Below are positions 1-64,000 of a stretch of 64,000 bases of DNA, one piece after another. This stretch comes from Lytechinus pictus (Eukaryota). Location: the NCBI RefSeq assembly GCF_037042905.1, contig NC_087245.1, positions 3,102,001-3,166,000 of the forward strand, in the 5' to 3' direction. Position 1 is the first letter of the stretch. Each line of letters opens with the position of its first letter. The position numbers were made by a program, and so were the translations under genes. The notes beneath the pieces are model-generated. The model saw only the letters and a list, made by a program, of their open reading frames with translations. It did no database searches and had not been told where the DNA came from.

Positions 1-556
1 ATTTATTCAATTTTTCTCAAACTTTTGTTGATCTGTTTCTTTGATTTATCTGTTTTCACACAAGCTATCTTGTTCTAAAGTTTCATTCATTTAACAGTGA
101 TCTACTGAAATGAAACAATGAGAGCCTCAAAGTACTAGTAAGGCCTTACATGTAAAGGCCTACATGTACATGTATATTTGTGACAGTGACATGAATAATT
201 TCACATTAAATTTGAAAACCTCTTCATATTAATTTAACCTCCTTGAAAGGCTTATGATTTTTCTGGTGCTCTCCAAGATAATATGGATGTTAATTGTGTG
301 GGCTTTGGATAGTCAAAAGATCTTTATGTACATGTATGCAACTAGTACTAAACATCATTTTCTCCCTATGTCAGCCAGATTCCGAGCAGGTGCTGACCAG
401 AGAATAAGACACAGTTCTCTACTCATTTCTCAACGGGGGTGGGGAATTCACTTGAACATTTCTCAAAACTTTGTACAAACATTATTTTGTGGTCCATTTA
501 TATCGTACATGAACATCACATGTTGAAACATATAATTGAATACACTAAGAAATATA

Positions 557-1632
557 CAGTGCGTTTCAGAAAAAAGGTAATCCAAATCTAGAGGGCCGGT
601 ATTCGGATCGTTTTTAATTTTGTGAAATTATTCTGCATTGGTATGAAAGAAAAACTCATCAGCTTTCAATTGATACCATATTTGTACCATCTGTGCCACG
701 CATGACCGAAATAATTGATGTTGAAGACAACAGGTGCAGGTACCACTTTTTCCAAGTTTTGGTATAGTGGGTAAAATGTGCGCTTCATAGAATAAAATGT
801 AAAAAGTAATGTTTGGAATGAAGAGTCAAGGCATTCCTCTGAAATGCTGATTGAAAGGTTAATGTCTTATTCATCATCATCACCTTCAACATTTCCTCTT
901 CTCCTTTGCTCACAAAACTGGTAGCATTGAGGGATTAAGGATATCTTGGACAGCTCGTTTTAGCATTGCTGGATCATTGCACAAAAAGCATCCAACTCAT
1001 GTCGAATTCGGCGTTGCAAATCATCAAGATCTTGAGAAGGAATTACAAATACATTGTTGTTAAGTGTCCCCAAAGGAAATAATTACATGGCGCTGAGGTC
1101 AGGGGATCTTGGTGGCCATTCTACTTCATGGTTGAGGGCAACAACTTGATGTCCGAAGAGTTCTTTTAGTCTTTCTCGAATGATGTTGGAACGAAGGACA
1201 GGAGTGCTTGTCCCGAATCCACCAAAGATGCAGGTACACTCCTTGAACCTGCCTCTCAAAATGTTGGTCCAAAGCCTGAGGTATGATCTGCTTGTTAATA
1301 ATTTGCAAGTACATTCACCCACTTACACTCCTTTTGGAATAAAAAGGTTCAATCATGATTTTTGCCAGCTCAGGCATCGATGTAAGTATTTATGTCAGCA
1401 TCTGCCCTTTCATCAAGCTCTCAAAAACTTTGAAAAAGTGGTATCTGCACCTGTTGTCTTCAACATCACTTTAAATAATTTGGTCATGCATAGCACAAAT
1501 GGTACAAATAGGGTATCAATGGAAAGCTAATGAGTGTTTCTTTCACATCCATGCAGAATAATTTCCCAAAATTGAATGTAATTCGAATACCAGCCATCTA
1601 GTTTTGGATTACCTTTTTTCTGAAACGCACTG
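557..1632 (-). mobile_element. Tc1/mariner-superfamily transposon relic with ~200-bp terminal inverted repeats
   Basis: TA|cagtgcgtttcagaaaaaa...ttttttctgaaacgcactg|TA. Imperfect TIRs extend about 557-760 and 1425-1632. An internal minus-strand, frameshifted transposase fragment reads VVALNHEVEWPPRSPDLS. Confidence 0.9.
1000..1322 (-). pseudogene. Degenerate DDD/E transposase C-terminal fragment (WPPRSPDL motif)
   Basis: WPPRSPDL is the conserved ITm/Tc1-mariner motif preceding the last catalytic residue. The frame is broken by stops and frameshifts. Confidence 0.8.
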
Positions 1633-1708
1633 TATAGTTGAAGTCAATTCACAGTGTAAGAATAATTGTAGATGCATTCCATTTCATTGTAGGAGTTAGG
1701 TTGATCAA

Positions 1709-1900
1709 CCTTGTTGGTTTGCTCAGTTGGTAGAGCGTTAGCGTCACAACCTGGAGGTCGGGAGTTTAAGCCCGGTTGCATCAGACTAAATTTTCTGCTG
1801 CTACCCTGTTTGGCATTCAATGATTTGATAGAACAATGTCAATCTGGTACTGCTCAGTAGCTGCCTGGCCTTCTGATCAAATGGGAAAAATAAATTTTAA
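1709..1900 (+). mobile_element. tRNA-derived SINE (degenerate)
   Basis: A-box-like tgctcagttggtagagcg (~1720-1737) and B-box-like gggagtttaagccc (~1760-1773), followed by a non-tRNA body (tgctgctaccctgtttggc). Confidence 0.65.
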
Positions 1901-2000
1901 GAGGATTTCTATTTTGAACATAAAAATTTGGATTATTTTTATTATTATCATCAATTCATATACATGTTCATTCTAGAGGTCTTGCTGTAGTGATCTCATT

Positions 2001-2983
2001 GTCTTGCCTGCATAGCAGAGTGAGACTATAGGCGCCGCTTTTCTGACGGCGACGGCGGCGATGTCAACATCAAATCTTAACCGAAGGTTAAGTTTTTGAA
2101 ATGACATCATAACTTAGAAAGTGTATGGACCTAGTTCATGAAACTTGGGCATAAGGTTAATCAAGTATTAGTGAACATCCTGCTCGAGTTTCAGGTCACA
2201 TGACCAAGGTCAAAGGTCATTTAGGGTCAATGAACTTTGGCCAAGTTGGGGGTATTTGTTGAATTACCATCATAACTTTGAAAATTTATGGATCTAGTTC
2301 ATGAAACTTGGACATTAGGTTAATCAAGTACCACTGAATATCCTGCCTTAGTTTCAGGTCACATGACCAAGGTCAAAGGTCATTTAGGGTCAATGAACTT
2401 TGGCCAAGTTGGGGGTATTTGTTGAATTACCATCATAACTTTGAAAGTTTATGGATCTAGTTCATAAAACTTGGACATAAGAGTAATCAAGTATCACTGA
2501 ACATCCTGTAGAGTTTCAGGTCACGTGACCATGGTAAAAGGTCATTAAAGGTCAATAAACTTTGGCCATGTTGGGGGTATTTGTTGAATTACCATCCTAA
2601 CTATGAAAGTTTATGGATCTAGTTCATAAAACTTGGGATACAAGAGTAATCAAGTATCACTGAACATCCCCTGTGAGTTTCAGGTCACAAAACCAAGGTC
2701 AAAGATCAGTTAAGGTCAATAAACTTAGGCCATGTTGGGGTAATTGTTGAATTGCCATCAAAGTTTATGGATAGAGTGAATGAAATGTGGACATGGGTGT
2801 AGTTGACAAGTCTTAAGTCACCGTTCAAATGTCATTTATGGTCAATGAATGTGGTATTATGTCATTATATGAATGGTGTTTTTGTGAATGATCATTTTAC
2901 AGTAGTTTTCATAGTTACATGTAGCACTGCTGCTATATTAAATCGCGTAATGCAGGCGAGACTGCCAGAGGCGTTCCACTTGT
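2001..2983 (+). mobile_element. Non-autonomous Helentron-type (HINE/DINE-1/pearl-like) element, family A, with about 4.5 tandem ~163-bp units
   Basis: 5' hairpin gtc(t/c)..cctgcatagcagagtgagac, then (ggc)n-like microsatellite. Unit starts at 2127, 2290, 2453, 2615, 2769. The 3' subterminal IR atgcaggcgagac is complementary to the 5' end and is followed by a short gcc-aga-ggc stem and a T-rich flank. Confidence 0.8.
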
Positions 2984-3137
2984 TTTATATTTATGTGACT
3001 AATGCTAACTTCATTTTATAGAAAAAATCCTTACATCAGCAATTGTACATTGTACTGCAATTCAAATCTGTTTTACTGTGAAACATGCTTTTCTTTTAAC
3101 AATGTCATTGCAAATACATGTTATACCGTAATACATT

Positions 3138-3353
3138 CTGAGTGTGTTTCACAAAGATAAGTGTGACTCTAAAAATGTACTTAAATTTTAGTTGAGTGTG
3201 GTATTTAACACATCACCGCATAGGCCAGATCATGCGCAGGTGATGCGCACTCGTGCGTATCCATCTATCAGATTATGCGTTAAATAACGTGTGTCGGTGC
3301 TTTAAGCATTACGCTACATGTAAGTCACACTTATCTTTGTGAAACTCTCCCTG
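3138..3353. mobile_element. MITE with ~25-bp TIRs
   Basis: gtttcacaaagataagtgtgact at left versus agtcacacttatctttgtgaaac at right. Confidence 0.75.
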
Positions 3354-3849
3354 TTCATAGTATTGTAGCTGCTTTCATACCACCCACCCTGTTAATGTTT
3401 TATACCCTAAAGTGCATCATCATTGTAGGCCTAGCATGCCACGTTCAGACCGGCCTCAAAATACCAGATAATTTGTTCCTTGCATCATACCTGCATGGAA
3501 AAGTTTGCCACATTATTTTGTTTTCACACATTTTGCACAAATGAATGGTATTTCTATTCTAATCTGACTAGAATTCTGATCAGGAAGTTCCAAGTATTTT
3601 TGTTATTACTTGGGTATGAATCACCTTTAGAATAGAAGAAAAAACAATACATGTATATATACACCATGAATATGTGTACACACATTCTCTGATCCATGTT
3701 AGAATATTTTAGATAGTCACATACAAGGTTTACTATTGTTGAGCAGACATCAGTGTTGGCCTACATTGACTATTATTACCTAGTATACAAGTCATTTTAA
3801 CAACTTAAAATTTTGCATGCTACAGTGTAGTTTCAATCCTAGACCAAAG

Positions 3850-4380
3850 TGGTAAACATTTGCTATATATTATGTTGCCCTCTTCCGGGTTTTGCCAATT
3901 GGAATACTTAAAAACTGAGGGCAACATTTGCCATATTTTTGCCTGTGCGCTTGCGATTTTGATTGCTAAAATTTCAGTATTTGCGAAATCTGGTTGGAGT
4001 CAGTTTGTGAGCCAACGCATTGTAGATAATGCGTGGCATGGCCAGTGCATACGCATTCCCAGCTGATCAAACCTATTAAAAGCGCAAGATTTGTATGTGT
4101 TATTGCGTGTCATACAAGATGCACGACTGACCTCAGAAGTAGTGAAAAGCTTTAATATCTATCTATAGGCATAAATTGTTCCAAATAATAGCTTGAATTA
4201 CACATTATACAGCTATTGTAATGAATATTGACTGGCTCTTCTTTGAGGAAACATATATTGCCCATATTGCCCTTGTCTGAAGACTCAGGCCAATGTGATT
4301 CTGTTGCGGCAACATTTTGATGCTCCCCTCAAGGCCAATCAATATTACATACCTGCTGGATGCTACAATATCCCTTACAA
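3850..4380. mobile_element. Degenerate long-hairpin element
   Basis: Imperfect hairpin 4224-4346 centred on attgcccttgtc-tgaa-gactcaggccaat; second IR atgttgccctc/gagggcaacat at 3872-3928. Confidence 0.45.
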
Positions 4381-4563
4381 ATTTTTAATTACTTTCATGG
4401 AATGTACATTTCATGTCATTGCTGATGGCTCTTTAATGTTTCAAAACATTATTTCTATGCCAGCAATAGCACCTGAACTTGAATGAATTTAATTTTTTCA
4501 CATTCTCCATTCCCTTTGGTGTATTCTTTAATTTTTTTAAATGTTTTTAATCTTCTTTTATAG

Positions 4564-4643
4564 AACTAATTGGAGAAGGTGCAGATTGTTCTCTTACAGA
4601 AGCTGAACTGAATGGATTCTCCAGCTGTAAAGCAAAAATAGCG
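4564..4643 (+). CDS. MGAT5: MGAT5 coding exon (window exon 1; xLIGEGADCSLTEAELNGFSSCKAKIA)
   Basis: Acceptor ttttatag, donor gtaggt. Resembles vertebrate DIINGAQEKCVLPPMDGYPHCEGKIK and ends in phase 0 before the WMRDMW exon. Confidence 0.85.
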
Positions 4644-7600
4644 GTAGGTACCATCAGAATGATTTTCATTCTACACCTGGTCCAAAGGTTCCTGAAATGA
4701 TATGTGAAATCAATATCTTAAAATGTATGTTTGTATGGTGCAATTAAGCAAGCAAACTCTGGAATCTTCATTGAGATTGGATGAAAAATATGAAAAAAGA
4801 TGTGTACATGTTTTTTGTTTTTTTCTCTTGGCATTATTATAAAGAAAGTAGATTTGTGTTTCTGCTCCAAGATTGTGAAAGCATTTATTATGTTTGTGCA
4901 TCATTGGTATAACGTACTTAGTTACGATTTAAGACATTAAAAAAAATCATGTAATGAATTAAAGTATATCATCAGCTCACTTATGGATATTGTCACCTCA
5001 CTCATGGATATTGTCACCTCACTTGTGGATATTGTCAGCTCACTCATGGATATTGTCACCTCACTTGTGGATATTGTCAGCTCACTCATGGATATTGTCA
5101 CCTCACTCGTGGATATTATCAGCTCACTCGTGGATATTATCAGCTCACTCGTGGATATTATCAGCTCACTCGTGGATATTATCAGCTCACTCGTGGATAT
5201 TATCAGCTCACTCGTGGATATTGTCACCTCACTCGTGGATATTGTCACCTCACTCGTGGATATTGTCACCTCACTCGTGGATATTATCAGCTCACTCATG
5301 GATATTGTCACCTCACTCGTGGATATTATCAGCTCACTCATGGATATTGTCACCTCACTCGTGGATATTATCAGCTCACTCGTGGATATTATCAGCTCAC
5401 TCATGGATATTGTCACCTCACTCGTGGATATTATCAGCTCACTCATGGATATTGTCACCTCACTCGTGGATATTATCAGCTCACTCATGGATATTGTCAC
5501 CTCACTCGTGGATATTATCAGCTCACTCGTGGATATTATCAGCTCACTCGTGGATATTATCAGCTCACTCGTGGATATTCATGATGATGATTATGTTTAC
5601 ATTATACGACTTTAACTTAAGAAATGCCCGAAATTATAAAAATACAATTTTTGAAAGTTTTGATGATGTTTTATACGGTTTGCTTGTTTGATTTTTACTC
5701 TATTTTTGATATTCCTATCAATTTTAGGCTCAAGTGTACACCCCTTTAAATCAAAATGTTGGGAATGGAATTAATGGATAGGTGTGCGGAATGAAAAGAT
5801 ATGAAGAGAAAGAACAAAGGAGTTAGAATAATATGTGTAGGGAAAGAGATGGGAAGAGGTGGATGAGAGAGAGAGAGAAGGGGGGGGGGTTCAGGTTGAA
5901 TCAAAGAAGAGAAAGAGAGAAGGAGAGGGAGGCAGAGGATGAAGAAGATTCAATCTGTCTATTAAAGGAAGAAATCTTAAATATCCTTTTACAAATTAAT
6001 AAGGCCTATATGTTGTTTTGTATGAAATGGACACATGTTTGTTGGATAAAAAGAAAATGATTTCTCAAGAAGAAATCATCATACAGTATATTGCTCCCAT
6101 CAATGCATGTGTTGATTCTGTCTCAATTTCATTGTTCTTTTTTTCAACAGTGGATGAGGGACATGTGGCGATCTGATACATGTTATGCACGGTATGGAGT
6201 TGATGGTACAGACTGTTCATTCAGGGTTTATCTCAGTGAGGTAAGACCAGATTTGCAGACAAATGACTTCCAGATTTAAAGGCTTACAGTCATTAAAATA
6301 AACTCAAATTTTGCTCATTGCAGGAAGATTTTCAATCAAATGCAACCCTCAAACGAAATCATAAATTGATTTTCTATTTAATCAGAAGTGGACAATTCAG
6401 GCATTTATTTATTTATTTAGTTGGATCTTTAAAGATTTGTATTTCAATGCGCAACAGGAACTTGGGTTGACTTGAGTTTGTAAAAAAAAGAAAGAAGAAT
6501 TAATGAGGTGGCTGAAGATCACTGGGCTTCACTGCCTGGAGCTGGATTTTAGTGGAAACTCCAATTCCAGATAACTTGCTTGATTACATGTATAAATCTA
6601 CATTTCTATCAATAAAATAACACTTATTTGACTTTTTATCAAAATATATGGATAAAAGAAAGTGGTCCCACATAAACTTTAACTTGAGCAGTTTTGTCTA
6701 TTTGAGGAAATAAGAATATTTGGTCTTGCAATCAGTTTAACAATTGGAAACACATGATGAATGCATCTCACCCCTCTCTTCCAGTGCCTTTAGTAAACCA
6801 ATTTTCCCTTTAATATGTGATACAATACAAACATGCTTTAACTGATGAGACTAATTTATCAAATTAGATTTCTACTCTACTGACGTATTGAGCAATGCAT
6901 TATTCAGTGGTTCTATAAAACTTGCTGGGCACTCAATTAAACTCATTTGATCACCAAATGTTATATACCCTTATATATGTTTCCATACACACCCTTGTTC
7001 TTTTTGTTTTATTTTGTCTTGTCACAGGTTGAAAACTGGTGCCCAAGAGTAAAGGGCAGAGAAATTGATCCTCCGAGTATAATTCTTCGGGACTATGAAA
7101 AGGTGAGAAAATTGGGACCTGAATGTAAGTTAAAAAGTAATGGAAAGAGTTTATTCTGACAAAATAAATCATAAATTCACTGTCAGTTCCACATTCTGAA
7201 GATTTTATGACACTATTAGCTGTAAAATTAATTGATCTGCGCAAATTTGGGTCAAAGGACTCGGAGTATAATAATAAAGAATGTAGAAATACTTGATTTT
7301 CTCATCAAATTTCACACATACATGTATGTTTAGACCACTCTTTGAATAATGTCATTAAAATTGTGACAAATGTACTTTGCAATAGAAATATCAAATGCAA
7401 GTTTAGAGTTACTTTATTAAGCCAATGTAAGTTCATATGATTCAGAAATACTGTGGTCACCATATCATGATCTTTGCATGTGTATTTCTTTCCTAACTTT
7501 ATTTAACCCAGTATTGTGCCTTCCAGTGGAAACTGCAATGCTAACAGAGCCAAAGATCCAATCAAATTAGGGTTTCTCTGGCAATCATAATTGATTATAT

Positions 7601-10600
7601 AGTTACCATATAAAGAGTAAACTTTTATGCAACAGGGCCCATATGTGATATATCAACCATCGATTTCAGTATGAATAATAAATGACAGAATGGCATTGTT
7701 AATCAATCATCAACCTGTGCTGTTCAGACTTCAACATTAACAATTCATATCATGATCAAGATGACTTCAAGTTCATAAGGTCAGCTCATACACAGTAGGT
7801 CTATTTAAAAAAGAAATCTGTGAAACAAACATAAATGAAAACTGTTAACTATTCTTAAGGACTTAGAATTTGCTTTTAAAAGTTGTGAGAGTCACTCTAA
7901 AAAGAGGCTTTGTTTATTTTGCTGGAATAGCCAAAATTTTCACTCTATTTAAAATCAATTTTTCCGTAATTGCACTTCTTATTGATAAGGAGAAAAAAGC
8001 TCTTCAAAATTTCCTTTTTAATTTTGGCTATTTGATTGCATGTACACATACATTCTGTTGCTCTCTACCTTTCTTTATACTATCACATTTATGTAAAAGT
8101 TATTCCTCTTTGAATTACAAATATTGCACTCATTGCCATTGGTGTTTAGATTACATATATGACATGAATAATATTGGATTCATATTTTATCAATATCAAT
8201 TGTTAATTTTTTTCAAAATGAATTTATTAACATGTACCCCATATGTATTGTATGTATCTTTTGATTTGACCTGCTGGGTCGAGATTGGAATTGTGAGGGC
8301 CGATACTGTTGTTGAATTTAAGTTAAATACTTGCATGAACAAAAAAATCCGGGCTCATTCTATGAGCATCCTGAGAGGGTTTGTTTGACCCACAGCACAA
8401 TTAATGTCATCAATGCTACTACCATATTGAACTTAATAGAACCTGTACATGCATACATTCTATATGTACCTCCCTCCTAGATTAAGTGATCTTGTGATAT
8501 GGCAATTCAGTGCTAGAAAAATCAGCCATTTTCACAACACTTTTTAACCTGCTGTCTAAACAAACGAGGTTGTTTTGTTTTTGTTTTTTGTTTTACTTGG
8601 TAATACCCAGTGGGTAGTCATGTAAAAAATGATAACCAACAAAAGCAAATTATCCATGGGTGAATTAGAGGTGAAAATGTTGTATGTCGTACGGGGCATT
8701 TCTGAGTCCCGTACGTCACACAACATTTTCACCTTTCATTCACTCATAAACATTTTTTATTTGTAATGAGTTTTTCACATGACTACCCACTATAACTTTA
8801 TCAATGACAAAAAAGGAAGTTTCATTGCTTAAGCATCATTCAGCCAATAAAGAGACTAGAAATTGTTGAAATGTCCCGTACGACACATATGGAATCACCC
8901 GATAACATGTTGACTATATTTACGTACTGTATTTAATTTTACATCTGCACACTATATATATCAAAAAGCCTGAAGTACAAATAATTCCTGTCGTGTGACC
9001 TGTTTATGGGAACAGGATGTTATATACATGTAGATTTTCCTGATTTCATGGTTTAATGATGCAGACTGATATAAAATATCTACCAAAATGTATGTTTGCA
9101 AAATATATGGGTATACATGTATGCCGTTAGTAAGCACCCGTAGGACAACTCTAACCCCCTTGAGTTGAATGAAAATACAAAGGAGTAAGAAATGTTTTGT
9201 CTATTTATATTTACATTGCACAAAATTGATTGCACTAAGTGATTGGTCAGTGAGAGTTTTTTGCATGCATTCGTAGACAGCATGACTTGTTTAACAGCAT
9301 CAGACTCATATTAAAATGAAAAGACAAAAGCTGCAGCCTCAGCCTGGATTATAGGCTACCTGCAAATGTGATCATGATTCAATGTGTTGCTTGATGACCT
9401 ACATGTATAACAATCATCTTGAAATCTCTAGTCTCTAGATCAATACAGTCTAATTCCCAAACCTGTAGAATTCAAGTTTTTGTCTGTGGTGACACTCATA
9501 AGGGAGTTTTCGGACAGCAAAGAACAGAGTAAATTTTTTGTCAAATGCACATCAAATGACAAAGAAAAATTCCTAAATTTTTGTCAAAAATTGATGAACT
9601 GGAAGAACAGTTTCATCTAAGTTTCAGAGATGATGAAAAATTATGGTTTGATTTACCAGTATTGAAGAACAGAGTACATTTTTTTGTCAAATTCCCATCA
9701 AATGACAAAGAAAAATTAGAAGGATTTAGTCAAAAATTGATGAACTGGAAGAGCAGTTTCTTCATAGTTTATGAGCTGATGAAAAATTACAAATATATTT
9801 AATGCTGCTTTGATTTACCAATATTGCACAAAGACTTCTATCGTTCTTTGTCATGATCGCCATTTGACAATACATTTACTCTGTCCTTGAATCCTCTGTT
9901 TATCGTTAGGGGGAAAACTCCTGAATTATGTGACATTGAGATCTTTCATATATGCAATTGTGCATATGTACATGTATTTAAAATGTATTTATTTTCTTTC
10001 TATTTTCAAACTCTGTATTATAATACTGTTGTAATGAAAATCATCACTAACCATTCAACAACCAAAATTTACCAACATTTAATGAATTAAACCAAATTTG
10101 AATGAAAATTAATCACCTTTATTCATCATCTACTGAATTTGTAAAACCACTAGAAATATTCATTCTTGGCATGACATTGAGGCCGTTCTCATTACGCTTT
10201 CTAAAACTAGTTTACTGGAAACCGATTCAGGAAACCACTTTGGAAGATCGCTTTGCTAGCGTTCCCACTTGATCACACGTAAGTGGATTTCAAAATCACT
10301 TCACGTAAAGCGCTCTTGTTGCTATGGAAACGCTCTCAGTGGGGTGACACGTTTCGCGCGAAATTCGAAACCGCAGCATAGGCATTCTACACCTGTCGTG
10401 TGGAGTAGCGCGCTCAAAATGTGCGAAGATCGCTTCCCGAAGAACGGTTGTGTCCTCACTTACGCTAAAACCAGTTTAACGAGGCAAAGCGATCTTGAAA
10501 ACTACATCGCGAGGTGGTTTTCCAAACTGGTTTGGAAGATCGCTTCCAAGACCGCTTCGACCGTTCTCACTACGCGTTAAACTAGTTTCCACTAAACTAG

Positions 10601-13600
10601 TTTCCACTAAACTAGTTTTAGGAACGTAGTGAGAACAGCCTCAATGTCTCATGAAATGTCTTGTGATTTAATGCTACAGTGGCCATCAGGTCATTAGTTG
10701 TGCATGTTCTAAAAAAAAAGATCCAAGATAAAATAAGAGCTGAGATAGTTAAAGTTAATAAAGACAATACATATAATTTTCAACCAAAACATTTACAAAA
10801 AACCAAGGTAGAACAATTTGATATTGAAATTCACCAGCAGGTACAAGGTGAAAATGATAGATGGTGAGAAAATATTGATGTGTAAACAACATATAAATTA
10901 ATAATGGGGAAAATAATACTGTGTGATGACCTGTGATACGAACATTACATGTATACTGTAGTCTTTAATGTTGTAGTTGATGTGAACACTAATATAGATT
11001 GATATAAATGTATTAATAATATATTGTCAGCCAATTTTGATAAATTATAGGGTTGTGGTACATGTCAATTAGAAATGCAGCACCAGAACATATTGATTTT
11101 ATACAATTGATTCGCCAGCATTTGATCTATCCTAATAACACCTAAGTTGTGAAATGATAATAATATTTTGCCATCAGTTGTTGAAATAGACATATTAAAT
11201 AGCTGAAGGTTGATGAATATTACACAAGATCTTGACCTTGCATCCCACTGATCTATAATACTCCCAAACCACTGTTAAATATTCATGAGTGTGCTTGCAA
11301 ATACCAAACATGGTTGTAAGGATTTTCACAATGCATGGCTCGAGCTATGTGGCATCTAAAACTATAGAGCCAAAGCATCAATTTGGTGGTCTCATTCCCA
11401 AGGGTTGATATTATATTCATTGGTTTTGGTTTGACACCTTGGCAAGTGAGTAAGGATGGCTGCAGCACCACTGTGAGATGTGATGAGAAATCAATTTTCA
11501 CTTGACCAAGTAAAAGGAGAGAGAGAGAGAGAACGGGAAGGAGAAAGATGGAGGCAGACACCCAAGATACATGTATATGATAGTTAAAAGCAGAGCTGTA
11601 TGTAGGTTGGTGAAAATAAATATGATAAGGTAGCATTACCCGAAGAAACACAAGTTGAAACCATGGTTGTTTTTTTACAATTTTCTGTTGGCTATTGAAA
11701 ATGACTTTGATGGACCTTCTTCAGTCCACACATGCAACCGTGGACCCTAGGAATGCTCCAAGTTGACATTTACTTCCTGGGTCAAGTGTCTAGGCATTAT
11801 ATGAGGGATAATCTGTTATGATGAAAATTAGCTTGAATTCTGTCAGGAGTTTTGTGTAAGCATTTTGATATATGGTTCATGATTATGATTTTAACTGGAG
11901 AAAAACAATTGATAATGTGATTGTCATGACCAGGTACATTAGGAAGACATCCAGTTTCCCCATCTTGGCATCTAGTGGTAATTGTTTATGCCTTGGGTTT
12001 AAACCAAGGACAAAGTGAGATTGATCTAAAACACCTTAATTACATGTACACAGTTTAAGATGAAATTGGTTTTTATTCACACTGATATAAAGTAAAATCT
12101 GTAAATTTTAACATGTGAATTCTGCCATGGACCTACTGTATCCTACTTTATCAGTGTGAAAGGTGAAAGAAACAGAATAGGACAAAATTTACAAACCAGA
12201 TATGAATCAATGTGTCTGGGTTAAGATAGCTTCCATTCTTTGGCTCTATCATCAGAAAGAATACTGCAGTTTTGGTAAAATGCATTTTCATTTCCATACA
12301 TTTCCTCGCAACTCGTTTAATGTCCAAAAGCATATAGATTTAGATCCATTGATTTACATGCCAATCAAATTCTTGAAGTTTGTTATGAAAAGGTGATTCC
12401 TCTGTATCATGCAATGTTGATGAACTATGATTTATTCTTCATTTCTCAATCTTGTACACCGAATCTGATAGCTTGATGAGCAAGATTACAGTAAACCCCT
12501 TGGATAAACTTCATTAACATGTATGTCTTAAAGAGTTTAATTTGCTTTGAATGCTGTCTACCACTCTACAGGCTAAGATCCGGTTTGAGAAACAAGGTCT
12601 CTTCAATCTGATGCAGGAACCTACCAAGTTCCGTTGGATTAAGATGAGGATATCAAGGATGTGGGATTCTATGTGGGTACCTGCGGCAGAAGAATTCAGC
12701 AAACTACAAGGAGACAAAATCAGAGAACGAAAGAAGGTAATTATTATCTGATAATCAATAGACAATAGTCAGACATTGTTTGATTTAATACTTTTATTTT
12801 TATTTCTCTGTTCATATTTTAGCTATCATAAAAGTGATGCAAAATCCACATCAAATTTTTTATTGCATAATCCTTAAGGCATTTTCAAATATTGACTGAC
12901 ACTATAAAATAAAAAGGATAATTACAAGTATATAATGAATACAAACTTTCATGTTTGAAGTGTGGGATCAAGTGTCTTTTCCAATCTTGATGAAGATCTA
13001 TAATAACATACTCCTTGCCCCTCTGTACACTAAAATGAAAAAAAAAAGAGTTGGTAGTTTGGGTCTTTTCTTGTATTTGAATTGATTTTCTAAAGTAAAT
13101 GCAAATCATTTCTGATTTCTTAGTAAGAAGAATTCAAGAATTTGATTCTTCAGTAAGCATGAAGTGACATCTTGCTGCAATTCATCCAGTCATGTTACCT
13201 GCCTTAAAGTTCAATATGATACTTTATTTCCCTTACAAAATTACATTTTCCTCAAGGAAGGTATTTTCCTCCAAACCATGCATGCTTGAGGCACTCATTA
13301 AAGAAGCATTGATTTATGTGACCGCATATCCCAAATTACTCATTTGGACTTTCTCTAGCACTGATAATGTTCCCTGCATCTTTATTTTCTTGCCTTTTTA
13401 ATGAGCAAAGAGTGTGAGCAAATCAAGTAGATATTAAAAGGGAAAGTTGAAAGTGGGCTAACAAATTTGTATAGTATGATTTTTTTTTAGTTTGCATTTT
13501 CATTGTTCTTAGTATTAATGTTTATCTGTGAATTTATTTTTGTGTATGTGTTCATAACTTCACCAATTCATATATTCATTCATTTATTTAGAATTTCATA

Positions 13601-16600
13601 GTTATTGAATTAATCTTTTTTGTAGTCATGCATTTCTCTGCTCTTTTGATATACTGATTTATTTCATTACTAATTATCAAATTGCTTTAAAAATAGAGTA
13701 GATTACCCTGTCCACTTTTTGCTGTGAATTTACACGAACTCCTGATGTTGGCATCATAACAGCAATACCACTTTGCTCTGCACGACACCCATGCATTATT
13801 ACCATATATTACTATAGCAACCCACTGGGATTGTTTTCATCCTCTGTATCGTCCTACTTCTATATCTTTGTTCTGCCATATTGATCTTATAGTCATGCTT
13901 GATGAGAATATAATGCATGTAGCTGAAGTGACATGAGTACTAATATCTCACAAATTGCAAATACATGGTGTATAGCTTTTCTGTTTTTATAGTCATATTG
14001 TTTAGGAAAAGTATTCATCATTAATTATGAATTTCCTTTTTATTAATTGAATTAAATGTTGGAAAAGGCATCAGTTTGAATTGATTCAAATCTTTCCATC
14101 AAGGCCACTAAGAAAAACTTGCAATTGTGAAAATGAGATCTTCTACCATATCTTTGTAAACTCATTAACACCTGTGCATACATGATTTTCTTTTATATTC
14201 ATAATTGCCAATCAATAGCATTTATACATTTCTTGATGTATTGAAAAGAAATTATGCCACGATTACCTCTGATTTTGAACGAATCTATAGACAAAAATAT
14301 AACTGAGTATCATGATCGGAAGAGATGTGGTTTCCGTGAATGTATACATGTATGTATATACCTCTGAAAGTTAGTTTCTATGATACTTACGTTGATGTTG
14401 TCAGGAAACACAACATTGTTTTCAAGATATAGTGCACAAAGTTCAGTTGTCTTGTTACTGAGGAATTCAAAGTATTGAAAAAAAGAGGGAAGCATACCTT
14501 GCATATCCACATCATTGCAAAAGTAAGCCTGGAGGCAAATGTTTTTTTTAGAGCTTTTGTAAATTATGATATGGTGAGTCACTGTCATATGATTTGTTGC
14601 TCCAGTATTTTTATGATTTTGAGCCTCTGAGGCTGCATTCAATTGATAGAGTTTTAGCCCAGGAACATGGTTCTTTAAAGTTGTTTAGTCCACACCAAAG
14701 ATATATTCAATGATATTTTAATTGGTCGTAAGATAAACATCTTTTTTTTAATGCAAACATGAAACAGATGCAATGAAGATCTTTCTTAAAAGGTAAAACC
14801 AATGTTTCCAAGGTTCTGGTAATGGTCAATTCCAGCGTAACGGACATGACGTTCAGACAAATTTTTGTAATTCAAAGGTTTATACAGTAGAATTAGCAGT
14901 CTTTTGATAATTGTTACTGAGCTTATCAGACACATTTAAGTATCAGTTACATACACATGAAATTTCAAATCGTTTCGTTGAACAGTTGCAGAGAAATTGC
15001 ACTCTTTGTGAGCGTAACGGACATGACACGAAATGGACGAAGCATTTTTACCTCCTAATGCTAATCAAAATTCCTGTGAATTCTTAGATTGCATGCACCT
15101 GATGTTGGTGTTAATTTAACCTTAAGATCATGCTCTATCCATAAAAAGGTGTTTAACAACAGTTTTGCAGTGCATTCTGTATTCATAGCTCAAAATGTAG
15201 CGTAACGGACATGACACACGAAGCGTAACGGACATGACAGTTTCGTCCACTTTTTGTAAGCGAATATAATTATTTTATTACAAGATATGGTACAAGTCTA
15301 ATTATTTACATGATAAGGCTAGAGGTTGGAGACACACATCATAACTGGTAATCTGTAATATCTCCTATTATTTTGCAATTTGAGAGAGGGGCTTTTCGTA
15401 CAATATTTATAAAACAAAAAAATATTCAGAAAAATTTATTTTACACCAGTTAACAACAGTTAATGAGTGTTTTCCAGTTACTACCATCCGCCACACCTAA
15501 TTAAAAGAGAAAAAGTTGAAAGTAAAGATTATTTTTTATTCATGGCTTTCTATTTGACAATATACACTAGCGTAACGGACATGACACCCTTACGAAGTGA
15601 ACTTCATCAGCACTTCTTAGTTTCAAAATGAAAGAAATATGAATAATGAATGTAATTATGTAACAGCAAAGTACCTTTACTAACATTCTTAAGAAAAACA
15701 TGTAGATATTATTGGCAGGTATTATTAATTTAATAGCTATAGCCTACATGATAATTTTATATACATGTAGAATACAATACAATGCTTATAGTACCACTAC
15801 GGCACACTGAGAAGACCAAATCTCATTTTTTGTGAGAAGAAAACAAAATGTACCAGACCTATATAAATCCAAGATGAACATATTATGAAATGTATTTTAT
15901 GATAAAGAATATGTACTATTATTAATTTCATTTTAAGATATTAAAAAATGATACTAAAAAGTATTTTAAAATTTCAAAACAGTACCTGGAAACCAGTCGT
16001 TCATTATCGATTATGTATGAGTTGAAAGGTAATCGGAATGTTTGTAAATCGCTTCTGACATTTTTTTTCATTCAAAATGAATATCATCCTGAATATAATC
16101 ATCCTTTCATCAAATCTTGGATGTTCTAAATCTTACGATCTTGCTTGCTGACAAATGTGGCTGTATCTAATTTTGTTGCATTGTCCGCACTGCTTGTGTA
16201 CAAATGAAGATACATCATTCAAATTGAGATTATGGCTGACCAAAATACTATGATGATATAATTTATTGATCGCGCCACATTTCTTCTACAGCCCCTTTGC
16301 TTTGTGATATTGCAAAGAAGTGCCACTGTAGATTCATGGATTCATAGAGCTACGTCATGTAAACAAAGATACAGATATTTAAATGTGAGCCCGTGCCATC
16401 ACTGAAGAAGTTGAGGTTGGTGAAAGTCAGATATTTTGAAGCAATATCATCAATGATCTCGTGAATTCACAAGTTGGAATTTCATCATGCTCCAAACTGT
16501 CAGTGCAAACACCTAAGATAATCAATTGTATTGTTCAAACACAAATGATGCAGATTGTGATCTGAGTATGTTGCCAGATCTAGCTGCATCTTATCCTAAT

Positions 16601-19600
16601 ATTATGTGGCATACCGTTAATTCTCAGAAAAATATACCAGAACAAGAGCTGAACTTTCATCATTCACCAACTTCTAAAAATAGCTTGAATGACATGCAGA
16701 TTCTAGGAGTTATTACATCCAGCTATCCTCAAGCAATTGCGACTGACCTCAGTCTGTGACACTGAGCCTAATATTTTGTTTTTGTGAATGCTGCCTTTTG
16801 TCATATATAAGGCATCATGTCCGTTACGCGAAGTGTCATGTCCGTTACGCCATTTTTATGAAAATGAGAAGTGGTAAGGGAAAATGATTGCTACGCATGG
16901 TAGGGGGTTTGATTCTAACATAGAATCTAAATCTGCAGTACCTTCAGACAAATTTCCTGTAAGCTGTGAAAACTTTAAGTGAAAAACGTAACGGACATGA
17001 CACTGATAATGATAAAGAAATCACACAAATCTGAAGATCAATTTCTCTAAAATTGATGAATGGCATAAAATTTAACGATGATTTTCTGTTGATGTGAACA
17101 TTAATCAACTATTCAAAAGTTAAAAGAGACCTCTGGGACCTTATTTGCTTTTATTAGAGACAGGAAAGATGAATTGTTCAAAAATAGCAAATTTTTTTAG
17201 ATTTTGCAATTTACTATTCTATTTTTTGGATAATGGAAAAAAATACAAAATTTTATCAATATTGCAATTTTTCTATTGGAAATTGAAACTTTAAAGATTA
17301 CTTTTTAAGAAAATTTGACTGCTTAAGTGAAATCTGAAACTTCATTTTTTCTCTAAAGTGAACATTTTCCATGGAATTGCCCTAATTGGTTATATACCAG
17401 CTTGGCGTTTACCAGCAGAAAGCTGTCCTTCCGAGTTCCTACAGGAGTTTGAGAAACCATGGCGTATGGCACAACAGGTTTCAGGTACATGTACTACCGT
17501 GGGCATTCTTATGTTTTTGGACGTCTATTTTTTATGATCCATGTAAACCTTTACTTTTGTTTTATTTCAAACTCATTGGTCTGGGATGTGGAGTGGGTGG
17601 ACTTGAAAATAGGTAGAAACATTGTGATTGTATGCACTCTCCTGAAGTAAGCATACAGCCAATAGGCCGTACAAGTATCATATTTACCGTCATGTAGCAT
17701 TTTGATTCATGTACATGTGACTGGGAAAAATGATTGAACGCACCCCTAGGCTCGTAATATGCAAAAAAAAGAGTTCACTCTTGGTCATAATTGAGGCTGC
17801 TGAACCTGTAGGCTATATGGTTACATACATGGTGTACCGTGAAACCTAAGTACCGGGTACTAGCTATGTCTATGTCTATGATTCTAAAAATAACAAAATG
17901 GTGCATCAGTATCATTCTGAATTACTGCTTCTCCAAACATAAGCATATCAAAGACAGTCTCTCTATCATTGTACCATGTTTGATTTGCAAAATTATATCT
18001 TGCCCATGAAATGTAACTAAACTGCGTATATCGTCGGCGGTCATCCGAACCGTCGTATCACAAATACGACGGAGTAAACCCATTTCAGAGAAAATCGACT
18101 TCAAAGTTTACTATAATATTCACACTTACATGTAGTTCCCCAGCCTTACAACATATTCATTGCGAGAAAAATACATGGTTGGAAAGACCAAGACAATTGC
18201 TTGACATTGGTATCTTTATTTTTACACAAAACCAAGAATCAGAGAAAATAACGCAAAAGAGCTACATGCTTGTATTTTCGGTTTGAGCGGTTTAGATTTC
18301 CCCTGTACAAAAACGCCATAGGGCGTACATAACAACCCTGACCGCGAGTTCAATGCGCGCAGTCAGTCAAAATGTTGTATTGCTTTTTCACATCACATGC
18401 AAAGTCAATGAAGTGCTGATACGATGGTTTGGCTGACTGCTCATTTGCATATTAAGTGCGTGCAGCTGCAGTTTGCCTTGCTACAGGACACATTTCCTAT
18501 GGGATTTGCGAATTTTATCAACAATTTGTATGGCATTGCTGTGGAAATTGCCTCATATCTCAGAAACTAAAATAAATTGCTGCCTAGAAATTTAGTTATG
18601 AACAGAATAGGACTTGTACATGCATTTTCTGCAAATATCTAAAAATTGATATTTTGACCATAATTGACTGATACGACGGTTCAGATGAACACCGACGATA
18701 TGACCAGCAACCCCCAAACCAACAATACCTATACATGTAGGTTGCCAAAATGAATACCTAAGATTTTTATCAAGCTTGAAAAAGTACTTCCTAAGCTTTA
18801 AAATATGCATTGTAACTTGTCAAAATTGATTACAAATAACCCTCGCAAAGTACATTGCAGAGGGAATTCAGCAAGAGTTAAAAAAAAGGAGAAGTCTAGG
18901 TTTGAAATTTGGATTCACTCAAGCATGAGGTATTGACAGAACTCGATAACACTCCCAAGAAGTTCGGAAAATGGTGTCAAAGAACCTCTTGTACATGTAT
19001 CTTCAATTCTTTTTAATATTCAACTTTAAAACTTCAATTGTTACAGCATAATGAAGAAGAATTGCTCTCTAATAATTAAAAATCTATATATTTTTTTTGC
19101 TTTTGGAGACCAGAGTATAGAACCTTCACTGGCAATTGTTGGTATTTTGTGTTGCTGGTCACAAATTTGCATTCACCCATTATTTTAAAAAATCTGTGGA
19201 TCTAATCATTCACTAAATTGTATTAAAGGAGAACCATTTTCAACATACATGTGGAGCAAATTTGTTTTACCAAATGCTAATGAAGTGATAACAGCAGCTA
19301 TTTTATAATGGTTTAAATGTGATGAAAATAATTTTTCAGCTTTTATAAGTCACAAGATAATGTTGGCGTGCTTATTTAATAGACTAGGAATAAGAATGAA
19401 AATGGAAAATCTATGTAATAGGAGCTACAAAGTATGATTGGACATCATTTTCGGAAGGTTATTGAATTAATAGCATAATAGCAACCACCAGATGGGTAAA
19501 CACCATGTTTACTTTTTTTTAATCTTTCATATTTGATAAATCCGCTGCTGTATACATGTATTCTTGTTCAGTTTAAGTATACTTGAGTACAATTTCAGTC

Positions 19601-22600
19601 CCAGTATTGTACATGTATCAAAGAGAGTGTTATTGTCATTGTATAGAAATACCGTATTGATTGAATGTGATATATTATGAAAGACATATTTTTAAAGCTG
19701 TTTTGTGACGTTAATGGTGTTCCACCTCATGTTTTATTCTATGCACATCGACTCCTCAATGACTAGCTGATTAATAATGTGGTCGGTATTAAGTTGTGCA
19801 AATATGGTATTTTAGAAAAATATGATGTTGATGTGTGGTAATATGTGTATACATGTAAGGATCCTCCCTCCCCTGTAATATATGTAAACAGCGTATCCCA
19901 CCAAAAATGTTAATGGCAATTTAAATGAGTATAATGTGAAAATTACTGAATAATATTGTATATGATTTTATAATCGTAATTTGGCATTTCTTTTGTACAA
20001 CTGGCTCAAATTTTATGCGATATGGTGATCACAGAGATATGAGCCTTCTTTCATCACTCATCCGAACACCTTATAGGGATGAATTTTTAGGTCTTGTACA
20101 GTATGTGCTAGTACCATCTTTCAGGATACATTTTGATTAAATTTTGCCTGGAACTCATCTTGGTGAACTGCCGCCCTACCATAATTAATTATCATGAATG
20201 ATTGAGAATGCAGTTTTCTTTTGAACCAAGATGAATGTCCTGGTGAAGAAAATAACCTACGATGGTCATATCAGAACCCCTGTTTCAACAAAATGCATCT
20301 CTGTATTGTTCATCATGTATGCAAGAATTGCTATTCATCAGATGAATGAATAGGTCATCTTCAAGTCCTGAAGAAAAGAAAATTATTTCAGTTTTATGCC
20401 TGTGGCTAAACGTGAATTGATAACAAATCTTGTTTAGCTGAACCCGACTGCACATACTACTTAATAATACAAAACTTGGATGGAGAGGTTTCCTGATGTG
20501 TACATGTACATTGTATGAAAAAAAATCTCATATTTTTGTGATTATTAGACCATATCACATAAAATTTCATCCACCTAAAGTAGAAAATGAATTGTAGTTT
20601 ACGGACGTGAAGGTACATGTATAAAGCATAGATGATGATGTAATTTTCATGTTATACCAATTTATAGTGCTTAATAACAATTTTTGTGGGACACAATGTA
20701 TTTTTATAGTAAAAAAAAATTAGTATACTGTGATTCTAGTGTATGATAAATGATATGACACTGATTTTTTTAATATATAGGAGATGGATTGAAAGTGCAG
20801 CATTAGTTGTACTTTATTGGGGTATGATTTTTGTGATACTTGCATCAGTTTTTTTTTAGACATAGTATGGGTGTGCTATGGGCCCCATCATAAATATTTT
20901 CTTCATCTTTGGTCTGAACCAAAATGGAAAATATGATATAAATTACAGGTTTTTATTACAATCTACAGTGTGATCCTGTGAGGTTTACCTGATTTAAATT
21001 CTGTGATCTTTAAAGTTTTACAGAAAAAATAAAGACTTTGAACCTCCTGTTGTGATGAACTTGTCCTTTTAAAGGCTGTCATGTATTATAGGCCCAGTAA
21101 ATGAACTTTGCACTATACTGCCATTGTGTTGACTTCTGATGTTTATTTCAATTTCAGCTTCGTTTTTGAAGTTGTGAATAGTTATTTTTCAATCTGAATT
21201 TGTATTTCTTTCATCAAATATAAATACACAAACTGCTAAATCAACAAAGGTATGAGGAGAGAGACCTGTGATGTTATGAACATTGTGTTCTCATGGTTTT
21301 TCTTCATTTTGCCTAAAAATAGAAATTTCAAGATTCCTGTAATATAGTGTATTACCTTTATTAGTTCCTCCTTTATAGTTCCTTTTATTCCTGCTTAATT
21401 TATTGCAGGGATGTCACCGTTTAGACAAAGTATGAATTTGTACCTGTACATGTATATTCAACACACTGTGCCCCTTTTTGTGTATGTCAGAAAGGCCAAT
21501 TATAGAAAATATTAATTCATTTTCATAAAGTCTATTAAGGGACATTCTTGTTTGTGAAATAAAGACTTATACCGGCCCTGCATTTCATAGAAATATATTA
21601 AATAAACTATACATATTTTTATTAAAAAAATGATAACAGGATGTACCAACAAGAATACACATTTAGAATATTTCAGTTATAAATCTGATCCTCGCTTCAT
21701 CCTTTCACCATACTTGTACATAACTCAGCCCTGGGGCAGGTTTTTTAAAATATATTTTGAGTACATTTTATTAAGTTTTACCAATGGAAAAAAAGAATTA
21801 ATGAGCCGAGTCTGATTTCACTCATCCAAGAAGAAATCAATTTTATCTGAATGGTCAATTTGATTCGGCATGTATTCAATACAGCATGTATGAATTGGTA
21901 GGTGTTTCATAAAGCTGTTTGTAAGTTACGGATGACGTTTATGCACAACTAGCGACGCTTTAGTTTCTAGTGCTAACTGATATGTCCCTATGTAGTCAAA
22001 TGAGCACCTAAGATCGTGTTCAGTCATTTGTAAAGTCGTTCATAAGTTTGAACAGCTTTGATGAAGCAACCAGCAGTGAGTTATCATATGAATTGAAAAT
22101 CCTGATTTATGTTCTTAATTTCAATTTAAATGTTCAACCAAATCATTTATCATAAATAATTATCAGTCACCAAACTGAAGAATCCCATTTCATATTATCA
22201 ATTGATGCTGTATGTCTGTAATCTATGTCAATTTTTGTATTGACACAAAATCGAAATAAATTTCCACTGTGGACAATAAATATTGAATTGTATTGAATTT
22301 AATTTGATTTCAAGAAGTTATGGTCTTGAATACGGACAGCAATAGAGCTTTCTGCCCTGCCTTCCATGATCAAATTCTGTTGACTCATGAATTCTTGCAT
22401 GATATCATTTTCATTCTTTCATTGCCTTCCCTTGCCTCAGATTTTGGTTCATATTGGTGCATTGACGAAGGAATCTGGCTTCAAGATTGCAGACAATGCC
22501 TTCAACGGGGGTCCTTTAGGTGAACTGGTTCAATGGAGCGACATCCTATCCACACTCTACGTTCTGGGTCATGATATTGAGATATCTACTGCAACTGGCA

Positions 22601-25600
22601 CACTCGGAAAGTAAGTTAATCTTCACATGTGTGTACTTTGGCAAGGGGTTTATCTACATTTGCCACTCTTCACCTAGGTGTAGTAAATGTGTATCCGGTA
22701 GGAAGGAATTCTTGAATGCTCCAGCGCCCGATCAGGATAGCCGTGCTAAAGCCGTTGTAATAGTATGCAGCACTTAGAGAAACATTTGTATTAAGCGCTA
22801 TATATAATGTTGCATATTATTATTTGAGGGGACATTGCAAAAATAATATTGCAAGTAATATTAGGTCGCAAATCAATTGTCAATCTTACAGTTTATTTTT
22901 GCAAGTTTATAATTATGATTGTTGGTCTGCTTCTTACAAAAGGAAGTATGAATATAGTTTCTATTACTAATAAGTTTTCCAAACCCCCAACAGGAAAAAA
23001 TTACCAAGTAAGCTATATCTAGGACAAACGATTTAATTTTGTTACCTTTTTATAGATTTATACATTGTTTTCATTTCTGAATATTAAGTGAAATTTGCAC
23101 TTGATAATCATGAGTAAATGCGATGCGTAGAAAAAAAATTGTTCTTTTCATTTTTGGGCTATTATAGGTTTTAAAAGACCAGAATAACAATATTTAGAAA
23201 AAGAAAAAAAAAAACCTATTGGTTTAATTATCATAGTGAAGATAGATATACCGGTAGGCTTTTGATCTACTATGTGGAAAGTATGCTGGATTGTACCTTT
23301 ACAATGGTTTATTGACAGTCTGCCCTACCACTCAAAAATTTCCTTTACCAAAAATGAATCAATGAAGGTTAAGTTTTTATATGGACCTAGTTCATGAAAC
23401 CTGGACATAAGGTTAATCAGGTACTACTGAACATCCTGCCGGAGTTTCAAGTCACACGGTCAAGGTCAAAGGTCATTTAAGGTCAATGAACTTTGGCCAA
23501 GTTGGGGGTATTTGTTGTAATACCATTGTAACTTTGAAAGTTTATTGGTCTAGTTCATAAAACTTGGACATAGAGTAATCAAGTATCACTGAACATCTCA
23601 TGGGAGTTTCAGGTCATGTGACCAAAGTCAAAGGTCATTTAAGGTCATTGAACTTTGGCCATTTTGGAGGGAATTTTTAGATGCTGTTATAACTTTCAAA
23701 GTGTATAGATATAGTTTATAAAATGTAGATAATCAAGTATTACTGACCAGTCTTAGGTCGCATGATCAAGGTGAAATGTCATTTATTGTAAATGAACGTA
23801 GTATTGTATCATTATATGAATGGTGTTTTTTGTGAATAATTATTTTATAGTAGTTTTCAAAGTCAGCACTGCTGCTATATTGAATCAGGTGATGCAGGTG
23901 AGACTGCCAGAGGCGCTCCACTTGTTTCTTTGTATTGACAAAATAATTGTCTTTGTTTAATATTATTTCCTTGTATTCCATAAATACACAAATTGTTCTT
24001 GAGCTTTGTTGCAAGCCTACATGTATTCTTATACAACTATGTGACTTATGGTGATATATATATTTAAAAACAAACAATTTGAATCAAAACTTAATAAAGA
24101 TTTGTATTAAAGGAATAAAAATCAGAAAAAAAGTGAAAGTTTGGAAGAAATCAGACAGTGAATGAGAAAGTTTTTGCTGTTTCAGAAGTAGATTGCTTTT
24201 TAATCAGTAATTTTTATGTTTTCTCCTGAGGAACAGTAACAAAAGTTTAACAAAGTGTGTATTTCTCATGAAAGAAAAATATTTTAACTTTTGAGGAAGG
24301 TTATATTATCATATAAGGCATTTTGAGCAAATGGAGGAGTTATCCATACCTTACATTACATCACAATGACATGACCTTTTTGGTCAATTAAAAATCCATA
24401 AAGGAATAACTTCTGTGACTTGAAACTCATAACTTGCCTGTTAATTGTCTAATTTCATTCAAACATTTCCCTAGATCTGCTTGTCTTATTTCTCTTTTAT
24501 TCTTATAATACAAATGGGTGATTTCCTCTAAACCTATAATGATGAAAATCCCTAATCTTTTCAAGCAGAGATGAAATATCACTTTGTTTGTATCTGTTTT
24601 CCAGTCTCTTAAGAAGGAAAGGGTTAACAAGCAAAGTCAGTTGCCCAGTGAAAGGGAAGAACCAATATGATCTAGTCTACATTGATATCGTTGGAATGAA
24701 ACAGCTTAAGAAGACTATTGGAGCACAGTGGCAACAATTCAGGTGAGCTTGTATTAACATATTAGTCTCATATTCTTCAATCCCAGTATGTAGTTGTTTA
24801 AAAAAAAAAAAACACCCCCTTGAAAAAAAGCAAAACATGCACGCACACACACAAAAAAAATAAAACAAACAAACAAAATTCCTCTTAATCTTCTTAAATC
24901 ATGCAATAGCTTGAGCTACTTGCATAATGAAGCTTTATTAGCATGACTTGCAACTTTATAAATGTACCCTATTTATAGATGGTGGTTTTAGAACTGGGGG
25001 GTCACAAATTCAAAACAAGGATGCACTACTTGGACAAATTCTGTTTATTCAAGATTTCAAGATTTATTAAAGACATGCGATCGCAGCTTAAAAGCTGAAC
25101 TGACAGATGTTTTACAATTAAAAAACAATGAAATTAACAAATAATATAATAAAAGAATCAAGAAATATACAAAAATTACAATATAAATTCGAAGTATTAC
25201 GGTATTCTCAAGGTAACAGTGGTAATATAAGATACTATTTGAAAAGCTATACATGTGAGAAGATTCATTTTTACTAAAGATATGAAAGATATAGGGTGAG
25301 ATATAAGATGAGAAAGTGCAACATAATCCAATGATTGGTTGAAATTTGTTCATGAGAATATTGTTACATTATGTTTAAATTGTATGGACGGGCATTGGTA
25401 GAGATATGACTTTATATTATCCAAATTAGATCATATCGACTTAGACTTTTAATAACCAAAGTTGATAGGAATTTACTAATCGCAACATATAAAAGTGAGA
25501 ATGACAGGTTCTTTTTAATATTATTGAAGGGATGGTCCAGGCTGGATATATTTATATTTCAATAAATAGAGTAAAATTCACAAAGCAAAATGCTGAAAAT

Positions 25601-28600
25601 GCTTTATTGAATTTTAAAGATTTGCATTATTCTTGAGAAACAGTTCTAGGCATGTCTTTATGAATATCATTGGGTGGGCTGATGATGTCATACATGTATC
25701 CCCACTTGTTTTTTGTATTTTAATATATGAAATTAGTTTCATTAAAAAAATTTCTACCAAGAACTAAAACAATTGGATTGACAACTGATTAAGAGCATTA
25801 GTTATTTATTGCCGCAACTTATTTCATCATAATGGAGACACATCATTTACACATGTATGAAATAATGAAACATTTATGATTTCATGTAATAACATAAGAA
25901 AAAGGAAAGTGGGGATATGACAACTGATTAAGAGCATTAGTTATTTATTGCCGCAATTTATTTCATCATAATGGAGACACATCATTTACACATGTATGAA
26001 ATAATGAAACATTTATGATTTCATGTAATAACATAAGAAAAAGGAAAGTTGGGATATGACATCATCAGCCCACCTAATGAATATTCATGATGATGTGCAT
26101 ATAACTGTTTTCACAAAATATTTATAAACTTCAGAATTCAATAACTTTGTTATTTGTTGTCCGATTTTGATGAAATTTTCAGCATTTTGCTCTGTTAATT
26201 TCAATGTACTCTATTTATTTAGATATAAATATTTTCAGCTCGGACCATCCCTTTAACAACAAAATTAGCTCATAGCAAACCGATATCACATTGAGCTAAG
26301 TGCAATACAAGTTCATGATTGTGCTCTTGCATTCAAACCAAGTTGGTTGTTTGCACATTCTCAAAATTTCTTGTAGGCAAGAAACAGGATATGGGAAATA
26401 TGCATGTGACTCTGTCTGAGAATGATAGAGTCAAACTGAGTCAATGTGATCTACAAATCAACCTGCTCAGGTGCCTTCTACAAATACTTATCAAACTGTT
26501 CCATACATAAGTATGGAGGGACTTGAAATAGATGCGCCATCATCTTGATTTCTTTAATTTTGATGAAAAGTATTTCATGAAACTTCAGTCTGGGGCCATT
26601 TTATTTTAGCACACAATTGAGATTGATTGGTATTTCCAGGTTCAAGTGTTTAGTGACTAATACACATTGGCCATTGAATCCTTTAGTTTGTATAGCCTTC
26701 ATAAAGAGATCAATAGGTTCCTGTAGTGTAGTCACTTTTACCCCTGATCTATAAAAGTTACTTTACATGGATATGGCAGCTCTGATATTAGGGGTAAATA
26801 CCATGGCAACATTACTCAGTAAAAAAAAAGTTTCACTTAGAATTGCCATCAATGCTAAAGGTTTTTTATGTAACAGGGCTCATATTGAATTGTTCAAATG
26901 TATGTGGCTTTATTTTGTTCCCCTAATATGATATAGCAAGTCCAAAATGAAAAATGAACAAAATAAACAAAAAAAGTATTATGAAGCACTTTTAGATTGA
27001 ATTACAAGGAATTCAACAAATTTTGTTATTTATTTATGGACTACTTGAAATCAAATGTATTGAAATGTATCAAATTTAGTATCGAGTAAAATTTGTCAGC
27101 TTCATTAAACAATCTTCTTTTTTTTTGCTGTATATGAAATCACCTTGACATATCATCATGAAAGGATAACAAATGGAACAGCTTAAATCTAAAATACTAT
27201 CATTCTAAAAGTGCAGAGTATGTACAGACACTTGTGTGTGTCTTTAGAGAGCCCTGTGGCCATCTCTCTTCCTAATTATAGAACTTGTCTCAAAACATGT
27301 TTACAAGTGAAGCCTGTTAGCCTTGTAGGGATTAACATATCATCCGTGTTGTGAAATGAAAGTCAAAAGAGCTTGACTTTGAACATGATATACATGCACA
27401 CTTTATAATTGAGGGAAATTGTTGTAATTTATCAATATAAACCATGATATGATGGGATTTGTGAAGATAGCGAGTGAAACTTCTGAAAGGGATGATAAAG
27501 AGAGTGATATCTTTATAAAAGATTGCAACAATCATGATTTGGAGGTACATGTATTGGCTAAAAAGTGTGTTTATATTCTACCACCTGCTAATGTAACTTT
27601 TTAGCTATTATGTGTGATGGAAAGATGGCATTCAGCCAATTGAATTTTCATTAATTGTGCTTCTGATGCATAATGCATTCTCCAATGCCAATGTAACCAT
27701 CTGTGCACTGTATGTATATTTGATTTCTGTCATTATTCTGTTACTACATGTATGTCATTATTCTCTTATATGCACTGTGGACATCTGTATGGATGGATAC
27801 ATTTTTTTGCTTTATCAATGTTCTTTTTATTCAATATTATTTTTGGTTATGTCAGATTCGATTCACTCTAATACTGTACTGCATTGGTCAAGTTATCATC
27901 AATGAAATCAGTTTGCCAATCGCCCAACTCTCTACTCTCCCTGTTAAGTGTCATGTACTTTAGCCTAACCAAAGAGTTTATTTTGGCTTCCCAATCAGAG
28001 TCATCATTGGCGAAATGGCAGCTTGTACTCAACTGGAAGAAAAAAAAAACCTTTTGATTTGAATTTAGGGTTTTTCATTGATACTTTTTCTTTTACATCA
28101 AATTAAATAATCAAAGTAAGTTTCACAATGGCAGCTTGTAGTCCACTGCAAAGAAGAAATCAATACACCTGTCTAATTTAGGTTTTGTCATTATTGTATT
28201 TTGAGTTGCATCCTAAACTATGTTACTTTTATACCTTTCTTTTCCCCTTCAATTTTCAGTTGTATTCTCAGGGTTATAGACTCATTTGGAACAGAACCAG
28301 CCTACAATGTGGATACTTATATAAAAAAGGCTGGTACAAAGTCTAGCTGGGGCAATTGGAATCTAGTACCAAGGCAGTTTTTCACCATGTTTCGTAAGTT
28401 ATTTACTCTATCTGTGAGAACATTAATTATTTTGCTGCATGGGAAGAGGATTTATGAGACAAAGAAATAGATGATCGAATGAGATGTAAAAGTGAGTAAT
28501 AAAAGGAAGCTATGATTCTAGAATCAAGGGGCATACAGATGAGGAAATATTGTAACTTTACTGTGAAATAAGAATGAACTAAACTTGTATGATACATAGA

Positions 28601-31600
28601 GTTATTGCTGGATTAGCACTTTTTTTTCCTGATTGGAGTATATACTGTTGAGGTTTACAGTTTACAACTGGTTGTATGTGGTAGATACAAAATAAATTGT
28701 TCCACTTAACACTGGTCATCATTTTGAAGAAAAAAAAAGAAATAATGGAGGAAAACTTGTTCTATTGCTTCATTGCCAGCATACACTGTCTTCTGGGCTT
28801 TAAAAGGATAGCTACACCCTGTGGCCCATGAAACACAAAAACCTTCATGTAATTTATTTTGTGTGGCCTGATATTAAAGTTTGGTGGCCTGAAAATGAAA
28901 ATAAAAACATTAAATATTAATAAAACAAACTTCTGAAATATTAATGATGCAGCCACTACCAATAAATTACTTTCACTTTGAATGTCTTGTATGTAAACCT
29001 TGTTTGCTATATACCGGCACTTTGCAAATTGATTTGTGGTAAATATAAATTGTTCTATCATTGTAAATATGAAATGATTTTTCAAAAGAGAATAAATTAA
29101 TTGTATTGTTCTCAGGTTGTGTGGACTTTTTTCTTTGATCTACATATAAACACACACAATGGTAAAGTAAATAGATTATGCATAACAAACTCAAATAGAT
29201 CTAGATCTACATCAAAACAAAGATTTTTCCTTTCTTACTCTTTCAATCCTAAAACCTAGAGTATACAGGCCCCAAATCCAGTTTATTTTTGTTTGCATAT
29301 TAGGAGGAAAAGAAAGATAATTTTCAAAAAGTATATTACAAAAAGAAAACAAAAATAATACAAGAAAGAAGTGAAATAAAACAAAAAATAAAATAAAACA
29401 TAAGAAAGAAGAAATGAAGAAAGAAAAAGCAAAGAAGAGGGAAAAGAAATAAAAAGAAAAAAAAATTAAAGAAAAAAATTAAAGAAAAGAATCAACAGAA
29501 CATGAAAGAAAAATGATAAAAACAAAATTAAAATACAGATGGGGACAAGGGGAAAAGGGGGAAAATTAAGAAGCCATTACATATATTTTTGACAGCTGTG
29601 GCAACAGTCTATTCTGTCTGGAATATAATTAAAAGCCAAGCAAATAATTTTCTCTTACCTTTTGGGAATGGGGCATTTCTGTATTATTTTATTTTGCAGT
29701 AGCAACATATTATTTAATCAGGCAAATTTAATGGGAAGGGGTATAGTTTTCAAAGAATGAAAGAAAAAAAAAATTATATCGAGAAAAAAAAAGTGTGAGA
29801 AAAGTCCTTCCCTATACTTGCCAAAATTTATGAAAAGTTCATATTTCATATTGATGAAATGCCTTCCCAAAGTTTTTACTTTCTTAAGAGTGGTTTAAGA
29901 AGTCATTTATTAACAATAAGGAAAGAAATTGTCTGTTTATTTTTGGCTAGAAAAGACACAGCTTCGAAAGAAACCACGTATCAACACACATACAAATGCA
30001 CACGTGGGACTGTGATGTACTCGCCTATGTGTTTTCATGTGTATTAATTCATATAGAATCGATCTTTTTGAGTCAAAGGAAAGGTCATAATTCCTGTTAA
30101 ATGCGTGCAAATAATCAGGGTACACCAGATTTTAGCAATATGGACTGTAGAAGGGCATTTCATTGGTGTAAAATGTGAATTTTTACTTAGATTTTCAAAG
30201 TTCTGGGGAAGATTTATTAGCAGCTACATTTCTTATCGCAGCTCCCTGAGTCTGTAAAGACTTCTAGTGCATAGCTGCAATGACATGGCTTCGGGCACAG
30301 CTCATGCCAGCCGGCTGGCAGGATAATAACTTCTGTATGCGGTACGTACTGTCATGACTATGCAAATTTTATGTGTGTAGATCAAAGAACAAGACGAATG
30401 ACAAACTGGCTTGCAATTTGAACTGTAGAAAGTTGATAAATGCGTGCAAAATCAGAGAAAAATCGCGCTACTTTGAAAATTATTGGTTGCCCGATTCGGG
30501 CCACCAAAACTTGGCATTTTTCATTTAATGGTTGCCCGAGGTGAATTTCTGGTGGTCAATGTTGAGCCTTTGCTTATTGGTTTAATTGATGGTAATACTT
30601 TTCTTTCAGCTCATACACCAGATAATTCATTCATGGGTTTTGTAGTGGATCATCAGGTAGACATAGCTAAAACAGAGTCTTCCTCTCAGAGAACAAACCG
30701 TGCCCTTGTCTATGGAAAAAGTGCTTCATTTTGGACTGTGAGTAGAAACATTTACGATGCATTGATTTGATTTATGTACCAAAACTACACAGGTCGTATT
30801 ATATTCATTTTACTTCTTACGGGCAGCCTAAACGGCACATATTTCTTCAATTATTAAAAAATATTTATGTATTTATTTATTTGTTTTTATTTCATATCAA
30901 TTTTATCTCATTTATTTGTTTATTCATTTCCATTTTTATTTTATTTAATTATTTGTTTTTATGTTTCTATTTATGTAGTTTTTATTTTATTTATTTATTA
31001 TTTATTTATGTATTTTATTTATTTTATTTATTTTATTTATTTTATTTATTTTATTTATTTTATGTATTTTATTTATTTTATTTATTTTATTTATTTTATT
31101 TATTTTATTTATTTTATTTGTTTCATTTATTTTATTTATTTTATTTACATGTATTTATTTTATTTATTTATTTTATTTATTTATAGATATTTTTTTCGAG
31201 GGGGGTGGGAGAGTTAACTTGTTTTTCTGATGGATTATCAGATATTATTTCTAGCGAATATTTTACCAGCTTCCCTTCAATATCAAACAAATGCCTTTGC
31301 TCTTCTTTTTGTTAAGTTCTGTATTCATTCATTTTGATGTGTTCTCTTTCTTACCTGTCTTGTAGGAGCCTTGGATTAGGAAATACTTGGACAAGATTCA
31401 CAAGAAATTTGAGATTCATGGCACAGTATTCCTGAACCAAAGCACATCAACAATGAAGAGTGTTATACCTGACTATGTGGTAAACCATGGCATTGTATCT
31501 GGTTCAGAGATACAGAATTTATTAAAAGAAACAAAGGTTTGTATAGAAGTCAAATAGCTCTCCCTCTTTCATCTTTTCTGTCTCCTTTCTGAAGTTATGA

Positions 31601-34041
31601 AAACTTATTCTGCACTTATTCATCTCTACCTCTTAGAACATATCCTTTATTTACTTTAAAATTAATCTAAAATTGTATGTTAATGCCTATTCAAGAATAA
31701 AGTTTCTTCCCTTGTTCTGTAGGATTGTTAGTGCTCCTTTTAATTACTTTTTGAAAAATGTATGTTACAGACATTACTATGTTTACATTTCAGTAATTGC
31801 ACTTTGATACATTTTCTAACTCATTAATTTCTGAGACCTGCCAACCAGTAAGATTTTTTTTTTGTATTCCAGTTTTTATGTGCAAGCAAAAAAAGTAAAA
31901 TTTTGTAGGGAACAAAATCATTTTTTTTAGATAAATTATATGTATTTTTTATTTATAATTTCAATATTTATGTGAGACCAGTAATAAAAATATTAAGGGA
32001 GACCCGACATAAAGCATAGGAACTGCAAGACTTGGACAAAATAATTTTTTGGGGCCTTTTTGTAGTGGAAAAAGAGAACACATGTTTCTCTCTTTTACTT
32101 CAATTTTTTTACCTGCTATCCCCCCCCCCCAAAAAAAAAAGGATCAATTTAAGATAAAAAAAATGTTTTGAAAAGAAATGCATGAGAACGGTTGAATTTG
32201 TCAATTTTTGTTTAAATTGAAAATAGGGTCGATTGAATAAAAAAGAATTTTGATGGGAAAATACACATTTTTATTGACTCATGGTTGGTAGCTCTGCTGA
32301 CTTTGTAAATAAGCATTCATAAAGCTTATATTTCTAAAGAAAGTTAAAGCTAGAAATTAAAACTAACTCAATCCCTTTTGTTTGTCCTTTGCTTTACAGT
32401 TATTTATTGGTCTTGGCTTTCCTTATGAGGGTCCTGCTCCACTTGAAGCTGTAGCTAATGGCTGTGTCTTTCTCAACCCCAAATTCACTCCTCCTAAAAA
32501 TTCTAAAAATACTAAATTTTTCACAGGAAAGCCAACAGCTAGAGCGGTAAGTATAAATGTTTTGATCTGTTACATCACCTTAAATACATGTACATGCGTA
32601 ACATTTTAAGGATATGTTTTGTTTTTTATATCTTGCATTCTACATGAAATATGACATGAATAGCAGGCCTCTACAAAAAAAATTTGCTTGCCCGATAGAA
32701 AAAACTGCTTGCCCTATTTTTATTTTAAAAGTATATTTTCAGCAATGTAGGCCTGAGTCATTACGTTTATTTAGATTTTTTCGCTATTTATAAATGGGGC
32801 TTATTTGAAGGTTAAAAAAAACTTCACCAAAAGTTGCTGAAATTTCATATTTTGCATCTTTAAATCCATGAAATGGTTATCTGTTTGCCATATTTCCTTA
32901 GAATTGTTTTGATTTAGTTGGAAACTATAAAGAAAGCCAGTGAAAAATATTCAGCTCTTTATTGACTCTGAAAAAGATCGTTTTATGATGTAAAAAAAAA
33001 TCAAAAGTGGAGTGGCTAAAATTTCACATTTTGCATCTTTAAATCCATGAAATTGTCATTTATTTTCCATATTTCCTGGAATTTTTTAAAAATTAGTTAG
33101 AAACTATCAAGAAAATTAAGAATATTCACCTCTCTCTTGTCTTTTCTTCATCATTTTATGATGTTACACTCGGTCAATATTTTTTTATTGTAGTCCGGCA
33201 TGTAGACTTTCATGGGGTTTTTTCATGGTGTTGCAGCTTTGATCGTTGATCGTATCGATTGATCGTATCGTTTGATTGTTTTACACTTGGTCAACATGGA
33301 AGTCTACATGTGGGACCACAATAATAAAAAGCATTTACCAAGTACATCATCATAAATCAGAGTAAAGAAAGAGCTGAATATTCTTCATTTTTTCAGTAGT
33401 TTCCAACTATCAAAACATTTTAAGGTAATATGGAAAATACATGTCCATTTCATGGATTTTTGCAAAATGTGAAATTTTAGCCACTTTTGGTGGTTTTTTT
33501 TTGCAAATTGCTCAAGTAGCGCGTGCGCAGTCATTGCACACAAAGAACGTAAGATGCGTTGGCACGGTTTTTCGAACGAGGTACCTGGCGATAAATTATT
33601 GGTAATTGGCGCTGTTTTTATATCAGTTTCCACTTTTTTTTTTACTGGTTTGACATAATCTGAGAGATAGTTGTGATTATCCAAAGGATATTGAAATTTA
33701 GAGGGTCTACTGATATTTTATTTCCAAAACAACCACTTGCCCGATCGGGCAATTGACTTTGAGAAATGCTTGCCTGCACGTCATTTCAACTTGCCCCGGG
33801 CAAGCGGTTTTGTGGCACCCTGTGAATAGATTTATATCTACTGAAAAGCTCTGAAACCAACAATTGTTATGAATGAAACAGGGTACAGAGATATAAATAC
33901 ATTTTAGCTACTCATATTTTTCACTACATAAAGATACATTTACTTTACTTCCCTTAGATATTGCAATTTGAGACATTTGAGAAAGAAAGAAAGAATTGAA
34001 AGAAAGACAAAGAAAGAAAGAAAGAGAAAGAAAGAAAGAAA

Positions 34042-34081
<40 letters not shown>

Positions 34082-37000
34082 GAAAGAAAGAAAGAATTGA
34101 AAGAAAGACAAAGAAAGAAAGAAAGAGAAAGAGAAAGAAAGAAATAGAAAGAAAGAAAGAGAAAGAAGGGAATGGAAAGTAATGGTTTTAAAAGAACCAA
34201 TCATTGTTACTCTGGGCTCACCGAACATTGTAGTGTCGGTGTTTACATTCAACACTTAGCATGAAGGAGTGCATTTTGTGGTGGGTTCACTAACTTTTTA
34301 GCACAACTGTGTAATATATATAATTTAGATTGTTCAAATTTTACCAGAAATATTGACAGACTTTGCATTCACATGAGTACGATAACTTCAAATATTTACT
34401 TAATTTATTTTCTTCTCTCTCTGTAATGAATTGTAGTTGATCATTTCAGCACTTGCCTGGTTATGCTAAGTACATAGGTTGATCTCAAGTGAAGGGTGTT
34501 GATATTTATCTTGTCATTAATGACTTATGTTGGGATTTTAAAGTAGTACTGATAGGAAAAAATATGTAAGCATACTGATTTTAGAGCTCATGGTCTTATT
34601 GTATAAAACCTACCCTCATAGAAACATTGCTGAACACCTTATTGCAATGCTGAACAACTTATTTTAATAAAGCTTCAATGATAAAGTTTCTTTAAATTAT
34701 AATTTCAATGATCAACCTAGATCTCAATTCACATGCATGTAAGGAGAAAGGCAATTTCATGAAATATTAAGGCTGACCCTCTGTATATTGGTCCTTCATA
34801 AAATGGTTTGACTCTGTTTTATACTTCATAATCGACAGTTGTAATTCTCGAATGTTATCTTGGTTGAAGTAGTTTGCGAAATGAAGTTAAAATAGAAGAA
34901 TATTGGGGTTGGTTCTAGAAAAGGTTAATAATTCTATAGGACTACACAGCATTAATTCCTTTTTTTTTCCGTTGCAGCTTACATCTCAGCACCCTTACAC
35001 TGAAGTGTACATTGGACAGCCTCATGTATGGACAGTAGATGTATTGGGTAATGAGTTTGATGTAGCACTGGAGAAGATAGCAGCCATGAAGAACACTACA
35101 TCATATTTACCCTTTGAATTCACATGTCATGGAATGTTAGAGAGAGTCAGTAGTTATATTCAAAAGCAGGTGGGTGCATTACAAATAATGCACGGGTGTG
35201 AGTGTGATAATAGTGACACAACACATTTGATGATACATGTACTTACAAAGGTGCACATCATTAAAAATGCCAAAGATGTGTGCATAGCCACTAAACATCA
35301 CAATTTTATACTAAAAATGGATTGACAATATGGAGAATGAATGGCGTTTATAAGCAAGGCCATTAATTTTCTTTGTTACAAAACTGCTATGCTGCATAGC
35401 AAAAATGTTAATTGCATGCCATATCTGAGTGTGCATAAAATCCTTTTCACCTATATCCTGGCTTATGAAACTATAATAACATACGTAATTTAAAATGTTA
35501 ACAAATTTACAGTACAGAACGTACATGTATGTCTTGTTACTTAAGAACCCCCAAATAGAGAAAGCTGTAAACTCCCTTTTAAACCTGCACATGTGTTAAA
35601 CTGAGAATGGGTTAAATTCTAAAGCAATTTGGCTATAGTTCAAGGGGGGAAATGCAGGAGTATAAAGGTAGAAACACAAGATAAACCAAATTACTGTATG
35701 GGTTATTATTACTACTGATATTATTGAATACATACTTGACTGTGTTATGTTTGATTACCTTTTCTAGGAGTTTTGTACTGGAGAGAAGCAGTGGCCACCA
35801 TTATCATCTTTACAAGTCAAGGTTTCTGAGAAAGGACAGTCATGTAGGGAAAGATGCATGGAAGATGGTGAGTTCATATATATTTATATATATCTTTCTA
35901 CATTTGTATAGTGGCCACCGAAGGGAAACAACAAATTGGCCACTGCAGACAGGTGGCGCTATAGACAGGTTGGTGGCCATCTTGAATTTGCAATTTATTG
36001 TAGATATTATACAAATATATCAGGCTTTGAGAAAGTATGCTTTGAGAAAGTATAGTGGGAATTATTTATCCGAGGTTGGACTGGCAATCACCATTTTCTC
36101 CGAGGGGCGAAGCCTTGAGGAAAAATAGTTATTGCCAGTCCAAACGAGGATTAATAATTCCCTCTATGCTTTTGAAAGAAACGCCTGATATATTTGTTTT
36201 ATATCCCTCTTTGACTTGTATACCTCGTCCTTGCTGATGTGTAAACAATCTAGACCAATTCTATCGTTGCCAAACCTAGTCCTACAATGTAGGCCTGACG
36301 AGCTAGTAATGCTAACCAGTTCCTAGGTAGGCTGTGCGCTGCTTCTACCTGACTGCAATTAATGAGAGGTCCACTGCGCTGCGCCGCTGCAGTTGCACTA
36401 AAATTGTTAACGCGCAGGCTAATTATCGAATCCTGACTCACCTTGTTAGGTATTATTTGAATAATCCTGTATGAAAGGCTGTCAAGGAATTAAATTTTCT
36501 GCATGCTGATCTAGACCCGATTCCACACTGTTTTTTCATATTGTCGGTAAGTAATTTGTGCAAAAGCTCATATTTTATTTTATTTATTTATTTTTGTGGA
36601 TATCGGGTCAGGGAGCATGCGCAGTTCAATGTTGAGGGAACATATCGAGCACAAGCATGCGCAGTTCTCCCCATGAAAGTATATCTAAAAATATTCGGAG
36701 CTTGAAGAAAACTATATGGAGCTACTTGCAGCGATTTGCTTTCCTATTGAAATTATACTTATGTCACATGATCGCGAATTGACCAATCGTTTATCTAGAA
36801 TACGCATAAATATTCATAAGAGGGATATAATGTGCAATATACTGGACATACAGTACATGTATGTGTCTCTAATGAGTTAATTTTTTTAAATTTGAAATTG
36901 CATACATTTACCTGGATCTATTCCGATCCACCAAATACTTATGTAGATTGTATAATCATTATTTTAAGAGTATGATTTATGTTCAGATGCAGCTGCAAGC

Positions 37001-40000
37001 ATAAGGACTAGCAAATTCAATTATTTTCAGAGTCAAAAGCTTCAGTGAAGCTGATTTTAGTGGCCACTATAGAGGGTGGTACATTGACAGAGGGACACAA
37101 AATGAGTGGACACTGGTCGCATTAGACAGGGTCTACAACACATGAATTTCCTGAAGGGGAATATTTAGTGGCCACTATAAGCAAGTGGCCACTAAATACT
37201 GGTGGCCGCTAAGGCCCCCATCTCACTAGGAAGGCGATCGTGGCGACCATGGCGATCTGTGTAAATCCCGCAAAGCGTAGCAGAATCTTCCTAGAATTCT
37301 ATTTTTAGCCTGCGAGGCGATTGCACTGCAACTTCTCTGCGACCGACCTGCGCTGAATGCGATGGTAATACGCTGTTAGTACGACGCTGCCACTCTCTTG
37401 CCACGATTCGAGGCAGATGTGATGCGCTGCTTCTGCAATCAAAGCGACCGTACAACGAGGCTCATACGCTAATTAGGACCTCGCTACGGTGGTGCTACGA
37501 ATGGAGCTATTGTGTTACGTTCATGATGGGCTCTTGAAACGATTTCAAGCAATCGGCATATTAATCGCGGCACATGAGACATTCTTCAGTCGATTGCCAA
37601 CCTCCAACCAAGATGGATGTCCAGAATTTGGTTGGACTTATACATCTTAGCATTCTACAACAACATCAGTTAGAAGTTGAATACGAGGACAGGAGGAAGA
37701 GGAGGCCAAAACAATACTGGGTCCGATCCTGGCTGTCACTTAAGTCATAATATACAATATTTATTAAAATTTCATTCAAAAGATGTCGATGAACCTAATT
37801 GAGGAACCTAATGAGGAATGCATCCAGAATTTCATAAAAGAGCATACAAATCTTTGATATTCTGTTTATTTTTTCCACAAAAGTTTGTCACTCAAATTTT
37901 TTTTTGTAAATTCCTTTCAAATTTGCTGACAAGAAATAGTCTACTGATTTGAGAGCACTCATAAAAAAGGGGCACAATGCCAGAATCTCCCTAAAGAGTG
38001 CCTTTCCCATTCAATACATTAGTGATCAAATCATTAACAAAATTTGATATTGTCTACTGTCAATGTGGTTAGAATTCAATCTATTTTTAAAACATAGTCA
38101 ATTTATATATTTTTGCAGAGGTAACCCATTTGGTCATCAAGACAGGCGAGCGTCTTTTTTTCTCTTTCCAGCTGGCTCAGCAGTAAGATTTTCATCCTCC
38201 TCTACCACCACCATAACCTCTTGTTCTTCCTCTTGGACTGCCGGCCTAACAGGGGTAGCTTGGGCAGCTTTCCTTTTTTTTTTGTCCTTTTTCTGGGAGT
38301 TATGTTTGAAAACGTCGTGGTGTCGCCTCGTAATCTGTTGCAAATGTGATAATCCGCCACCATCGGCACGGCGTTTTATAGCAGCACGGACGGTCGTTGC
38401 ACAATCGCTGCCCAGTCATCAGCGGCGCAGCAAAAGCGCAACGCGAATGCCTGCAGCGGCCTGAGAACGTGTGCCACATACGCGTGCCACATGCCACCCA
38501 AAGAAGAAAGCGTCGCGGTGGAAGCGGTGTGAAGCGTGTCGAGTGCAAGGCGTTAGGCGCCTTGTAAACGGAAGCAGCGTGGCAGTATTGTCTTGGGAAC
38601 GGGCCTGAAAACACGGGCGATCGGTGCCGCTTTTAATGCGCTTCTACTACGCTTTATGCGTTAGAGCTCCGTTACAGCTATGAATATATTGTTTGTAATA
38701 CGCTCATGACTCGATTGTGATGCGCTTTACCACCTCCGCGCTCTCGCTACGTAAGTTTTGAACATGTTCAAAATTTTGTGGCGACCAGGAAGATGGTGGC
38801 GATCTTTGCCGCTTCAGAAAAGATCAAGGTACGACGGAGAAGATTGAAAAGATCAAGCCACGATCAAGCTACGATATAACACGCTTTGTCGATTTTTGAC
38901 GATCGCAGCGGGATCGCCATCTAGTGAGATGGGGGTATAAGACAGGTTTGACTGTATATATATAGTAAATAGCGGTAGTAAAATACGAGCTGTGATTGGC
39001 TAGATTGGTACCACGTGACCTCCCTTCAAAAAGTTATATTGTACATATGTACAATATAACTTGATTTTTGGAGGGTAAAAACCGTGTTAAATGAATGGGG
39101 AGAATATTGATTGATGACAATGTGCATTTAGCCAGTCAGTCCTGAATGTCTGCATTTACTTAGCACATGCAATGTGTTGAATCTTAATTTGTATAGTGAT
39201 GTCAGCTTTTCCTGACTTGTGCAACTTAACATTATGGACGGTACATTTTGGATGGTACATGTGCAACGGAACGAATATTTGACATTCAGCCTCTCATTTG
39301 CTTGCGTACAACAAGCTAAGTAGGCGTTGTACAATTTACTATGATAAATAGTGAATGTTCTATCATACAATATTACTAGACTATACGAACTTCAAATATA
39401 AAATCATCCCCCGTGCAGGTCTATTTAACCTCGTCTTTCGGCCTCGGTGAAATTAACCTGCACTCGGGATAATTTTATATTTGTCATACATATAATCCAG
39501 TAAATTGTACAATAGATTGTACACTATTTATATAATATGTATAGATATATATATAATCACACATATGTTCACCCTGAATCATGTGTTATGAAAAATATAT
39601 TTGCTGTAGATCATATGCAGATCATTGAGGAGGATTAAGAACAAGAAGGAAGGAAATAGAGGAAGAGGAAGATTTGATTTGTTATTTGACTGATATTAGT
39701 GCTGTGTGTTTGAAGGTTGATAGAAATAATTATTTATGCTGCCCTCTTGAGGTAAAGAATGGTCCAAAATTTCACACTACATGCTGTTTCAATATGCATC
39801 AGGTTTCCTGTCATTATTTAGCAATTAAAAACAAAGGTTGTGGTTTTATGGTTTTATGCTGTATTTTTCCCGGATTTATGCATTGTATATGTAGTTGCAT
39901 AGACTTGTATGCAAGTCTTCTCTCTATTTAAAAGTAAAAAAAGAATAGTAGCTATTTGTGACTGAAATGTTTATATTCCATTTTTACGTTTGATATCTAC

Positions 40001-43000
40001 ATGTAACAAACAGCTCATTTCAAGGTTTATTATTCGTAAGTATTTTCATGCAGGCTGTTAAGATTTGCATTGGTTTCCATACACTAGCTTGTAGAATAAT
40101 TTGGGAAGGCAGGTACATCACACTTAAGTTTAGGTCAAGGTCAAGTAGGAGTTTGCAGGCCAATGATAAGAAGTCAGGACTTAAATTCTATAATTAGTTT
40201 CAGCTTGATAATTTGAAAGATGTTGGACAAATTTAAATTATTTTAGGAATAAAGGTACATCGCGATAAAGTGTGTCTAATTAGAATTAAGTTTCAGATTT
40301 ATTCAAACGCTGTAGCTCCTTTGGCCCTTTTGCCAATGAAATTGTAGTGTTAATCTAACATGCACAAAATTGAAAATGGGGTTTGATAGTCGACCAATTA
40401 TATTACTTTTGTATTCCTTCACATTTTATTCATTTTATTTAAACTCACATGATTAAAATTCAACATACACATATGGACAGTTCTATTAAAGATCCACCTT
40501 TCTTGTTTGGAGTGATGATGTTGGGTTTTTTTGTATTCATTCCCTTCATTTATGAAGGAAACTTGTGCCCTTTTGTGTAAGACATCATCTTGTGAAACTA
40601 CAACTTAGCTGGGTGAGCTGCCTTGGCTGTGGTATGTTCTCATGCCATGAATAAAATGAGTGATAGATCGTTTTAGCATATATGTCAACTTACTACCGTG
40701 ACCTCTGAGGCCCAGTCACAATAAACTTGTTAAAGAAATTATTACAAATCAGTTCTAAGGATTTTAATAAATTGGGGTAAAATGTGTTGACCATCAACCT
40801 TTGCCTGTACAAATCTGTGTAAGGCAAGTGTCATGCACCATTGAAATGTGCAGTTGAGTTGAAATTTCAATTCAATTCAATTTTTTTGCAAAAAGATTTT
40901 TTAAAATATGAAAAGTATCATTAAGATATAAATTGATAAAATATTAATTACATGGCTTTCAACAAAGTCTATAAAAATAAAAACAGGATCATGGCCCAAA
41001 GGCTGAATTTCAAGACTTCTCTAAGCATTGAATAACATTTGGTATTATTATTTAGATGTAGGGTTTTAGAGGCGCAGATATTTTTTGACGTCTTGTGAGG
41101 TTGTTTCAAAGAGACAGAATATTAAAACTGATTTTTAACGTGCATGCCTATGAAAACCATCCGATATTAAAAATATTAGACGAAATAAATATTTTGCCCC
41201 GCCCACAAGATTATCATTGGTTAATAAATGATTGTGCGCATGAAGCTATTGTTACGTCACAATGAAATCGCAATGCGTATTAGTTGCCAGAAGGTGTGGT
41301 AAAGGAGCATCAATTTATTAAATTCAAATGCGCTTGCACTATACTGTAGCGCATCTTAACTCTATTACAGAGATTTCATTTTTTGAAAAATGATAATACT
41401 CAGGGGCCATGCTCATGATTTACAGGATTGCCATAAATGATGGTTACATGTACTAAAAACAATTTTTTTGCTTCGTTACTTTATGTTTAGCTTTTTGGGG
41501 GTATCTAAATAATAATAAGAATATTGAATAACCAATTTTCGTGAAATGCGTAGAAATATTGTTAGTCGCTGAAGAACATTATTGGATTCGTCTCCGACTC
41601 ATCCGATATTGTTCTTCAGCTCGTACAACATATCTTCGCATCCCACTCAAGGCCATCCAATATTCCCTAAATATGAGTCATTACATAAAAAGTACATACA
41701 AATACAGAGCTCATGCAAATAAAGGGTTGTGGTATGAATCAACATTATAATATTATCAGCAATTGTAAGCTGTTTTAAAACATTTTTCTTGTTTTTATCT
41801 TTCTGATCACCATTATCATAATTCATCACTTTCATCATTGTCTTTGTAATTATCATTATTATTAATGTCATTATTATCAATATAATTCAGAAATTGAAGT
41901 ACCTGTTAGCTTTGCATATAGAATAACATCTGAGGTGAAGTTTGTGTAACCCCCCCCCTCACAAAATGCACCCTGAATGCTGAGTGTTGAATGTACCGTA
42001 AACAACACTTCAATGTTCAGGGAGCCTAGAGAAACAAATTTTATTGAATGTAATATTTTATCACCTGACTTCACAGTTAAAGCTAAATGAACGTAGTTGC
42101 AGTAAAACACTGATTTTGTGAGAAAGTCTGTAAAACCAAGGTAAAGTATTGATATATCATCGTGGATCTAGATCTGGTACAGTTACATAAACTGAACTTT
42201 GTGAAATCATAATATCTAGCTAAAAAACGATCACACTGAAGATCGCCAACACAGATAGGCACACGTGGGACAGTGTATTATTATTGCTGGAATAAAGACC
42301 CGACAGAAGTGACCGAATCCGCGCTTAGTTTGCTTATTTCTCAGCAATTACACAATTTCTTCCAGAATCCTGTGGCACATATTTTTTATTCATACAAACA
42401 GACACTTTGGTGATCATATTAAATTCTGTAAAAAGTCATTTTGAGATCGTTCCCACAACTGGAATTTATCTTTAAATATCAAACATGGCGGGACTTGAAC
42501 ACTTTAAATAGATGTGTTTATTTTCTGAGTGGGGTTCACTAATTGTATCCCCCGAACAGAGTTTGGAGGATACTATGGATTTGGCCTCGTCGCGCCGCCG
42601 CCGCAGAGATTTCCTTGTGAGCGCTCTATCAGCTGCATTTCTTCTCCGATCATCTTCAAATTTGGCATGAAGGTAGAGTATGGTATAGCAAAGCGGCCTA
42701 TCGATTTTGGTGTGGGCGGAGACATCATTGCCATGGTAACAAGTTTTTATGGAATGGCAGAGATATCCTTGTGAGCACTCTACCAGCTGCATTTCTTGTC
42801 CGATCATCTTCAAATGTGGTATGAAGGTCCACTATGGTAAAGCAAAGCTGCCTATTGATTTTGGTGTGGACAGAGACATCGTTGTCATGGTTAACAAGAG
42901 TTTATGTGGAATAGGCGAGATGTCATTGTGAGTGCTCTACCAGCTGCATTTCTTCTCCGATCAGCTTCAAATGTGGCATGGAAGGTCCATTATGGTAAAG

Positions 43001-46000
43001 CAAAACCACCTATTTATTTTCGTGTGGGCGGAGACAACGTTGCAATGGTAACAAAAAAAGAATTTTTGTGAAAATAGCAGAGATGTCCTTGTGAGCACTC
43101 TACCAGCTGCATTTCTTCTCCGATTATCTTCAAATGTGGCATGAAGGTCCACAATGGTAAAACAAAGCCGCCTATTGATTTTGCCTTGGTGTGGGCAGCG
43201 ATGTCGTTGCCATGGTAACAAGAGTTTTTGTCATTGTGAGCGCTCTACCAGCTGCATTTTTTCTCCGATCATTTTCATATGTGGCATGAAGGTCCATTAA
43301 GCCAAGACGCCTCTTGATTTCGATGTGGGCGGAGACATTGTTGCCATGGTAACAAGGGTTTGTGGAAATAGAGATTTCCTTGTGAGTGCTCTTCTGGCTG
43401 CGTTTCTTCTCCGAACATCTTCAAATTTGTCATGAAGGTCCATTATGGTAAAGCAAAGCCGCCTTCTGATTTTGGAGTGGGTGGAGACATGGTTGCCATG
43501 GTAACCATATTTTTTTCCAGTTTATCATAACAGTATGCCCACAGAAGCATTAGAAGCATTTGAAGGTATAAAAGCGAAGATGCCTATCATTTTTGGTGAT
43601 GTGGGGGGGGGGGTCTTTATTGTCATGGTAACAATCCAAGTGAGTGTTACCAATAACTATTACAATCCAATGTATCATGCTTACTTCATTCCAAGGTACA
43701 TGTATCATAATACCATGCTGTTCCCATATATATAGAAAGTTTGTCATAGCAGTTGGCATACACAAGCAATATTAGAAGGTATTAAAGCGAAGATGCCTAT
43801 CATTTTTGGTGGGGGGAGGGTCTTGGGTTAGGTTTACAAAATATATCCAGATTACTCTATAATTGTATTCCCCAACAGGTGCTACTGGACAATACTTCAG
43901 GTTCTGCAGAGTCACGCTGCTGCGTCATATTATTGTCATCAAATTTGGTAACCATTGGCAAAATGTGGGCAGAGTCATTGTCACCATGATAATTGTATTT
44001 ATTTGTCAAATTTCTGTATGAGCTCTATGTATCGCAATGATGGATGATGCGGTGGGTTCGGATGTCAGTTGTTGCCTGGCCCTAGTGTTTCTTCTTTTGG
44101 CTTAGGGATCTTGTGTAACAATCTTTCATTCTTTTCAAGTTTTTTTTTCAAAGGAAAGACAAAAATCTTTTGCCCTCTTTAGGCCGAGGTATTTTGGGAG
44201 ATTATATGACGAGAGGCCTTACAGGTTGAAATCCCAGTTGTCGACTGCGTGGTCGCGTTGGAAACTGGCATGCATTTGTCTGCAACCTAATCTACAAATT
44301 GCGTAGTTATAATATTTCATGAAATTTTCGTGTAGGCTAAGTCCTACTTTTTGGTGTAACTCCCCCAATAATAAAGTTCCCAGTGTGCTAATTTTTGGTG
44401 AAAAAACACTTTTTTGGTGTTCTTGGCAAATATGCTAAAAAATATTAGATTGATTTTTTATGTATTATTGCTTTTAAATTCTTTTATGTATTTTGAGGAA
44501 ATTTATACATTTTATGACATTTGGCTGAATGCAGAATTTGTATTGATATTGCCCACAACATCAATTTTTGAGCATTTTTTTTTTGGAGCAACACGTTTTT
44601 TTGGTTACACATTGCTCCAAAATGATTTGATACACATAATAGTTCTAGAGGCACAGATAGTAGTATATGAACTTAAAATGTATTTTTGACATTTGAGATG
44701 TGTTCATAGAGCATCAAATTTCAGTAAAAACATTTCAGCAGCCTATTGATTTATGAGTAATAGCATGTTTTACTAATTGCCCCAACCCACATTGCAAACA
44801 GCTAAAAACAAATCAATGTCTTATCCACTCATGAAAAAACACATTAGTTTTTTATTCATTCAAATAGTGTTAAAAAATCGAGAGCATTCCCTCCCGCCCC
44901 TTCTTTCAAATCCTATTACTTAATAGTAACTTGAAAAAAATACTGACATTGGATAAGAGGTTTATAAAAGAAGGGAAGATGGATATGAGATTACCATTTT
45001 CAGGGATTTTTTTTTTTACATCACAATGCTACATTTAAGGATTTTCTTGCTACTTTTTATGATGATGCAGGGTATTACAAGCAAACATAATGGTATCGGC
45101 CTGTTTTTTTAAGTACAAAAAGGGGGAAATGAAAGAAAAAGTATTGTGTATGTATAAAGTATGATTTGCATTTAATTTCTGGATTTTTCATAGAGAAATC
45201 AAATTATTCTTCAGTGATGAGACTAGTTTCTTGGTTATGTTTCTGAAAAAAATGAATTGGATCGGATATGAGATGATTTATACCCACTTGATCACAGAAA
45301 TTCCAGTTATTTTTCTTGTTACGATACCTCAGATGGATGTGAACGTAATTTTTCAAGTATTTTGTGGCCTGAAATTGTTCTAATTATTTGTATTCTTTTG
45401 ATGGAGTGGTCATGTAAGCACCTAGATTCATGATGCAAACCCAACATGATATTTTTTAGTTAAATTTTGTTACCCCAATTATCTCTATTTTCTTCTTTTT
45501 AACGATATCATTTTTACAGAAATATTGAGTAAAATGATATGATTCTCAATACTTAAAAAAAAGTTCATTAACAGAGTAAATGTAATGTATATAAGATAAA
45601 TGACGAAGGGAAAGAGAAATATGAAGAGAGAGAGAAAGGATGAGGGAGGAGAAACGTTTACTTCTGATCAGAAAAGCTGCATCATTGATTACTTTTTTAC
45701 ACTTTCAAATGTTCTATTTTTAAAAGACATAATTACATTTGATTAATATGACATAGAGGTAAATTTGATTTGATTTATTTCTTTTTCAATGTGTGTTAAT
45801 TCTGATTTTGATCAAAAATAAAGTTCTGTGTATATGTTTTGAGGGCTAAAACAAAGTTTTGTCCCAAAAAGGGATTAACGTCCATTATCTTACACTCTAG
45901 GTTTTATGTAGATGCTTAGAGCTATTTGAATAAAAAGGAACAAAAATGTATATTTTGTTCAGAAATGATTCTATCATTGTTATAGCAAGGATAGACAAAT

Positions 46001-49000
46001 AAATGAAGATTCAAACATGTATTGCTTCAAAGAACACTGAATGAGAAAAGGGAAGGGGGGAGGATTACATGAGAGTGGCTTGGAAGAAAATTGAGACGGA
46101 AAAGGAAATTAATCAGGAGGTATTCTAAAATTGACAAGATGGTGGTTGGTGTGGTTAGAAATATCCTGATGAAACAAGAAATCAATGAAGTTTCCTTCTC
46201 TGAATGGCATAATTACAATGAAATTTCATATTCATATCTTTGAATAACTTTATAGTGTGCTTGTACTCAGCCCAATTTTATGGAAAACTTATTTTACAAA
46301 TGCCCATCAAAAAGTTATGAAAGTGTTGTTTGTCACCCACCCCCCCCCCCTCATAAATAAATGTTCCAACTTCTTGCCCGCTTTGTCTATTAGAATAACA
46401 TAAATTGAACTACCAGGTTCAACTCAAGTCACAATTTTATTTACCTTGCACACAGAATGCATTAAGTCTATTGTAAATGATGTATGCGTAACATTGTACA
46501 GTGTACACATAAAGCTCTTGTCTCAAACATTAAACTAATTGAATGTTATTGGAGTTGAATAAGCCAGGTCCATGCAAAAACCATGGATGGTTGCACTCTA
46601 ACATTAATGTCGCAAAGGAGGGATTATGTCTGTGGTGTGTAAGAGTTAAGGAGTGCAAGTTGTTCAAGAAAGGGCGTTTAATAATATGCGAAATCTATAA
46701 ATGTTCCCTTGCAAACTAATTTGTGATTCACACGTAGGATATATATTAAGTCCTGTCATTAATGGTGATACAAAACTCATATTTTCTCTTTTTATTTCTT
46801 TGCATAGAGTATTTGTGGCATCAGGAATGGATTTTATTAAAAGGAAGATTTACCAAAATAATATAATACAATACTTTATTTCTTAAAAGGAAAATTTACC
46901 ATTTAAATTTCAATTGAAATACTTTTATCTTGATAATGATAAAATACAATACTGACTTTAGATCTTTCTATAGAGACAAAAGTTCTTTACCTCTGTGAAT
47001 ATCAACACATTTTTAAAATGCTTTCACCCACTGAAGATTTCAAGACTTGCCTCAACACATCAACTTAAAAAATGTCATGCTTTTATTTTTTAGTATTTGA
47101 TATTTTAAAATAGAGTACAAAAAATATTTGATTCAAATGATTGGATTATGATAGCATAGGTAAAAAATGCATTAAAATAAAAAATTGATTTTATCATGAA
47201 AGAGTTTAACCATTTATGACCTTTCAACTCTGAATTTTTCATAAGCAATAAATGATGATTAGAAATGAGATTCATAAGAATAAAGAGGACGTACAATCCT
47301 GTTGATACTTATGATTATATTCTTTATTTATTCAGATACTTTTTGTTGGTGCTATTAATTTTGACAGGAAATTCAATATGAATCTAATTGTCTACACTTT
47401 TTTATGAAGGTACATTTCCACAGACTCATCCTTGGATCTTAATTTCCATATTTGTTTAAAGCATGGAGTAGCTCCATTTATAAAGACACAATTGTCATCA
47501 GTTTACAAAACTTAAAGGACAAGTCCACCCCAACAAAAAGTTGATTTGAATAACAAGAGAAAAATCCAACAAGTATATCACTGAAAAAATCATCAAAATC
47601 GGATGTAAAATAAGAAAGTTATGACATTTTTAAGTTTTGCTTAATTTCGCAAAACAGTTATATGAACATCCTGGTCGGTATGCAATTGAGGGACTGATGA
47701 CATCACTCACTCACTACTTCTTTTGTACTTTATTACATGAAATATGAAAAATTCTAATTTTCTCCTCATTGTGATGTGAAACAAAGTTTTATTCCTCTCT
47801 GAACATGTGGCATTACCATTGTTATAATATTGTATGGTTCATTTAAGTTGGTCCTTAATGTCAAATTGGTAAAAATTGAAATATTGTATAATTCAAACAA
47901 TAAAAAACAAAAGAAATAGTGAGTGATGGACATCATCGCTTCTCTCATTTGCACGTCACTGACTTGTGCATATGACTGTTTTATGAAAAATAAGCAAAAC
48001 TTTAGAATGTCATAACTTTCTTATTTTACATCCGATTTTGATCAAATTTTTAGCATTATGTTTGTTTAAATTACTCTATTTATTCAAATCAACATTTTTG
48101 TGGGGTGGACTTGACCTTTAAAGAAGAGCTACTGACACTTTCAGCTCTTTAAGTTAACCAGAAGGCTGTTCCATAAAGCTCTTTGTAAAGTATGACTTTG
48201 AACATCATTCCCAAAATATTGGGAATGATGTTCTGGTGCTAACTTTCCTTGGTGTTTTATAGAAGTGGGACTGACTTTCCTATAATCCCAATACATATGA
48301 TAACGTTTGTATTGAAATGCCTGTATACCACTTGAATGTTTATCTTCATGTTTAAAGTTCTTCGTAAAGTCATTGCTACTTTCCAATTCCAAACAGCAGC
48401 TTTGAAGCACCCTTTACATGTACTTTGTATTTCTTACTATTCTTTCAAGTAAATTGTCATATGAGATTTGAGTATCAAGTCCAAAAATATTTCTTAACAA
48501 TTGATTCAATGCAGTCAATTTATAAGCCAATTAAAAGAATTTGTATACAGTCTTGCTATTCTGTTTTTTTTTGTAAGCATATTTTTGTTAAATAGTGGGG
48601 TGAATTCAACTGAGACTTTAAAAAGTACTAAACTTGGTCTTTGCTTTGTATTTAAAAAGCATTACCCAATAAAACCAAGATCTTATTTTATTAATTGCAA
48701 TATGTCAATGACAAATCAACTTGAGAGTTCCATGTGCCATTTGTCAAAAGAAATGACCAGTAGTCAAACGGAAATGTTTGTTTTGTTTTCAATTATTTGC
48801 AATCGATCACAAACATATCTTACAGGTCCCATGTCAGTGGTGCTTATGAAGGAAAAGCATCCCCCTAATTTCACTTAAATACTGTAACCCAATTGGGATA
48901 GGAGTCGTTGATCCTTGTATCAAACCTATAGGAATTTGTATGAGAGTCCACTAACCATAACCAGCCAGTTAGTGCCACAAAGGGAATCTTAATTTAAAGG

Positions 49001-52000
49001 TGCACGTTCCAAATATTCAAGAGGGCGCTGTTGGATGGGGCTGTACTTGCCGCCATCTTTATTGCAAAGATCATCAGCCAGTCTTGCAGCACATGCTCAC
49101 ATACACAGTACACATGTGTATGCTGTGCTGCTTTTAGCTACATCAGTGCTGGCCCAATTATCTGCTGACGTCACTTCACAGAGCAGGAGTCGGAGCCAAC
49201 CTGCTGGGAAAATTCAACCAGCAGCCGAAGCTCATAAGAACTGAGTGAGAATCAGAGTTTGGGCATTCAGAATATGGCATCTGCCTAAGCGTTGTTTTAT
49301 ATTCAGTTCATTTTTTGTTGGTGTCAATGGGCTGCTGGTGCCATCCGCAGTGCATACGTATGTCCAACATCACCCTCATAAATCCGGGGAATTTATACCT
49401 TTAACTTGTTGAAGACTGAGCCCATATACATATCCTCAGCATTCATCCGAACCACCATATCAGTCAATTTGGGTTAAAAAAAAAAAATCAATTTTGAGAT
49501 TTTTACAGAAAACGAAAGTACAAGTCCTACTCTATACAAAAACAAATTTCTAGGTAGTTATATATTTTAGTTTCTGAGATATGTGGTGATTTTCAGGGCG
49601 AATCCCATTGGAAACTTTACTTATTAAAAGTTAATACGCGGTCATCAAACCATAGTGTCTGCAATGCATTGACTTTGCATGAAAAGAGTGATAAAACATT
49701 TTGCTGATCGTGTGTATTGGAAATGCAATGAGGGTTGTCATATTTCCTATTGCGTTTTGTGAAGGGAGAATCTAAACCGCTCAAACTGCAATTACAAGCT
49801 TGTAGCTCTTTTGCGATATTTTCCTAATTCTTGGTTTTACCAATGTCAAGCAGTTGTCTTGTAATTTTCTTGCAATGAAAATCTTATAAGGCTGGGGTCA
49901 AAAGTGTGGAAATTACAGTAAAGTTTGAAGTCGATTTTCTCTGAAATCGGTTTGCAACATTGTACGTGATACATGGATTCAGATGACCGCTGACTATAAA
50001 AATTTGTAGCCTGGAGTCTATAAGAAATATTTGTTAAAAAATAACAAAATCAGACAGCCTCCAAAAGTTTTCAGAAGGTGGTTTCAGACCGCCTCGAAGT
50101 TCGTCAGTTCCAGGTATTTTTTGATCGGGAAATTTACCCGATCAGAAAATACCAGGTAATATTGGCAATGTGAACGCAAATTACGCGTAATATCCCCAAA
50201 AGAAAATACCCACGAAATAGTAGGTACTTGGCAAAATTACGAGAACTTTCGCGGGGATTTTCCAAGGTCGCAGGTATTTTGGCAATGTGAAAGCAATTTA
50301 CGGGAACTTTTAGCCCAGCGTGTGGTTGGGCGCGGGCGCCGTTGGTGGCTGCTGAGCTAGTGGTTTTGAATCTCGTGCCTTGCCTGCTTATCAGACCATA
50401 CTGCGCATGCTCTTAACTTCAGGAATAATATCCCGAAGGGTATATTTCGGAATAACCACCAATAGTCGTGATGCACTTTTAGCTTCCATAGTTAGATTTA
50501 TTTGTAAATTAATATTTTTTTTAGAAGTTGGCAAGCAGCTTAAAAGCTTAATAAGTGCAAATATTTTGTTTTAATGTATAGTTTGCATTCATTGAGCATT
50601 GAAATTGTGATCTCCAGATAAAGATTCATACTAGTTGAATGTAAAATCAAAAGTAGTGGTTGATTCAGACAAGAAGGTTGAAGAAAACCTTGAATTTAGA
50701 GATATTTGACATTTCCTCTTTTTATTCTAATTTTCATTTTGTGATATATTTTTTCAGGTTGATGTTGGATAGCAAAGTATCTTACAAATTCATTCATAGA
50801 GTGGGATCAAATACTGCTTCAAAAAGTAGTCACTGTACATGTATATTCAGAATGCTTCTCTCCTTGATCAGAAAACTGAAGTGTAAATATTCATCTTTTG
50901 AGCATAGTGATTTTGGGTTATGAATGATGAGATAGTTGGAAATGACAGCTTCTATCTTGTTTATTCTAGAATGCTTATTATGTCTTAGCTTACTTGTAAA
51001 GTCATATGCTTTCATCGGATGATGTAGGTAGTAAAGACTACCTTGTCAGTGGTTGAAATCAATTCTTTTTACCAAACCGTCTATTTTAAGCACAATATCT
51101 TAAGATTATTGTTAACACAGGAATATATGACAGTGGGAGGCATTATTATCTATGTTTCAGACCTCATATTAGTGTAAGGGAAATTGCTCGCAAGTTGGAT
51201 GTTTTGCACTAATGAATTTGGTCATGTTAATATTGAAATGAAACATTTAGATTTGTTGAATATTTATAGGACATATTAGCTTTGTTGAAATCATTTTGTG
51301 AAATTAGTATTTTATTTCATTTATATTTTATTTTGTTGCCAAAATAATTTCTTTAAATATTACATACTGGCACCGGTTTCTGATGATATACATACATTTA
51401 TCAACACTTGCTTTGATACATATTATGTATGTTTTAATTTATTCTTTTGTTTTGCAGATCTTGTCTGTGAACCTGGATTCTTCAAGCAATTAAATAACAA
51501 AGAAAGTATTGAAAAGTAAGTAAATTCCTTGCCAGGATAAATTGACAGAAACTATGTTTTTTTCACATTTGAGAAAATTTATCACATGGAAAACTCAGTA
51601 GATATATATTTCATGTAAGAAGAATGAGATCTCATAAATGGATTAACTTCTATATGGTTGTAGTGTTGCATATATTATATCAATATATTTATTGCAGAGT
51701 GTCGTATCCCAACTAAGAACAAGCTTGGTTATTAAATCTTCTTTCAATGCACTTTGTGAAAGTAGGGAAAGGATGAAAGAAAATTAATGTAATGATGCAC
51801 CTATCAGTGTAAGTCATGTTCACAAATCTACAGAATTCAGCATTTCAATTTGCCTATAGTGAAAAACAATTTTAACCCGATCTATGGGGGGGGGGGGGGG
51901 AGCTTGGCTCAGAGGTCCCCCTCATTTTTTGCAATATTTTCGGAACGCAAAAAGCTCTCGCAACGTTTCATGACCTACTCTAGTAGGTCCATGCTCAAAC

Positions 52001-54652
52001 TCATCTTGCTTGCGTGTATAAAGGACGTTCCACAGTTATGTTTGTGCGCATCATGATCTGCGCATATTTTACACTCTGCGCGCTGACGTCACAATGCATA
52101 AACAGGTGATTAATGAGCTGTAGGTATGAGCTGATTTTTCTCCTTATCTACACTAACTGTAGATATGATGTGCTATTTTATGAAGCTGATAAAGTGGAAT
52201 AATCCCATGGACCATTTTTTTTAAATTCCTCTACAATTTCAAAATACTTTACTCTGTAGTGCTGCAAAGTATGATGAATATGACCCTGAGTTTGAATTAA
52301 ATGGTGGAGTGGAGTGGTTTGGAACTTTTCCTCACTTAGATACCAAGCATTTGGCGCGTTCTGGGGTGTTTTAAAAAGCACATTTGCTCTAATAAAAGTG
52401 CTGATAGTTTGAAAACAAGCACACGAATCCATATTTTTTTATGTTTGCCCCTTTTACATTAGGTATACCTTCTTCTACGACTTTGTAAAGTTTGGTAAAA
52501 ATTACATGGGTTTTTAATAAAGTGCAGCATTTCTTGTACTTATCATGTTTGATATTAAAATTTCACATTTTGAGGTCGAGTTTTTGTTATCTTTGGCGCA
52601 ATTTCTAAGAACTGAGAGTGATGTTAGACTTGAGCAAACAATCAATAGCAATATAAATAGATTATCCATCTTCAAGTTACAGTTATTAATTATATTGTGA
52701 AATTTTCATGGATTTTGACTGAGTAATAGAGCTTTAAACTCATTGTTGTAATCTCATGAGGTCTAAAAATGCCAAATTATTTTGATTGCACAAATTCTTA
52801 AGAACATTCATTTGGGTGAATTTTGAAGCTCTATAGCAAATATCAAGCACATGGACCCAATTTAAATTTTGAGCTGTTTTAAGCCACCTCACAACTACTT
52901 TGGACACTGATAGTTTAAAAATAAGCAAATTGACCCCATATTTTTAATGTTTTAACGTCTTCAGAATATATTCCTCTACAAATGCGGAGAGTGTGAGGAA
53001 AATGACAGACATTTTAGACATTTTGGATGGTATTATCAGACTTTTGCATGTTTTCGGTGCATTTTAGGCGAATTTCAAGCCAACTCGTAACACTTTGGAC
53101 ACTGACTTTCGCATGTTTTCGGTGCATTTTAGGCAAATTTCAAGCCAACTCGTAACACTTTGGACACTGATAGTTTAAAAACGAGCACATGGACCCCATA
53201 TTTTCAACTTCCCTACACCTTTGCAATGCATTCCCCTACAATTTTGCCGAATTTTAGAAAATGACATGGATTTTGAATAAGTGCAGCTTAAACTATACTT
53301 TTTTAATTTTTGAGTAGATTCACGTCTTTTGGAAGTTTATGCACCATTCTTGTCAAATGAGGGTGCTGCTGACTCTAAATAGATATAGTTTTGCTAATTA
53401 AAAGATATCCTCCTACTTTGGTATCCACTTAGTTACATATCCTGAAAGTTTGATGCGATATCGACAGAGTAAAGATGATTTAAACTTATTTGATGAATTT
53501 GTGAGGTCGAAGAGATGCATAATTCTCTTGATTGTACAACATTTCATATCATTAAAATACGGCGACTTTGAAGTCCTGTAGAAAGAAATACGCACATGAA
53601 CCTATATTATTTTTAGCATTTTCATAATGTATAAATACCAAAGTAACTTTCTGCAAAATTTCGTGAAAATGACATGGACTTCATTTTAACTGTGGAACGT
53701 CCTTGAGTAAACTATTTCTGCCATGAGTATATCCAATTTGCGATTTGTAGAGGCGGAGCTGGACAGGATAGGTTAATGAATTTCACTTAGCATTGGATCA
53801 CGTGATGGTTTGGGTTCGTCATGCAGCTGGGGTAGAATAAGAACCTAGCTTAGTAGTCATATTGTCCTTCTGCATTGTGAAACTTTGAAGAATATTCTAA
53901 AAAAATGGGTACAAAACGTGGGTAAATTGGTTCAGAAGTGATCAGTATAATCTAGTCAGTACAGAATATATTCCCATAAATAATATATTCACAAATATAT
54001 ATTCCCATAACTATGGATGTATAAAATAATCTTGGCAGAGAGAGCTAAAGAGACATGTCAGTCCTGTATACATGGAATTCTTAATGAATAGAATTAATTA
54101 GGTATTCTATATACTACCTAAACAAAAATAACTTCTGTATAAAGATTTTTGTGAAAATTATAGCTTATAAAGTTATGTATGTGGACATGTACAAATGTAG
54201 TTAGATGAGTTTAAAAATAAGAACGACCTCGAAAGGTAAATTTTCAGAACCTCATGTACCAAGTGATATATATGATACCCAGAAACAGATACCTGTCCAC
54301 TTATTGGTGGTCAGAATCACACCCGTATGATCATCTTTAACCATATTTTGTTTATAAATAATTTTTTACAAAGTATATGAAAAATAAATCTTTTAGATTT
54401 ATTATTCATTATTTTCATTTTGTATTATTAAATTTCAGTATTACTTCATCAAAGTGTTCTGGTTCATCAGCTGTTGAGGAGATTTATGCTCCATCCATAG
54501 AGTCTACGATCCTATCAACTAGATGCTACACCCAGGCCCACCATCTCCTTTACAGCTGTGCTGGCAGTGGATTTAACCATAAGAGATTGTGTCCATGTAG
54601 GGACTATATTAAGGGCCAGGTGGCACTATGTCAGGAGTGCAGGGAATTATGA
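4564..54652 (+). CDS. MGAT5: MGAT5/GnT-V family N-acetylglucosaminyltransferase (GT18), 5'-partial spliced gene: join(4564-4643,6151-6240,7028-7102,12572-12736,22441-22610,24605-24742,28260-28393,30610-30737,31366-31536,32400-32546,34978-35169,35768-35867,51458-51515,54439-54652)
   Basis: All 14 exons are bounded by AG/GT, phases match at every junction, and the frame is open to TGA at 54650-54652. The translation carries recognisable GnT-V motifs: WMRDMWRSD-CY--YGVDG, GGPLGELVQWSD, DSFGTEP, PHTPDNSF, GLGFPYEGPAPLEA, LTSQHPY, WPPLS, CPCRDYIKGQVALC. It may be a pro-orthologue of both vertebrate MGAT5 and MGAT5B. Confidence 0.96.
4965..5579. repeat. 21-bp minisatellite, about 29 copies
   Basis: Units gatattatcagctcactc(g/a)tg and gatattgtcacctcact(c/t)(g/a)tg. 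Confidence 0.97.
6151..6240 (+). CDS. MGAT5: MGAT5 coding exon 2 (WMRDMWRSDTCYARYGVDGTDCSFRVYLSE)
   Basis: ttttcaacag / gtaaga; strong GnT-V similarity. Confidence 0.96.
7028..7102 (+). CDS. MGAT5: MGAT5 coding exon 3 (VENWCPRVKGREIDPPSIILRDYEK)
   Basis: gtcacag / gtgaga; VENWCP motif. Confidence 0.93.
8609..8791. repeat. ~180-bp imperfect palindrome (hairpin element)
   Basis: agtgggtagtcatg...aggtgaaaatgttgt...cgtacggg / cccgtacg...acaacattttcacct...catgactacccact. Confidence 0.8.
9519..9828. repeat. Two diverged tandem copies of a ~146-bp unit
   Basis: aagaacagagta...catcaaatgacaaagaaaaatt...gtcaaaaattgatgaactggaaga recurs at 9519 and 9665. Confidence 0.8.
10181..10640. mobile_element. 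PIF/Harbinger-like MITE
   Basis: TIRs ggccgttctcattacgctttctaaaactagttta / taaactagttttaggaacgtagtgagaacagcc; internal gaagatcgctt repeats; CpG-rich relative to the host DNA. Confidence 0.8.
12572..12736 (+). CDS. MGAT5: MGAT5 coding exon 4 (AKIRFEK...FRWIKMRISRMWD...RERKK)
   Basis: ctctacag / gtaatt; matches the FRWMRLRIRRM region; 165 nt, phase 0-0. Confidence 0.93.
14824..17382. mobile_element. Sola2-like non-autonomous DNA transposon (2.56 kb)
   Basis: TIR ggtcaattcca / tggaattgccc, identical 4-bp TSD taat (14820-14823, 17383-17386), and eight internal copies of gcgtaacggacatgac. Confidence 0.75.
18032..18697 (+). mobile_element. Sola1-like MITE (family S), full length
   Basis: ~29-bp TIRs cgtcggcggtcatccgaaccgtcgtatca / tgatacgacggttcagatgaacaccgacg; 4-bp TSD atat on both sides. 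Confidence 0.8.
21896..22076. mobile_element. Short degenerate MITE
   Basis: ggtgtttcataaagctgtt at left, aacagctttgatgaagcaacc at right; a related degenerate copy lies at ~48160-48413. Confidence 0.5.
22441..22610 (+). CDS. MGAT5: MGAT5 coding exon 5 (ILVHIGALTKESGFKIADNAFNGGPLGELVQWSD...)
   Basis: cttgcctcag / gtaagt; contains the GGPLGELVQWSD catalytic-glutamate motif. Confidence 0.97.
22629..22824 (+). mobile_element. 5'-truncated SINE with an L2-like tail
   Basis: Core tttgccactcttcacctaggtgtagtaaatg..tatccggtagga shared with the 59.4-kb copy; tail aagcgctatatataat...tattattatt. Confidence 0.7.
23364..23925 (+). mobile_element. Helentron-type element, family A, 5'-truncated copy (2 units)
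   Basis: Same 163-bp unit and the same 3' end atgcaggtgagactgccagaggcgctccacttgt as 2001-2983. Confidence 0.85.
24605..24742 (+). CDS. MGAT5: MGAT5 coding exon 6 (LLRRKGLTSKVSCPVKGKNQYDLVYIDIVGMKQLKKTIGAQWQQF)
   Basis: ttttccag / gtgagc; YIDIVG motif; phase 2-2. Not in the ORF track, translated by hand. Confidence 0.94.
25528..26252. mobile_element. TTAA-TSD MITE (Kolobok-like AGG...CCT ends) with an internal 139-bp tandem duplication
   Basis: ttga|agggatggtcc ... ggaccatccct|ttaa; long imperfect inverted arms; 25779-25917 is duplicated at 25918-26056. Confidence 0.8.
28260..28393 (+). CDS. MGAT5: MGAT5 coding exon 7 (CILRVIDSFGTEPAYN...WGNWNLVPRQFFTMF)
   Basis: ttttcag / gtaagt; DSFGTEP and WGxWNL motifs. 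Confidence 0.97.
30610..30737 (+). CDS. MGAT5: MGAT5 coding exon 8 (PHTPDNSFMGFVV...ALVYGKSASFWT)
   Basis: ttctttcag / gtgagt; HTPDNSF and LVYGK motifs. Confidence 0.96.
30865..31185. repeat. AT-rich simple repeat, (tttatttat)n-like
   Basis: Runs of ttttattta; source of the spurious F/Y/L/I ORFs. Confidence 0.9.
31366..31536 (+). CDS. MGAT5: MGAT5 coding exon 9 (EPWIRKYLDKIHKKFEIHGTVFLNQSTSTMKSVIPDYVVNHGIVSGSEIQNLLKETK)
   Basis: tcttgtag / gtttgt; IPxYVxNHGIxSG motif; 171 nt, phase 0-0; translated by hand. Confidence 0.94.
31833..32296. mobile_element. Possible degenerate MITE
   Basis: gagacctgccaacc at left versus ggttggtagctctg at right; no clean TSD. Confidence 0.35.
32400..32546 (+). 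CDS. MGAT5: MGAT5 coding exon 10 (LFIGLGFPYEGPAPLEAVANGC...GKPTARA)
   Basis: gctttacag / gtaagt; GLGFPYEGPAPLEA donor-binding motif. Confidence 0.97.
32664..33822. mobile_element. hAT/P-like non-autonomous element with an internal foldback
   Basis: caggcctctacaaaa ... ttttgtggcaccctg; flanking direct repeat tgaatag (32657-32663, 33823-33829); subterminal cttgccc repeats at both ends. Confidence 0.7.
33980..34170. repeat. (GAAA)n purine-rich microsatellite
   Basis: Directly visible. Confidence 0.95.
34978..35169 (+). CDS. MGAT5: MGAT5 coding exon 11 (LTSQHPYTEVYIGQPHVWTVD...FEFTCHGMLERVSSYIQKQ)
   Basis: gttgcag / gtgggt; 192 nt, phase 0-0. Confidence 0.97.
35768..35867 (+). CDS. MGAT5: MGAT5 coding exon 12 (EFCTGEKQWPPLSSLQVKVSEKGQSCRERCMED)
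   Basis: tttctag / gtgagt; WPPLS and GQSC motifs; ends in phase 1. Confidence 0.95.
36011..36830. mobile_element. Hairpin-ended non-autonomous element (possibly Crypton-like)
   Basis: Hairpin 36011-36197 with a GCGAAGC loop (36107-36113); perfect 13-bp IR ttatatccctctt (36199-36211) / aagagggatataa (36818-36830). Confidence 0.65.
37213..38937. mobile_element. PIF/Harbinger internal-deletion derivative
   Basis: TAA TSD (37210-37212, 38938-38940); TIR cccccatctcactag..ggcgatc; CpG-rich; + strand remnant MDVQ...RRKRRPKQYWVRSWL (37613-37750) resembles a Harbinger transposase N-terminus. Confidence 0.85.
38960..39533. mobile_element. Second hairpin-ended element, opposite orientation to 36011-36830
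   Basis: Hairpin 39344-39531 with a TTCG loop (39437-39440); short IR atagtaaat (38962-38970) / atttactat (39334-39342); gattgg...cacgtgac near the non-hairpin end. Confidence 0.65.
42081..42471. mobile_element. TTAA-flanked MITE
   Basis: ttaa|agctaaatgaacgtagttg ... caactggaatttatct|ttaa; imperfect TIRs. Confidence 0.6.
42543..44090 (+). mobile_element. Non-autonomous Helentron-type element, family B, with six ~145-163-bp tandem units
   Basis: 5' hairpin gtatcccccgaacagagtttggaggatac, (ccg)n microsatellite, units starting ttgtgag at 42615, 42769, 42926, 43089, 43234, 43380. The 3' end is degenerate, so that boundary is approximate. Confidence 0.75.
47516..48117. mobile_element. TTAA-TSD MITE (Kolobok-like), long inverted arms
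   Basis: ttaa|aggacaagtccacccca ... tggggtggacttgacct|ttaa; arms include aaaatcggatgtaaaataagaaagttatgacatt and its reverse complement. Confidence 0.88.
49434..49995 (-). mobile_element. Sola1-like MITE family S, reverse-orientation copy
   Basis: Reverse complement of 18032-18697 (e.g. aatctaaaccgctcaaac, tttgaagtcgattttctctgaaat, ttttagtttctgagatatg). Confidence 0.85.
50076..50460. mobile_element. Harbinger-like MITE (CpG-rich, internal caggtattt/ttggcaatgtgaa repeats)
   Basis: Left end aggtggtttcagac, eroded right end ...taaccacc; composition differs from the flanks. Confidence 0.5.
51458..51515 (+). CDS. MGAT5: MGAT5 coding exon 13 (DLVCEPGFFKQLNNKESIE)
   Basis: ttttgcag / gtaagt; matches LICEPSFFQHLN; phase 1-2 fits both neighbours. 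Confidence 0.93.
51876..53772. mobile_element. TTAA-flanked poly-G MITE (piggyBac-like ends) interrupted by a 1.7-kb element
   Basis: ttaa|cccgatctatggggg... and ...ggatagg|ttaa. Confidence 0.5.
52021..53704. mobile_element. Non-autonomous TIR element with internal tandem repeats
   Basis: Perfect 18-bp TIR aaggacgttccacagtta / taactgtggaacgtcctt; repeated tttggacactga(tagtttaaaa) units and a ~65-bp tandem duplication at 53040-53170. Confidence 0.8.
54439..54652 (+). CDS. MGAT5: MGAT5 terminal coding exon (...LLYSCAGSGFNHKRLCPCRDYIKGQVALCQECREL*)
   Basis: aatttcag acceptor; C-terminal CPCRDxIKGQVALC signature; TGA stop. Confidence 0.97.
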
Positions 54653-55266
54653 GATATATTGACTTTGAATACCCAACTTCAATCTAGGGTATATAGATTA
54701 GATGTTATGCTATAAGTCAAATTATATTTATCTTTTTAAACAACATATACTTGAGCTTTCCAATGGTTATTACTACGACTGAAATACTTTAGGAGTAGGA
54801 CTTGCTCTCAAAGAAGATAATGTTTCTCCATTTTTATAGTACTCACATGAGAATGAATCAAATTGATTTATCAGGCAAATAATGAAAAATTAAATATATA
54901 TTTGCATGACTTGTGACAAACACTTACAAATCAAGATTTTTTTTACCCAAGTGAGTGCAGAGTAGCATTCTCTAACCTTGTCTTAATGTTTGTACAAATT
55001 TGTTCCTTTGCGGGCATTTAATTTCTAAAAAAAGACTCCCACATATATTTGTATCAGGCATAGTATATTTCAAGTAAAAGAGCAGTGAACTGTCTTTCTG
55101 ATAAGGATATAAAATGATAACAATCAAACCTATCATCCTGGTTTGTTAAAGAATGACACCTCTATATCTCTACCTTTTGACTTTTTACGTATTATCACAT
55201 TTGCCAAACAATGTAGATTCATAAATTTTGAATTTGTAATGATTTATGTGTAAAGTTTGCGTAAGA

Positions 55267-55462
55267 CCTATACTAACCGCACATAAACTTTGTTAGCGCT
55301 AACAGTGCACTAACAGAGGCCCTGTTACAACCGGTAATGTGGCGGCGATGCCTAATGTTACAACAATGCATTGCTTAACATTGAAATAAATGTTTTGACA
55401 ATCCGAAAGATGTGACTTAGCGCTCTGTTAGGCTAACAACGTTTCTGTGAGGTCGGCACAGG
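55267..55462. mobile_element. MITE in the putative 3' UTR
   Basis: accgcacataaactttgttagcgctaacagtgcactaa versus ttagcgctctgttaggctaacaacgtttctgtgaggt. Confidence 0.65.
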
Positions 55463-55552
55463 TTGCCATAACCTTCCACAGACATTCTAAAGCTGATGAT
55501 ACCTTTGTTATGTTTTATTGATCATGCAGGATATGTATTTTTATATAATAAA
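55385..55552 (+). promoter_or_regulatory. Candidate MGAT5 polyadenylation signals (AATAAA at 55385-55390 and 55547-55552)
   Basis: First canonical hexamers I found after the stop codon; AT-rich context, so use is unproven. Confidence 0.3.
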
Positions 55553-55615
55553 GTCATCCAAAGTAATAATTCTTATAATGTAAAAAGGACATGATAATTT
55601 GAAAATGTCATTTTT

Positions 55616-55949
55616 GTCTCGCCTGCATAGCAGAGTGAGACTATTGGCGCCGCTTTTCCGATGGCGGTGGCGGCGAAGTTGTCAACATTGAAATCTTTAC
55701 CAAGGTTAAGTTTTTGAACTGGCATATTTTGGTTTGAGAGGTTTAGATTTTCCCTTTACAGAAACACCATGGGGAATAAAACAACCCTGACCATGATTTC
55801 AATGTGCACGATCAAGCAAAAATTTGTATCACTCTTTCACATGCGAAGTCAATGAATGCAGAAACAACGGTTCGGCTGACTGTTTCCAATGGGATTTGCA
55901 CATTTTATCAAAAATTTGTTTGGCATTGCCTTTAAAACCTCACATATCT
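55616..55949 (+). mobile_element. Chimeric fragment: 5' end of Helentron family A (55616-~55718) fused to an internal piece of Sola1-like family S (~55724-55949)
   Basis: gtctcgcctgcatagcagagtgagact...aaggttaagtttttgaa followed directly by ggtttgagaggtttagattttccc...aacaaccctgacc. Confidence 0.75.
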
Positions 55950-56671
55950 TTTTTTTATTCAAATTTCAAAAAGCTATATTCATGAAGCATGAAATTCAGA
56001 TTAATTTCTTTCAAATACTATTATAAAGGTTTTTTTGATGTCCTCAGTTATCACAGTCATTCTTTAAATATTTGACAGCCACAATTAAGGAAAGTGAATG
56101 TCAGGAAATTTGAGAAATATTCCTGATTCTTCAGTAAAATTCATTCTATGATTGTGTTGCACTTTCAAGTTATTTTATGTTTATGTATACTATCATTGTA
56201 TTTTTTTCAATTCAATTACATTTATCGATATTTGATTTTAATATTAATGAAAATTTAACTACCAAAGAAAGACTGAAACATTCTTGTTCGTAAATGTAGA
56301 ATGTTCATTCTATGACTATATGTTGGACTTGAAAATTGCAATATTTGTTTGATCATTGAGGTAATAGTATATTTTAATTATGGTATTCTAAAAATAGAAT
56401 TAAGAAGAATTGAGTCCGCTGCTATAGGTTGTATATTTCTGTATATTATCAGGTGTGTAAGTTTTGTGTGAACATGTCCATGAGACTAATAGAAATATTC
56501 ACATTGATTGCACCTACGTGTATATGCTTCATGTTTGTTCTTAGTCTGTAAATTTTGGTGATATTTTCATCTTTGGTGATATTTTTACTTCTAGTAGAAA
56601 TAATATATCTCATCATCACTACTGAGTGTATGATTTTCTTTAGCTTAAAGAATGTATATTATGCATTTTTT

Positions 56672-57299
56672 GTCTCACCTGCATAGCAGAGTTTTTTCTG
56701 ACGGCGTTGGCGGCGGCATCAACATCAAATCTTAAACCAATTTAGAAAGTGTATGTTCATGAAACTTGGCCATAAAGGTAATCAAGTATTACTGAATATC
56801 TTGCCTGAGTTTCAAGTCACATGACCAAGGTCAAAGGTCATTTAGAGTCAATGAACTTTGACCAAGTTGGGGGTATTGTTGAATTACCATAGTAACTTTG
56901 AAAGTTTATGGATCTGATTCATAAAACTTGGACATAAGAGTAATCAAGTAGCACTGAACATTTCAAGCGAGTTTCAGGTCACATGACCAAAGTCAAAGGT
57001 CATTTAAGGTCAATGAACTTTGGCCATTTTGGAGGTAATTTTTAGATTGCTGTCATTACTTTCAAAGTTTATAAATATAGTTTATAAAATGTGGATATAG
57101 GGGTAATCAAGTATCACCGACAAGTCTTAGGTCGCATGATCAAGATCAAATGTCATTTGTTGTCAATGAACGTAGTATTGTATCATTATATGAATTGTGT
57201 TTTTTGTGAATAATCATGTTATAGTAGTTTTCAAAGTCAGCACTGCTGCTATATTGATTCGCGTGATGCAGGTGAGACTGCCAGAGGCGCTCCACTTGT
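56672..57299 (+). mobile_element. Helentron-type element, family A (2 units)
   Basis: 5' tttttgtctcacctgcatagcagag, 163-bp units, 3' atgcaggtgagactgccagaggcgctccacttgt. Confidence 0.85.
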
Positions 57300-59431
57300 T
57301 TTATTTTCTTATTGGAGATTTGTTTTGCATATATTTGTTTAAGGGCAGTATAACTGAAGGATCAGTTGCATATCTAGGAATGTTTTCCCAAGCCTGTTGT
57401 CAGTGGCCCTGGGGGCATTTCAAAATATTTTTGTAACTTATGCATTAAATCAATTATTGCTGACCTTTAATGATGGGTGACCCATTTTATTCCTGAGATA
57501 CCCAATACTTCTGTTTGATCATAATTGTAATTAATTTCTTATAATTATTTTGAAAATAATAAACATTCCATTCAAATGCTTGTTAATAAGAAGAATTTTA
57601 ATTTTCAAAATGCATGAACCTTGCATTGCTATATGTATGTTTTTGCAGTTTATTAGCTTTTGATTGATATATGAGTTGTCAATATCACTTTTTGGTCAAG
57701 TCGGGGTCTTAAATGATCTGAAATTAATCTTTGTGGGAGATCTGATCCCTTCTAGACCAACATTTCTTGCCTAAAATGTATTGATACTTATATGATAGTC
57801 TACAAGTGGTATTTTCTGATGGTCACATAAATATTGATATTGACAATCTGTACAGTGGTTTTATCTAATTGGTATGACGAATGGTCACATAAACATTGAT
57901 ATTGCAATCAAATAAAGACCTCATCAAGGGATCAATATGCTCATTTTAATTGTCATTCATGTGCAAATACAGTTGTAGCCATCCTTCCTACATGGCGTTG
58001 TTCATTGTGTGTGTATATATAAAGACAGTAAACTCTTCATAAATCTTTTAGAAATTATTATTGAATTTTAACTCTAGCATTACCTCTCTATTTTTATCAC
58101 AATTTTTTTCATTGTCTAAATCTTTGATTTTATCAAAAGATGCTTACTGCATCAAATTTGTATTTGTAATCTTGTTAATACAAGAACTTCTTTTGACCCA
58201 CCACATTTTTATAATATATTCTCTATGTTTGTCCTTTGTTTATCCTTTGTATAAACATTATACATGACTATACTTGCTATGATGATTGTTTTTATGTTTT
58301 TATGGAAATGTGGAAATAACTTTGATTTTTTAATACATCATTGATCATTCAGATTAACTAAACTTAAGACTAATTAAAAATCAATTTTAAGAATAGTGCA
58401 TTAAAATGACTATTTTTAAAAGAAATTAATCTCTGTTGCTAAAGTAATTTAAGTTAGGAATATTAGAATGGATCACATATTCTTTCTTACATAAGGTGTT
58501 TTTTAATGTCATATGAAGTTAAAGTGCAGTATTACACCTTTCTATAATATGACTTTCAATTACGTAATCACGTCACGGCGCGATATCACGTATACCGTGC
58601 AAGGATATTAATCTGTTCTCAGTGACAATTTATGTTGTTAATGTTACGTAGTGATTTGTATTTCGTATTCACCAAATTGTTTGGTCACATAACCCAACAC
58701 TTTGTAGGTTATGGGGGTGTTTTTATGAATGTATGCAAAACGTGATAGCACCCTTTGACATGATTACTTGAGTAAATGTTGCAAGCTTTTGTATATCGAT
58801 AATGATTTTGAGTGATGCAAAATTGCAAATAGACATAATTGACATTGCTGGCTTGTACTCAGTTCATTTACCTACAACTTGTATTGAAAAAACTTGCAAA
58901 GAGTTGTGATGTAGGATTAAAACTGACCAATCATAGATAAATTTAAAACAAGCATGTTCAGAATAGAGACTATTTTGTTTTCAAATTTAATTAGACGTGG
59001 AATGAAGTAGAGGTAGTTGTTTAATTCCAGTACTGGGGTAGAGGCTTTCAAAGAATATATATCAATGAAATATAGTTCTTCTCTTACTTCCTTTCTTTCT
59101 TATTTAATGATTACAGTGTGTGTATTTGATGTATATGTTGTTTTAGTCAATTTAATTTGTTGTAAAGTTATCTTGAATTGTAGTAATTGTGAAGAGGAAT
59201 GCTGTTCAAAATTGAAGTATTTTTTACATGTTTAAAAATTGAACGACTGTGAGGATGACTTCTGTCTTGATAGAGTATGAATGCTAGTTGATATAGATAA
59301 TCTCAGTTTCATTTTTCCTACATGCATAGTATTGATTGAGAAAAGCTCTGTAAATCCTCACATTTTAATGGTAGTTATGCACATTAACTATTATTAGGAT
59401 AAAGGCAATTGATTTTTTTTCATAGACATCT

Positions 59432-59694
59432 TGTCAGTACGGGTAAGGCTTCCATACTTTGCCACTCTTGACCCAGGTGCTAAATGGGTACCCGGTAGGA
59501 TGGGAAAGCCTATGTAGTATGCCTAGCAGTTGAGTCTTGGAACTCTTGTTGGAATGCTCCCCAGGGAGTGGAGAAGGTGCATACATTGTATGCAGGCATG
59601 CAAGGATCCGATGACAGGGGTAATAATATGCTGTAAAGTGCTTTGGGCCATTATGGGAAAAGCGCTATATAAAAAATAGCTGTTATTCTTATTA
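59432..59694 (+). mobile_element. 5'-truncated SINE with an L2-like tail
   Basis: tttgccactcttgacccaggtgctaaatgggtacccggtagga core; tail aaagcgctatataaaaaatagctgttattcttatta. Confidence 0.75.
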
Positions 59695-60489
59695 CGGGTA
59701 CAAATCAATGCCCTTTGAACAAAGCATGTAACTTAGTGGTATCAAACTAATTTGGGTAGATTATTTTATTTTGTGTGTTCTTAATCAAATTTTATGCATT
59801 AAACCTGTTTGGAGATATATTAGATAAGGCAGCATGATATTATATTGATGTTTGTGGTACATATTTATCTTTTACATGAAATGTCACTTCTATTGTAGGG
59901 AAAGGTGATTTATGGAATATGACTTTTTCTTGACTACCCATTTCATCAAACTCTTTTGTTTTGCTGAAAGAAGTTCTGTGTTTGTCTTTGGATAGCAATG
60001 TTCTATTTTCTTTGTGTTATTTTTTTTAGAACTCTTTGATTATTTGTTCCTGTTTTTCAAGTATTATTGTGGTTTAATACTTAGAAGATGTAGTGAGTGT
60101 TAGTACATGTGTTTAAAAGTCAGAAATCAATAACAATGGATTTTTCTCGTTGATAGTATATTTCCCCCACATTTACTGTGGCCTATTTTCAGGGATAAAG
60201 ATTGTGTATTTAAAAATTAACATTTAATCTCTGAAGAAGAGCTCTCTGAAAATTTGAAGCAATTGAATTTTCATTTGCCACCAGTAAGGTATTACTGATA
60301 AGTTATTACATTATGTTTCTTTCTCCACATAAGGATTTGTTTGGAATTAAACTGTATTCAAGCATTTGATATCATGATGTAGGTTTACAGAGTGCCTTGT
60401 TTGTATATATTGCTACTTATAGAGGGTTATTTCCCATTAAACAAAGTTCAGTTGAATAAAAATTTTGTAATTAATATTTTTCAACCAGC

Positions 60490-60985
60490 AAATGCTCAAT
60501 CAAAATAAAATTCTAAGACTCGTAGGAGTATTCTATTCTACATAATTCAGTTCTTAACTTAACAAAGTTCAATTTATGTACGTAGTTCATTTGTTTTAAC
60601 GTAAATGAGAGACATGACATTTCCAACAAGCTACTGATAGTTTTGAAATAGGTAAATGGTGCACGTGTGATAAAATGGTAGATCAAAATGTTCAATAGTT
60701 CTTGGTCAAATGACATGCCCAAACGCTAGGACTGTTAGATATATAATTTACATAGTTGAATTGTTATAGTGAAAGTTTCTACAAGCTAAAAATGATTCTG
60801 AAATAGGTAAAGGGAACACATAATCAAATGCTTGATCAAAATGTTAATTCAATGCTCAATCAAGATTTATAGATATATTTCAATGTATATAGTTCAATTA
60901 TTAATTTAAATGAGCATCATGAAATTTCCAGCAAGCTAACAATCATTTTTAAATAGGTAAAGGGTGCATGTATGGTCAAATATCA
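60490..60985. repeat. Degenerate ~153-bp tandem repeat (3 units)
   Basis: caagcta...aaataggtaaa recurs at ~60646, 60801, 60951. Confidence 0.6.
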
Positions 60986-62611
60986 GTTAAACAAATAGAT
61001 AAAAATGCTGCTTCTCCTCTATTTCTCCTTTTGATTTCTATCAAAACTTTGCTATTCCGTATGTCTAAAATGGGTTCAAGGATGTAGCCATTAGTGAGTG
61101 GGTAAAAAGTCACATGTTCATTCTTTAATTCTACCCCACCTCCCAGCCAAGTATTTTTTGTGCAGCAATGTCCATATTGGGTGCATCATCTTCCCCAGAG
61201 TGTGTAAAAACTGAGACGCCATCTGAAATACTTGTTCTTTCAAAGGAAATGCATGCTGCCGGCGCTTACTTGTGCGCGAATACTAGACATGCCTGTGATG
61301 TCATAATGGAAAGCAGGTGCGACCTCTTCATCTGTGCAATCCTAAAAAAAATAGAGGGATTCGATATCCAATACAAATTTCTACTGCAAACATATTTTAT
61401 AAAACAAATAATGCACATTTTTGAATTTGTTATGTGTTAGTGTCGATGCAGGCACTTTGGTATTTCGCATATTGCGAATAACCTCTAGTCCGCTGCATTG
61501 CCATAACACACTCATAAATATGCATTATTTGTATAATACTTAGTTTGATCACGAGATATAATTGTCTCATATGTTGTTTGAATGTGCATTATTTGGTAGT
61601 TGCCAAAGGTCTTTTCGAAGTATACCTTGTTTTACTAGCCCATGTTTAAGAAAGTTTTCTGGAAAGAGTTAGGAATAACTTTATTTGGGAGGAACCTATA
61701 TTGCACTATGTGGGTGAATCTTTATATTTGAACCAATCTCGGTCACTCCCATCTTTTCAGTGATAATTCTCTAGCATTGTTGGCCTTTGTTTGCTGTTCT
61801 TGTGTCAACACCCATTCCATGGTATGGCATTTTTTCATCTTAGTTTTATTTTATACATCTGCTGTGCTAGCACATTTCACTCTAGGTTAGGATTTTAGTA
61901 ATAGGTCTTTCTTGACATCCAGAACATATACCTTATTCTTGACTGATATAGCAACAAGATATGTCTGCAAATTTGATTTTCAGTAATTTATTAATTACAG
62001 ACATGAAATTGAAAACTGTATTTTCCTGAATTTTGGACAGGTAGGTCAATAAGGTAAAATGATGTTAGTCTTTTGTAAGGGCTTGTTAAGACTAATTTAT
62101 TGACATGATCATGATGTGTTCACTCTTATAGATATATGTTTGATGCACCTTTTCACTATTATTGTGTCTGAATCTTCAAATTTGTATGTTGGTGAAATTG
62201 ACACAATTGTATTAAAATGGTATTTTTCAAGTAAAAAGTATATGCATTTGTGTAATATGTTTTTGGTATGTCTACCTTTATTCTACTCTCATTTACCCTT
62301 CCATTCCTATCCTTATCACTGTCTTTCTGTCTGTCTCTCTCTCTCTGCAGGTTGCTCTTTTTCACACAGAAGCACACACACTTATGATCATAAATATGAT
62401 CTGGAATGTCGCTAACTGGAATTTAACTCTGTTTCATTTGAATAGTGAAAGTGTGGTAAATAAAACAATGAAATATTGGAACATTTCTCCCTTTTATCTA
62501 GTACCTTTAAAGGTAAATTACATTGCCATTGACATGTTGAAGGATTCTGACTTTTACATTCAGGTCCTTTTACAATCAACTTTGAATTAGAGAAATCTTT
62601 GTCCACCAATG

Positions 62612-62785
62612 CAGGGGTGTGAGAGTTCAGATTTCTATCTGATTTCAGATTTTTTTTGTTTTGATTTTCAGCTTAATTTCAGCTTATTTTTGGCCTTCCT
62701 CTGTACAAAAAGTATGGGAGCTCTTTCTATTTCAGACTTTTTCAACACTCTTCAGCTTTTTTTTATTTGTGACCACTCACCCCTG
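62612..62785. mobile_element. 174-bp MITE with a 6-bp TSD
   Basis: ccaatg|caggggtgtgag ... ctcacccctg|ccaatg; internal ttcag(a/c)tt repeats. Confidence 0.75.
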
Positions 62786-64000
62786 CCAATGGAATGTCTA
62801 AGAATAGTTAATATGATTAATGGATGGTATTATTATTCTACTAATAATAGCTATGGTAATTATTATTTCATCGTGTCGGCTGTCACACCACGGTAAATGA
62901 TTAAGTATCGTTTTGAATATAGATGCTTTATCGGATTAGATATTATATTCATTATCTGTGGTGTGGTAAGCAGATAAAAGCATACATATGATGACGCACT
63001 TGGAATAGTTTATATTTTATTCACTTGCAACGCATCCGAGTACTGAAGGTTGGTGCCAAAAGTGGGGACGTTACGTTTTAGGTTTGCCCTTCCATTTAAC
63101 AAATTTTCGACCATTTTTTAGATAAGCTCAGAGGTATTGTTGATCTGATCACAGGGTATGTGTTTTTTTCTCCCCCTATTCCCGGCGTGTAAACATTTTT
63201 ATATTCTTCATTTATTGCTATAGATATCCAATTTAGGTTGAAGCATTCCACCACATGAACTTCAGGCTGGATGACAAGCTGATGATGGTAAATGTTCGAA
63301 GTAAAACGAGGCGGTGTTTTATGACTAAAAATCAGCTAGTACCGCAAAAGACAAGCTTGATTTTCAATATTTAGAAACAGAGGTCTACGATCAATCGATT
63401 GACTTTTTTTCGTGTGGAGAAAAAATATTCATAAATGGACGTGATCTATTCTTGCAACCCCCCCCCCCCTCCCGAATAGTCTCGATAATTTGCTGCACTG
63501 TATGTGTGTGTATGAGCAAGGGTATTTATGCGTTGAAAAAAGGTGAGGGTGTGCGTGTGTGTGTGATTGCTCGCGATTTGAAAATCATTCACAGACACAG
63601 TACAGAGCATCATCGTAATCTGAACGTGAGTTAATCCAGCTCGAGGTTAAATCGCTTTTTTTCGCTCTATGAGGGGTCGGGGGGTAAATTTAGAACGCGA
63701 CCCAAATTTTGACCAGTTCGTAGTTACTTCATGGACAATTTTGGTCAAATTACCTTTCATGTATTTTATTATGATAAGCAGATTTCAAACCAAGATATTA
63801 CGTAAGCATGCCTTACATAGCAGGATGAAGAAATTAAAAAGACCAGAGGACTAGAATAACCACCAATAAACACTCTATGAAGGTATTTGTTGCATTTCTA
63901 CTTTGAATGCATATTAGAGTATGTTGTAAAATGTACTTGGCAAACTGTAGAATACCATTCGTTCGTGGACGCATTGTTGTTTTTTGTGGAAAAACACAGT

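Follow-up and report, generated by a model that had tools for sequence, protein, structure and literature searches.

The question raised by this locus is why a single palindromic octamer, TACATGTA, recurs so often in the window, meaning the whole 64,000-nt stretch of sea urchin DNA analysed, and what process placed it there. Exact counting across the window gives 42 copies between positions 147 and 50843, including 11/11 of the positions listed in the original prediction, which had counted about 40 by hand. An order-0 model predicts 2.4 copies, in agreement with the 2-3 expected earlier from base composition, and Markov backgrounds with the octamers retained in the model predict 3.1 (order 2), 4.5 (order 3) and 7.4 (order 4); collapsing the octamers before modelling gives an expectation of 1.9-3.2 (orders 1-4), with P = 5e-35 at order 2. 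The excess withstands the Markov background at about 15-fold (42 against 2.4-3.1), and among the 256 YR-alternating 8-mers and the TA-N4-TA words it is confined to TACATGTA, the top-ranked palindromic 8-mer (runner-up 16) and the top-ranked TA-N4-TA word (runner-up 17). Because one-mismatch copies are hardly above background (71 against 55-61, orders 2-4), the sites look young, and a rough estimate makes the process producing them fairly recent, with a mean divergence of about 3-5% that does not exceed about 10%. A largely open-access literature search, with longer result lists judged on their top-ranked matches, returned no account of an TACATGTA excess or of CATGTA indels in any animal genome, and the portions available of PMC12862219, PMC11361634, PMC4825651 and PMC3770610 contained nothing decisive for the octamer question.

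The octamers lie in the introns of an MGAT5A-like glycosyltransferase gene at a density of about 0.7 per kb of intron, with 0/42 overlapping a mapped exon; the start of the gene was not found within the 64-kb window. Their spread is uneven, with 28 in 0-22 kb, 14 in 22-52 kb and 0 further on, a gap as long as the terminal octamer-free zone having P = 0.0026 and the placement of all 42 upstream of 54652 having P = 0.0013. The density gradient is not accounted for by CpG o/e, GC, TA content or RYR-TA site availability. Coordinates are collected in the table.

Features of the window that bear on the origin of the octamer
Feature	Position	Strand	Remarks
TACATGTA starts	147, 161, 167, 329, 2916, 3315, 3648, 6585, 7319, 9025, 9114, 9400, 9969, 10946, 11568, 12041, 14345, 15762, 17486, 18127, 18732, 18992, 19553, 19610, 19850, 20501, 20614, 21447, 24018, 25691, 27546, 27745, 31146, 32585, 35234, 35522, 36854, 39998, 41445, 43697, 48415, 50836		
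Three-octamer cluster	147..174	.	161/167 stacked (TACATGTACATGTA)
Decayed Tc1/mariner element	555..1634	-	CAGTGCG...CGCACTG ends between TAs; transposase remnants (C-terminal part) akin to DD41D proteins
Octamer as net +6 insertion	2916..2923	.	In putative Helentron-like repeat copy ~2000-2990 (label from the original prediction); paralogues 23861, 57235 read AGTCAGCACT
MGAT5A-like glycosyltransferase host gene	4563..54652	+	13 exon matches, homologue residues 151-769
Octamer as net +6 insertion	18127..18134	.	In copy of high-copy repeat ~18029-18700; paralogue 49646-49998
Octamer as +6 insertion at TA	25691..25698	.	Left arm of inverted-repeat element ~25521-26259
Octamer-free zone	50844..64000	.	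MGAT5A gene end and 9.35 kb 3' of stop; 0 sites

Only 3 of the 42 octamers lie in alignable repeats, the remaining 39 falling outside them, and all three are net +6 bp differences, which bears out the insertion polarity proposed earlier. The two cases first put forward as provable insertions, 2916 and 25691, retain that polarity; the proposed TA anchor is present at 25691, where the right arm of the inverted-repeat element (26046-26074) reads TA only, without the 6 bp, and is absent at 2916, where the paralogues at 23861 and 57235 both carry C at the position for which the TA model requires T. The third case, 18127, is new to this analysis, its paralogue at 49.6-50.0 kb reading TT with a net difference of +6. 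The same 6 letters are missing from 42 contigs of four sequencing runs (X15, n = 12; X16, n = 7; X2, n = 22; X10, n = 1), and the octamer at 18127 is therefore an insertion. A pre-existing TA is found in 1/3 paralogue pairs against a background of 63% (79/125 TAs common to the same paralogues), a comparison of three pairs only. Among the contig matches listed, which are short contigs, neither a full TA-CA...TG-TA element at an octamer site in another allele nor a full/empty/scar allele trio was found.

The flanks of the octamer show a Tc1-like preference, with AYA, A at -3 and purine at -1 above expectation. In the collapsed window sites, A occupies -3 in 39/82 half-sites (28 expected), T occupies -1 in 13/82 (26 expected) with purine raised at that position, and AYA occurs in 13/82 (4.7 expected, P = 7e-4); six flank patterns were tried on these sites, and AYA alone agrees with the published Tc1 consensus, given as CAYA*TATRTG in the part of the source available. 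A metagenome set, comprising 55 isolated octamers from 12/116 loci, has A at -3 in 52/110 half-sites (37.6 expected), T at -1 in 18/110 (32.4 expected) and RYR in 33/110 (18.2 expected, P = 3e-4), so that RYR/AYR is replicated and strict AYA is not (11 against 8.2, P = 0.2). When the 116 metagenome loci were aligned all against all, with microsatellite-like flanks filtered out, no clean TA/TACATGTA allele pair emerged; L091 and L096 differ by net +6 at 71% identity, L045 and L052 are unlike in unit number, and L054 and L061 are identical at the octamer. In the metagenome scan, 0 loci matched a 27-base query taken from the Helentron-like repeat.

The relic at 555-1634 is a candidate donor family for such insertions. 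Its TA-CA...TG-TA ends, proposed earlier at 557-1632, were found, with the flanking TAs extending the element to 555-1634, and it displays a TA duplication and terminal inverted repeats with arms of about 210 bp that are 85.6% alike and identical over their outer 24 nt. Its transposase gave 69 phmmer matches, to E 1.9e-7, with DUF4817 in 2/6 and DDE_3 in 1/6 of those scanned. DD41D relatives match the relic by tblastn at 885-1356 (E 1e-17), and D-41-D catalytic spacing occurs in 4/4 related proteins checked, the coding region of the relic itself being frameshifted; this family, DD41D, we take to be rosa/Visitor. Pfam scans and a word-indexed protein search of the relic returned no match. The inner bases of the octamer are the CA and TG tips of the relic, an identity compatible with a 2+2 fill-in route only. 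Judged by the 85.6% likeness of its arms, the relic looks older than the scars. One intact-looking TA-CA...TG-TA element occurs in the 64 kb.

The octamers are probably excision scars of a TA-CA...TG-TA element of Tc1/mariner type, with unusual repair to a single product. Such an element would insert at TA, preferring A-Y-R-TA-Y-R-T and duplicating the TA, a step suggested by the target bias observed. Germ-line excision, following Tc1/mariner chemistry, would leave both TAs with short overhangs of the tips, and end-joining of the break would yield the one product that is seen, TA-CATG-TA, a net gain of 6. By one route, which we give somewhat more than half of the weight, two 2-nt CA overhangs would both be retained and filled in; by the other, which receives the smaller but still substantial share, a 4-nt staggered cut of a CATG-tipped element would leave self-complementary ends that religate. 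The second route accounts best for the single product, though neither the window nor the 116 metagenome loci yielded an element tipped CATG; CACG-tipped elements were likewise not found in the window. Full elements would be lost, by leaving or by purging, whereas the small scars would stay in introns, a process that would lead to the ratio of about 39 excess TACATGTA copies per recognisable element in the window.

Comparison with known systems qualifies this reading. The earlier view of the octamers as scars of cut-and-paste turnover holds for the excess, the +6 polarity, the Tc1-like flanks and the nearby relic; the usual Tc1/Tc3 scars are not enriched, and the donor is a candidate only. In the window, the +4 words TACATA and TATGTA number 32 against 36 expected and 42 against 47, a 6-mer test of limited power in which scars more numerous than 39 octamers would be visible. 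The premise that Tc1/Tc3 elements commonly leave TACATGTA is not supported, since about 78% of Tc1 scars in Caenorhabditis elegans are +4 TACATA/TATGTA (10.1101/2022.08.01.502254), and the part available of PMC3520976, citing Eide and Anderson 1988, records TACATGTA as a rare Tc1 footprint. Tc1 and Tc3 share with the urchin octamer the TA target, the CA..TG tips and a target consensus resembling its flanks, whereas worm scars are mostly +4 and the urchin window is enriched in the +6 form only. Sleeping Beauty scars are likewise bounded by TA and hold element tip bases, but TACATGTA is not among the eight footprint forms, TACAGTA/TACTGTA and six minor ones (10.1101/659086), and the two canonical +5 forms are unenriched in the window (TACAGTA 8 against 5.7, TACTGTA 7 against 6.3). 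TACTA, TAGTA and TATA are not enriched in the window either, with TACGTA at 10 against 6.7. Minos leaves a six-bp footprint via a 4-nt stagger, in two non-palindromic forms. It resembles the octamer in its net +6 and TA-N4-TA geometry, whereas its footprint words number 0 in the window and its scheme would require the CATG-tipped element that was not found.

The alternative that survives best, although we consider it unlikely, is a TA-directed 6-bp insertion without a resident element, either through abortive transposase attack capturing 2 nt per donor tip or through a host nuclease and an end-joining polymerase adding a fixed CATG at TA breaks. Such a process would suit a single product with sibling scars missing, about 39 scars per recognisable element, a lancelet 6-bp indel excess that stands without explanation, and the recurrence of TACATGTA, similarly flanked, in unrelated genomes, as seen in the metagenome contigs. 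Against it, CA and TG are exactly the Tc1-type tips and no local template is apparent, with CATG no more than 20 nt from 7/41 sites against 7.2 expected; we know of no enzyme that adds a fixed untemplated CATG.

It is improbable that the octamers, whatever their origin, are putative protein-binding sites under selection, recognised by an Irx-type homeodomain, a Phytophthora-like MYB or a CATG-binding BEN protein. In the source texts available, TACATGTA is cited as the preferred site of the Irx homeodomain and, as Phytophthora motif-1 / AM-20, lies upstream of 12,070 genes and is bound by PsMyb37. The small one-mismatch halo, the confinement of all sites to one gene and the absence of deletion in divergent alleles at 6/6 sites (9025, 9114, 9400, 9969, 18732, 18992) also fit selection, which leaves the +6 insertions inside repeat copies unexplained; the sites do not group into modules but lie dispersed, at about 0.8 per kb, and variants, which should be tolerated, are not enriched. 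The Phytophthora word is identical and highly abundant, but it is regarded as a transcription-factor site, a transposon origin being dismissed without test in the text available, whereas the urchin octamer is intronic and an insertion where alignable.

Slippage on TACATG-like hexamers, or their tandem duplication, in DNA of alternating purines and pyrimidines may cover 2-4/42 sites, since 161/167 and 32585 lie within exact hexamer tandems, and many metagenome matches fall in TA/CA/TG-rich microsatellites. As a general explanation it is very improbable and for most sites largely refuted: YR-alternating 8-mers not overlapping the octamer are only slightly above expectation, no neighbouring copy to duplicate exists at the three insertion cases, and nearby templates show no excess (2/41 against 2.0 expected). 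There is scarcely more room for methyl-CpG decay of another footprint (TACGCGTA, TACACGTA or TACGTGTA), to which a weak correlation of octamer density with TpG/CpA excess might point (rho 0.36-0.51, P ~0.045, one of six variables tried). The parent words count 0-1, octamer density is uncorrelated with CpG o/e, and, barring special strand-biased repair, the decay is refuted by the missing sibling words, with TATGCATA at 1 against 3.1, TACACATA at 4 against 2.3 and TATGTGTA at 4 against 3.3. The chance that the octamers arose during assembly or library preparation, for instance at CATG restriction junctions, is negligible, for although the CATG core coincides with a common restriction site, contigs of runs X15 and X16, which may share their source animal with the assembly, are identical to the window across 10946, 11568, 12041 and 14345, and the divergent alleles without deletion at the six sites listed above refute such an artefact.

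Excision scarring with single-product repair, the preferred reading, carries several implications if true. Excision scars are not usually credited with shaping genomes, being considered too few and too diverse, whereas here one fixed scar is the top palindromic 8-mer of the window, with about 0.7 copies per kb of intron. Counting the octamers would then gauge earlier cut-and-paste activity as well as end-joining in the germ line, and the word, being also an Irx/MYB site, would confound motif discovery. The weight of these implications is tempered by a donor of candidate standing and by the fact that TACATGTA is already known, if rare, as a Tc1 footprint.

For the lancelet genome, the available part of the PMC4284660 supplement describes polymorphic indels of exactly 6 bp as over-represented and leaves this unexplained. 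The lancelet is likewise a marine deuterostome and its indels have the length of the urchin insertions, whereas CATGTA has 0 matches in the supplement file, and the part describing the excess does not give the indel sequences. The prediction is that the same TA to TACATGTA process would underlie this excess, providing a sequence-level account checkable by one alignment. More broadly, it is conceivable, if rather doubtful, that the conversion of TA to TACATGTA is a widespread new mutational signature, a recently active, single-product +6 change in introns of transcribed genes, common to sea urchins and other marine eukaryotes. It would lie behind the lancelet 6-bp peak and could have given rise to the TACATGTA motif of Phytophthora promoters, which a host MYB would then have come to use. 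The signature would be produced either by a Tc1/mariner family that cuts or repairs atypically or by a process needing no resident element.

At 6585, 14345, 18732, 20501, 20614 and 21447, mixed gaps make the contigs of organism A unreadable for octamer presence. One allele over 19513-20659, a region covering five octamers, is 18 nt shorter than the window through deletions only. Within the three-octamer cluster, 147 and 161 may be a single 14-bp duplication, and 147, 161 and 167 are perhaps not separate events.

The palindromic octamer TACATGTA occurs 42 times exactly in the window (34% GC, 64 kb), including every position named in the original prediction, against 2.4 copies expected at order 0 and 3.1 at order 2 of Markov models. 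The claimed excess over background holds when the octamers are taken out of the model (1.9-3.2 expected at orders 1-4; P = 5e-35). The word ranks first among palindromic 8-mers and among TA-N4-TA words, and the five next most enriched of the 256 purine-pyrimidine-alternating 8-mers all overlap it. Public-run contigs, possibly from the same animal as the assembly, are identical to the window across four octamers, and alleles differing by 1.0-1.2% show no deletion across six further ones; the excess is therefore real, contradicting an assembly artefact.

All 42 copies lie upstream of the stop of a sea-urchin MGAT5A-like gene, one exon of which is 97% alike to the Lytechinus MGAT5A-like protein, and none falls in an exon. 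Octamer density declines steadily rightward from the left end (rho -0.80, 4-kb bins), and the final 13.2 kb is empty (P = 0.0026), a distribution, seen over one gene, that may reflect gene-body preference or a local patch.

Self-alignment of the window places three of the 42 octamers within alignable paralogous DNA, with a net gain of six letters in all three. At 25691, the opposite arm of the inverted-repeat element lacks the octamer and has a plain TA, as predicted. The insertion proposed at 2916 is borne out by two paralogues without the octamer (net +6), but these carry C where the model requires T. At 18127, the in-window paralogue has TT; with four public runs aligned over 6000-21600, the six letters are missing from 12 (X15) and 7 (X16) contigs of organism D, 22 of organism A (X2) and 1 of organism B (X10), so the octamer is absent from this repeat family. 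Within a further repeat, run X2 also shows two insertions, ACATG after 16411 and A after 16412; if carried by one contig, they would together spell TACATGTA in a second organism. A TA stands at the empty site in one of three paralogue pairs, but even among ordinary TAs only 79 of 125 are common to the same paralogues. TA-directed insertion without any element is an unlikely alternative source of such gains. Selection on Irx/MYB-type sites could retain octamers but cannot create the insertions, while slippage and CpG decay fail direct tests.

Flanking composition was examined at 41 sites (161/167 counted as one; 82 half-sites; six patterns tried). A is raised at -3 (39 vs 28 expected), T is depleted at -1 (13 vs 26), and both AYA (13 vs 4.7, P = 7e-4) and RYR (27 vs 10.7) are in excess. 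The Tc1 target consensus is CAYA*TATRTG in the portion of the source consulted (10.1101/2022.02.02.478770).

A scan for three stacked units of TACATGTA yielded at least 116 metagenome loci, of which 12 were kept (GC <= 0.46, at least two isolated non-microsatellite octamers). In these loci, selected for containing the octamer and from mixed organisms, it occurs 66 times outside the query runs against 2.4 expected; one locus (L022) holds 18 further copies in 19 kb against 0.65. Around their 55 isolated octamers, A is again raised at -3 and T is again scarce at -1; RYR is in excess (33 vs 18.2), and AYA is not significant. These loci differ from the window in that words with one mismatch (82 vs 47) are in excess too, as are TATGTA (60 vs 35) and TACTGTA (12 vs 5.7). 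At another locus, L018, octamers adjoin an exon which by eye we take to be succinate dehydrogenase.

The octamers are probably scars left where a transposon was excised, atypical in consisting of a single product; their donor and TA anchor are putative. Tc1/mariner excision leaves both TAs together with element tip bases. The parts of the sources consulted give TACATA/TATGTA in 78% of Tc1 footprints (10.1101/2022.08.01.502254), eight Sleeping Beauty footprints without TACATGTA (10.1101/659086), and TACATGTA as a rare Tc1 footprint (PMC3520976, citing a 1988 source). The word is thus a recorded Tc1 scar as originally proposed, but not a common one, and the common scars of Tc1/Tc3 and Sleeping Beauty are not enriched in the window, where TACATGTA is enriched instead. 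This mismatch points to one of two routes: germ-line repair would keep and fill in both CA overhangs, or a cut four bases into CATG tips would let the ends religate. Fill-in joining of non-matching 3' ends is performed by family X polymerases, and Minos has a geometry with a four-base cut, comparable to the second route. No CATG-tipped element was found in the window or the at least 116 metagenome loci.

The only clear TA-CA..TG-TA element in the window is a decayed Tc1/mariner relic, whose longest stop-free piece matched 69 relatives, with DUF4817 in two and DDE_3 in one of six scanned, and D-41-D spacing plus alignment back to the relic in all four examined. Its DD41D-like family is a plausible donor, yet the relic appears to predate the scars, and with its CAG tips the canonical footprints would be +4 or +5. 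The ratio of ~39 scars per visible element would require near-complete excision, selection against intronic full insertions, or serial local hops.

Features of the window and of octamer-bearing metagenome loci
Feature	Coordinates	Strand	Observation
Tc1/mariner relic	557-1632	-	arms ~210 bp, 85.6% identity
MGAT5A-like gene	4563-54652	+	13 exon matches to homologue
Intron of this gene	35867-51456		15.6 kb, crowded with repeats
Tandem array	4840-5705		21-bp unit, intronic, several frames open
Palindromic element	10168-10688		ends not TA-CA; probably very high-copy, because summed contig depth is very high in all four runs
CGTAACGGACATGAC units	14835-15600, 16815-17000		repeated in both orientations, in high-depth repeat DNA
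Related long-inverted-repeat elements	25521-26259, 47512-48121		second copy has TTAA at both start and end
GTGGCCAC	35792-37210		5 copies in window vs 0.27 expected; copies read fall here, apparently a single repeat
GC- and CpG-rich intronic insert	~37200-38950		CpG o/e 0.8-1.0 in 36-40 kb bins; no Pfam matches for short ORFs; possibly a younger mobile element
Joined repeats	55614-55930		5' end of Helentron-like repeat joined to piece of 18-kb repeat family
Small TA-CA..TG-TA inverted-repeat elements	L057 5771-7000, L044 308-495, L063 5-503, L023 3738-3884, L070 1399-1462		candidate donors in those organisms
Tc1/mariner-like transposase sequence	L009 969-1259, L028 1595-1828		may be chance

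Words one mismatch away from the octamer, 24 in all, together occur 71 times, where the models predict 44 at order 1 and 55-61 at orders 2-4. With orders 2-3 and neutral decay assumed, this gives a mean divergence since insertion of ~3-5%, with an upper bound of ~10%. Since the host repeats are 68-80% alike, the scars appear young relative to them, a rough estimate in which selection or TA-to-TA deletion loss would mimic youth. Divergence from the window is 1-3% for organism D alleles and 6-8% for organism A in the longer listed pieces.

The scar type is already known; none of the papers listed by the literature searches describes its exclusivity and density. An unexplained excess of 6-bp polymorphic indels in lancelet, noted in the part of PMC4284660 consulted, may be a parallel if those indels were CATGTA. 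The two metagenome loci with transposase-like sequence were chosen solely for stacked TACATGTA, and L028 has an apparent long transposase frame adjoining a TACATG array.
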